Source: Mustelus asterias (lineage: Eukaryota). From it: DNA of 64,000 bases. The position numbers were made by a program, and so were the translations under genes. Below, piece by piece: positions 1 to 64,000 of this stretch. The notes below the pieces were generated by a model, which was not told where the DNA came from, searched no databases, and saw only the letters and a list, made by a program, of their open reading frames with translations. Each line of letters opens with the position of its first letter. Within the stretch, counting starts at the first letter, position 1. The stretch spans positions 52,948,001 through 53,012,000 of the forward strand of contig NC_135822.1 in NCBI RefSeq assembly GCF_964213995.1, in the 5' to 3' direction.

Positions 1-195
1 TGTGTCTGTGTGGGTTTCCTCTGGGTGCTCCGGTTCCCTCCTACAGTCCAAAGATGTGCAAGTGAGGGGCATTGACCATGCTAAATTCTCCCTCATTGTA
101 CCCGAACAGGCGCCGGAGTATGGCAACTAGAGGATTTTCACAGTAACTTCACTACAGTGTGAATGTAAGCCTATTAATAAGTAAACATAAACTTT
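1..195 (+). mobile_element. V-SINE-type SINE, 3' part (cut by window start)
   Basis: Core tgggtttcctctgggtgctccggtt..cagtccaaagatgtgca..ccatgctaaatt shared with copies at 14095-14345(-), 18953-19740 and 41778-42050. Confidence 0.75.
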
Positions 196-519
196 CAGTT
201 CAGCTCTACTCTAGTCAATATGTGGTCTATCTTTCACTCAGTACCAGAGTTGGCAAACACTGACCCATGTGAGAACCACACAATCCTGGAGGAACCCTGG
301 AGGAGTACAGAATGTCAAGACTTCGAGTGCTCTCATCAGAAGTGTGATACCAATCTTAGTCATGGATGGTACCGGTTTAAAAGGTAATATAAAGGGAGAA
401 TTTCATCCTTCTAAACTCCATGGAGCAGAGACCCAAAAGGTGTATTTCATCTTGAAATGACCCATTCATATGGGAGCATAGGAACATGAGTAGGCCATGC
501 AATAAACGAGGATCATCAG

Positions 520-930
520 ATCATAAGACCATAGGATGTAGAAGCAGAATTAGCCCATTCGGCCCATCGGGTCTGCTCCACCATTCGATCATGGCTGATG
601 TATTTCTCAACTTCATTCTCCCGCCGTTTCCTCATAACCATTGATCCCTTTACTATCCCAGAAATCATCTTTCTCTGTCTTAAATACGCTCAATGACCTA
701 TCCTCCATAGCCTTCTGTGGCAATGAATTCCATAGGTTCACCACCCTCTGGCTGACAACATTCCTCCTCATCTCGTTTATAGAAGGGTCGTCCCTTTACT
801 CTGAGGCCATGCGCTCGGATCCTGATCAGTCCTATTGTTGGAAATATCTTCCCCACGTTCACTCGATCCAGGCCATCCAGTCATTCTCTAAGCTTAAATG
901 AGCTCACCCCTCATCCTTCGAAACTCCATG
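520..930 (-). mobile_element. CR1 LINE 3' fragment
   Basis: Reverse complement resembles the CR1 RT C-terminus and 3' tail seen intact at 60300-60651. Confidence 0.65.
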
Positions 931-1074
931 GAGCAGAGACCCAAAAGGGTTTATTTAATCTTGAAATGACCCATTCATTTGGGAGCATAGGAACATGAGT
1001 AGGCCATTCAGCCCATCGACCCTGCATGCCATTCAGTAAGATTGTGGCTGATATGTGGCCCAACACCATGTAAA

Positions 1075-1395
1075 AGCTATACAATACATAAGGAGGTAAT
1101 TCGGCCCATTGTGTCTGCATCGGTTCTGCTGTAGTGTATCCCACCCAGACCCTGTGCCGATAACCCGATGTATATACCCCATTCATCACTCATACTACAC
1201 GCCGTTGGACACCACGGGACATGGCCAATCCACCTAACCTACACATCATTGGAGTGTGTGCAGAAACCGGAGCAATCGGAGGAAAACCACGCTGACATGG
1301 TGAGAATGTGCAAACTCCACACAGACCGGTGAGTCAAGCGGGGAATCGAACCCGGGTCCCTGGCGCTGTGTGGAAGTTGAGAAAATCACTGTGCC
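1075..1395 (-). mobile_element. V-SINE-type SINE
   Basis: Reverse V-SINE core (gccaatccacctaacctacacatc..gaaaccggagca..gagaatgtgcaaactccacacagac) and tRNA-like head (ggaatcgaacccgggtccctggcgctgtg). Confidence 0.7.
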
Positions 1396-1399
1396 ATCC

Positions 1400-1915
1400 A
1401 TTACCTGCTCTAGGCCCATAGCCCTTGATTCCCCAGCTCATTATAAGTAAAATGCCTATCTCAGAGTTCAACCGAACAATTGAACAAGCATCACCACGAT
1501 GTGAGGGAGTTCCAAACCTCCACCACTCTGCTTGTGGAAGCAGTTTCTAACATCTCTCCTGAAACGCTGTTCCCCTTTTTAAAAATTATGGTCCCTGTTT
1601 ATTGAGCCTTCAGCGAGTGGAAACAGTTTATTTTTAGCCACCCGGACCTTCCTTGAAAATATTTTATAGACTTCTTTCAGATCACACCTCAACCTTTTGA
1701 ATTTGGGACTAAAAAGGCTTAAATTGTCTAATCTCACCTCGTAATTTAACCCTGACGTCCAGGCATCATTCTTGCAAACCTGCATTGAACTACCTCCAGG
1801 GCCAAAGCATCCTTGCTAAGGTGTGGTGCCATACCTGCGACAGTACTCTAAGTTTGGTCCAACTAGGTTAGTGTTCAACGGCAGCATGACATTTGTATCC
1901 CTATCCTCCAGCCCT
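1400..1915 (-). mobile_element. Old CR1 LINE 3' fragment
   Basis: ORF 1579..1785(-) LNYEVRLDNLSLFSPKFKRLRCDLKEVYKI matches the CR1 RT C-terminal motif. Confidence 0.65.
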
Positions 1916-2149
1916 TTCAAGAGGTGTGGGCTCCGCTGGTGAAACCAGCATTGAATTCCATCTTGAGAATGTCGCGGTGAGCTGCCTTCTTGTTTCGATG
2001 CAGTTTTTCTGAAGTGGTCTGATGCTGTGTGGCTTACCAGTCCAGTTCATTGGACACGTAAGGACACGTTGGCTGTGAGTCTGGAGACAGGTGTAGGTCA
2101 GACCTGGTCAACGCAGTAGACTTCCTTCCCCGAAAAACATTATCGAACC

Positions 2150-2490
2150 AAAGATGTATTTGTTAGATGGATTGGCCATTGCAAATTGCTCCTTAGTGTC
2201 CAACATGTCCATGTTAGGCAAACTGGCGATGCTAAATTGCACAAAGATGGACAGGTTCGTTGGATTGGTGGTGGAAACTTGCCCCTCAGTTTCCAAAGAT
2301 GTGCAGGTTAGGTGGCTTGGCCAAGCTAAATTGACCCTTAGTGTCCGAAGATGTGCAAGTTCGGTGGATTAGTTATGGTAAATGTGTTGAGTTCGAGGTA
2401 AGGTCGGGGAGAGGGCTTGAGTAATATACTCTGCCAGACGCGGTGCAGGCATGATGGGTTGAATGGCATCATCTACTCGTAGGGACTCTG
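2150..2490 (+). repeat. Tandemly amplified ~50-bp V-SINE internal module
   Basis: Repeated ccaaagatgtgcaggttaggtgg..ggccatgctaaattg units followed by a SINE tail. Confidence 0.6.
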
Positions 2491-2780
2491 TGACACTTCT
2501 ATCATTAAAACCGCGTGTTTATTAAGCCAATTGGCACGGCGACTGTGGCTAAATTCTATTTCCGTTCATAATAATTAGTTGCATTTAGATTTCCCCAGCT
2601 GATGTTCTGGGGTTGGAAGCACTGTGGGCCTGAGTGTTAACCAGGACCTGGTATTAACAGTCCAGTGAAATAGCCGATGCCACAATCTCCCAACATTTTA
2701 CCTTCTGCTGGTCTCACTTTTGTTGTCGGAATAACTGCACTATCCGTTCCAGAAGAATAAATGTCTCATTGTTGTTTCAG

Positions 2781-2857
2781 TTCTGGTGGATGGAAGATTG
2801 CCGAGACTGCAGTTCCAGAGGGCCGCTGCTCTGCGGGCGGACAAGCCTGGTTAAATG
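2781..2857 (+). CDS. Exon A of D8C-domain gene (UMOD/GP2/OIT3-like): SGGWKIAETAVPEGRCSAGGQAWLN
   Basis: tttcag acceptor (2775-2780), gtaatc donor (2858); aligns with UMOD [25 protein letters not shown]. Confidence 0.88.
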
Positions 2858-2951
2858 GTAATCTCAGAGCTCTTGAGATCAGATTTGTATTCACTGCCCA
2901 GGGGCTGTTCACATCGACAACATGCTTTATGATTTATAAATCTGATTTCAG

Positions 2952-3113
2952 GTGCCCATCCCACCGTGGGAGAAGGAGAAGTCAAGAGGACAGTCTGCAT
3001 CAACTGGAAGGAAGAGACATGCCACCGAGCCCATGAGATAAAGGTCAGAAACTGCAGCACTTACTTTGTCTATGAGTTGATGAAATTACATACTTGTAAT
3101 GTCTATTGCACAG
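2952..3113 (+). CDS. Exon B of D8C-domain gene: GAHPTVGEGEVKRTVCINWKEETCHRAHEIKVRNCSTYFVYELMKLHTCNVYCT
   Basis: tttcag acceptor, gtagac donor, phase 1/1 in frame with exon A; aligns with UMOD THPSSDEGIVSRKACAHW..VQVKAC..YYVYNL..C..YCT. Confidence 0.9.
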
Positions 3114-4144
3114 GTAGACAGACCATTTTCAAATACACTGAAGATTGACCCTGAGGTGTTGAGCCTGAACATTATAAATAACATTCATTCATTATTGACT
3201 TTAAAAAGTGAAAAACAAAGAATATATTTTTCCACAAAAACATAGCGGAAAAAAGCAAGAGCGCTCCACAATATAAATTTCTTGTTAAAAACTCAATCTA
3301 CCTGATGAACTATGGATACAAGAGCCATAGCATTGACTGTTCTCGGTTTGAACTCATGTTGCGCCCTGATGTTTGGCAAATCAAATTAACTCATTCAAAC
3401 TGAGGGACATAGTAAATGTGGCAGCCCCTTAAAGGGAGGGGTGGCGGGCTGGCGCAGTTGTGGGCGGAAAACAAAACTAAAGCACAAAATAAACCGAAAC
3501 CGTCAACCCAAAATGTGAATAAAGATGTGACTAATACACCGCTGCCCCTGTGGTGCCCAAAAAGCATGGGAGGCATCAATGGGCCCCGTGGACTCCGCAT
3601 GCTCCCTCTCCAGGGACATCCGGCCGCGAATGCAGCCGCGGCAGAGGGGCAGACAGTCAGGTCGGACAAGGGCCCTGATCTATTCGGCTCAGTTGATCAA
3701 ATCCTGCTTAGATTGAACAAACCTCACTGATCTCCCTCTTTCCCGTCATAGCAATAATCATAAAGTCCGCACCTACAGATGTGTCATACAATCAAAGACC
3801 CACTGGGTCATCGCACAATAGGGCAGTGGTGATGGATGTGTAGATGGAATGTACTGGGTGTTGGTGGAGAAGTGAGCACAAGGGTCGTATTTGTGTTGGA
3901 AAGTGTAAACACTTGGGACTTCGATGTAAATGGCAGAGTGAGACATGGGAGAATGCAAGGGTGGGGTAAGATCACATAGCTATGATGCAGGAGGTAGGAT
4001 GTGGAAAAGGAGATCGATAAAGAGGAGATGTTGGAAAAGGGGTGAGTGTGGCGGGTAAAGGCGATGATGGAGGTGGAATGATGTAGTGCAAGAGGTAGGG
4101 AGATATATTGACTGAGAGAGAGAGGGTTGTAACAACAGAGGCGC

Positions 4145-4650
4145 GTGGACGTAGTGATTGTGGACGAGGCTGCAGTGACTGAGGGGAGTGGGATGTAGTG
4201 ACTGAGGGAGTGGGATTTAGTGACGGAGGCGAGTGGGATGTAGTGACTGAGGCGAGTGTGATGTAGTGAATTAGGGAGTGGGATTTAGTGATGGAGGCGA
4301 GTGGGATGCAGTCACTGAGGGGAGTGGGATGTAATGACAGAGGGAGTGGGATTTAGTGACGGAAACAAGTGGGATTCAGTCACTGAGGGGAGTGCGATTT
4401 AGTGAATAAGGGCAGCGAGAAGTAGTGGCAGAGGGGAGTGGGGTGTAGTGACTGAGGGGATCGGCTTGCAGAGGTTGTGCAGAGTGGGATGTAGTGACTG
4501 AGGGGAGTGGGATATAGTGATTGAGGAAATGGGATGAAGTGACTGATGGGGGTTGGATGCGGTGACTGAGGGGAGTGGAATGTAGTGATTGAGGAAGTGG
4601 GATGCAGTGACTGAGGGGGGTTAGATTTGTTGATTGAGGGGAGTGAGAAG
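4145..4650 (+). repeat. 23-bp G-rich minisatellite (GTGACTGAGGGGAGTGGGATGCA)n, array 1a
   Basis: Direct tandem periodicity visible; gives the HPTPLSH-repeat pseudo-ORFs. Confidence 0.9.
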
Positions 4651-4651
4651 T

Positions 4652-5426
4652 AGAACATAGAATATAGAAAAGCTAGAGCACAAACAGGCCCTTCGGCCCA
4701 CAAGTTGCGCCGAACATGTCCCTACCTACTAGGCTTACATATAACCCTCTATCTTACTAACTTCCATGATCTTATCCAAAAGTCTCTTAAAAGACCCTAT
4801 CGAATCCGTCTCCACCACCACTACCAGCAGCCGATTCCACGCACCCAACACCCTCTGAGTGAAAAACATACCCCTAACATGTCCTCTGTACCTAGTCCCC
4901 AGCACCCTAAACCTGTGACCTCTTGTGGCAACCATTTCAGCCCTGGGTAAAAGCCTCTGAGAATCCACTCTATCAATACCCCTCAACATCTTATACACCT
5001 CTCTCAGGTCACCTCTCATCCTTCGCCTCTCCAAGGAGAAAATCCCTAGCTCTCTCAACCTATCCTCATAAGGCATGCCACCTAATCCAGGCAACATCCT
5101 TGTAAATCTCCTCTGCACCCTTTCGTTGGCTTCCACATCCTTTCTGTAATGAGGCGATCAGAACTGGGCACAGTACTCCAGGTGGGGTCTGACCAGGGTC
5201 CTATACAGCTGCAGCATTATCTCCCGATTTCTAGACTCAATTCCTCTATTGATGAAGGCCAGTATTCCATACGCCTTCTTAACCAGAGCCTCGAACTGCG
5301 ACGCTGCTTTGAGCGTCTATGAACCCGGACCCCAAGATCCTTCTGATCTTCCACATTGCCAAGCGTCTCACCCTTAATATTGTATACTTTCATCCTTTTC
5401 GACCTGCCAAAATGAACCACCACACA
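4652..5426 (-). mobile_element. 5'-truncated CR1 LINE inserted into the minisatellite array
   Basis: ORFs 4735..5136 and 5217..5423 (ERVQRRFTRMLPGL..YEDRL..RGDL); 3' tail adjoins 4652. Confidence 0.9.
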
Positions 5427-5439
5427 CTTAAGTACTTAA

Positions 5440-6610
5440 GTAGTGACTGAGTTGAGTGGGATGCATTGACTGAGGGGAGTGGGATGCAGTGACTGGGGGG
5501 AGTGGGATGCAGTGACTCAGGGGAGTGGGATTTAGAGACTGAGGGGGTGGGATGCAGTGACTGAGGGGAGTGGGATGCAGTGACTGAGGGGAGTGGGATA
5601 TAGTGTCTGAGGGAAGTGGGATGTTATGACTGAGGGGAGTGGGATGCAGTGACAGAGCGGAGTGGGATATAGTGTCTGAGGGGAGTGGGATGTTATGACT
5701 GAAGCGAGTGAAATGCAGTGACAGAGGGGAGTGGGATATAGTGTCTGAGGCGAGTGGGATGTAATGGCTCAGGTGAGTAGGGTAATGTGACTGAGGAGAG
5801 TGGGATGTCATGACTGAGGAAAGTGGAATGCAGTGACTGAGGGAGTGGGATGCAGTGACTGAGGGGAGTGTGATGTACGGGCTGAGGGGCGAGGGATGCA
5901 GTGACTGGGGGGAGTGGAATGCAGACGCTGAGGAGACTGACATGCAGTGACTGAGGGAAGTGGGATGTAGTGACTGAGGGGAGTGGGATGCAGGACTGAG
6001 GGGAGTGGAATGCAGAGGCTGAGGAGACTGACGTGCAGTGACTGAGATGAGTGAGATGTAGTGTCTGAGGGGAGTGGGATGCACTGACTGAGGGGAGTGG
6101 GATGTAGTGACTGAGGGGAGTGGAATGCAGGGGCTGAGGAGACTGACATGCAGTGACTGAGGTGAGTGAGCTGTAGTGTCTGAGGAGTGGGATGCAGTGA
6201 CTGAGGGGTGTGGGATTCAGCAACTGAGGGGAGTGGGTTGTAGTGACTATGGGGAGAGGAATGTGGTGACTGAGGGAAGTGAGATAGAGTGACTGACTGC
6301 AGTGGGATGCAGTGACTGAGGGGAGTATGATGTAATGATGGAGAGGAGTGGGATGCTGTGACTGAAATGACTGGAATGTAGTGCCTGAGGGCAGTGGGGT
6401 AGAGTTACTGAGCAGAGTGAGACGTAGTGACTGAGGGAAGTGGGATCAAGCGACTGAGGGGAATGGAATGTCGTGATGGGGGTGAGTGGTATGTCGTGAC
6501 TGTGGGGGTGGGAGTTAGTGACTGACGGGAGTGAGGTTGCGATAATGGAGGGAGAGCTGGACGTAGTGGGACATAGAGACTGGCTCGGTGAGTCGGATGC
6601 AGTGACATTT
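5440..6610 (+). repeat. 23-bp G-rich minisatellite, array 1b
   Basis: Same unit, tens of copies, decaying towards the 3' end. Confidence 0.9.
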
Positions 6611-7598
6611 AATTCAAGATTTATATTGCATTTAAATGTCACCATCTTTTGTGGTGGGATTCGAACCCGGGTCAACATGAAGATTCCCGTGTGTCCCTGG
6701 ATAGCTAGTCCATCGACGGTACCACTACGCCAATCTCGTATCAACATTGACCACAAAGTAACAGCAGATTGATGGTTGGTTCCGTTCCCAAATATTCACT
6801 GATGCAAGTTGCTTTAACCCTTTGTCGATTCAGGGACAGCCATACCTCCCACACACGGGGAACAATCGACTGGAGAATCCAGCGAGCTGTCATCCCTCTG
6901 TCCCAGCTCCATCTCCAACCTCAGGGAGGTGACATTGTGAAAAAGAGTCGACACAAACACTTCCCTCACCATGACCCAAGGGGACATCATTCCCCGAGGC
7001 TGCAAAAGGCGTTTATTGATGGACAGCGAAGGAGTGAAAGGGAATGTAGTGTTTTAGTGAGCTGGAGTTTTCTGTTTGAGGAAATTGAGACTGAGCAGAG
7101 GAGAGGGATGTAGTGACTTTCAAGTTCCAGAATTAAATGAATTAAAATATCAGCAGCTATCGTCGGATTCGAAACCAGATCTCCGGAGAATCCCCTGGGT
7201 TTTGGGATAACTGGCCCAATGACAATACCTCTATGCCACTGTCTTCCCTGCATTTCTCCCACAGTAACAGCAGTTTGATGGTTGGTCTGTTGTTCCTGTA
7301 TGAGGAGATTGAGTGTGTGTAATCGAGGGGAAGGGTTTTTGGAGACACAAGGAGATGGGATGCAAGGAGGAGTTTGAGTGGAAAGGGGTTTGTGTGGGTG
7401 GGGGTGAGGGTGGGGTATGTGTGGTTGGGGGTGGGGGTGAGGGTGGGGGTGAGGGTGGGGTTGTGTGGTTGGCGGTGGGGGTGAGGGTGGGGCTTGCAAT
7501 ATTGCCGTGTGATATTGTGCAGAATCTACAAACAACACCATGCTCAGTTCCGCTTCACTCCAATCTGTTCTCTCCCCATCCCTCCAAATTCATCACAG

Positions 7599-7694
7599 AT
7601 CCACGTACATCTCCAACACGGACACACAGCGACGCATCGAGTGGAAAATCCACTGAGCAATCATCCTCCGTCCCAGCAGCATCTCCAACTTCAA
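7599..7694 (+). CDS. Exon C of D8C gene, Ser/Thr-rich: DPRTSPTRTHSDASSGKSTEQSSSVPAASPTS
   Basis: Polypyrimidine tract + cacag acceptor; phase-1 join gives YCT-DP as in UMOD (YCTDP); donor gtaacc at 7695 is at the position equivalent to the exon D donor, but the frame stays open to TAA 7810 so the 3' end is uncertain. Confidence 0.72.
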
Positions 7695-7809
7695 GTAACC
7701 GAATTCCTGAGAATATTCCGACTGAAATCCTCATCCCCGCCGACAGTCGGAAAATCATCTCCGGGACAACATCAGAGCACATTCCTGAAAGAGACAGAGG
7801 GAGTGATTA

Positions 7810-8045
7810 AGGGGAGTGGGATGTAGTGACTGAGGGGAGTGGGATGAAATGACTGAGGAGAGTGGGATGCTGCGACTGAGGGGAGCGGGATTTAGTGGGT
7901 TCGGGGAATGGGATGTAATGACTGAAGGGAGTGGGATGTAATGACTGAGGGGAGTGTGATGTCATGACTGAGGGGAGCGGAATGTAGTGACTGAGGGGAG
8001 CAGGATGCAGAGATTCAGGGGAGTGGGATGTGGTGACTTAGGAGA
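7810..8045 (+). repeat. 23-bp G-rich minisatellite, array 2
   Basis: Same unit, directly after the exon C ORF. Confidence 0.85.
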
Positions 8046-9180
8046 GGAGGGTGCGGCGAGCGAAGATATGAATCTCTGAGATAAATGGTAGATGCTGTCA
8101 AAACTTTTCATCATGAACGTTTATCAGGGATATGAGACCTCAAAAGGTGGAATAGTTCTGACTGCATAAGGAGCACGAAATGCTGATTGGTTGGTGTGTG
8201 TGGTCTTTTTTGTCAAGGCATTTGTGCTCTGGGGAACTCACAAGGATACTCATCGGTCAAGTCCTCCTTTTTGGAACAAAATGAACTCCAAGCTCTCTGA
8301 ATTTAAGCAACATCTCAAAATACACTCACGATGAATCAATACATTAGCAACTTATGTCTTTGGTTCAGAATGCAGGACGCAGGCATCAAAATAAAGGTCA
8401 TCCCCTACTCAACAATGACTAATATTCCATATGAATTTCAATGAATGTGTGATACCAGATATGTAGGATGCATGTCCCAGTGACTGGAGGTTAAACTCGC
8501 CGGTTGGGCGCAATAGGCACAGTACTGACTGGACTCACCCAGTCCGTGGTTTCGTAGCTCATAACATTGCGTCCAACAGTAATTGTAATTCCACAATTGG
8601 ACAAAACGTACTGAACAATCACGTTTGCGCCAAGGATAACACAGCAGCCACTTCACAATTATCGATCCTGCCCGCAATGTGCCTCAAATAGACTTGGTGA
8701 AGGTAAACATTTTTACACTCTGGGTGAGTGTATGTTAAAGGAAGCTTTTCGAGATGCTGCAACTCTTCAGTAAACCAAAGCTTTGAGTGCCCTTTTTAAA
8801 GGAGCATCACAATGAGTTGACCAATTAGAATCGTGGAATCCTTAGAGTGCAGAAGGAGGCCATTCGGCACATGGAGTCTGCACCAACCAAATATTAGATT
8901 CTATATGCCAACCAATTAACACCATCCTTCCCATGCTGCACATAAGGGTGGTCCCAGTGAGACTGGGCTTTCTGCTGAATGAGCCTGGATGAGTCCCAGA
9001 TTAAAAACCTTTTTTCGACCACAATCAAATATGTTGGCCCAGACGATTCTGTTGGAAGAGGAAAATTTTAGAAACATTGCCGTCACGATATTGCCCAGAA
9101 TCTGATCTTAGTATTATATTCTGTTGCATGACTGTCCAATTATTGTGTTGCCCAATCGCTTTATTTTATTTTCTGTCCAG

Positions 9181-9261
9181 GAAAATCCGCAACTCGGCAC
9201 AAATCTACTGGAAAACACCTCACCCAATCATCCACTGTCCCAGCCGATTCTCCAATCCCTG
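9181..9261 (+). CDS. Exon D of D8C gene, Ser/Thr/Pro-rich: KSATRHKSTGKHLTQSSTVPADSPIP
   Basis: ttattttctgtccag acceptor, gtaggt donor, 81 nt phase 1/1; paralogous to exon C (STGKHLTQSSTVPADSP vs SSGKSTEQSSSVPAASP). Confidence 0.75.
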
Positions 9262-9274
9262 GTAGGTGAAACTC

Positions 9275-9860
9275 AGTGACAGAGGGAAGTGGATTGTAGC
9301 GATCGAGAGGAGTGGGATGTAGCAACTGAGGGAGGTGGGACGGAGTGACCAAGGGGAGTGGGATGTAGCGACCGAGCAGAGTGGGATGTCGTGACTGAGG
9401 GGAATGGGATGCAGTGACTGATGGAAGTAGGATGCAGTGACTGAGAGGATTGGGATGCAGTGACTGAGAGAAGTGGGATGTACTTACTGAGGGGAGTAGG
9501 TTGTAGTGACTGAGGGGAGTGGGATGCATTGCTGAGGGGAGTGCATGCATTGCTGAGGGGATTGGGATGTAGTGACTGAGGGGAGTGGCATGCAGTGCTG
9601 TGGGGAGTGGGATGCAGTGACTGAGGAGATTGGGATGTAGCGACTGAGGGGAGTGGGATGTAGTGACTGAGGGGAGTGGGATGTACTGACTGAGGTGGGT
9701 GTGATGCAGTGACTGTGGGTAGTGTCTGTGCAAGACTGAGGGGAGTGGGATGCAGTGGCTGACGGGAGTGGGATTCGGTGGTTAAAGGGAATGGGATGCA
9801 GTGACTGAGGGGAGTGTAAAGCATTGACTGAGGGGAGTGGGATTGAAGGACCGAGGGATG
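9275..9860 (+). repeat. 23-bp G-rich minisatellite, array 3
   Basis: Same unit, directly after exon D. Confidence 0.88.
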
Positions 9861-10749
9861 TAGGATGTGGCACGGTGCACGGTTTAATGAGTGTTCCGTC
9901 TGCCTCATATTCTTGGGTTGCGCAATTTGTTATGATTTTCCGCTCAGCAGTGTTACTCTTATTTGGAACTTGCTGGGTGTCTTGCGTTCCACGATCCAAC
10001 TCCAGATCCAGTCCAGAAACCGAAAAGGCCCCACCCCACCCTGAGTGTTGCGCTGAGCGATGCTCCACCTCTCCACTCATTTCAGTTGCCAGAAATGATT
10101 GATTCACCAATTATCCCGGAATAGTTCATGCTTCATCCTACCTGTGTCTCCTGGCTCTTTAGCCTGACAGCCGTTGAAACGTGTGCGCACCCCGCCCCCC
10201 CCCACAGCTCCCCGCCCCGCCCCCCCCCCCCCGCCCCCCCGCCTCACCTCCCATCCCCACCCGTACTCTGGCGAAGCTTACTTCCCAATTGTGCTTGTCT
10301 AATGACTTCAACAAGGTGCATAGGTTTGCATCTCGTAGTATGAGCTCCCTGATTGCAGCGAGTAATGATGGCTCTCAATCAGAGAGCTCATACTCCAAGC
10401 TGCCAACCCCATGGGCCTCGGAAAAGTAATTACAGTTCGTCAGGTGAAGTGTGATGCATGATTTACACGGGTGACCCCATTTACTGCCTCGCCGTTTTCC
10501 TGTGCTTGTGGCGACTTGGAGTGACATTCATCACTCTCAGTGGGACTTGGGTTTACAGGAAAGGGATATTGCCTGGGCGGTTTTCCCTCTGGATTGTGCC
10601 ACTCCCAAGAACCGAAGAGACCTCGATCTTTCTGGCATACCTCTTCCCTCTTCCTCCCCCCCCCCCCCCCCCCCCCCATGCTACCAGCTCTCCTACTTCC
10701 CATTGTGCCCAGGGAATTCTGCTCACATCCTGTCCTCTCAATGTTTCAG

Positions 10750-10865
10750 GCTTCCTATTTCTGTCGGAGGAGGACTGCAAGGCCATGAATGTGGAGGTCC
10801 AAGTGGTGTACGCAGGGGACAACAAGTTGGAAAGCTCCAAGGAAAAGGAAGCCTACCTTCGACAG
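10750..10865 (+). CDS. Exon E of D8C gene: GFLFLSEEDCKAMNVEVQVVYAGDNKLESSKEKEAYLRQ
   Basis: tcctctcaatgtttcag acceptor, CAG|gtgtag donor, phase 1 to 0, open, non-repetitive, protein-like composition. Confidence 0.62.
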
Positions 10866-10869
10866 GTGT

Positions 10870-11710
10870 AGATTTCAGAGAAGCAGGGGAAATAGAAGCA
10901 GCAACAGGCCATTCAGCCCTTCCAGCCTGCGCTGCCATTCATTATGATCATGGCTGGTCATCCAACTCAATAGTCTCATCCTCGCCTTCCATCCCACCGT
11001 CTTCATGGATCCCTTTCATCCCAAGAGCTATATCTAATTCCTTCTTGAAAACATACAATGTTTTGGCCTCAACATCTTGCTGTGGTAGCGAATTGCACAG
11101 GCTGACCGCTCTCTGGGTGAAGAAATACTCCTCACCTCAGTCCAAAAATATTTAACGCATATTGTCAGCCGTGACCCCTGTTTCCGGAGTCCCCCATCAT
11201 CGAAAAGATCTTTCCTGCCTCCACCCTGTCCCGTCCTGTTAGAATTTTATAAGTTTCTATAAGATCTCCCTCCCCCCTCATTCTTCTAAACTCCAGCCAA
11301 TATAATCCTAACCGACTCAGTCTCTCCTCATATCGCAACCCCACCATCCCAGGAATCAGCCTGGTAACCTTCACTGCACTCCCTCCCATGGCAAGAATAT
11401 CCTTCCTCCGATAAGCTTACCGAAACTGCATACAATATTCCAGTCGTGGCTTCACCAAGGCCCTGTTTCAATGCAGCAAGACATCCCTCGACTGTACTCG
11501 TATCCTCTTGCTATGAAGGCCAACAGGCAACTTGCCTTCTTCACAGCCTGCTGAACATACACGCTTATCTTCAGCGACTGGTGTCCGAGGACACCCAGGT
11601 CTCTTTGCACATCCTCCTCTCCTAATTTATGGTCATTCAGATAAAATTCTGCCTTCCCGTTTTTGCTACAAAGTGGATAACCTCACATTTATCAACATTG
11701 TACTGCATCG
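10870..11710 (-). mobile_element. CR1 LINE 3' fragment
   Basis: ORF 11165..11389 RLIPGMVGLRYEERLSRLGLYWLEFRRMRG..DLIETYKI. Confidence 0.8.
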
Positions 11711-11829
11711 ACTAATTCACTGAACACCCATTCTTAAACTGTGTAGAGCTGATATCCATTATTATCCTTATCCATATTATTTGGTCATCTCTAGGTACTA
11801 TTGAATACCACTATCAATTGGTATTCTTT

Positions 11830-12960
11830 ACACATTTCTAGTTAGCACTGTTTCATCATTTATCGTTAGCATTGAATGTCCACACCGAGTTAGCGTTGAT
11901 TAACCATTCCTGGTTAGCATTGTTTAACCAGTCCTTGTTAGGATTGATTAACCATTGCTAGTTAGGATTGATTAACCATTGCTACTTAGGATTGATTAAT
12001 CATTCATGAACAACATTGCTCCACGATATCCCATTTTGAGTCATTAATGATCCCTTGTTAATATGAATTATGCATTATTAGTTAGCATTGTTTGACCAGT
12101 CCTCGTTAGCATCGCTGAACCATTCATGCTAGGATCTATTAACCATTGCTAATGATAGATTGATTAGCAATTCCTCGTAATTATTTGTTTATTTATAATA
12201 GTAACATGTCTTAACCATTGCTCGTTATCATTGATTATCCATACCTAATTAGCATTGTTTAACGATTGCTACTTAGGATTAATTAACTATTCCTCGATAA
12301 CATCGTTTACCCATCCCTTCTTATTATTGATTACTGATTTCCAAATTTGGATAGATTAGCCATTCCCAGTTAGCACGGGGAGCAGTTTTTACTTATTCTT
12401 GTTTAAAATTGATTCTCCCTAACATTTTAATATTTCCACACAATGCCAGTTAGGATCGATTAACCATTCCTTGACAGCATGATTTAACTATAACCAATTT
12501 TCATTCACTAAAGTCCCGTTTAGTCTCGATTAGCCATTATTAGTTAACAGTGATTAATCATTCATAGCTAGTATTGTTGACCATTCCTTGTTCGGACCGA
12601 TTAAACATTGGACAGATTGGAGAGACTAATAATGCCTAATTGGCACCGATTTACCAATACTCGTCGCATTTCTTAAATAGTTAGCATTGACTATCGCTAA
12701 ATAAGCAGCATTATTTAACGATTGCTACTTAGGACTGAATAATCATTCCTGAAACAACAAATATTTTTCATTTTCATTAATTAACCATTATCCGCTATTA
12801 GTTTGCACTGTTTAACTATTACTAGTTAGCATTGTTTAACTATTCCGAGTTAGTATTTTAGATTTTTTTTTAGGAATTAATTAACTGTTCCTCAACGTTA
12901 TTGAAAATAACTATTCTTAGCTGCTATTCAGTGATTCTGTGGAGTTAGCATTAAGAAACA
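11830..12960. repeat. Degenerate AT-rich tandem repeat (core ttagcattg[a/t]ttaaccatt)
   Basis: Recurring ttagcattgtttaacca / ttaggattgattaaccattg motifs at roughly 25-30 bp spacing. Confidence 0.7.
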
Positions 12961-13129
12961 TCACCAGTTGGCATTGGGGAGAGGGCATTGGTAGGGGCTT
13001 GTCCCCTCTGGTGTTAAGGGGGTTGGAGATTCCCCCGGAGATTTGGGAAAGGGGCTGGCAAGTGAGTGTGAATGTGTCGCCACGCCGTCACACATGACTA
13101 CTTACCGTAAAGTTCTCATCTGTTACTAG

Positions 13130-13231
13130 GTCCAAGATATGCTAAAGCACCATCTCCCCTGCAAGAAACTAGTGCCAACCGACTATCACAGTGAGGAAAA
13201 TGGTCAAGTTGGCCAGAAGAGACAGAAATGA
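13130..13231 (+). CDS. Candidate terminal exon F of D8C gene: VQDMLKHHLPCKKLVPTDYHSEENGQVGQKRQK*
   Basis: ttctcatctgttactag acceptor, phase 0 matches exon E, stop TGA 13229-13231; YLRQ|VQDMLKHHL reads as a continuous amphipathic helix. Confidence 0.45.
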   Translation, partial: VQDMLKHHLPCKKLVPTDYHSEENGQVGQKRQK

Positions 13232-14094
13232 ACCAACGAGATCAGGGGTGTCCCTGGGGAGGCAGGATTTACACCACTTTGAGGGCAATACGTGTGTGTG
13301 TGGCGTGTGTTTGGCGTGTGTGTGGTGTGTGTGCCTGAAAACCCCCAGTGAAACATGTTGGGTGGATTGGTCTTGGATGGCAGGTGAGGAGCTGGGGTCA
13401 GAGGGAGCGGTGACAGATCGGGTGTGAGGCAATGGAAATGAGGATGGTTTGGATGCAGATGAGATTATGGGATGAAGGAATGGGATGGGAAGAGCATGTC
13501 ACTGGTTCATGCCCAGTGGATGAGCTATAAGATTTCTACCTGGTGTGTTTACAATGAGGGTGTGAAAGTGTTTAAAATGTGAATATGGCTATCTTTTCCT
13601 AATGTTTATACAGGTTTTAAGTCGGGAATTTCTACCTGTTCACAAATGATACATTGAGAGAATTGTACAGGTGTTTTGGAAGAGTTTACAAAGAGGTCTT
13701 GAGGACTTTTTTTTTAAAGAAACATTGAAAAGGGGTTCGTGAATGTCATTGATGGCTTACAATTGGGATTAAATTGGGTTTTGTTTTGAATTTTGATATA
13801 TTCTGATTGAGTGTTTTAATGGTGGTCGAGGTCTTTGCAAATCTTTCAAATGCGTTTTTAGAATTGTGATATATTGGGGGGATAATGGCGCTTAAGGAGC
13901 CCGCTGAAGAGGCTGAAATGTATTTCAAATGTTTTTAATCAGTGATTTCGAAGTTATCTGTTCATATTTAGGATTCATAGCTGACTAAATCGGATTTAAA
14001 AGAATTTGGAATGGGTATGAGATGTTTCTAAGTAGTCGAAACATTGCTTGAGGGGTTTGGAGGCTTGTTTTCAAATATGTTTTTCAGATTTCTT

Positions 14095-14345
14095 TAATAA
14101 TGTCACAAGTCGGCTCACTGCATTGAAGTTACTATGAAAATGTCTAGTCGCCACACTCCAGCGGCTGTTCGGGTACACTGAGGAAGAATGTAGCACGGAC
14201 AATGCACGCATTTTGGAGCATCCAGAGTAAACCCAGGCTGACACTAGGCGAATGTGCAGACTGCACACAGACAGTGACCGAAGGCTGCGAATCGAACCTA
14301 GGTCACTGGTGCTGTGAGGAAGCAGTGCTAACTATTGTGCAACGC
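14095..14345 (-). mobile_element. V-SINE-type SINE
   Basis: Reverse complement of the family at 1-195 and 41778-42050. Confidence 0.65.
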
Positions 14346-16017
14346 CTTGCAAGGACAGGTTAAATAGGGCTTTGAATAGGTGTGTTGGCTATTTTCAGTG
14401 TGTTTGTAACTGAGGTAAACTGGAAGAAAACATGTGATACAGCATTTAGCCCAGGGAGGTGGTGGTTATGCTTTCAGATTTACTGTGCAGGCAGTGTGCC
14501 CGGGAAAACATATCACTCAAGGGATGAGAACCAAGTTAATGAGTCCTTCCCGCCAGGAATTTGTTGCGTTGATGGAGCTGATGGAATTTGGTTTGCACAA
14601 ACGCTTCCTCGGAAAGTCGATCGATGGGGTCACGTGATAATGTGACTAATGCGCAGAGCAGGGTCTGTAACAGAGGAAAAAACAGTTTTGGAGTTGCTGA
14701 CGTCAGAGGCATGTGCAGTCTGTTCCTGAAAACTCACTGCCCCTCGCCCCAAAATCTCTGAAGGCTTCAGGACTGTTAATCCAATGAATCGCAAGTATGC
14801 TTCCTTTCATTTTCAAATATTATTCAACAGTTAATGCTTAAGCTGCTTCATTTGTTCGAGCTTTACTTAAACTGTGATATTAATAAAGTTTGCTTTGCAT
14901 TAAAAGATCCGTAATGTGCCAGTGGAATTATTCCTGGGGTGGAACATCTTATTCTTGCATTGGTGCCAAATTTTCTGGCTTCCTTATGTAATTGGGAGTT
15001 CAGGTACACCATCCTAAAACAAGCACACTATTTTTTCGCAGCTATAGCGGGGAAGGGTGAAAATACAACAGTAGTCATATACATTAAATTAAATCTCTGC
15101 AGGATTGGCAGTATCCCTGGAGAGAGCAAGAGTCAATGGATCGAGTCTGTATGACTGCACTTCCATGGGTGGAGATCCACTTTCTAGACTGGGGGGAGTT
15201 TTTTGCTACTACAGGAGGTCTACCAGACCCATCAGTGGAGATGGGAGAGATCAGAGATCCACTGGGGTGGGCGGGGGGAGGGGGGGAGGTGGGGCGGAAC
15301 AGAATGATTCAGAAGATCCAGCACAGTAAGGTGTAGATACCAGGCACATTGAGTGAAGTGCTGATTGGATTAACTTAGCAGAGCGGCTTAGTGCATGAGA
15401 TGCACCAGTGTGTCAAATACAGTGCGGTGCAGATTCGGGCCTCGTCTCTGTTGGGAACTCAAGCTCCCTAGGAGCAGCCAGGGAATCGCAGGAGAAATGT
15501 CTGGAGGGTGGAGCCGACCATTTTCAGCAGCACCGGGTGAACATTATGCTGACTTCAGACTTTCAAAAGAGAGAGCGGCTCCTGATTGGTCCTTTATAAA
15601 TCAGTGCCCTAAAGCCGTTCATTTGCAGATTCAAAGGAGTAGAATCTGAGCTATGGTTTGGAAGGTAAGAATTTTTTTCACACTTACTAGAGGGTAGCAA
15701 GCGAGACTTAATATTGATACCAACCTGTACAAATCAGGAGACACAGTCATTTGCTCATTTGCAGGATGTTTCTCGCAAGCCCTGGAATTTGTCCTTGTCA
15801 TTTTGTCTGTAATAAGTGTCCTCTAATCGTCACTGATTAAATATTATGGGCATCGTGTTTATTTTTAATCTGGACTAATGCATCCTTATGGTCCCTTTGG
15901 ACTTGCTGGCTGGAGAATGATTGACAGGTCAGGTGAGGACTTGGGACTTTTGTTTTACCACAGTACAGTCCAAGTTTTTTGATTTGGTTCAGTTGCTGAC
16001 AGAAGACGGTGTAAGGA

Positions 16018-16050
<33 letters not shown>

Positions 16051-17197
16051 GATGCTTTTTGGAAGATTCCTGAACTGAGAAGCTTCAGAGTTTTATTCCA
16101 ACATTCAAAGGACCAATTCACACTAGGTGTTACAAAGCTGAATATCTAGCATCAAGTGAATAAACCTGCTTTTTGTGCCAAGTTTAGAAAGGGGTGTATG
16201 TCTGTGGAATGTCGTTTTACTTGGAACATCATAGATAGCTGGCTTTTAAGCTTTATACTGCATCATGTCTGAATCTTGTGATCGGTAAAAGTTATGCTCA
16301 TTCTTTTTATTATATTTTAACTGTGTTATTAAAAAAACAGTGTTTGATGAACGCTTCCCCGTGGGTCACTTGAATCATTTCTGGAGTGGAACACCTTATG
16401 CTCCCCCGTGGCGAATTCAATGTAAAAAAAAAGTGCAGGATTTTCCAGTCGCCCTCCCCTCAAGACCGGAAAGTCCCACCCGTGGAGAACTGGATAGGTG
16501 TCCTGCTCACTAAGATTCCCGTGGCGAGCAGGACATTCCGCCCTTACGGCCGAGGCTGACTTCAAGTAACACCTTGGAGTTCCTCGCTGAAGATTCTCTC
16601 GCATGAACGAGCGATGAAATCAACGACATGTCTGAATCTGGTCCTGCACCAACGTAGTTTTGTCAGCCACAAATCAGGCATCATCAAAGCTCAGCTGTTC
16701 CTGACTTGTTGACCCACTGATCCAGGGCTCTGCCCAATCTTCAATGCAGATGACATTCTAATATCCCTACAGAGTACTTTATATCGGCCATCTCTCCCTC
16801 TCTCTCTCTCTCCAGGATAATCGTGCTCGTTTTAGCAAATCATAGAAAGCTACAATTATCTGCGTCTCTTTCATACAAGGGTCACAACTTCCTGGCTGCT
16901 TACCCGAGTCCCCAAAGGCGGTGCCAGCGCTGTGAGAATCGGTGGGTTTCCCTTAATTGTTTCCTCCCCTGTCTCAGGTACACTTTGCTCGCAGTGGTGT
17001 CAGTCCCAATCACAAGAAGTGCCCCGCCACCCAACACTTTACTTTCCTGTGTGGATGGCAGCAATACGTATTATCCGAGGCACACAACGTTCATGCAGTG
17101 GTGTAATCTATGCAAATGCTTTCAGTGAAGACAAAGATAAGTATATGAGCAAAGCCAGGAAACAACACTGCTCTCCCCTTCGCTGGCCCTGCTTCTC

Positions 17198-18923
17198 TAC
17201 AGTACGAAGTCTCACAACACGAGGTTAAAGTCGAACAGATTTATTTGGTAGCATAAGCCACAAGCCTTCAGAGGGCTGCCCCTTCATCAGGTAATTCATC
17301 TGTTCACAAACAGGGCATAAACACAATTTACAAAATAATGGTTGGAATGCGAGTCCTTACAGGTAATCAAGTTTGAAAGGTACAGGCAATGTGAGTGGAG
17401 AGAGGGTTGAGCACAGATTAAAGAGATGTGTATTGTTTCCTGAAGATACACAAGGCCAACACACCCGGCAGTCCCATTGTATCAGGAAATGGGACCCTGT
17501 GCGAGAACCCCTCCGGCTACGTCGATGGCATCCTGAAACCCATTGTACAAAGAATCCCCACCTTTTGTCGTCATACGACGGACTTCCTACAGAAACTCAG
17601 CACACATAGAGCAGTTGAGCCAGGGGCACTCCTCGTCACAATGGATGTCTCGGCACTCTACACCAGCATCCCCCACGACGATGGCATTACTGCGACGCCG
17701 TCAACTGCCAATCACCAGATGCAATTTTACAACTCATCAGGTTCATCCTGGATCACAATGTCTTCACCTTCACCAACCAGTTCTTCATCCAGGCACAAGG
17801 AACAGCCATGGGGACCAAATTCGCACCTCAATATGCGAACATCTTCGTGCTCAGGTTCGAACAAGACCTCTTCACCGCACAGGACCTTCAACCGATGCTA
17901 TACACTAGATACATCAATGACATTTTCTTCCTTTGGACTTATGGTGAACAATCACTGAAACAACTGGACAGAGTACTCTTTGTCGGCCAGTAGTTCCCTG
18001 GAGCGGAGAAGCTACGACATATTCTCTGGAGCCTTCAACATGTCATCGATGAAGACGAACATCTCAACAAGGCCATCCCCACACCCTCACTTCTTACCTT
18101 CAAACAACCACACAACATCAAACAGACCATTATCCTCAGCAAACTACCCAGCCTTCAGGAGAACAGTGACGACGACACCGCACAACCGTGCCACAACAAC
18201 CTCTGCAAGATGTGTCGGATCGTGAGAACACCATCCACCAGGTACAAGGTACATACACTTGCAACTCGGCCAACGTTGTCTACCTGATACGCTGCAGGAA
18301 AGGATGTCCCGAGTTATCGTACATTGGGGAGACCATGCAGACCCTACGACAACGGATGAATGGACACCACTCAACAATCACCAGCCAGGAGTGTTCTCTT
18401 CCTGTCGGGGAACACTTCAGCGGTCACAGGCATTTGGCCTCTGATCTTCAGGTAAGCGTTCTCCAAGGCGGCCTTCATGACACACGACAATGCAGAGTCG
18501 CTGAACAGAGACTGATAGCCAAGTTCTGCACACATGAGGACGGTCTCAACAGGGATCGTGGGTTCATGTCACGCTACCTATAACCCCCACGACTTGCCTG
18601 GGCTTGCAAAATCTCACTAACTGTTCCAGCTGGCGACAATACACATCTCTTTAACCTGTGCTCAACCCTCTCTCCACTCACATTGTCTGTACCTTTAAGA
18701 CTTGATTACCTGTAAAGACTCGGATTCCAACCATTTTAGTGTAAATTGAGTTTGTGTCTTGATATGCCCTGTTTGTGAACAGAACTCCCACTCACCAGAT
18801 GAACTGGCAGCCCTCCGAAAGTTTTGTGGCTTGTTTGACCAAATAAATCTGTTGAACTTTAACCTGGTGTTGTAAGACTTCTTACTGTGCTTACCCCAGT
18901 CCAACGCCGGCATCTCCACATCA
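17198..18923 (+). mobile_element. Penelope-like retroelement (RT + GIY-YIG), 5'-truncated and frameshifted, with inverted pLTR fragment at 5' end
   Basis: VTMDVSALYTSIPH, MGTKFAPQYANIF, YTRYIND and VVYLIRC..YIGET motifs; ~17198-17435 is an inverted copy of ~18640-18890. Confidence 0.9.
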
Positions 18924-18952
18924 TGCCTGCTTATCTAATCAAGACCAATAGA

Positions 18953-19740
18953 CGACACGGTGGCACTGTGGTTAGCGCTGCCAGGGACCCGTTTTCGATT
19001 GTGGGTGAATGTCTCTTTGGAGTTGGCACGTTCTCTCCATGTCTGTGTGGGTTTCCGCTGGGTGCTCCTGTTTCCTCCCACAGACCCAAAGATGTTTGGT
19101 GACGTGGATTGGCCATGAGAGTTTGCTCCCTGCAGTTCCAATAACAAGTGGGTTAGTTGGATTGGCCATGCTAAATTGCCGCATAGTGTCCAATGTTGTA
19201 TCGATTAGGTGGATTGGCCATGGTAAATTATCCATTAGTGTTTCAAAGATGCGTCAGTTAGGTGGACTGTTGATGCTAAATTACAGGTTAGGTGAAATGG
19301 CCATGCTAATTTGCTCATAACTGCCCAAAGATGTGCAGATTAGGCGATTTGGCCATGCTAATTTGCCCCTTAATGTCTCAGCATGTACAGGTTTGTTGGA
19401 TTAGACGTATTAATTTGCCCCGTGGTATCCAAAAATGTGCAGATTAGGTTGATTGGCAATGGTGAATTACCCTTCAGTCCAAAGATGTGTAGGTCAAGTG
19501 GATTGGACATCCTAAATTGCAGCTTGGTGTCCAAAGGTGTGTAGGTTAAGTGGATTGACCATGTTAAATTTCCCCTTAATGTCCAAAGATGGGTCAATTA
19601 GATGGATCGGTCCTGGTAAATGAGTGGGTTTGCGTCATTCTGGGAGGCGTGGCTGGGTTTAGGTAAGGTGCACTTTTTGAGAGCCATTGCAGACTCGATG
19701 AGCCGAATGGCCTCCTTCTGCACTGTAAGGGTTCTGTGGA
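18953..19740 (+). mobile_element. V-SINE with internally tandem-amplified ~50-bp module
   Basis: tRNA-like head (cacggtggcactgtggttagc), V core, about ten repeats of the ccaaagatgtgcag..ggccatgctaaatt unit, LINE-like tail. Confidence 0.75.
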
Positions 19741-22700
19741 TTATAAAGTGTCATAACACTCTGTGTAAAGAATTTTCACTCCATGCCGGTCATAAATGAC
19801 ACCCACCTTCTTTTGAAATTATGTCTCCTGGTTCTGGATTCCCCAGCCACGGAAATCATGCAACCCTGCACCGACCCTGTCTATCCCTTTAAATATCAGT
19901 TTCGATGTGATCGCCTCTCATCCTTCACTCTTGGCTGATTTCGCCCTGGTCTCAAATCCACATCTCTACCCGTTCCCCATATCCCTTTATCCAGTTTTCT
20001 TTAAATTAGAAATGTATCTGTCTGGAGGGCTGCAGGGAAAAGCCTGGGAACTACAGGCCGGTGAGCCTCACATCTGTGGTGGGTAAATTGTTAGAAGGTA
20101 TTTTGAGAGATATACCAGGCAGAGAGTGTGATAGACACTAGTTACATGGGGGGTTGTCACACCACAGGTTCAGACAGGTAGATGGGTGACTGCCAGGAGA
20201 GGCAGGCAGGTAGTGCAGCAGTCCCCTGTGCCTCTTCCTCTTTCAAACAGGGATATCATTTTGGATACTGTTGTGTGGGACAGCCTGTCAGGGGGAGGTA
20301 CCAGCAGCAGCCAGGCCTGTGACACCACAGCTGGTTCTGTTGTGGGACAAGGTTGGGGAAAGAGCAAGCGAGCAGTAGTAATAGGGGCCTCGCTTGCGAG
20401 AGGCACAGACAGGGGTTTCTGTGGCCGCAATCGAGACTCCAGGATGGTGTGTTCCCTCCCTGGTTTGAGAGTCAATGGCGTCTCTGAGCGATTGCAGGAC
20501 ATTCTTAAGGGGGAGTTTGAGCAGCCAGAGGTCGTTGTACATATTGGTACCAACGACATAGGTAGGTCCTGAAGTGTGAATATGGAGAGTTAGGCAGAAG
20601 GCTAAAGTGCAGGACCTCGAAGGTAGTAACTTCAGGACTACTACCGCTGCCACGTGCTAGTGAGAATATGAATAGGAGGATTAGGGAAATGAATGCGTGG
20701 CTTGAGAGCTGGTGCAGGGCAAAGGGATTTAGATTTTTGGATAATTGGGATCTTTTCTGGGGAAGTGCTGACCTGTTCAAGAGGGACTGGTTACACGTGA
20801 ACTGGAGGGGGAAAAACATCCTGGCGGGGAGTTTTGCTCGAGGCACTCAGGAGGGTTTAAACTAGTTTGGCAGGGGGGTGGGATCCGAAGTAGAAGGGAG
20901 ACCGAAGAGAAGTTTGAGGACAGCACAGAAGTTAAAGAGAGTACATTAAGTAGTAAAGGCAGTGTCAGTAATCCAAGTACCAGACAGATTAGGCAAAAGC
21001 AGTACAGAGAGCAAGGGAAGTCCAGATTGAACTGCATTTATTTCAATGCAAGAGGCCTGACGGGCAAGGCAGATGAACTCAGGGCATGGATGGGTACGTG
21101 GGCTGGGATATTATATCAATTACTGAAACATGGCTAAGGAAGGGACAGGACTGGCAGCTCAATGTTTCAGGGTACCGATGCTATAGGAAAGATAGAACAG
21201 GAGGTAAGAGAGGAGGGGGAATTGCATTTTTGATTATGGAAAGCATCACGGCTGCACTGAGAGGGGATATATCTGAGGGTTCGGCCACTGAGTCTATAGG
21301 GGTAGAATTGAGCAATAAGAAGGGGGAAATCACTTTGATAAGTTTGGACAATAGGCCCCCAAATAGTCGGCGGGAAATTGAGGAGCAAATATGTAAGGCT
21401 ATTACAGATAGCTCCAAGAAAAATAGGGTGGTAAAAGTCGGACATTTGAACTTTCCCAACATTGACTGGGACAGCCATAGTATTAGAGGGTTGGATGGAG
21501 AGAAATGTGTTGAGTGTACTGAGGATGAATTTCTCATTCAGTGTGTGGATGGCCCGACACGGGAGGGGGAAAAACTTGACCTCCTCTTGGGAAATAAAGA
21601 AGGGCAGGTGACAGAAGTGTCAGTGAGGGATCAGTTTGGGACAAATAACCATAATTCTCTTGGTTTTAAGACAGCTATGGAGCATGATAGGTCTGACCCA
21701 AAAGTTAAAATTCAAAATTGGGGCAAGGCCAATTTTAATGCTATCAGGCAGGAACTTTCAAAAGTTAAATGGGGGAGTCTGTGGAAAGGCAAAGGGACAT
21801 CTGGGTAAGTGGCACGCTTTCAAAAGTGTGTTAACCAGGATTCAGGGAGAACACATTCCTCTGAGAATGAAGGGTAAGGCTGGCAGAAGTAGGGAACCCT
21901 GGATGACTCGGGATATTGAGGCCCTGGTCAAGGAGAAGAAAAAGGCGCATGACATGCATAGCAGCTGGGATCAAGTGAATCCCTTGAAGAGTATAGGGGA
22001 TGTAGGCGTAGAGTTAAGAGAGAAATCAGGAGGGCAAAAAAGGGACACGAGATTGCTTTGGCAGGTGAGGCAAAGGAGAATCCAAAGAGCTTCTACAAAT
22101 ACATAAAGGGCAAAAGAGTAGCAAGGGAGAGAGTAGGGCCTTTTAAGGATCAACAAGATCATCTATGTGCGGATCCACAAGAGATGGGTGAGATCCTAAG
22201 TGAATATTTCTCATCAGTCTTTACTGTTGAGAAAAGCATGGATGTTAGGGAACTTGGGGAAATAAATCGTGATGTCTTGAGGAGTGTACATATTACAGAG
22301 AAGGAGGTGCTGGAAGTCGTAAAGCTCACCAAGATAAATCCCTCGGACCTGATTAAGCTTATCCCAGGACATTGTGGGAGGCTAGGGAGGAAATTGCGGG
22401 TCCCCCAGCTGAGATATTTGAATAATCGATAGTCACGGGTGAGATGCTTGAAGATTGGAGAGTGGCAAATGTTGTGCCTTTGTTTAAAAAGGGCTGCAGG
22501 GAAAAGCTTGGGAACTACAGGCCAGTGAGCCTCACATCTGTGGTGGGAAAATTGTTGGAAGGTGTTTTGAGAGACAGGATCTACAGGCATTTAGAGACGC
22601 AAGTACTGATCAGGGACAGTCAGCATTGCTTTTTGAGTGGAAAATCATGACTCACAAATTTGATTGAGTTTTTTGAAGGGGTAACAAAGAAGGTAGATGA

Positions 22701-23297
22701 GGGCAGTGCAGTTGATGTTGTCTACATGGACTTTAGCAACGCCTTTGACAACGTACCGCATGGTAGATTGTTGCACAAGGTTAAATATGACGGGATCCAG
22801 GGTGAGGTATCTAAATGGATTCAAAATTGGCTTCTTGACAGAAGGTGGTTGCAGAGAATTGTTTTTCAAACTGGAGGTCTGTGACCAATGGTGTGCCTGA
22901 GGGATCAGTGATTGGTCCAATGTTAATTGTCATTTATATTAATGATTCGGATGATCATACAGGAGGCATGGTTAGCAAGTTTGCAGATGACACTAAGATT
23001 GGTGGCATAGCGGACAGTGAAGAAAGTTATTTCCAATTGCAACGGGTTCTTGATCAATTGAGCCAGTGGGCTGATGAATGGCAGATGGAGTTTAATTTTG
23101 ACAAATGAGAGGTAATGCATTTTGGTAGATTGAACCATTGCAGGACTTACTCAGTTAATGGTAGGGTGTTGGGGAGAGTTACAGAACAAGGAGATGTTGG
23201 GATACATGTTCATAGCTCCTTGAACGTGGAGTCACAGGTGGACAGAGTGGTGAAGAAGGCATTCGGCATGCTGGACTTCATTGGTCAGAACATTGAA

Positions 23298-24709
23298 GGA
23301 AGTCTCACAACACCAGGTTAAGTCCAACAGGTTTATTTGGTAGCAAATACCATAAGCTTTCGGAGCACTGCTCCGTCGTCAGATGGAGTGGAAATGTGCT
23401 CTCAACACATTCTGCTCTTGGACACACGCATCTCCATTAAGGACGGTCACCTCAGCACCTCACTGAACCGCAAGCCCACGGATAACCTCATGATGCTCCA
23501 CTTCTCCAGCTTCCACCCTAAACACGTAAAAAAAGCCATCCCCTACGGACAAGCCCTCCGAATACACAGGAACTGCTCGGATGAGGAGGATCGCAACACA
23601 CACCTCCAGACGCTGAAAGATGCCCGCATAAGAACAGGATATGGCACTCGACTCCTCGATCAACAGTTCCGACACGCCACAGCGAAAAACCGCACCGACC
23701 TCCTCAGAAGACAAACACGGGACACGGTGGACAGAGTACCCTTCGTCGTCCAGTACTTCCCCGGAGCGGAGAAGCTACGGCATCTCCTCCGGAGCCTTCA
23801 ACATGTCATTGATGGAGACGAACATCTCGCCAAGGCCATCCCCACACCCCCACTTCTTGCCTTCAAACAACCACGGAACCTCAAACAGACCATTGTCCGC
23901 AGCAAACTACCCAGCCTTCAGGAGAACAGTGACCACGACACCACACAACCCTGCCACAGCAACCTCTGCAAGATGTGCCGGATCATCGACACGGATGCCA
24001 TCATCTCATGCGAGAACACTATCTACCAGGTACACGGTACCTACTCTTGCAACTCGGCCAACGTTGTCTACCTGATACGCTGCAGGAAAGGATGTCCCGA
24101 GGCATGGTACATTGGGGAAACCATGCAGACGCTACGACAATGGATGAATGAACACCGCTCGACAATCACCAGGCAAGACTGTTCTCTTCCTGTGGGGGAG
24201 CACTTCAGCAGTCACGGGCATTCAGCCGTGGATCTTCAGGTAAGCGTTCTCCAAGGTGGCCTTCACGACACACGACAGTGCAGAGTCGCTGAGCAGAAAC
24301 TGATAGCCAAGTTCCGCACACATGAGGACGGCCTAAACCGGGATGTTGGATTTATGTCACATTATCAGTAACCCCCACAGCTTTCCCCCTGGTCTTGCAG
24401 AATCTCACTAGCTGTTCTGTCTGGAGACAATACATATCTCTTTAACCTGTGTTGAATGCTCCCTCCACCCACATTGTCTGTACCTTTAAGACCTGGCTGG
24501 CTGCAGAGATTCGCATTCTAATTAGTATTCTGTAACTTGATTTCTGTGTCTGTGCACTGTTTGAGAGCACATTTCCACTCCATCTGACGAAGGAGCAGTG
24601 CTCCGAATGCTTATGGTATTTGCTACCAAATAAACCTGTTGGACTTAACCTGGTGTTGTGAGACATCTTACTGTGTTTACCCCAGTCCAACGCCGGCATC
24701 TCCACATCA
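23298..24709 (+). mobile_element. Penelope-like retroelement (RT C-terminal part + GIY-YIG) nested in CR1, with target-site duplication
   Basis: ORF 23337..24371 (LLDTRISIKDGHLSTSLNRKPTD..SSFHPKH..VVYLIRC..WYIGET..GLN); inverted pLTR 23298-23405; flanking direct repeat tcagaacattgaa (23285-23297 / 24707-24719). Confidence 0.93.
23350..23386 (-). ncRNA. Minimal type I hammerhead ribozyme motif in the Penelope pLTR
   Basis: Minus strand CCAT-CTGACGA-c-GGAGCagtGCTCC-GAAA-GC-TT-ATGG: core, stem II, palindromic stem III and stem I present; plus-strand twin at 24580-24616 has GAAA>GAAT. Confidence 0.72.
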
Positions 24710-25339
24710 GAACATTGAATACAGGAGTTGGAATGTCATGTTGAAGTTGTACAAGACATTGGTAAGGCCACACTTGGAATACTGTGTGCAATTCTGTTCA
24801 CCCTATTATAGAAAGGATATTATTAAACTAGACAGTGTGCAGAAAATATTTACTCGGATGCTAGCGGGACTTGATGGATTGAATTGTAAGGAGAGGCTAG
24901 ATGGACTGTGTCTTTTTCCTCTGGAGCGTAGGAGGCTGAGGGGTGATCTTATAGAGGTCTATCGAATAATGAGGGGCACAGATCAGCTAGATCGTCAATA
25001 TCTTTTCCCAAAGGTCGGGGAGTCGAAAACCAGAGGGCATAGGTTTCAGCTGAAAGGGGAGAGATACAAAAGTGTCCAGAGGGGCAATTTTCTCACACAG
25101 AGGATGGTGAGTGTCTGTAACAAGCAGCCAGAGGTAGTAGTAGAGGCTGGTACAATTTTGTCTTTTAAAAAGCATTTAGATAGCTACATAGGTACGATGG
25201 GTATAGAGGGATATGGGCCAAATAGGGGCAAGTGGGATTCGCTTTGGGGATTTACAAAAAAAGGGGCGGCATGGACAAGTTGGTCCGAAAGGCCTGTTTC
25301 CATGCTGTAAACCTCTATGACTCTGTGACTCTATCAGCT

Positions 25340-28300
25340 TCTTGAAATCATTTAATGATTAAAACTCCACTGAGCTATGGGGAGCGAGTTCCACAAGTTC
25401 ACCACCCTCTGAGAAAATAGCTCATCCTGTTCTCAGTTTTAAATCTACCTCTTCTGCGCTCATACCAGCGATCTCCTGTTCTTCATTGTCCCACAAGGGG
25501 AATCATTACCGTTTAATTCATCAATCCCTTTTAGTATTTTGTATAGCTCGATCGGCTCCCCTTTCATCCCTCTAAACTCCAGCGAGTATAAAGATCAACT
25601 GTTTAATCTTTCCTTATATGTCAACCCCTTCATTCCCAGAATAAAGCGTGTGAATCTATCTAGCTCTGCCTTAAAAAATCAAATCAAAATCTCTGCTTCC
25701 TCTGCCTTTTGAGGAAGCGAGTTCCAGAGACTCACCACCTGCTGAGAGAATATAATTCTCTTCATCCCTGCCTTCAATGCGCTTAGTTTTAAACAATGAC
25801 ACCCAGTTCTAGATTCGCTCACAAGAGGAAACATCCACTCCGCATTCACCCTGTCCATTCTGTCCCCACCCCCAACCCTCTGGATCCTAAAGTTTTCAAT
25901 CGAGTTGTCTCTTATTTTTCTAACCTCCAGCAGATACAAGACTAACCTGTCCAACATTCTCTCGAAAGACAACACACCCATCCTGGTATTAGTTTGGTTA
26001 ACTTTCTCTGAACCTCTTCCAACATATTTACATATTTCCTTGAATAAGTACCTCAGATGTGATCTCACCAATGTCGTGCAAGTTCCAGCATAACCTGACT
26101 GTTTTTGTAAGCATTTTCCTCACAATAAATGACAACATTCCATTTCCTTTCCTAACTACTTTCTGTATCTGTACACCAGCCGTTTGTGATTCATGCACGA
26201 GGACGCCCAGATCCCTCTGCACCTCAGAGCTCTACAGTTGCGCCCCATTCTGGTAATTATCTTGATCTTTCTCTTGTACTCTGAATAGTTTAGGGAGAAA
26301 CTTTCCTCAGTGATTGGAAAAAATAGGTGGTGATAGGTGGATCTCGGGGTGCTTATTCATAGAACCCTGAAGGTGGCAAGGTACGTGAATAGGAGAGTTA
26401 CGAAGACATATGGGACCCTTGCATTTATGACTCCTGGTATAGAGTATAAGGACAATGAGGTAATGTTGGAGTTGTACAGAATGTTGGTTAGACCACAGCT
26501 GGAGTACTATTGGCAGTTCTGGTCAACTCTATGTGGGAAGGATGGGATAGCACTAAAAAGGAGTACAGAGGAGATTCACCGTTGTATTGCCTGGGATGGA
26601 GCGTTTGTATAAAAGCAGAGACTGGGTAGGCTTGGATTGTTTTCTCGAGAGCAGAAAAGGCTGAGGAGGATGGGGGGACATGATTGTGGTTTATAGGATT
26701 ATGGAGAGTATGAAGAGGGCGCATAGGAACCAGCTGTCCCCGTTGGTTGAAGGGTTCAAGCACGAAGGGGCAAAGATTTTGCGCAAGGGGCAAGAGATTC
26801 AGAGGAAATTTGAGAAGACAAATACACTCAGAGGTTGGTGGGAAACTGGACTGCACTTCCTGGGAAGGCAGTGAAGACTGTAAACTTTACAACTTTTCAA
26901 AAATATTTGGATGAGTACGTGAAACATCGTAATTTTCAAGGATGAGGAACAAGTGCAGGAAAAAGGGAATAGCACGACTTCACTCGCAATTATTGTTGGT
27001 GCAGACTCAATGCAGCCTTTTCTGTGCTGTACGACCCTATGACTCTGTGACTTCCTGTCGGAACTTGGAAGGAAATATGCATTCACTCCCAATGGTGCGG
27101 TGCAGGGATCAGTGTTTAGGTCTCAGCTATCCAGAATCTACATCAATTATGTGCATGTAGGGATCAAATATAATATTTCCAAAATATCCGAATAATAGAA
27201 AGCTAGATGGAAATCTGCGTTGTGAGGAGGATACAAATATGTTTGAAGGGGATATAGAGAGGCTGATGGAGTGGCCAAAAGTTTGCCAGGTGGACGACAA
27301 TGTGGAAAAATGTGGGGTTATCTAGTTTTCTGGAAAAAACGGAAATTGAGAGAACTCCCAAGATATTTTGATGTCCCTGCTCATGATTCACTGAAAGCCA
27401 TGATACAAACACGTAAAGGTTTACATTACATTTGTTACCTTGATGATTTGAGTTTCGGAGCAAAGGTGTCTTACTGCAATTACATACAGCCTTGGTGAGA
27501 CCACATCTGGAGTACTGTGTACGGTTTTGGTCTCCTGACTGAAGGAAAGATGTACTTGGCATGTAAAGAAAGTTCACTAAATCATTTCCAGGGACAGATG
27601 GGTTGGCCTATGTGGAAACAAAATGTTTATCCTCAGGCCTTCAGAAGAATGATAGTTGATCTCAATCATACATACACTACTTTTACAGGCCATTTGCAAG
27701 AAGGATGTTTCCCCCAAGCTGTAGGGTCTGAAACCTGGGACACAGTCAGAGAATAAGGGGCAGTTATTTCGGCTGGGATAAGAAGTATTTGATTTCCATT
27801 AGAATGTTGGTGAATCTTTGGAATGCTCTGCCCAGAAAGCTGTGAGGAACAGTCATTCAGTTAGTGCAAGATTGAGCTCGATATATTTCTAAGTATTAAA
27901 GTCATCAAGGAATGCAGGGATAATGTTGGAAATGGTGTTGAAGTCGAAGGTCAGCCATGATCACATTGAATGATGGAGCAGAGATAAAGGACTGAATGGC
28001 TGATTCCTGCTCATATTTCTTAACGTTCTTATTGCAACAGGACTGGAATGTAGGAGTTGGGAAATTTTGCTGCAGTTTTACACACCCTTCGTTAGACCAC
28101 ATCGAGAGCAATGTGTAGAGTGTAGTGCTCTTTACATAAGAAAGGATAGAATTGCATTAGAACTAGTTCAGAGAAACTTCAGTCGACCGATTCCTATGGT
28201 GGAGAAGTTTATTTTACAATGGTAATTTGAGCAGTCTGGAGCTTTATCCGTTAAAGTTCAGAAGATTGAAAGGTGATCGCATTCAGACAAATAAGCTCCT

Positions 28301-28640
28301 GCAGAGGTGAGACAGGGTGGTTGCTGAGAGGGTGTATCTCCTCGTAAGAGAGACTAGAACTAGGGGACCAATTTTTTAAAAAAGTTCTGCCTCTTAACAC
28401 TGAGATGAGGAGAAATTTATTCTTAAATTTCGCTAGTCAGTGCAATTCTCTTCCCTGGAACTTAGTGCGAGCAAAGTCATTGAATATATTGATAGATTTT
28501 GGATTGAGAAGAGAATTATGGGCTACAGGAAGTGACAGAAAGTCGACTTGGGACCACAATTAGATCAGCCATAATGTTACCAAATGATGGAGCTGGCCCG
28601 AGGGACTGAATGACCTACTGCTGCTCCAAGTTATTTTGTT
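25340..28640. mobile_element. Patchwork of old CR1 3' fragments in both orientations
   Basis: ORFs 25679..26071(-), 26028..26222(-), 26337..26612(+) and others with RPHLEY / QRDLGV motifs. Confidence 0.75.
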
Positions 28641-29821
28641 CTTATTCCAACAAGTCCTTCAGTCTGTTCTCTGTGACCAGTGCTGGATACATAACCTCTA
28701 TGTGTTGTACTCACCAGACGTTCTGTTTTTCGCATTCATTAGGCCACTCACTCTCTCAACTCCACAACCCATGTCACCAGCAGTGATTACCCGCTCTGCC
28801 CCCAGGCCTGCCTGATCCACCACTTCATCTGCCATTGAAGTAAGGATGGCAAGATCTAGACGTCTCCACTCGTGTTCACTCATTCCCTGATATTGTTTGA
28901 TCGCTTTCTGAACACAAATTACAATTGTTACTCACCCATCAAACACATGCACCAGTAATAACAATAGCTCAAATTCTCATTTTTATTAATTACGAATTAT
29001 TGTGCTCAGCAAGTTGTTCATTTTTATATCTCAGTTTAGTTTTTAATTGAAATTCATGCTGTGAAAAGCCATCATTCTGAAATTTACTCATTGGTTCCTT
29101 CAGTGAGGAAAGTATTGAAATGTCCCCCCGTTCCCTCCATGTGGAAAACGTGGTCAAACCAGCTCCAGCCAAAGCTTGTGCCAGTCTCAACGGACATGTC
29201 TCTGACAGTCAATGTTGCTGTCTTTCCATTGCCAGTGTCTGGATGGAGATGTTGTTTCCACAACTTCACTCTCATGCTTATTAACATATCAGACTGTGCT
29301 GCACTCACCGTGTCAGAACACATCAGGACATTGATCCGTTTCCCACACGACAACCACATGTCTCACAACTGCTCACCTCCCAGTAATCTCCATGCAGACT
29401 GGTTTGAATCGATGGGATAATCTTTCCCTCCGATCCTAAGGGAACAGGACCACCCTCCGAGCCCGAGCAGCTGGGAGGGGCCCCTCCGGGGGCGGGGGCG
29501 GGGGAGGAGCCCTTGCTCAGCTTTCTGTTATTTCACCCCGTCATTCAGTTAGCAAAGCTCCCGCAGAACAGCTGTATTTGAAAGTCCTGCTGGCTGCCTT
29601 TGAATATGGTGCCAGCATTGCCTGAACCGGTACTGCCCCCTGCACAGGCTGCCTGAGTGGACACCTCCCCCCTGCCTGTCAGCCGTTAATTGTCCGCCTC
29701 TGAAAATATCACCTTCATAACTCTGCCTATCCTGCCCACACGGACACACCACCCATTTCCAGTCCCCATGTTGGCAGTTCTGAGCTTCTGGTAAAATCAC
29801 AACCTTTATCTGCAACCTCAC

Positions 29822-32333
29822 CAACCCATATATCAGGAGATACTGGATAGGTGCAGGAAAAATAGGGTTGTTGTAGTGGGAGACTTCAATTTCCCTGGTA
29901 TAGACTGGAAATCGCTGAGAGCTGGGACTCTGAATGGGGAGGAATTTGTAAAATGCGTACAAGAGGGTTCTTTGGAACAATATGTAGATAGCCCGACTAG
30001 AGAGGGGGCTATACTGGACCTAGTATTGAGGAATGAGCCCGGTCAGGTCTTCAAAGTTTCGGTTGGGGAACATGTGGCAAATAGTGACCACAAATCTGTT
30101 AGCTTTAGGATAGTGATGGAAAAGGATGAGTGGTGTCCCAAGGGTAAGGTGTTGGATTGGGGGAAGGCTAACGTCAGTGGGATGAGGCAGAAATTGGCAG
30201 CTCTTGATTGGGAGAGGCTGTTTGAGGGTAAATCCACATCTGGCATGTGGGAGTCTTTTAAGGAACCGTTGTTAGGGCTACAGGACAGGCATGTGCCTGT
30301 AAAAAAGAAGGATAGGAAGGGTAGGATTCTAAAACCGTGGATAACCAGGGAAATTGAGGGACTAGTCAAAAAGAAAAGAAAGGCGTATGTTAGGTCCAGG
30401 CAGCTAAAAACGGAGGGAGCTCTGGAGGAGTACAAAGAAAGTAGGAAAGAACTCAACCGGGGACTTAGAAGGGCAGAAAGGGGTCACGAAATGTTCTTGG
30501 CAGACAGGATTAAGGAGAATCCCAAGGCATTTTATTCATATTTTAGGAACAAAAGGGTTGTCAGGGAAAAAAATCGGACCTCTCAGGGACAAAAATGGGG
30601 AATTATGCTTGGAGCCCAAAGAGGTAGGGGAGATCCTAAATGAATACTTTGCGTCGGTATTCACAAAGGAGAGGGATGTGTTGGCTGGGAGTGTCTCGGA
30701 GGGGAGTCTTGAACCGTTGGAGAAAATCTCCATTACAAGGGAGGAAGTGTTAGGTTTGTTAGAGAATATAAAGACTGACAAATCCCCAGGGCCTGATGGA
30801 ATCTGTCCAAGGCTGCTCAGGGAGACGAGAGATGAAATTGCTGGGCCTCTGACGCAAATCTTTGTCTCGTCACTGGACGCAGGTGAGGTCCCAGAGGATT
30901 GGAGGATAGCTAATGTGGTCCCGTTATTTAAGAAGGGGAGGAAGGATAACCCGTATATTTATAGGCCGGTGAGCTTGACGTCCATGGTGGGGAAGTTGTT
31001 GGAGAAGATTCTTAGAGATAGGATGTATGCGCATTTAGAAAGGAATAAACTCATTAACGATAGTCAGCATGGTGTTGTGAGAGGGAGGTCATGCCTCACT
31101 AACCTGGTGGAGTTTTATGAAGAAGTGACCAGCATGGTTGACGAGGGAAGAGCCGTGGATGTCGTCTATGTGGACTTTAGTAAAGCGTTTGACAAAGTCC
31201 CTCATGGTAGGCTGGTGAAAAAGGTTGGATCTCATGGGATAAAGGGGGAGGTGGCTAGATGGGTGGAGAACTGGCTTGGCCATAGAAGACAGAGGGTGGT
31301 AGTGGAAGGGTCTTTTTCCGGCTGGAGGCCTGTGACTAGTGGTGTTCCGCAGGGCTCTGTATTGGGACCTCTGCTGTTTGTGATTTATATAAACGATCTG
31401 AAAGAAGGTGTAACTGGGCTGATCAGTAAGTTAGCGGACCACACAAAATTGGCAGGACTTGCAGATAGTGAGGAGCATTGTCAGAAGCTACAGAAGGATA
31501 TAGATAGGCTGGAAATTTGGGCAAAGAAATGGCAGATGGAGTTCAATCCTGATCAATGCGAAGTGATGCATTGTGGTAGAAATAATGTAGGGAGGAGCTA
31601 TACGATAAATGGCAGAACCATAAAGGGTGTAGATACGCAGAGGGACCTGGGTGTGCAAGTCCACAGATCCTTGAAGATGACGTCACAGGTGGAGAACGTA
31701 GTGAATAAGGCATATGGCATGCTTGCCTTTATAGGACGGGGCATAGGGTATAAAAGTTGGGGTCTGATGTTGAGGTTGTATAGAACGTTGGTTCGGCCGC
31801 ATTTGGAATACTGCGCCTAGTTCTGATCGCCACACTACCGGAAGGACGTGGAGGCTTTAGAGAGAGTGCAGAGGAGGTTTACCAGGATGTTGCCTGGTCT
31901 GGAAGGGCTTAGTTATGAGGAGAGATTGGGTAAACTGGGGTTGTTCTCCCTGGAAAGACGGAGGATGAGGGGAGACTTAATAGAGGTGTATAAAATTACG
32001 AAAGGCAGAGATAGGGTGAACGTGGGAAGCTTTTCCCCAGGTCGGTGGTGACGTTCACGAGGGGTCATAGGTTCAAGGTGAAGGGGGGGAAGTTTAACAC
32101 AGATATCAGAAGGACATACTTTACACAGAGGGTGGTGGGGGCCTGGAATGCGCTGCCAGGCAAGGTGGTGGAGGCGGACACACTGGGAACGTTTAAGACT
32201 TATCTAGACAGCCATATGAACGGAATGGCAATGGAGGGATGCAAAAGAATGGTCCAGTTTGGACCAGGGAGCGACATGGGCTTGGAGGGCCGAAGGGCCT
32301 GTTCCTGTGCTGTATTGTTCTTTGTTCTTTGTT
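29822..32333 (+). mobile_element. 5'-truncated, relatively young CR1 LINE ORF2 with 3' tail
   Basis: ORFs 29876..30643 (GDFNFP..ILDLVL..SDH), 30558..31820 (RT), 31848..32362; tail gttctttgttctttgttc. Confidence 0.95.
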
Positions 32334-32770
32334 CACCACAAACTGCATTCCCAAACCACTGATCATCCCATGTCCCTCCCGAGCCATCCCAAGTAAGGAC
32401 ATGATGATCCTGTGATTTTTGTCCTGTCCCATCATCACTTTTTCATTGAATCACTTCTGTAATTCCAGTTTGTCCTTTCTTTGTTTCTTCCCCAGCCACC
32501 CACCGCTGTCACTTCACACCTGTCAATTCACTGCCATTTCCCAGTTCCAACGAAAGCTCAAACTGTAATCCTGTTTATTTCTCGACAAATATTTCCCTAA
32601 CCTGCTGTGCAATTCCAGTATATTCTATTTATATTTCATTTTCATTCTATATAAATGAAAGTTATGTTTTTGGAATGTCTCACACTGTACATTATTATTG
32701 TTATTAACATTATTACTTAAAACAATGGGGATTTACCCTGAATCTTGTTCCTTTCCTCTCTGATCCGCAG

Positions 32771-32938
32771 TCTGGATAATAACGCTCCCACAGATTCTTG
32801 TGTTGAGGATCTCGCCTCCGCTCTCAGTACAAAGCAATCACTGAGGATTCTGAACCTGGAATCAAGCTCCTTCACAGACCAATCTGTCGCTGCTCTCTGC
32901 CGCCTCACACAGACCTGCAGGAGTCTGGAGTGGATCTG
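32771..32938 (+). CDS. Orphan 168-nt leucine-rich-repeat exon, NLRP/ribonuclease-inhibitor type
   Basis: tttcctctctgatccgcag acceptor, gtgagt donor, phase 2/2; LDNNAPTDSCVEDLASALSTKQSLRILNLESSSFTDQSVAALCRLTQTCRSLEWI = two RI-type LRRs. Confidence 0.85.
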
Positions 32939-33109
32939 GTGAGTGTTTTTGTTAATTTTAATGTAATAATTAAAATATAAATGAGATATTAAGACATAAA
33001 TTGGCCTGCATCTTCAAAGCAGTGACAAATGACAGGCAGATTGCCACTGCGTGTGCAGGTTCTCCCAACCTGAAACTGCTACATATCTCGCCTGGGATCT
33101 TCAGCACAA

Positions 33110-33600
33110 GGACTCCGGAGGGCTCCATTGGAACAGAGTAGATTCGTGGAAAAGAGGCCACAAGTCCTACGTACACCACAGTGACCCTGGGGAGCTCCAT
33201 CAGAGCAGAATCGGGGAAGAGCGAGCACACACCCTATTTACAGCGCAGTCACCCTGGGGAGATCCATCGGTGCAGAGAAGAGTTGGGGAAGAAAGAGCAC
33301 ATACCTTATTTACAGCACAGAGACCCCAGGGAGCTCTATCCGAGCAGAGTCAGGGAAGAGAGAGCAAACACATTATTTACAGTGCAGTTACCCCGGGGAG
33401 CTCCATCAGACTAGAGTCTGGAAAGAGCGAGCACACACCCTATTTACAGCACAGTGACCCCGAGGAGCTCCATCACAGCAGAGTAGAGTCAGGGAAGAGA
33501 GAGTACACACCCTATTTACAACACAGTAACCATGGCGAGCTCCATCAGAGCAGAGTAGAGTCGGGGAAGACAGAGCACACACCCTATTTACGGCACGGGC
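33110..33600 (+). repeat. 67/72-bp tandem repeat, about 7 units
   Basis: Unit starts at 33177, 33244, 33316, 33383, 33450, 33522, 33594 (cacagtgacc..ggagctccatcag..gggaagagcgagcacacaccctatttacag). Confidence 0.85.
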
Positions 33601-34297
33601 AGCTAGTTGCTAAAGTTAATCAATGTTCATTGATGGTTGAGGGCACGGGTTGGCTGATGGGTTGGGTGAGGAATGTAAATGGCTGAGTGGTTATTTGGTG
33701 GATCAGGAGATGGCCGAAAAGGTAGTTGCAAAAGCTTGGGTGGGTTAATTGGGTGACCATGAGGGCAGTGGCGGGGTATTTGGTGGTCAGGAGACTATTC
33801 AGGTTCACTCGGGTGTTGGTTGAGCAGGGGGTGGGGCCGGTTGATGTGATGGGATGGGTATAGCCTGATAAGGAGGATGGTTGGGCCAATGGGTGAGAGG
33901 ATTATAGTGTCATATTAGGCATCCAGAGATTAGGTCAGCAATGTAGTGAGGTGAAGTTGGAGTCATGTCAGGAGCATCTGGTTGGACAGATTTGCTCATA
34001 GAGGTAGTTGCAGGCCATCAGGAGAGAGCAGATTTGAGGTCATTGGTTGGGCAGTTGAAGTGGATTGCGGGGGGGGGGGGGGGCGGAAATGCAAGCCGGG
34101 TGGTGGGATGTAGTGTGGTGGTGAGTAGGGCTGGTTGGTGACTGGGGTTATGGAGTTATCCAAGTTTTACTCGGATGAACATTTCCTGGGTAGCTATCCA
34201 GTTGAGTCATACAGATCTATCCCTGGGCCAGAATTTTAATTTGCTCATGTGGGCAGGTGTCCAACCTGGAAGTGCCTGCAATTGTGTGAAAAGGAGG

Positions 34298-35727
34298 AAA
34301 GCAAATGTTGTCTCCTTGTTCAAGAAGGGGAGTAGAGACAACGCTGGTAACTATAGACCAGTGATCCTTACTTCTGTTGTGGGCAAAGGTTTGGAAAGGA
34401 TTAAAGAGATAGGATTTATAATCATCTCGAAAGGAATAATTTGATTAGGGATAGTCAACACGGTTTTGTGAAGGGTAGGTCGTACCTCGCAAACGTTATT
34501 GAGTTCTTTCAGAAGGTGACCAAAGAGGTGGATAAGGGTAAAGCAGTTGATGTGGTGTACATGGATTTCAGTAAAGTGTTTGATAAGGTTCCCCACGGTA
34601 CGTTATTGCAGAAAATATGGACGCATGGGATTGAGAGTGGTTTAGCGGTTTGGATCAGAAATTGGCTAGCTGTAAGAAGACAGAGGGTGGTGGTTGATGG
34701 GAAATGTTCATCCAGGAGTTCAGTTCCTAGTGGTGTACCGCAAGAATCTGTTTTGGGGCCACTGCAGTTTGTCATTTTTATAAATGACCTGGATGAGGGC
34801 GCAGAAGGATGGGTTGGTAAATTTGTGGACGACACTAAAGTCGGTGGAGTTGTGGACAGTGCGGAAGGATGTTGCAGGTTACAGAGGGAGATAGATAAGT
34901 TGCAGAGCTGGGTTGAGAGGTGGCAAATGGAGTTTAATGCGGAAAAGTGTGAGGTGATTCACTTTGGAAGGAGTAACAGGAATACAGTGTACTGGGTTAA
35001 TGGTAAGATACTTGGTAGTGTGGATGAGCAGAGCGATCTGGGTGTCCATGTGCGCATGTCCCTGAAACTTGGCACCCAGGTTGATAGGATTATTAAGAAG
35101 GCGTACGGTGTGTTAGCCTTTATTGGTAGAGGGATTGAGTTTCAGAGCCATGAGGTCATGTTGCAACTGTACAAAATTCTGGTGTGGCCGCACTTGGACT
35201 ATTGCGTACAGTTTTGGTCGCCCATGATAGGAAGGACGTCGAAGCATTGGAAAGGGTGCAGAGGAGATTTACCAGGATGTTGCCTGGTATGTTGGGAAGG
35301 TCTTATGAGGAAAGGCTGAGGGACTTGAGGCTGTTTTCGTTGGAGAGAAGAAGGTTAAGAGTTGACTTAATAGAGGCATACAAGATGATCAGAGGATTAG
35401 ATAGGGTGGACAGTGAGAACCTTTTTTCTTCGGATGCTGATGGATAGCACGAGGGGACATAGCTTTAAATTGAGGGGTGATAAATATCGGACAGATGTCA
35501 GAGGTAGGTTCTTTACTCAGAGAGTGGAAAGGCGTGGAATGCCCTGCCTGCAACAGTCGTGGACTCGTCAACATTAAGGGCATTTAAATGGTCATTGGAT
35601 AAACATATGGATGATATTGGAATAGTGTAGGTTAGATGGGGTTTAGATTGGTTTCACTGGTTGGCGCAACATCGAGGGCCGAAGGACCTATACTGCGCTG
35701 TAATGTTCTATGTTCCATGTTCTATGT
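34298..35727 (+). mobile_element. 5'-truncated CR1 LINE (RT + tail)
   Basis: ORF 34441..35319 (QHGFVKGRS..YMDFSKVFDKVPH..FINDL..DDTK); (gttctat) tail. Confidence 0.93.
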
Positions 35728-37369
35728 AGTTGTGGGGTGTGGATCCCACCATCATCACACTCTGGTTTCAGTCATTGAGCAAGAGTCAGATTTGCACCCG
35801 CCAACAATCCAGATGGCAATTTAACCCATGAAGGGGCAAATTGAATGCAATTTGACGTGGCCCGCCTGCTTTTACAGTCAGCGATCAGGCGATTGGCATC
35901 CTCTATATTTTGGCTTCAACTTTGATCCAGGGCGGTATGAAGTGTCCGAGCTGAAATGAAATTTGAAAGACCTGCCTGGGTACTGAGGCTTGTGTTTGAA
36001 TGTACTCCTTCGACACACACTACATAGTGCATGGCTACGAATGTGTCACAGTCCTGTAGCTCCCTGAGACAGCGGTGCTGCCCCTAAATTATGCTAAATG
36101 ATCAATACTATTTTCCTCAAACACGTGTTGTACAAGCTCGCCTCATTCTCACCACGGTTCTGAGTAACTGAATGGGTTTATTACCGACTACCTTATAGTC
36201 ATAGTCCCAGATTTGGTCCCTCCTATCCATTCAGCCGCACACCCCCCCCCCCCCCCCGCCCCCCCCACTTCCCCTCGTCCCTCTCCCCCACAACCCTACC
36301 CCCGCTGTCCTTTGACCGTAGCGTCCATTTAATGTCCAATGTTCCCCATTTCAAATATGGATTCCATTCCTTTTCGGAAGTTACAATTCGATCTGCTGCT
36401 GGCATCCTATCAGGCAGTATGTTCCGAGTCCCAAGAACTTGCTGTATCCCACTACTTTTTCTACCAGCTATGGTTCACCACCCTATTACAGTGGAAATAT
36501 TATCTCATTGTTAACCTTATCAAAAACCATTATCATTGCGAGCACCTCTATTACATCTTTGCTTGTCATTCTGTGCTCTGCCAAATATATGACGTTGCTG
36601 AATTGAGGATTGGGATGGAGTGTGAGTTACGCAGGCAATGGAGGTAATCTTGTTCATCGCAACCGGATGCTTCGTATTTAGCGAGCTATAGAAGAGAGCA
36701 GCCTCTGAAAGTGGTCCTCAGCTCAGTAGTATACACAGTCAAACAGTATCGAATGAAGTTAACGTGTTCTGTAAAGTTCATTACCTAATATTAATGGTGT
36801 CAATAATTTCATTTAAGCCGAAGTAATAAACCTTTGGAGAGGCCTTCGTCGAGTTGTGCATTATAATGTCGCCCCACTAGTCGGAATTTTGTCTCGAAAT
36901 CAGGAGATGCAAGGATCGACTCTTTCTCCTGAGATTTGAGTTCATAATCTACGTGATACTCCCGAGGTTAGCGAGTAGAAGTTCGGCATTTTCAGAGGTG
37001 CGGATCCAATACGACGAGCACCCTGTCTCGCTGCATGTAAGTGACTCAAGAGCAAAGTTGGTACAGTAGGGGAGTTCTCAGCAGTATACTGAGCCAACAT
37101 ATATCCTCGGATAAGCGCCAAAAAAGTCCAACTGCACAGCTGGGACATTCATTTCAGTTAATGGGAGTTTCCTATGTATCAATTGGTCGCCGCGTTAGCC
37201 CATCAAACCAATGACTAGACCTTATCGTATTATTCCTTGATGCAAAGAAGATTTGCAACTTTCTGAGGTCGGGAGTGACGCTTTATGAATGGATGATGTT
37301 GTTTTCCCTATTTATCGTCTCATCGATTAGTGACCAAAACGAGAATCAAACGGATGTTTTACCTGGCAG

Positions 37370-37648
37370 GAATATTCGCATCTTACGGGGATTAGTCGCC
37401 TTCCATGCTATCGATTGCAGCAGGGAAGTCTGCACGCTGAAGAACGCTGGTTATCGGCATATGTTCTGGTACAGACAACGACCAAATCGGGAATTAAACG
37501 CTCTTTTCTATCAGGCTGGAGCAAGGGCTGTCAACAATCATACCTCTGAGTCGTTTGGGGCTCTCAGAACCAGCAGCACCCTGTTCAGTATCGAAGTGAG
37601 AGATGGCGTAGCCTCTCACATTGCTATCGATTTCAGCCCTTATACTAT
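37370..37648 (+). pseudogene. TCR V pseudogene 1 (beta-type likely)
   Basis: ttttacctggcag acceptor; GIFASYGD*SPSMLSIAAGKSA, frameshift, CTLKNAGYRHMFWYRQRPNRELNALFYQ..FSIEV..HIAIDFSPYT (YxC decayed to DFS); followed by a 23-RSS. Confidence 0.85.
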
Positions 37649-37687
37649 CACAGCGCTTGAGAAGGTTGATCCACAGCAACGAAAGCC
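37649..37687 (+). promoter_or_regulatory. 23-bp-spacer recombination signal sequence
   Basis: CACAGCG + 23 nt + ACGAAAGCC (1 and 2 mismatches to consensus). Confidence 0.85.
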
Positions 37688-37709
37688 TGCACCCAGGATT
37701 CATTTTCCA

Positions 37710-37723
37710 CCGCCAAGTGGCAG
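37710..37723 (+). promoter_or_regulatory. CTCF-like motif just downstream of the RSS
   Basis: CCGCCAAGTGGCAG resembles the CTCF core CCASYAGRKGGCRS. Confidence 0.45.
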
Positions 37724-38441
37724 AATTCGATAGTTTTTTGGAGTTGAATCTGATCGCGTGGCTGAGCCGGCAATTTCAATGAACTTTTCAGTAAGTTCTT
37801 ATCTCCTGCCTTTGCCCATTAGCCCTGAGAGATACCTCTTTCAAGAATCGAGCCAGTTTCTTTATTGGTAAAATTGGTTCACCACTGGGATACTGCATTC
37901 CACAACCTCAGACATAGTGACATTAAAAAAAACTCACCATATCCCAGCTGATCCTTAAATCTGTGTACTCTGTTGACCGAGTATTTTGTCACTGGAAGCA
38001 ATTTGTCCATAATTGCACTCACAAAATCCTCAATATTATTAAAGGATTCTCATAAATCTCCCGGTAAATTCTGTTTCTAGGAAAACAATCCCATCTGTTT
38101 CACTCTCTCCACATTAGGGTAGACCCTCGCCTCTGATACAGTACTAATAAATCTGCTTTCCACATCCCTTAGAGCTTGACACAGTTCCAAAATGGTAGTT
38201 CCCAAAATTTGGCACAGCGCTTCAGGATAATGGTGACTTCTAATAGTTCAACATAATCTCCTGCAATTAATATATGTTTTTATTAATAAGGTAAAGTTGG
38301 ATTTCTTTGTTGTCTTCTCATTTGGTCCTTGCACTTCCAAAGATAGATACGTCAACAGGTCCCTCTTGCACTGAATCTCCCCGTTATTCATTTGCATTGT
38401 CAGTTGATAGCATTGGACTGAATGACACTCCTTAATTTCTA

Positions 38442-38457
38442 CCACAAGATGGCAGCA
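38442..38457 (+). promoter_or_regulatory. CTCF-like motif
   Basis: CCACAAGATGGCAGCA, close to the CTCF core consensus, in unique sequence. Confidence 0.55.
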
Positions 38458-39039
38458 CAATTGGGAAACAGAGCTCTGAAAACCCACCAAACCACCCAAT
38501 CATTCAGACGGGCAATTTAGTGCGAATAATTATGGACTTGGTCGTTCTACCATGTGGACGAAGAAAGAACGACTTTAAAATGGCTTTAACAACAATAACG
38601 ACACTAAAAGCAATATTGGTTTTAAAGGGCTATTCTGGCAGAGAGTTCTGGCTGGGATTCTCGATCAAGTTATAATTAAAAACAGATGCAGGTTGTAAAG
38701 TTGCTGTGAGCCATGGCCTGGTCTGGGAACTGTGATCTGAAGCTTCCTGTGTTAACCAAATATGGGGAATTGTCTACTTTGAGTTAGACCTGTTGGCACC
38801 AAAGTTCCATGTTTGTTTGTGAACTGCATGCTGTCTGAAACAGGAGTAATTTAATTGGCTGCTCGAGCCATGCGATCCGTTTTCACTTATACCATTGACT
38901 GGGTGCCTTATTAAAGCAAATATCAAAACAGTTCTCGCTTATATTCCATGGACAGACTAGCAAAACTCACGTCAATGGAAACCAACTGAAGTCAGAGACC
39001 AACTCTTCACTTGTCCAATGCACTCGTAAAACAAAGGGA

Positions 39040-39950
39040 ATTGCTGGGGTTGTTGGAGGTCAGTCACCTCCCTCCCAGGACATCATTGCATGGGTTGCTG
39101 GGGGTATCTCACGAGGCCGAACCTTATTCATCTGCTTCATCAATATCCGTTTTTCGATCGTAAAGTGATTACAAATACACAATATTCAGCACCATTCTCA
39201 ATTACTCAAGTACTGAAGTACTTCGTTTCCAAATTCAACAAAGTTTGGACAACATTCAGGCTTGGAGTGATAAGTGACAAGTAATATTGGCACCACAAAA
39301 GTTTCAGGCTGTAACGATCGCCAAAGGGAGAACAAATAACTATCGCCCGGTCACAAATCGTGGCACTGCTCACTGAATCCGTCACGGTCATCTTTCTAGG
39401 GGTTACTATTGAAAGGAAACCGAACTCGATCAGTCATATAAATAATGTGGCAGAGGCTGGGTCTGAGACGTGAAATTCTGAGGCGGTTAACCCACTTCCT
39501 TACTCCCCAAATCCTGTTCACCATCTCAAGGGATCAATCGAAAATGTGATGGAACACCGTCAACTTCATTAGATGAGTGCAACACCAACACTATGAAGAA
39601 GCTTGACGCCATCCAGGACAATGCAGCTTCTTGATTGATAATCTGTCACATTTAACACTCAGTCCCTCCACCACTGATACACAGTGACAGCAGTGTATAC
39701 TATCTGCAGTATGCACTGCAACAACTCATCAGCAACAATCCCAACCCGCGAACCAACAAGCTAGAGAGACAAGGGCAGCAGACACATGGGAACAGCACCG
39801 GTTGAAAGTCGTCCTCCAAGCCACATAGGAACCTGACCTGGATCTATATCGCCGTTGCTGCACTTTCGTTGGATAAAATCCTGGAATACTCCCTAACTTC
39901 ACCGTAAGCGTACCTGCACCATATGTGCTGCAAGTTCAAAAAGGCAGATG
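39040..39950 (+). mobile_element. Old LINE (CR1/L2 group, different family) RT 3' remnant
   Basis: cccaggacatcattgc..atctgcttcatcaat..cttgacgccatccaggaca..ccctccaccactga; heavily decayed. Confidence 0.5.
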
Positions 39951-40857
39951 AGAATAAGCTGATGATGGGATGAGATGAAGAAAGGTAGGTGGAGGGTCAT
40001 GCGGATGAAGAGAGAATCATAGACTGCCTGCACTGTAGAAGAGGCATTCGGCTATTGAGTCTGCACAGACACCCCGACAGAGTATCCCATACCCTATCCC
40101 TGTAACCCATTTTCAAGTCTAACCGAGACATTTAGGGATACTTATTTGGCATGGCCAATCCATCTAACCTGCATATCTCTGGGCTGTTGGAGGGAACCGG
40201 AATGAACATTTATTGGAACTTTCTCCTTATGAATGCATATTTGAAAAATGTCTTTGAGAGATGTATTTTGTATTCATTCACGGGATCTGGGCTTCGTTGG
40301 CTAGACTATCATATATTGCCCATTTCAGTCCTCTTTAGACTCAAAGGTGGTGCCAGAGGGCAGGGAATATCTACCCAAGAAGCGATGAAAATATGCAAGG
40401 CACTGCCATATGAATTTGCTTGTGCTGAATAGCACATATGGATTTAAGTGGTGCTTGTCAACGATAGGACGAGATGAGGAAGAATGGGATGGGAATGATG
40501 TGAGGATAATGTATGGTCCTTTCAAGGCGTGGGGCCCGGGATCAGTGGACTGAGTGCTCTTGATACGTTCCCAATTATTCCACAATCCGTTAAATCATAT
40601 CAAAATGCATTCCAGTTTCAAACAGAGGAAGTTTAATTTCCTGACTCGGAGCCGACTTTTAAAGGGCTAAATTATACATTGTGCTGAACTCTTGGATGCT
40701 TTGCAAATTCTTCAAAAGTCACAGAGAGTCTGTTAGAGAATTTGGTGAACAGTTTTCAACAAATGTTTAAACGGTTGTCAGGTGCCAGGTGTGCAGTGAG
40801 TTTGGTATCTGAAGAGATGTGGCCATTTTGCACTCTGAATCATCCGTGACATGTTTA

Positions 40858-41279
40858 AAGAACAAAGAACAAAGAACAATACAGCACAGGAACAGGCCCT
40901 TCGGCCCTCCAAGCCCGCGCCGCTCCCCGGTCCAGGATTGAATCCTGAATCCAGGATCCCCGCCCAATTTTCAAGCCTATCTACATCCTAATATCCTATC
41001 CACCGAGCTGTCCCTCACAGCTATGATGCTTTGTTCATCACAACCTATTAACTCACCCCCACCCCCCCATTCCAGACCATGTGATCTCCAGCGAGAGGCG
41101 AAAACCCAGAGTGAAAACCCCAGGGCCAATATGGGGAAAAGAAAATCTGGGAAATTCCTCTCCGACCCCCTGTGGCGATCGAAACGAGTCCAGGAGATCA
41201 CACTGGCCCTGATCAGAAAATGCTTCCCAACCCTATTCATTTCCACTTCTGCTTTACGAACACCATATGAATTCCCTGC
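40858..41279 (-). mobile_element. Young non-coding retroelement with CR1-type 3' tail (SINE-like or long-3'UTR LINE end), copy 1
   Basis: Near-identical to 55117-55598; absent from the paralogous site near 45980; tail matches the CR1 end at 32278-32333. Confidence 0.8.
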
Positions 41280-41777
41280 TAAGGTTCGAAGATTAAACAG
41301 TTCATGTTTGGGTGGCGGGGGTTCTTCTCTTGCAGCTGTGAAAATGAGGGGAAATTTGAAATAGATTTCGGAAATCGTGAAATGGTTTGATAATGTAAAT
41401 AATGATGCACTTTGCAGAACCTGACAGGATCGCCGTTAACTATAGAGCATTGACTTGAGGTGAATAGCAACAAAAACCAGAAATGAAGCATGGAAATATC
41501 GGAGTAAATGTGGGCCATTCGGCTCTTCGAGCATGCTTTGCCATTCAACTCGTTAATGGGCGTCCTACTTCACGCCACGTTTCCCGCACTATAGCCATTT
41601 CGCATGATCAGTAGAGGAGTCGATGAGCAGTTAATCCTTTTCCACGGTCAATTGTTTCATCTGGAAATGGCACTGTCTGTAAGGACACTGACAGCAAATT
41701 CGCCCGTAAGTTTTAAAATATAATTGGAAAATGTATGAAGCGGGTATTTTTAGTGTTATTTGCAGCAGGTGAAGGAC

Positions 41778-42050
41778 GGCACGGTTGGACATTGGTTAGC
41801 ACCGCTGCGTCACAGCGCCAGGGAGACAGGCTCAATTCCTGGCTTTGGTCACTGTCTTTCTCCCCGTGTCGACGTGGGTCTCCTCCGGGTGTTTCGGTTT
41901 CCTCCCAGAGTCCGAAAGACGTGTTGGTAAGGTGCATTGGCCATGCTAAATTGTCCCTCAGTGTATCCGAACAGGCGCCGGAGTGTGGCGACTCGGTGAT
42001 AACTTGATTGCAGTGCTAATGGAAGCATACTTGTGACACTAATAAATAAA
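41778..42050 (+). mobile_element. V-SINE-type SINE
   Basis: tRNA-like head ggcacggttggac..ggttagcaccgctgcgtcacagcgccaggg, V core, aataaataaa tail. Confidence 0.75.
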
Positions 42051-42319
42051 ACAATGAAGAATATGATTTCACCAGTATGCTCTGTGAAAAGGAAAACTCT
42101 GACACTATGGACTGAATGCCCTTCTCCTGAGTTGTATCAGTTTATAATTCTATGATAATCAGAGTCAGACTTGTCTCATAACGTGCAGATATCCTAACTG
42201 AATGGCTATCGCCAAAAGTTATGCGTATTTCTAATACTGAATAATATATTACAAGTCGTAAGACAGAGGAACAGGATGACATAGAAAGACACAATCTCAT
42301 GTGAAAGAAAGCGAAACCG

Positions 42320-42620
42320 TCATAGAACCAAAGAATCTTACAGTGCAGAAGGAGACCATTGGACCAATCGATTCTGCACCGACCACAACCCCACCCAGGC
42401 CCTATCTGCACAACACCATGTATTTACCCTACCTCGTCCCGCTGACATTAAGGGCAATTTAGCACGGCTAATCCACCTAACCCGCACATCGTTGGACTGT
42501 GGGAGGAACATCGTTGGACTGTGGGAGGAAACCGGAGCACCCGGAGGAAACCCATGCAGACATGCGGAGAATGTGCAAACTCCGCACAGACAATGTGCCA
42601 GTGTGCCATCGTGCCACCAA
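42320..42620 (-). mobile_element. V-SINE-type SINE with a short internal duplication
   Basis: Reverse V core; acatcgttggactgtgggaggaa duplicated in tandem. Confidence 0.7.
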
Positions 42621-42723
42621 TCAACATTAATAAAATAAGTAAACAGGCTTTATATTATTTATTTAAATGTTGGAATGTAATGAATGGCTTTTAGGGTATA
42701 GATTGATAACAGCTATAGATAGA

Positions 42724-42905
42724 NNNNNNNNNNNNNNNNNNNNNNNNNNNNNNNNNNNNNNNNNNNNNNNNNNNNNNNNNNNNNNNNNNNNNNNNNNNNN
42801 NNNNNNNNNNNNNNNNNNNNNNNNNNNNNNNNNNNNNNNNNNNNNNNNNNNNNNNNNNNNNNNNNNNNNNNNNNNNNNNNNNNNNNNNNNNNNNNNNNNN
42901 NNNNN
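42724..42905. other. Assembly gap (N run)
   Basis: N run flanked by GATA/GGTA-type simple repeats. Confidence 1.
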
Positions 42906-42989
42906 AGGTAGGGAGTTAGGTGGGCAGCTATGTATGTAGGTAGATAGGTAGCTGGGTAGATCTCCCATTCGGTTTGAGGATCCATTTTG

Positions 42990-43028
42990 GGTTTTTGCTG
43001 AGCTCTTCCATCTCGCTGAGTCACTGTG
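42990..43028 (-). promoter_or_regulatory. 23-RSS of V pseudogene 2
   Basis: Minus strand CACAGTG + 23 nt + GCAAAAACC. Confidence 0.95.
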
Positions 43029-43316
43029 TAACTCCAGCCGCAGTAACACACGGCGGAGTAATTGGCCCACAGACTGGAGGGCTCCAGATAAAAGTGCTGG
43101 GTTTTCTAGCGGTAAAACCGTCCACCGCACCGGAGGTGGTAAGTTGTCCAGCATATGAATAGAAAATGTTCTGTGACTCACGGCCAAAATGCCATCTATA
43201 CCGGTAAAAAATACTGCGAGCATCTGCTTTTGCCTAAATGCATTCGATGCTGATTCGATTGGCCGGGGAACTGGATATGTAAGCTGGACGCTGTTGGACC
43301 AGCACGACCGCGAAAT
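43029..43316 (-). pseudogene. TRBV: TCR beta V pseudogene 2 (paralogue of the intact V)
   Basis: DFAVVLVQQRPAYISSSPANRISIECI*AKADARSIFYRYRWHFGRESQNIFYSY..DGFTARKP, ~7-nt deletion, HFYLEPSSLWANYSAVCYCGWS; stop codon, conserved W>R, frameshift, leader exon missing. Confidence 0.92.
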
Positions 43317-44904
43317 CTGTAAAGCAGAGAGAAAAAGCAATGACGTTATCATTGAGACTCTTTGAAGGGATACAAGAGCGGAGAGATAAAGTGAGAAGGG
43401 AGGCGAGAATGAGAACTAAGGCAGTGATAGATATAGAGGAAAAAAGAAGGGAGAATGAGAGGTACAAGACTACCCGAGGCAGAGAGAGATAAAACAAAAG
43501 ATAATCGATCAAGTATAAATGGGTTAGACTGGTATAAAGAGAGAGAGAGGAAACACAGGGGTGCTGAAGGAAAATCTGACGAAGGAAGGGTCAAACGAAA
43601 GAAGGAAATGAGAGAGAGAGAGGTCGTAAGAGAGAAGAACAGAGTGACATAGAGAAAACGACAAAGTGACAAAGAGATACAGAGTCAGCAAACAGAGTGA
43701 ATCCACACTTTGAAGCGGTGTGAACGAACTCGGAAAGCGGATCAAACACTAATCGGAACACACAGGGGAATAACAGTGAGCATCACTGGTAAGTGTGTTT
43801 AACTGCACGATTTCTCAAATTCAGGGCAGGGAGTGAAAATCTGTCCCCTTCAAGTTGTTCGACGGATAAGTGCAAGGGACCAAATTCTTATTGGCCTTTG
43901 GCTCCGAAATGTCATTTCCAGGGTGTAGCTAATATGTGTTCAAGATATTTAATTTTCGTTCCTTAACAGCAGCTTTTGAAGTTATTTTAAACCTGGAACA
44001 GTTAGAGTTAATCTGGATCATTCGCCAGCTTCTCAATGAGTGGTAAGCCTAATGCTGTTTATGCCCGCTCGCGTTGCAGTCACTTCCGTGTCTGGGTCTA
44101 ACTGACTGCATAGCGGATATGTTGCTGGTGTAGTGATATAAAAGAGGAGGCTAATGATCGGCGGCCATCAGTTTAGCTCCGTCTCCTGGCCGCCAATGGA
44201 ATCAAATCTGCAATAAAAAGCGGGTATCAGGATTAGTGTCAATGAAACTATCGGATTATGGTAAACTCCAACTAATTCACTGATGTCCAGAAAGCAAGCA
44301 AATCTGCCATCGGCACCCGGCCAGGCTTCCACGTGATTCCGGATACAGGCCAAGGTGGTTGACTAGCTGTCCACATGGTTTAGCCAACAAATCAGATGTG
44401 AACCAAGCAGCTCGCCACTAATTTCTCAACAGCTTTAATGATGGACAGTATGTTTTTAACATGCTGCTGACGACAGCATCCTGTGAACTTAAGCAAAGTG
44501 TTTTGCATTTTTCATTCCCCCCTCGCAACCCCCCACCCGCAACATCTGTAATTTTGGTTCTGCGCTGAGCGGCATTCTATACTGCATCGGATTGTTGTTA
44601 CTTTTTTCAACATTCTTCCGAATGGACAATGTCAACCTTTGCACTCCCAGTACGACCGAAAAGCATACGTAATCCTCAAAAAAGAAGTGAAGGGACGGTT
44701 CATTTCACAGAATCACAGTTTTTCTTCCGACTCGAGCTCAAGTCAGGGAGAAGGTAAATGTCAGTACGTTGGATCGTGGCCTGGGGTGGGCGGAACATTA
44801 GGATGGACTGGTGGCGAGTCCGAGGTTGTGGGGGCGGGGCGGGGCAGGGTGGTCAATGAGGCGGTGGGGCGTGGTCAAGTGATAGAATAATAGATTCATG
44901 CAAT

Positions 44905-45170
44905 CATAGAATCCTACAGTGCAGAAGAAAGCCATTCTGCCCATTCAAGCCTGCACCCACCACAATCCCACCCAGACGCGTATCCCGATAATCTCATGCA
45001 TTTACCCTAGCTAGTTTCCCTGACACTAAGTGGCAATTTAGCATGGCCAATTCACCGAACCTGCACATCTTTGGAGTTTGGGAGGAAACTGGAGAACCAG
45101 AAGAAACCCACGCAGGCACGGGGAGAATGCGCAAACTGCACGCAGACAGTAATCCAAACCTGGAATCGAC
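44905..45170 (-). mobile_element. V-SINE-type SINE
   Basis: Reverse V core (aatttagcatggccaatt..ctgcacatctttgga..gggagaatgcgcaaact). Confidence 0.7.
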
Positions 45171-47279
45171 AGGCAGTCGCGGAGCTGGGGGAGGGGTAGT
45201 CCGGCAGGTGGGGGTATTTGGGGAGGGGAGGTGGGTGGTGGAGTTTCAGTGGCCCAGGAGCTGAAAATAGCTTTAATGCCTGCAGCTTTTCCCAGGAAAC
45301 TATTCTGTTGAGAATCTCGGAACAATCTCACGTCTCCGGTTTATATCGGAGCATTAGATGGTTCCAGGTGCAAAGTAATTGCCCATCCGGAATTCAAAAT
45401 TTCCGGACCCTTCCCATGCAGCCGTTTCCTGGAGACTTCTTGGTGAGATGGCGTCAGAAGACTGGAAAATTGCAAACGCTGCCCAAGGAGTGGTGAGAAT
45501 AAGAAACTCATTACCTCAGGAAGTGGCTGTGCCGAATAGTATCGATGGCATTAGCGGAGAGCTGGTTAAGGTGGAAGGGAGAAAGAATTAGAGGTGTCCT
45601 TGATAGGGTGAGATGAAAAGAAATGGGAGCGGGGTGATATGAGAATAATAAATGGGTCTTTCAAAACGCTGGCCCAGGATCAATGAGCGAATTTATCTTG
45701 ATCTGTGGTCTATGATTCTATGATTCTTTAGGTCACGTTAGTGTTGTTGTCCTGCTTCAAGCAGCATTTCCCAACTGGGAACCGAGATTTAAAGGGTTAA
45801 ATTCCTCACTGTGCTGAAGACCTAAGTGCTTTGAATGTTGTTCAAATGATACAAGAGTCTGATAGGGAGGTTAACGGCTTCCACCAAATGGTTATACGAT
45901 CTTCGGGAGCCAGGTGTGCAGTGAGATTAGTATCTGCACAGATGTCGCCATTTTGCACTCTGAATCATATTTGGCATGTCTAAGGTTCTAAGGTTAACCA
46001 TTCCCTGTTTGGGTGGATTTCTTCCTCTTAGAGCAGTGAGAATAAGGGGAAATCTGTAAGAGATTTTGAAAATCATTACACGTTTTGATAACACAGATAA
46101 CGAGAAACAGTGCCAGAGCTAATATCATTGGACAGGATGGCCGTTAAGCAGCGACCATTGCTTCATATTGAATTCCAAAATAACCAGATCGGGAACATCG
46201 AAATGTATGATCAGGAGCAGGACATTCGGCCTTTCGAGCCCGCTTCCCCATCAACTTGTTTATGGTTGCTCTATTTCAACGCCATTTCCTTCCCATATCT
46301 CTTGATCAGTAGATAAATAGGGGATCAGTAGCACATCAGTTAGAGATCAGGTAAACGTTTCACCATAGCGAAATTTATCCGGTGGATTGTCACCACCTGT
46401 AAGGGCAGTGGAAGCAAATGCCATGGAAAAAATGAAAAGGTAATTGGCGAAATATACGACGCGCAATATTTGGAACAGGTCAGGAGAATATGCATTAATC
46501 AGATAGCTCTTCCATAAAGCAAACTCTGGCATTATGGACGGAATGCCCTGCTCTCGAGTGCACCAGTTCCTCGTCACGACTGCAATATCGTGAATACCTT
46601 GTGGCAAACCCCCATTTTTATTCATTCATGGAACATAGGCGTCACTGGCTAGGCCAGCATTTTTGCCCATCCCTAGTTCCCTGATGGCAGCTGAGAGTGG
46701 GCCATATTGCTGTGGCTTGGAAGTCACATGTAGTCCAGCCAAAATAAGGATGGCAGATTTCCCTCCCTAAAGGGCATTAATAAACCAGATGGGGTTTTTT
46801 CCGCCAATCGTTTCATGGTCAGTTCATTCTTAATTCCAGATTTTTTAAACTTAAATTCCGATTCCACCATCTGCCACAGTGCGAATCGAACCCGGGCCTC
46901 CAGAACATCAGCTGTGTTTTTGGATTATGAGTCGAGTGAGAGTAACATTCGGCCAGCGCCTCCCCCTACTGGACAAGCAGGCTTGGAAAATATGCAATGG
47001 CACAGTCGCGAACTATGTCTAATTGATTGTTCTATATCTCTGGTCCTTCTTTCAATCATATAACTAATCAATTTAGCCCACCTCGAAAACTGTTTGTAAA
47101 ATGACAGAAATTCATAATTGAATTGTAAAAATTAATACCGTTTGTATAATATGAAGTAAAAGAGGTGGTGATTCAACGTTAGCAAAAAAAAAGGATTTAT
47201 ATTACATATGTAAATATTGAAAGTTGATGAATGCCGAGAGATGGGTAAATAAAGATGTTGACAGCTCAGCAATTTATGA

Positions 47280-47463
47280 NNNNNNNNNNNNNNNNNNNNN
47301 NNNNNNNNNNNNNNNNNNNNNNNNNNNNNNNNNNNNNNNNNNNNNNNNNNNNNNNNNNNNNNNNNNNNNNNNNNNNNNNNNNNNNNNNNNNNNNNNNNNN
47401 NNNNNNNNNNNNNNNNNNNNNNNNNNNNNNNNNNNNNNNNNNNNNNNNNNNNNNNNNNNNNNN
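47280..47463. other. Assembly gap (N run)
   Basis: N run 24 bp beyond the RSS nonamer of the intact V. Confidence 1.
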
Positions 47464-47487
47464 TATGCACTTTGCAGATGCACTTCG

Positions 47488-47526
47488 GGTTTTTGTCGAA
47501 CACATCTACCTTTATGAGCCACTGTG
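47488..47526 (-). promoter_or_regulatory. Consensus 23-RSS of the intact V
   Basis: Minus strand CACAGTG + 23 nt + ACAAAAACC, perfect heptamer and nonamer. Confidence 0.98.
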
Positions 47527-47822
47527 TAAACTCCAGGCGCAGTAATACATGCCTGAGTGATACACACGCAGGCTTGAAGACTCCAGGTTAAAATGCGTGT
47601 TGCCCGCTTTTCTGGCGCTGAAACCGTCCACCTCCCCTTTGGGAATGATCTCCGTGCCATAGGAGTAGAAAAGGTTCTGAGGATCACGATCAGGGTGCCA
47701 TCGATACCAATAGAAAGCGGAGGCAGCTGTTGCTTTTACGTAAACACATTCGATACTGACTGCAGTGCCCGGGGAGCTGGATATGTAAGCTGGAATCTGT
47801 TGGACCAGGACTGCCGCCACAT
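47527..47822 (-). CDS. TRBV: Intact T-cell receptor beta V exon
   Basis: ttttgcag acceptor; DVAAVLVQQIPAYISSSPGTAVSIECVYVKATAASAFYWYRWHPDRDPQNLFYSYGTEIIPKGEVDGFSARKAGNTHFNLESSSLRVYHSGMYYCAWSL; both Cys and the core Trp present; LFYS and CAWS motifs as in TRBV30-like segments. Confidence 0.93.
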
Positions 47823-48356
47823 CTGCAAAACAGAGAGAAAATATGGTGATATTAACCTTGACACCCTTTAAGGGTATACAAGCATGGAGAGCGAAAGAGA
47901 GCGAAAGCAAGAATGAGAGCCGGAGAGTATGGCAATGATATAGTGATAGAGAAAGGGACTAAAACAGGCAATGAGTGAGAGGGGAGAATGAGAGAAATAA
48001 AGACAAATAGAGAGAGAGGGGCAAGAACAGATTAAACCAAGCACAATCGATAGGGCATGAAGGGATTGAATGACATAGGGAGGAAGAGAGGAAACACACA
48101 GAGCCTCTGAGAGACAAGCGGACGAAAGTCGGGTCAACTAGAGAAATAGATCAGGAAAGCGATCGAAAGAGAGAAACAGAGTGGCAGGGAAAGAAAAACA
48201 GAGTGACAAACAAGGGCTGCAGCAACAAAGAAAGACAGAGGGCACCTATACCTTCAAGCTGTGTGAAGAAGCGTGGAACGAAGATTAAACCCTAATCGGG
48301 ACATGCAGGACAAAAACAGTGAACATCACTGACAACTCAGGCCAGTTCCACCTTAC

Positions 48357-48399
48357 CCGGTAACAGCAGCAACAGAGCCCAGAGCCGAGACTCATACAT
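48357..48399 (-). CDS. TRBV: Leader exon of the intact V: MYESRLWALLLLLP
   Basis: ATG, hydrophobic core, G|gtaagg phase-1 donor in frame with the V exon (G+AT = Asp). Confidence 0.9.
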
Positions 48400-48988
48400 C
48401 TTTAAAGAGTATTTGAGTACAGGATTTCTCAAATTCCGGACAGTGAGAATGTCTCCTCCTCCAAGTTGTTCAATGTAGAGGTGCAAGCGACCACCTTTTA
48501 GTGGGTTGGTTTGCACATGCCATTTCCGGGGTGGAGCTAATGCGACTCAGCACATCTACTTTTCGTCCTTCCCTCGCAGAGTCTAAAGTTAGTTTAAACC
48601 GACACCACCAGCTTCTGAGTGTTGGATTTCGTCCGAATTCATCTAGCAGTTGTATCCATTACTCGGTCTATCCCTGCTTTGGGTCTTTAAATGCAGGGCT
48701 GTTTGTCGCTCTAACACAGCACAGTAGAAATGTTGCTGGTCTATTACTGCAGAAGACGAGGTTAACTGATCTACGCACATGAGTTTCACACCATATCCTG
48801 GTAGCAAATAGGATGAAATCTGCAATACACAGACTGCTTTCAGTATGAGTGTGCATGACACCCTGGTTTTTCGTAAAAGCCTCTCCGCTTTACTAATGTC
48901 CAGTAGACAAGCAATTCTGCCATCCTTACTCGGTCTGGCCTCTTTACGATCCGCCGCCGATAGGCAAATGTGGTTGAGTGACCATCCC

Positions 48989-49265
48989 CTGGGGTTGTTC
49001 TCCCTGGAAAGACGGAGGATGAGGGGTGACCTAATAGAGGTGTATAAAATTATGAAAGGCATAGATAGGGTGAACGGTGGGAAGTTTTTTCCCAGGTCGG
49101 TGGTGACGTTCACGAGGGGTCATAGGTTCAAAGTGATGGGGGGGGGGGGGGGGGGAGGGGGGCGGGGGGGGGGGGGGATGTTTAACACGGATATCAATGG
49201 ACGTATTTTACACAGAGGGTGGTGGGGGCCTGGAATGTGCTGCCAGGCAAGGTGGTGGAGGCGGA
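48989..49265 (+). mobile_element. Internal CR1 fragment, inverted near-identical copy of 50239-50511
   Basis: Shares a private poly-G insert with the neighbouring copy; lacks the 3' tail. Confidence 0.85.
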
Positions 49266-49439
49266 GGTAATCCAATCCGTTGGCAAGCACCAATTTCCCA
49301 AGGACTATTAAAGGACGATAATTGCTAGTGATGCTAGCTCTCCATGAATGAGTTAAATTATTTTTTTTCCCATCTCATTCTGCCTGTTTCTCTTTCTAAC
49401 CTGAGTCACAGGCTCTACGTCGTCTGTTTGCTGTTGGTT

Positions 49440-50030
49440 TAGAGGTTATAGAGGTTTACAGCATGGAAGCAGGCCCTTCGGCCCAGCTTGTCCATGCCGC
49501 CCCTTCCCCCCCCCCCCCCGCCCCCTTTTTAAGCACTAAGCTACTCGCAATTGCCCGCTTATGGCCCATATCCCTCTCCATCCATCTTACTCATGAAACT
49601 TTCTAAACGCTTTTGAAAATAAAAAATTGTACCCGCCTACTACTACCTCTGGCATCTTGTTCCAGACACTCATCACCCTCTTCGTGTAAAAAATCCCCCC
49701 CCCCCCGACCCTTTTGTAACTCTCCCTTCTCACTTAATACTATGCCCCCTCGCTTTAGACTTCCCTACATTTGGGAAATATATTGACTATCTAGCTGATC
49801 TACGCCCCTCACTATTTTCTCGACCTTTATATAATCACCTCTAAGCCTCCTATGCTCCAGGGAAAAAAGTCCTAGTCTATCCAGCTTCTCCTTATAACTA
49901 AAACCATCAAGTCCTGGTAGCATCCTAGTAAATATTTTCTGAACTCTTTCTCGTTTATTAATATCATTGCTATAATAGGGTGATCAGAACAGTATTCCAA
50001 GTGTGGCCTTAGCAATGTCTTGTACAACTT
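49440..50030 (-). mobile_element. CR1 3' fragment
   Basis: KLYKTLLRPHLEYC motif; tail like the CR1 at 25270-25330. Confidence 0.8.
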
Positions 50031-50105
50031 GCTTTGCTCCGACGTAGTTTGCCAGTTTTCAATCGCCAGGAACAGTAAAGCGCCAGCCAGTTCATTCCAT
50101 GCAAC

Positions 50106-50781
50106 GAACAAAGAACAATACAGCACAGCCTCTAAGCCCGCGCCGCTCCCTGGTCCAAACTAGACCATTCTGTTGTATCCCTCCATTCCCACTCCGTTCA
50201 TGTGGCTATCTAGATAAGTCTTAAACGTCCCCAGTGTGTCCGCCTCCACCACCTTGCCTGGCAGCACATTCCAGGCCCCCACCACCCTCTGTGTAAAATA
50301 CGTCCATTGATATCCGTGTTAAACATCCCCCCCCCCCGCCCCCCTCCCCCCCCCCCCCCCCCATCACTTTGAACCTATGACCCCTCGTGAACGTCACCAC
50401 CGATCTGGGAAAAAACTTCCCACCGTTCACCCTATCTATGCCTTTCATAATTTTATACACCTCTATTAGGTCACCCCTCATCCTCCGTCTTTCCAGGGAG
50501 AACAACCCCAGTTTACCCAATCTCTCCTCATAACTAAGCCCTTCCATACCAGGCAACATCCTGGTAAACCTCCTCTGCACTCTCTCTGATGCCTCCACTT
50601 CCTTCTAGTAGTGCGGCGACCAGAACTGGGCGCAGTATTCCAAATGCAGCCGAACCAACGTTCTGTACAACTGCAACATCAGACCCCAGCTTTCATACTC
50701 TATGCCCCGTCCTATAAAGGCAAGCATGCCATATGCCTTATTCACTACCTTCTCCACCTGTGACGTCACCTTCAAGGATCT
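50106..50781 (-). mobile_element. 5'-truncated CR1 abutting and truncating V pseudogene 3
   Basis: ORFs 50221..50598 and 50605..50823; same subfamily as 29822-32333. Confidence 0.9.
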
Positions 50782-51033
50782 TTGGCTGCAGGCTGGAACG
50801 TGGCAGGTGAAAGGTCGAGTCACAGGATCTCAAGGCGTAGAAACGTTGCAATGTTCCCAAAAGGTCGATCCTGTTGGTGCTGTCAGAATGGAAAAGGAGC
50901 AAGAACTCTCGGCTTGAGAGTTGCCGATACCAAACGAATCTCCTTAACATTTATACTCTTTTGGGGTAATCGAAGCTTTTCAGATGTTCCACAACCTGTT
51001 ACCAATCTGTTTAATCGCCTGGAGCATGAATAT
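50782..51033 (-). pseudogene. TCR V pseudogene 3, frameshifted, 3' end cut by CR1
   Basis: gaaag acceptor, DIHA/QAIKQI, GTSEKLR.., VWYRQLSSREFLLLFHSDSTNRIDLLGTLQRFYALRSCDSTFHLPRSSLQP, then LINE sequence. Confidence 0.75.
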
Positions 51034-54000
51034 CTTTCATAATGGAGAAGGCCCACGTTTTCAGACAAGGGGCTACAGAGAAGCGTGCGTTGTCTTCTGA
51101 AGAGGATAAATGGAGGGGAGGGTTATTTCAGGCTTCCACTGATGAGTAGGTTCAACAATTCGGAGAGTCTGGAGAATTCTTTGCGGAGGGGGAGAGACAG
51201 GCTAACGTTAGATTCAGGAAAGGTTCAGCAGTTGCCAATCAGATTGTACGGTGCGCGGGGAAATCCTCTTTCCATTTCGACACATTAGAACGAATCTATT
51301 GAAGTTATTTACAACATCGTTTCTCAGTTGAATTCTTGGAGAATATGGGGAATATATGTCAATTGCGGAGATTCGAAAAACGTTTTCACAAAAAATGCAG
51401 GGATTGCAAATACGTTCACTCTTAAATCCGGGTTATTTGTGTTGATGGTGTGTCAGATGCTGCTTTCTTTATTTTCTTTATTTCTCCCGCGCCCATTTCT
51501 CTTTTTGTCCCTTGCACCCGCCTCCTCTCTTATTTCCCCTCCTCTTTCTGCTTCTCTTCATCACTCCCTATATCCTGCTTTCGAAAGAATTCTGTTACTC
51601 TGTTGCAAACGTTGAGATGCTAGGGACAGTGAACCGAGCAGTCAGATTGCAGTTTTGGTCGGACCTAAATCATTACATTATGTTGGACGTTTACAATGAA
51701 TATTTCCAAAGTCCAATGTCTTGGAAATCACTAACGCAAGGTGGTAGGAGTACAGATAGCATAATGGAATGATAAAATGTGACAGAATAGAGGGAGGCCA
51801 TTCAGCCCATTGTATCTGCACCGGTATCCAAAAGAGCTACCCAGTTAGTTCAATTCTCCAGCCCTATCTCTGTATCCCTTCTAAATTCATCACTTTAAAA
51901 TTGGTATCCAGCTCTCTTTTGAAATGGCCAATGGAATTTGCTTCCACCACACTCAGCTTACTCCAAATCCCAAAAGCTCTGAGTAAGAAGCTTCTCTTTA
52001 TCTCACCTCTGGCTCTCTTGCTGAACGTGTTGACATACTGACCCCTTAGGCATTGACATACGAAATAGTAGAAGCAGAATATCCTTCCTTGCACTGTCAA
52101 AATTGTGCATAATTTTGAACATCTCAATAAGGGAATCGCATAACTTTGTCTTATCCATGGAGAATAAGCCCAATTTCTGAAATCTTAACTTGCATCTACA
52201 GATCCCCATTACCTGTCGAAATAGGGAGAATGTCTGGTGAAAAGTTTAATAAAACACTGGTTAGATTCTGCCTGAGGTGTTGTATTATGTTCTGGCTCTG
52301 TGCCCCAAATTCTCTCCTATCCACTGCAAAATCCCTGCTTTACGACACCATCCCCAATACTCTGTCTCTATTCTCCCCTTTCTTCTCCCTTTCATTGTCA
52401 TGCTTCTTCCTGCTTTCCATTCCCGCCTTTTCATCTTTTCCTTCTCTCCTGTTATTCACACTTTACCAGTTATCTCCCATCAGCGCTCATGCTCCACTCT
52501 TTCTACAACCCGTCCATCTATATTCTATTTCCCAATTAGCTCATCTTTGCTCCACAACCCACACCACAGTAACTGTCCCCTCCTTGCTGAATCTCCCCTC
52601 TCCTACTCCTGTTTCTCTATTTCCTTCTAATCTCTCCTTCCTCTCAGTGTCAGTGCTGTTTCCTATCCTCCTGTTCTTTTCTCTGCCCACAAACAACATT
52701 AATCTTAGGGAAGGGTTGGTGAATCAGTGATGTCAGGCTCCACGTTCGCATCCAACAAGGAACCAATCGGTGCATTGTCGAAAAATGTTTCAGGACTGCA
52801 TCAGAAGCCACGAAGTAGCTGAGGCCAATAGAGTTGCATGGTCTGTGGGACAATGTAACTTCAATATGATACAAGGAGCATTCCTGGACAGCACGGGGTT
52901 GCAGCTGAGTGTATTTGCCTTTCAGAAAGTGAGGGAGGAACTAAACGGGATAATGAGGAAGTAATCGGAAGTTGTTATCAAATACTAGGTTGCCTTCTGG
53001 AGGAAAATCGAAATAACCTTAAAGAGTTATTAAAATCACATGGAAATATCTCTGGGAACAAAGTAGGAAGTAGTAAAATAATTGTGCATGTTACATCGAA
53101 TCTGGAAGCCATTCGGCCCTTCGAGCCTGCTCCGCCATTCATCTTGATCACGGCTGATCATTGAAATCAATATCCTGATCCCCCTTCCTCTCGTACCCCT
53201 TGATCGTTTCAACTCCAAGACCTTAATCTAATTTCTTCGAGAAAATCAGACAACGTTTTGGCCTCAACTACATTCTGTGGTAATGAATTTCACACATTCA
53301 CCACTCTCCGGGTGAAGAAATTTCTCCTCACCTCAGTTCTTAAAGTTTTGCTCCTCATCCTCAAACTATGCATGTTGCATGTTGCTGATGTAGAAAATGC
53401 TGTTCCAATTGAGCAATATCCGTATAGACTTAATCACTGAAGTTAAAGTTTAGTTATTTATTAGTCACAAAGAAGGCTTACCTGAACACTGCAATGAAAT
53501 TACTGTGAAATTCAGGTTCGGAAGGAAAAGCTGATGTTTGTTTAGTCTGAGATGCAGCAGCCAAAATTCTTGATCACACAAAGGAAGGCTGGTGGATACT
53601 TACAAATCTCAAATAATGAATGCAGGAATGGGGGTAGATGATTACAATGTAAGATTGGTGAAGGTGGAAATGGAGATCCAGTTACCAGATAATGATTTGA
53701 ATAAGGAAAATGAGCTGGTTTGATGGCAGTTGCAAGAAAAAGTTCACTGATTTGGTGTATGTTCCTGAGTTGTTGAAATTAACAGATGTCAACTTCCAAT
53801 ATTGTCAAAAACAGCCCATCGTCTATGAGAAATTGTAAATCAATCAGGAGTATTGTGTGATCTCAAGATGGAGATTGAGGCGCAAAAATATTTCACTACT
53901 ACAGATAAAAGGAAGGGACAGCAACGTGAAGTAAGTCTGTTTGATGAAACAATATTATCATTCCAAATGATCGACTAGGAAAATGAATCCATACAGTTTG

Positions 54001-55116
54001 CATAAACGTGAATATCCAAAGAAACAGCATTTCTGATGTTCGAGTACACTACGATGGTTTTTGTAACAGCAAAACTGTCACAGTGATCACTGAAGCCAGC
54101 ATTACAACATATCCTGATACTAAAGAAGTCAATCTGCTGTATATCTTTGACAAAGAACATGTAGAAATAATGGCAAAGAGGCAAAACGAGCAAAGGAATT
54201 GATAATCTATCGTGCAACAGAAAGATATAGCATTGGAGACGCTGGAATGACTTTTGCGCGTGTCAGTTTATAACAGAAGCTGGGGATGGACTGTCTGAGA
54301 GTGGAAATGAGGCAAGTTAACAAGAAAGGGGAAAGAGAGGTGTTACGTTCCTGGAAGGCCCTTAACCAGCCTGTGAAGTCGAGAAGACATGCAAAGAGAC
54401 AGTTTCTTTTTGACGAAATCTGTGAGCAGCTCAGCCTTCTGAAAATGATTCCTTTATTTTGACATTTTGAGAACTGTTGGAAATTGAAATGCAAATCCGG
54501 TGTGGTTTGTGCCAGTTTGCATTTAATGTAAGGTTTCATCCTCCTGATCTTACCGAGTTCTCTGAGCATGTTACCGATATTATTTTTCAATAATGAGAAC
54601 AATATTTAACATGGATGTGGAGTTAAAGCAGGATCAAGGACTAAAGGAGACTTCGTAAAGAAAGAGGACGTAGCTCAACGACAACAGTGTGTTGAGAAAA
54701 GCAAGACAGGAGAACATGATTGCCGATACTTGACATGACTTTGATGAGAGAATGGTATGAAGCGGATGTTGGATCCCATCTTTGAGAACTAACAGCCAAC
54801 TACTCAAAGAGGAGTACCTCGCCTCATAATTCGTTAAAAGTGTGTGAGAGGTGGTATGATCTGCTCTTTAGCAACTCCTTTGTGGTAAAATCAAAAATAA
54901 CTACCTGAAACTCTATCTTTAAAGTCAACAAGTAACTATCTATCTAACTAACAGTGAACAGGTTAACAAAACTATTAATAAATCAGTTAAAATACTATTC
55001 TAATGAAATGTTGCTGAGATAAATACGATTCCCAATTCTTAACAAAAAAAATACAATTTTTAGTCAAAATCAAAATTTCAACTAGGTTTGTTTTCTTCTG
55101 GAATCTTCTGTCTTCA

Positions 55117-55598
55117 AGAACAACAAAGAACAAAGAATAATACAGCACAGGAACAGGCCCTTCGGCCCTCCAAGCCCGCGCCGCTCCCCGGTCCAGGATT
55201 GAATCCTGAATCCAGGATCCCCGCCCAATTTTCCAGCCTATCTACATACTCATATCCTATCCACCGAGCTGTCCCTCACAGCTACGATGCTTTGTTCATC
55301 ACAACCTATTAGCTCACCCCCACCCCCCCCCCCCCCCCATTCCAGACCATGTGATCTCCAGGGAGAGGCGAAAACCCAGAGTGAAAACCCCAGGGCCAAT
55401 ATGGGGGAAAAAAATCTGGGAAATTCCTCTCCGACCCCCTGAGGCGATCGAAACGAGTCCAGGAGATCACACTGGCCCTGATCGGAAAATGCTTCCCAAC
55501 CCTATTCATTTCCACTTCCACGAACACCATATGAATTCCCTGCCCCCGAGATAGGTTCCCAACTATCCGCAGTCTCGCTCTGTACTGGCACCAGCAAG
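55117..55598 (-). mobile_element. Young non-coding retroelement with CR1-type tail, copy 2 (longer)
   Basis: Near-identical to 40858-41279 with about 55 bp more 5' sequence; 5' boundary uncertain. Confidence 0.78.
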
Positions 55599-56884
55599 TT
55601 GATTCTTTCTTTTTTCTTCTGTCTGGAATCTCTACCTTCTTTTGATACTTCTGCTATTCAGGTGAGCCTTTTAGCGAAAGATAAATATAGCTGCAGACAT
55701 TGGTCAGCAACTAAAAGCCCTTGTAGAGAGAGGAGAGGGCTCTTTTGTTCTTTAGTTTTGCTAAAAGTTAGAGCAGTTGCAGATAGACAGCTGTATATGG
55801 AGGTATCTCGCACAGTTCTGCTCGGCAAAAACGTACAGCAGACAATGACAGAAAGCTACAGATAAATACACACACAGACATAGAGAGAGAGTGCGAGAGA
55901 GAGGGATTTACAAGGAAGCTGATTCCCATTGGTTCAACGAGAAAGGGGCCATGACCAATTCTGAACAACATCCTAATGCTCTTCATGCTTTCCTCGTGAA
56001 TTCAACCGAGTGGCCTGGTTCCTCACGAGATTCCAAGTTTTTCTTCTCTCTCCATTCATTCTCCACTGTAACACATCGCGGTCATTCTGATGAATTTGCG
56101 ATCCAAACTCTCTAAGGCAAATAAATTGCAGTACTCAGAAGTGAAGCAATTATTCCAGGTGGGGCGTGACCAATGCGCTAAACAAGTGATGCAAAATGTC
56201 TGCCCTTCTGTATTTCAGTCTCTTTTGAAATATTTAATTCGTCGTACCGACTCCTGTATGGACCTCTCTGTTGGCTGGAGGTGACTTGTTTCGCTGGAGA
56301 GTAAACCATTTCCTTCAACCATTGTTCCTAGCTTTTCACTGTTTGTAAAATAATCTGCTTCATCTTTCTTAGGTGCACCTAAGAACAAGCTTTAAATTTC
56401 ACTTCATCGCTGATGAAAAGGCGCCTCGGATGCATGTTTAGCTCAGGTGACTGGACATTCGAGCTGGATTAGATTTGTCTCAAAAAGATCAGTGGATTCC
56501 AAAGTTCCCTATTTGATCTACCCCTGCGAGACATGGTGGCGCTGTGGTTCAGTTCAGTCTTCAGCAGAGAACTGAGCTAGTTGCCACGCAAACAATTTGA
56601 GCTCACCACCTGGATAATTTAATCTTAAATGGGAGTCTGGGTTATAAACAGAAAATGCTCAGCAATTGAAGAAGCATCAGTGAAGATCAATAAAACTTAA
56701 GGTTCAAGATTGTGACTGTCATCAGAACGGTTGTATTTTCGAAGTGCAATATTTACAAAGGAGCAGAGAGTCGAGAAACGGGGAGGGAGGTAAAGAACCA
56801 ACGAGAAGATCAGTGCCAGACTGGAAGGCAACATAGGTTCAAATATGTGATGGATAAAGGAACAAGGGTGTAGAAGCTATTGAT

Positions 56885-57345
56885 CACGTTGTTGCCTGGT
56901 TTAGAGGATATGGACTATGAAGAAAGGTTGAACAAATTTGGATAGTTTTCACTGAAGCTTCGGAGGATGAGGGGGCACCTAACGGAAGTTGGCAAGATTA
57001 TGACAGGCTTGGATGGAGTGGATAGTCAGAGTTTTTTCCCAGGGTCGAAGCTTCAATTACTCGGGGCATAGGTTGAAAGTGAGAGGGGAAAAGTGTAAAA
57101 GTGATGCCAGGGACAAGATTTTCACACAGAGAGTGATGAATGCCTGGAACACAGTGTCAAAGGAAGTCGTGCAAGCAGATTCTATAAAACCGTTCAAAAG
57201 CCATTTGGATGGACACATGAATAGGCAACGTTTAGAGGGATATCGACAACTCTGAGGCAAGAAAACATAAGATTAGATAAGCATTTGTGTCGGCACAGCC
57301 TTTGTGGGCCGAAGGGCTTGTTCCTGAGCTGTTCTGATCGTTGTT
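56885..57345 (+). mobile_element. CR1 3' fragment
   Basis: GHRLKVRG..FTQRVMNAWN motif and ggccgaagggc tail. Confidence 0.75.
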
Positions 57346-57369
57346 CTAAGGCTACAGCCGTTTAAAATG

Positions 57370-57655
57370 GTTCAAATAAATTGAATAAAGATGGGCCAAG
57401 ACGAGGTGTAAATGAAAGCAACAAATTAGATCCCAAGCGTTTTGATCCAAAACGAATGTGAGTACCGTTTCTGATGTGAAATTGTGAAATTAGATGAGAG
57501 TCCGTAAGACTGTAAAGTGTCCAAATGGAAATGGGATTCTCTTCCGTAAGTTGCCGTTCAGTTCCATTGTAACTGTTGAGGCGGCCCATGTGAGATAGGC
57601 GAGATGGTCTTTGCGACTGATAATTGAATGCACCCAGGCTGGAATCGCAGCCTGT
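57370..57655 (-). pseudogene. Possible highly decayed V relic
   Basis: ctacag acceptor, then SQRPSRL..(30 aa)..ENPISIW..RFGSKRLGSNLLLSFTPRLGPS with V-like spacing; no recognisable Cys pair or RSS. Confidence 0.25.
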
Positions 57656-58084
57656 AGCCCGAATGAAAATGTTCAATAAACAGGCCACTCAAAATTTGTT
57701 TGGTTTGTCCATGGTAGCGGAGACCGCACAGTGAACTGCACAGATAGCAGACGGACGAGACAGCAATAAAATAAATTTACAGCAACGAGTGTTTTGGGTA
57801 CTGCTTGGTGAGAAGGAGCCGCAAGGAGTTTAATCAATTGCATCCACCTCTAAACTGACACATAAGTCGTTTCTCCGCAGCAGCAATTGATTTTTCAGAA
57901 ATTAGCGGTGTTAACGACATAGAAACATAGTTCCTCTTCCATTGAATTATATATCCGTAGGTATTCATACTGATTGAGCGGGATCTCTGGTGTTGCAAAG
58001 GATATTTGCACTCTACAACAATGGGGGTTTTCAATCAAGGGCGTGTTCTTCAGTTTTCTTGATCATCAATAATGGATATACGAT

Positions 58085-60817
58085 CGAACAAGAGGCAAGA
58101 ATTAGGGGGCATAAGAATGGGAACAGAAACTGTCAGGGAAAGGCACGAATGAAAAGTGGAACTTTTTCAAGGAACAAATACTGGGTGTCCTTGACAGGTA
58201 TGTCCCTGTCAGGCAGGGAGGAAATGGCCGAGTGAGGGAACCATGGTTCACGAAAGAGGTGGAATGTCCTGTGAAAAGGAAGAGGGAAGCTTATGTAAGG
58301 ATGAGGAAACGAGGTTCAGATGGCTCGATTGAGAGTTACAAGTTAGCAAGGAAGAGCTGAAAAAGGGGCTTAGGAGAGCTAGGAGGGGACATGAGACTTG
58401 GCGGGTCGGATCAAGGAAAACCCCAAGACTTTTTACTCTTATGTGAGGAATAAAAGAATGACCAGGGTGAGGTTAGGGCCGGTCAAGGACAGTAGTGGGA
58501 ACTTGTGCATGGAGTCAGTAGAGATAGGCGAGGTGATGAATGAATACTTTTCTTCAGTGTTCACCAAGACGAGGGGCCATGTTTTTCAGGAAGAGAAGGT
58601 GTTACAGGCTAATAGGTTGGAGGAAGTAGATGTTCGGAGGGAGGATGTAAAGGCAGTTTTGAATGAACTGAAGGTCGATAAGTCCCCTGGGCCTGATGAA
58701 ATATATCCTAGGATTCTTTGGGAGGCAAGGGATGAGATTGCAGAGCCTTTGGCTTTGATCTTTGGATCCTCACTGTCCACGGGGATGGTGCCAGAGGACT
58801 GGAGAGTGGCGAATGTTGTTCCTCTGTTTAAGAAAGGGAATAGAAATGACCCTGATAATTATAGACCGGTTAGTCTTACTTCGGTGTTTGGTAAATTGAT
58901 GGAAAAGGTCCTTAGGGATGGGATTTACGACCATTTAGAAAGATGCGGACTAATTTGGGATAGTCAGCACGGATTCGTGAAGGGCAAGTCGTGCATCACA
59001 AATTTGATTGAATTTTTTGAGGAGGTAACTAAGTGTGTTGATGAAGGTAGGGCAGCTGATGCCATATACATGGATTTTAGTAAGGCGTTTGGTAAGGTCC
59101 CCCATGGTCGGCTTATGATGAAAGTAAGGAGGTGTGGGATAGAGGGAAAGTTGGCCGATTGGATAGGTAACTGGCTATCTGATCGAAGACAGAGGGTGGT
59201 GGTGGATGGCAAATTTTCGGACTGGAGGCAGGTTGCTAGCGGAGTGCCACAGGGATCAGTGATTGGTCCTGTGCTCTTTGTGATTTTTATTAATGACTTA
59301 GAGGAGGGGGCTGAAGGGTGGATCAGTAAATTTGCTGATGACACCAAGATTGGTGGAGAAGTGGATGAGGTGGAGGGCTGTTGTAGGCTGCAAAGAGACA
59401 TAGATAGGATGCAAAGCTGGGCTGAAAAATGGCAAATGGAGTTTAACCCTGATAAATGTGAGGTGATTCATTTTGGTAGGACTAATTTAAATGTGGATTA
59501 CAGGGTCAAAGGTCGGGTTCTGAAGACTGTGGAGGAACAGAGAGATCTTGGGGTCCATATCCACTGATCTCTAAAGGTTGCCACTCAAGTGGATAGATCT
59601 GTGAAGAAGTGTGTTAGCTTTTATTAACAGGGGTTTGGAGTTTAAGAGCCGTGGGGTTATGCTGCAACTGTACAGGACCTTGGTGAGACCACATTTGGAA
59701 TATTGTGTGCAGTTCTGGTCACCTCACTATAAGAAGGATGTGGAAGCGTTGGAAAGAGTGCAGAGGGGATTTACCAGGCTGCTGCCTGGTTTGGAGGGTA
59801 GGTCTTATGAGGAAAGGTTGAGGGAGCGAGGGCTGTTCTCTCTGGAGCGGTGGAGGCTGAGGGGAGACTTAATAGAGGTTTATAAAATGATGAAGGGGAT
59901 AGATAGAGTGAACGTTCAAAGACTATTTCCTCGGGTGGATGGAGCTATTACAAGGGGGCATAACTATAGGGTTCATGGTGGGAGATATAGGAAGGATATC
60001 AGAGGTAGGTTCTTTACGCAGAGAGTGGTTGGGGTGTGGAATGGACTGCCTGCAGTGATGTACTTCTGAGGCTTTATAAAGCACTGGTTAGGCCCCATTT
60101 GGAGTACTGTGAGCAATTTTGGGCCCCACACCTCAGGAAGGACATACTGGCACTGGAGCGGGTCCAGCGGAGATTCACACGGATGATCCCAGGAATGGTA
60201 GGCCTGACATACGATGAACGTCTGAGGATCGTGGGATTATATTCATTGGAGTTTAGGAGGTTGAGGGGAGGTCTGATAGAAACTTACAAGATAATGAACG
60301 GCTTAGATAGGATGGACGTAGGGAAGTTGTTTCCATTAACAGGGGAGACTAGGACGCGGGGGCACAGCCTTAGAATAAAAGGGAGTCACTTTAGAACAGA
60401 GATGAGGAGAAATTTCTTCAGCCAGAGAGTGGTGGGTCTGTGGAATTCATTGCCACAGAGGGCTGTGGAGGCCGAGACGTTGAGCGTCTTCAAGACAGAA
60501 ATTGATAAATTCTTGATTTCTCGAGGAATTAAGGGCTATGGGGAGAGAGCGGGTAAATGGAGTTGAAATCAACCATGATTGAATGGTGGAGTGGACTCGA
60601 TGGGCCGAATGGCCTTACTTCCGCTCCTATGTCTTATGGTCTTATGGTCTTATAGTGGAGTCAGACACTTTAGGAACATTTAAGCGGTTATTGGATAGGC
60701 ACATGGAGCACACCAGGATGTTAGGGAGTGGGACAGCTTGATCTTGGTTTCAGATAAAGCTCGGCACAACATCGTGGGCCGAAGGGCCTGTTCTGTGCTG
60801 TACTGTTCTATGTTCTA
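58085..60817 (+). mobile_element. 5'-truncated CR1 (RT) containing a nested second CR1 3' end at ~60060-60651
   Basis: ORFs 58398..59567 and 59611..60069; host broken at gcagtgat|..|atagtggag by ORF 60036..60566 with its own (cttatggt) tail. Confidence 0.92.
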
Positions 60818-61074
60818 ACAACTGAGTGTCACCGTGTGCCCCAAATATTATTGCACCTTCTGCCTCTCGTTGCCGAACATTTGACCTGATTTAGCATTTA
60901 GTGACCTGTGGTTAACTGGGAACCTATATGTGTCGAATTCGGAATCCAGGTGTTGTTATCTGGAATCCAGAGGTGGATAATTGTACTTCTGATCAGCAAA
61001 GAAAACATGAGCAGTAGAAATTATGCGGAATTTTATGTTGGTCATTAGAAATATATTGACAATATATACTCTGA

Positions 61075-61885
61075 TTCAATCAGTGGGCTGATGATTGGCA
61101 GATGGAGTTTACATTAGACAAATGTGAGGTGATGCATTTCGGCAGATTGAACCAGGGCACGACTTATTCAGTTAATGGTAGGACGTTGGAGAGTGAAGAG
61201 ACGCCTTGAAAGTGGAGTCACAGGTGGACAGAGTGGTGAAGAAGGCATTTGACATGCTTGGTTTCATCGGTCAGAACAATGAATACAGGATTTGGGACGC
61301 CTTGTTTAAGTTGTACAAGATATTGGTAAGGCCGCACTTGGAATATTGTGTGTAGTTCTGGTCACCCTATTATAGAAAGAATATTATTAAAATAGAAAGA
61401 ATGCAGAAAAGATTTACTAGGATGCTGCCGGGACTTGATGGTTTCGGTTATAAGGAGAGGCTGGATAGTCTAGGACGTTTTTCTCTGGAGCGTAGGAGGC
61501 TGAGGGGTGATCTTATAGTGGTCTATAAAATAATGAGGGGCACAAATCAGCTGGATAATCAATATATTTTCCCAAAAGTAGGGGAGTCTAAAACTCGAGG
61601 GCAGAGGTTTAAGGTGAGATGAGAGAAATACAAAAGTGTCCAGAGGGGGCAATGTTTTCACACAGAGGGTGGCGAATGTCTGGAACAAGCTGCCAGAGGT
61701 AGGAGTTGAGGCGGGTACCATCTTTTAAAAAGCGTTTTGGACAGTTACATGGGTAAGATGGGTATAGAGGGATATGAGCTAAATGCGGGCAATTGGGATT
61801 AGCTTAGGGTTTTAAAAAAGGGTGGCATGGACAAGTTGGGCGGCAGGGCCTGTTTCCATGCTGTAAACCTCTATGACTCTATGAC
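61075..61885 (+). mobile_element. CR1 3' fragment, same subfamily as 20118-25333
   Basis: ORF 61401..61622; (ctctatga) tail. Confidence 0.85.
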
Positions 61886-62208
61886 TCGATCGAGGGAATG
61901 GAGGAGTTCGACACTGCATCATGTTTCCGTCCTTTATCGCTTTCCTCAATTGCTTCAGAAAATCGAGCTTCCCCCCACCCAACTCCCCCCTCCCCACCCC
62001 CACCGCCACCACGCCACCACCCCCGAAAATGTCATGGCCGTACCCTTTTTTAAACGTGGGACTTCGAGTCTGTTACTGGGTCTGATAATTCTGTTTCTCC
62101 TTAAAGATTTTCAAAACAAAATATATTGTCATTCGTAATTTTGCTTTACTCACACGTTTCCCGAAAGTCTCATGCTACTGACATCTCCTCTCCAAACTTA
62201 TTTTCCGG

Positions 62209-62489
62209 ATCTTAACAGGAAGATTATCCACCAGTATCCAAATTTTCCGGGGAGAAAATGGGACTGAAGGGCGTTTTGAAGGGTTCCAGTACCATTGATA
62301 CGTACTGGCACAGCAAATGCCCTGGGGATCGGCTGCAGTTTGTGTTTTCCTCGACGGGCACCAGTAACAAAAATGTAGGGTAACGGTAAAATGTCTCATG
62401 GCCGAGAGACACGTGGCTCGGAGTTTTATCTCGAGTCCGCCCGCCCACGGGCAGGTCATTTCGCAGGGTAATACTCCACCTGGGTTCTT
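62209..62489 (+). pseudogene. TCR beta-type V pseudogene 4
   Basis: Mutated acceptor (ttttccgg); DLNRKIIHQYP, KGSSTIDTYWHSKCPGDRLQFVFSSTGT, EFYLESARPRAGHFAG*YSTWVL (cf. FNLESSSLRVYHSGMYYCAWSL); candidate leader SLLLGLIILFLLK at ~62067-62106 without a GT donor. Confidence 0.78.
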
Positions 62490-62528
62490 CACGGTGACTC
62501 AGAGACGGAGAAGTTCACGAAGAAAACG
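62490..62528 (+). promoter_or_regulatory. Degenerate 23-RSS of V pseudogene 4
   Basis: CACGGTG + 23 nt + AAGAAAACG; spacer begins ACTCAG like the RSS at 42990-43028. Confidence 0.7.
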
Positions 62529-62774
62529 AAATGTGGCAGCAAACAGTTTTGAATGATTAAACATGGCGGTAATTCAACATTTATTTTGAATAGGCGGATC
62601 GTGCTTCTGGAAATACGAAGAGACGGGGTAGAATAAATGTTATTTATTCGAGAATGATTCACCGGAAAGGTGCAAATAATTCCTTCATTCCTTTTCTGGA
62701 TATTTTTTTCTATCCGATAAAAAAAATAAGGTGGCAGCAAACGAATATGTTGTAACTTTCAGAAAATAATGTCA

Positions 62775-63050
62775 GGATTTTTACACTGACACAGCATAGG
62801 GCGCTCTCTGACTATGCTACACAGAAGTTCCCGGAATTAGGGAGTCAGGAACAACAATATTTTTCATCCTCTTATAAAGCAACAGCGATTCAACACCTTG
62901 ATCTTGTTTCAGGAGAACATCAGTCAGAAATCGAGAAACTGTTCGTAGAAGAAGGATGGTGGCACCTATTCTCGTGAGCCTGCCGGTAGCAAGAAGAAGA
63001 GCAGACTGACCTCTTCGAATCTGACACGTTCCGGGCCAATTAGTCCCTCG
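62775..63050 (-). pseudogene. Possible decayed V relic
   Basis: Across frameshifts: TCQIRRGQS, CYRQAHEN (W>C), PPSFFYE, NSGNFCVA*S, then CAGAGAG..TAAAAATCC RSS-like remnant. Confidence 0.35.
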
Positions 63051-63234
63051 AGACTATTACATAATGTCAAGAGAAGCAAGTCCATATCAAATGCACATTT
63101 TGCTAATTAAGATTCCATGTGTGATTAGTTGGATTCACCAATACGATAAGTGAATTAAATAACGAGGTTCCCTTTTTATTGGCTGAATGTGTTCAAACAT
63201 TTTTATATTCTCCACATGTTTTCGTTAATGATTT

Positions 63235-63530
63235 AGGGGCCATAGGTTTAAGGTGCGAGGGGCAAGGTTTAAAGGAGATGTACGCGGCAGATCTTTTACA
63301 CAGAGTAGTGGGTGCTTGGAACTCGTTGCCGGCGGAGGTAGTGGAAGCGGATACGGTCGTGACTTTTAAGGGGCGTCTTGATAAGTACATGAATAGGATG
63401 GGAATAGCGGGATACGGTGCCCGGAAGGGTAGGGAGTTTTTAGTTAAATCGGGCAGCATGGTCGGTGCAGGCTTGGAGGGCCGAAGGGCCTGTTCATGTG
63501 CTGTGTAATTTTCTTTGTTCTTTGTTCTTT
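63235..63530 (+). mobile_element. CR1 3' end
   Basis: RVVGAWNSLPAEVVEADT motif and gttctttgttcttt tail. Confidence 0.85.
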
Positions 63531-64000
63531 GAAGCCGCTTCGATTTCGGCCTTGGGTGACTGCGTGGAGCTTGCATCTTGGAGTCCTCTTTCTGAGAGTC
63601 GATGTAGACTCGGGGGAGAAAGCAGCTCCCTGACTGAGAGCCAGAGTTTGAAACAAGGACTGACACACGGCCACAGATAGATAGAGGACGGGCGGAGAGG
63701 GAGAGAGAAGGGGAGAGTGAGAGACATTAGCTAGATGTATGCAGAGAGAGTGATTGAGAAAGAATGAAATAGAGAGTGAGACAGAGTGAAATAACGAAAG
63801 GAGAAGAGCCAGAGAAAGAGTTTGCTGCCCAAACCGGGGCGGGTTTATTTGACCTTTCACCATCCTGTTCTCACCTCTTCATTACGCAAGAGGCCGCTTT
63901 AAAAGATGTATTCCTTAGTGGGACTGATCCTGCTCTTTCACTGTAAGCGAATTGCTTGAAACAGCAGTTCTTTTTAATACATTCATTTATGTTATTTTTA

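Follow-up and report, generated by a model that had tools for sequence, protein, structure and literature searches.

The window (the whole 64,000-nucleotide stretch that was analyzed) is best read, at a probability of roughly three in four, as the 5' end of a complete TCR-beta locus on the contig that bears it, C22. On this reading, the locus is a ~200-kb segmental duplicate of the TRB locus on a second chromosome-scale contig, C24; the C22 copy has lost most of its V segments, its D-J-C core remains intact and transcribed, and it probably still rearranges, in most cases by predicted RAG-mediated inversion. A third chromosome-scale contig, C69, is referred to below.

When the window was searched with a nucleotide profile of open V exons from the fetched loci, exactly five V segments were recovered, the same five that had been picked out from the sequence in the earlier note, with E values of 2e-12 for 37370(+), 4e-48 for 43029(-), 5e-70 for 47527(-), 2e-10 for 50782(-), and 2e-20 for 62209(+). 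These and the duplicated segment lie as follows.

36091..64000, forward strand: left part of the ~200-kb duplicated segment; left breakpoint at about 36,091
37370..37687, forward strand: TRBV pseudogene; second Cys absent; 23-RSS at 37649-37687; outside the TRBV30-like group
42990..43316, reverse strand: TRBV pseudogene of the TRBV30-like clade; stop codon and frameshift; 23-RSS at 43028-42990
47488..48399, reverse strand: intact TRBV gene; leader at 48399-48357, V exon at 47822-47527, perfect 23-RSS at 47526-47488
50781..50941, reverse strand: TRBV relic lacking an RSS, truncated by a LINE-type repeat at about 50785
62212..62528, forward strand: TRBV pseudogene of the TRBV30-like clade; degenerate 23-RSS at 62490-62528

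The V at 47527 is indeed the only intact one in the window, with a leader, a spliceable GT/AG intron, Cys23, Trp41, and Cys104 all present, and a perfect 23-RSS; V-set exons with a leader, these three residues, and a 3' 23-RSS were found here as in TRB genes. The 23-bp spacers reported earlier were confirmed after 37370, 43029, and 47527 and in degenerate form at 62209, the relic at 50782 having no RSS. Two further relics proposed at 57370(-) and 62775(-) were not borne out: neither gave a V match by blastn, nhmmer, tblastn, or protein HMM, neither has an RSS, and the only homology near 57370 is to a dispersed repeat. The leader region is absent from the alignment of the 43029 pseudogene. A homologue search with the intact V gave no match at an E value of ≤0.001 among 9 candidates, which is a weak blank.

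V-set similarity alone is not chain specific, and the window yielded no D, J, or C, as had been noticed before, so the segments could have been an orphon cluster or V of another chain. However, when D, J, and C were sought on the scaffold, as the earlier note had proposed, a D-beta, seven J segments, and a four-exon C-beta were located on C22, 45 to 63 kb past the window end. Because these elements are linked to the array, its earlier assignment to TCR-beta holds, an orphon cluster is ruled out, and the chance that the V segments belong to another chain is negligible. The D-beta core at C22:53,056,765 is flanked by 12- and 23-RSSs and has the conserved G-rich TRBD core, in agreement with the TRBD quoted in the accessible text of PMC11754216. 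The seven open J segments each have FGxG, a 5' 12-RSS, and a splice donor, and an additional J is broken; the J RSSs have 4 to 6 mismatches to the consensus, and those of C24 are alike. The C-beta exons have AG/GT ends and no stops, and their layout is a C1 domain, a Cys hinge, a transmembrane segment with Lys, and a short tail. C22 C-beta shares 61 to 68% identity, as well as the transmembrane motif, with proteins of catshark, white shark, and horn shark; in the C-beta tree, C22 and C24 cluster with the catshark C-beta (support, 96/88), and the C22 branch is short (0.06 versus 0.19 for C24). The transmembrane lysine is present in the C22 chain; TCR-beta chains pair with TCR-alpha and CD3 on T cells. 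A PDB search with the C domains was swamped by multi-domain Ig chains and left the chain type unsettled.

The whole locus is an interchromosomal duplicate of another TRB locus. The C22 and C24 copies are collinear and 81% identical (weighted identity, 81.3% over 54.8 kb of low-copy alignments), with a dS of ~0.22, and of the 40 candidates scored, only C24 carried a second copy of the low-copy C-region DNA. The collinear blastn chain starts at C22:52,984,091, equivalent to C24:52,597,283; no breakpoint mechanism was found at this left edge, where no RSS join is seen and the nearest C24 RSS is about 400 bp away. Both copies are on chromosome-scale contigs at similar coordinates, as homeologues from a whole-genome or whole-chromosome duplication might be, yet no collinearity was found beyond the segment in 136 kb on its left side or about 128 kb on its right, RAG2 gave one match, and Eph-receptor matches numbered three on C22 and zero on C24. 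With RAG2 in single copy and the flanks not collinear, the pair therefore does not appear to be a whole-genome duplicate, and homeology is very improbable; neither of the marks of such paralogues, collinear flanks and duplicated unlinked genes, was seen in these comparisons. Flanking-gene synteny did not reveal the ancestral site, the fetched flanks being repeat dense, and there were no Eph-receptor or copper-monooxygenase matches near the three loci. The shared gene order would also fit two haplotypes of one locus misassembled onto two chromosomes, and antigen-receptor haplotypes can diverge. However, the copies show about 19% low-copy difference and separate repeat insertions, compared with 8 differences in 604 positions between the window and DNA run X2, and a run from a relative (X1) contains both a J3 identical to that of C22 and a J3 with 5 differences, which makes the haplotype explanation extremely improbable.

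The earlier note had attributed the mixed polarity of the V segments either to inversional joining or to a local inversion of the array. Inversional joining is required, but the polarity is not the product of a local or recent inversion, because four of the five window V segments have positional orthologues on C24 in identical order and orientation; it is older than the duplication and would have come from the ancestral locus. The C24 orthologue of the 43029 pseudogene, at 52,625,154, is intact, those of 37370 and 50782 are broken as on C22, and the 47527 V and its orthologue have a dN/dS of 0.38. The 62209 pseudogene belongs to a ~23-kb block for which C24 has no positional counterpart. A mixed-orientation V array is in itself ordinary; V segments in both orientations are tabulated for TRB of the bamboo shark, Chiloscyllium punctatum (PMC10322711, supplementary file 16).

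On C22, V segments with 23-RSSs flank the single D on both sides. The 12/23 rule and the orientation of the segments were used to predict joining modes. The D would join J by deletion, as would the lone intact same-strand V (C22:53,012,077) in its own joining. The intact 47527 V, which is inverted with respect to D-J-C and has the D 61 kb downstream, would join through inversion of a stretch of about 61 kb; inversion is also predicted for the five intact V segments downstream of C, as in mammalian TRBV30. Inversion would be needed for six of the seven V segments that remain intact among the 29 on C22. After the duplication, the copy would have landed on the other chromosome and lost V segments through stops, deletions, and repeat insertions.

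The likeness to TRBV30 that had been seen in the window holds for 43029, 47527, 50782, and 62209. It does not extend to 37370, which matched a different V-beta family on C69 best. Likeness here means similarity rank in a PDB search: the best single-V-domain chains for the clade profile were 5xov_J, which presumably uses TRBV30, and Mel5 3hg1_E, and a control V from C69 matched mouse V-beta 8.2 chains instead. Mel5 is a TRBV30 chain (PMC5887915). The TRBV30-like clade accounts for 29 of the 39 open C22 and C24 V segments in the tree, on both strands and on both sides of D-J-C. In the window, members of the clade occur on both strands 5' of D and do not have the inverted placement 3' of C, in which other members of the clade do sit. 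Inverted-TRBV-like segments, largely inverted, are shared with squamate TRE and with the amniote clade of 3'-inverted TRBV to which TRBV30 belongs, as described in the accessible part of PMC11754216, whereas here the clade forms the majority of V and occupies both strands and both sides of D-J-C. Squamate TRE is also a TRB duplicate at another site, according to the same text, but it is small and a much older derivative, while the C22 copy is still a conventional TRB with a C-beta 79% identical to that of C24.

Decay has been heavier on C22, where 22 of 29 V segments are not intact, versus 16 of 39 in the corresponding C24 segment. Six intact C22/C24 V pairs have a dN/dS of 0.39 (Fisher p = 2e-9), and five pairs with a C22 pseudogene have 0.80, pairwise values that mix the C22 and C24 branches and that, for the pseudogene control, come from a simpler count in which two of the five C24 partners have poor RSSs. 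As judged from these substitutions, the intact V pairs are under purifying selection. The dN/dS is 0.54 for C exon 1 and 0.28 for the transmembrane exon (joint p = 0.024).

Evidence on transcripts comes from X4, a run with the same organism label, and from X1, which carries another label, both with no recorded library type; nothing from a further run, X5, aligned in these comparisons. Spliced contigs of both C22- and C24-type C-beta occur in X4: a J3 is spliced to the C22-type C-beta start and a V-junction-J contig to the C24-type start. A 154-nt exon contig of the 47527 V is also present. The C22 contigs extend 28 nt on the C side, below the 31-nt bridging mark, and have a depth of 3 to 4 versus 27 for the C24 contig, contig depth being a poor measure of expression. 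X4 gave no V-D-J junction of the C22 locus, and its C22 contigs are compatible with germline transcripts. Some are spliced to a cryptic intronic exon; L123:2864-2932, considered as a J, is instead such an exon. In X1, a 221-nt in-frame contig joins a 47527-like V, a junction with the D core, a C22-type J3 (0/45 differences from C22), and C-beta, whose start is nondiscriminating (2 differences from C22 and 3 from C24 in 30 nt). This contig is single, has a depth of 2.98, and does not give the genomic V orientation in the relative. A C22-type join was thus observed in one X1 contig only, and C22 C-beta splicing was observed in X4.

These data bear on whether C22 is a dying duplicate that yields germline transcripts and, in this species, few productive chains if any. 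The small intact share (7/29 V), the broken J, and the junction-free, cryptically spliced, and shallow X4 contigs fit such a state. On the other hand, all four C exons, the D, and seven J segments are open after a dS of ~0.22, the intact V segments show the lower dN/dS of 0.39 versus 0.80 for the dead ones, and the contig from the relative shows a C22-type join that is productive. We therefore consider a dying locus unlikely and favor one that is reduced and probably still rearranging.

A third TRB on C69 has a C-beta with 55% identity, and C69 also holds a mini fourth V-D-J-C unit; the C-betas of this shark are 79%, 50 to 55%, and 36 to 41% identical. A homologue search with the C of the mini-unit gave no match among 83 candidates, again a weak blank. 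The T-cell receptors of this shark are likely built from several separate beta loci. The chances are about even for a fuller scenario: at least three unlinked working TRB loci (C22, C24, and C69) plus a divergent mini V-D-J-C unit, produced through segmental duplication and translocation, with no genome doubling involved, with the TRBV30-like clade dominant in two sister loci and inversion as the main rearrangement mode of C22. In the literature searched, mostly outside subscription journals, we found no description of a shark with unlinked TRB loci.

As in the bamboo shark, many V segments lie 3' of a C and inverted to it, with one D and seven J per unit, a comparison that rests on a table without sequences and concerns layout, not unit orthology (PMC10322711). 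The bamboo shark has two D-J-C units back to back on one scaffold (PMC10322711), whereas here the D-J-C units lie on three chromosome-scale contigs, two of them a segmental duplicate pair. Salmonids likewise have several V-D-J-C loci on different chromosomes or scaffolds and share the locus-exclusion problem, but the accessible text of PMC10464911 attributes their TRB sets to whole-genome duplication, whereas the duplication here is segmental. In the newt Pleurodeles waltl, TCR locus duplication was also en bloc and inverted TRBV clusters are used in the repertoire, but TRA is duplicated and TRB is a single locus, as far as the accessible part of PMC12698447 describes it, while here TRB is duplicated. 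The several TRB loci of the sterlet (Cb1/Cb2) also lie on different chromosomes or scaffolds and pose the same exclusion problem. The horn shark (Heterodontus francisci) has more than one C-beta-bearing gene model, with five predicted proteins on contigs of four sizes, and several TCR-beta loci have reportedly been described in this species. Its C regions are nearly identical and on 1- to 2-Mb contigs, unlike the divergent C-betas here, and may therefore represent recent copies or haplotigs.

The presence of a large TRBV30-like clade suggests that a V lineage represented by a single inverted gene in mammals already existed in sharks. The C22/C24 pair records the decay of an antigen-receptor duplicate at a known divergence (dS of ~0.22), in which V segments die and D-J-C is constrained. 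In the accessible text of PMC6795676, cartilaginous-fish TCR genes are mammal-like translocons, in contrast to the multi-cluster Ig genes; the arrangement described here, if true, would be a TCR parallel to the shark IgH miniloci. It would also offer a natural test of one-receptor-per-cell exclusion across six or more beta alleles, and unlinked TRB loci with distinguishable C regions would make cross-locus exclusion, locus usage, and deletional versus inversional joining testable in a shark.

Five V segments were identified in the window by an RSS scan and by V profiles, at positions 37370(+), 43029(-), 47527(-), 50782(-), and 62209(+), all of which had been proposed in the earlier note. As also claimed there, only the segment at 47527 is intact; it contains a leader, a GT/AG intron, the canonical Cys/Trp/Cys residues, and a perfect 23-RSS. 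Segment 43029 is disrupted by a stop codon and a frameshift and is gapped in its leader region, 37370 lacks the second Cys, 50782 is interrupted by a repeat, and 62209 is frameshifted. Two further relics proposed at 57370 and 62775 were not recovered, as four kinds of search gave neither a V nor an RSS signal at these positions.

The array had been regarded as TCR-beta type, with the D-J-C elements still to be located on the scaffold. In the 200 kb examined beyond the window on the same contig (C22, of which the window covers 52,948,001-53,012,000), we identified a D with a TRBD core, seven open J segments and one broken one, and four TRB-like C exons, which confirms this assignment. The elements of C22 are as follows.

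Window 4,065-9,870 and 33,100-33,600: purine-rich tandem repeat arrays, unit ~23 bp, outside the duplicated segment on its left
C22:52,984,091 (window 36,091) to ~53,184,000: segment collinear with contig C24
C22:53,056,765: D, G-rich TRBD core, 12/23-RSS
C22:53,068,937 to ~53,075,310: C-beta, four exons with correct splice ends
C22:53,136,386 (L013) and 53,154,865 (L015): two broken V that belong to a further family and were detected via their 23-RSS
C22:53,183,125-53,184,071 (L018): right edge of the duplicated segment, with a truncated, inverted, and repeat-split copy of a C24 V (that at 52,828,117; 84-88% identity)
C22:53,248,000-53,255,300 (L115-L116): elements resembling endogenous retroviruses, whose long open frames look like gag, pol, and env, labelled by appearance only

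C exon 1 showed 68% identity both to a catshark protein named TCR-beta-like and to a white shark model named kappa-like, which has the same J-C structure, and 61% identity to horn shark T-cell receptor proteins; the transmembrane (TM) motif is that of the proteins of all three sharks. Because the linked D, J, and C-beta resemble shark TCR-beta, the window array makes up the 5' portion of a TRB locus and, as first described, is an ordinary one. Further V segments lie past C on the opposite strand, and C22 contains 29 V in total (27 found by tblastn and the 2 broken ones by RSS). Seven of the 29 are intact, having an open frame, an acceptor, and an RSS, and six of these seven are inverted relative to D-J-C.

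Contig C24 carries a second TRB locus, collinear with that of C22, with a D, eight J, and a C-beta of 79% amino acid identity. Intact V genes number 31 of 53 over the whole C24 locus and 23 of 39 inside the shared segment. In low-copy alignments totalling 54.8 kb, the two copies have a mean identity of 81.3%, each copy lacks some pieces retained in its partner, and no collinearity was found outside the segment in 136 kb to the left and ~128 kb to the right. A DNA run differed from the V region of the window at 8 of 604 bases, a much smaller divergence than the 19% between the two copies, and this speaks against their being haplotypes. Genome doubling is also disfavoured, since RAG2 gave a single match and Eph-receptor matches numbered three on C22 and zero on C24. 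We infer a segmental translocation as the origin of the duplicate, and likewise the direction and date of the duplication.

Intact genes of the pair are under constraint: six intact C22/C24 V pairs gave a dS of 0.227 and a dN of 0.088 (ratio, 0.39; p = 2e-9), whereas the ratio was 0.80, by a simpler count, in five pairs whose C22 gene is dead. Between C22 and C24, the ratio was 0.54 for C exon 1 and 0.28 for the TM exon, and C22 has the shorter of the two C-beta branches.

The array already had mixed polarity before it was duplicated, since positional orthologues of four of the five window segments occur on C24 with order and strand unchanged. Under the 12/23 rule, a V that lies upstream of D but on the other strand is joined to it by inversion. 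Such joining would invert ~61 kb here, and inversion is the presumed joining route at the C22 locus. Mixed V polarity is already recorded in a shark, as the bamboo shark TRB table (PMC10322711, supplementary file 16) has V on both strands around two D-J-C units placed back to back. The tuatara (PMC11754216) and newt (PMC12698447) are also reported to have inverted TRBV clusters.

A tree of 54 rows, with few columns and many open forks, placed 29 of the 39 open C22 and C24 V, including 47527, in one clade (96/98). Six of the seven C22 V in the tree belong to it, and the C22 V were mostly paired with their C24 partners. The best single-V-domain PDB chains for a profile of 12 clade members were 5xov_J and Mel5, the latter being TRBV30 according to PMC5887915, whereas a control V from contig C69 ranked mouse V-beta 8.2 chains instead. 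This ranking by PDB similarity supports, for the clade of 47527, the TRBV30 resemblance proposed earlier; 37370 belongs to another V family.

The C region was present in five sequencing runs, none recorded as RNA; V was compared in four and D-J in three. In X4, a run with the same organism label as the DNA runs, a 154-nt contig was identical to the 47527 exon, and J3 was spliced to a C22-type C start (28 nt, with four sites distinguishing C24). A deeper V-junction-J contig was spliced to a C24-type C; spliced contigs of both C-betas are thus present, and none of the X4 contigs contained a C22 V-D-J junction. Germline-like contigs also occurred, and splicing from J1 through a cryptic intronic exon to C-beta, together with unspliced D-J1 contigs (L123:772-2932), suggests germline transcription.

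In X1, a run from a relative, one low-depth 221-nt contig joins V, junction, J3, and C-beta, with the V and D-J comparisons giving equal length, equal depth, and complementary coordinates. Its V differs from 47527 at 5 of 100 positions and has the C22 state at 8 or more of 12 diagnostic sites, its 20-nt junction contains the D core, and its J3 is identical to that of C22 over 45 nt. The junction is in frame and stop-free (2 + 20 + 2 = 24 nt). In M. asterias itself, the C22 copy may likewise rearrange somatically; the X1 join is a single low-depth contig, with the V orientation in the X1 organism being assumed. A second J3 in X1 has five differences from C22, approximately as expected of a C24 copy, suggesting that the duplication predates the split of the two organisms.

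Further TRB-type units were identified on contigs C69 and C73.

C69:30,419,900-30,573,000 (L063-L079): third TRB, C-beta at 55% identity, 15 V all on one strand (8 of them intact), D, seven or more J-like segments, C exon 1 plus the final C exon
C69:30,597,300-30,666,000 (L081-L088), minus strand: mini V-D-J-C unit, tail to tail with the main C69 TRB
C73:7,062,000-7,150,000 (L093-L101): copy of the mini unit, 97-99% identity, V broken, on a 7.8-Mb contig
C69:30,395,000-30,406,000 and 30,769,000-30,775,000: further elements of this endogenous-retrovirus-like kind near the loci, again with long open frames similar to gag, pol, and env and labelled by appearance only

No TM exon of the main C69 TRB was matched by the search pattern used. 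The mini unit consists of a single intact V, a D flanked by 12/23-RSS, a single J, and a C that has a TM lysine. This C showed only 36-45% identity to other shark C-betas and grouped with three bony-vertebrate-C-beta-like proteins (89/92; long branches), so that the unit may represent an old second C-beta lineage. The C73 copy may have arisen by recent duplication, may be sex-linked, or may be a haplotig. Since 150 candidates were scored in each of the genome V and C searches, the locus and V counts are lower bounds.

In the horn shark, multiple TRB loci are suggested by five gene models with near-identical C regions, and are reportedly the subject of older papers. Several TRB loci after genome doubling are described for salmonids (PMC10464911), and the extra TRB locus of squamates is a derived TRE (PMC11754216). 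The literature searched, which lacked two key reviews, yielded no report of a shark with unlinked TRB loci. Multiple TRB loci per se are already known; what goes beyond an ordinary TRB array in M. asterias is the duplicated, multi-chromosome TRB system around it, of which the duplicate on C24 and the third locus on C69 are part.
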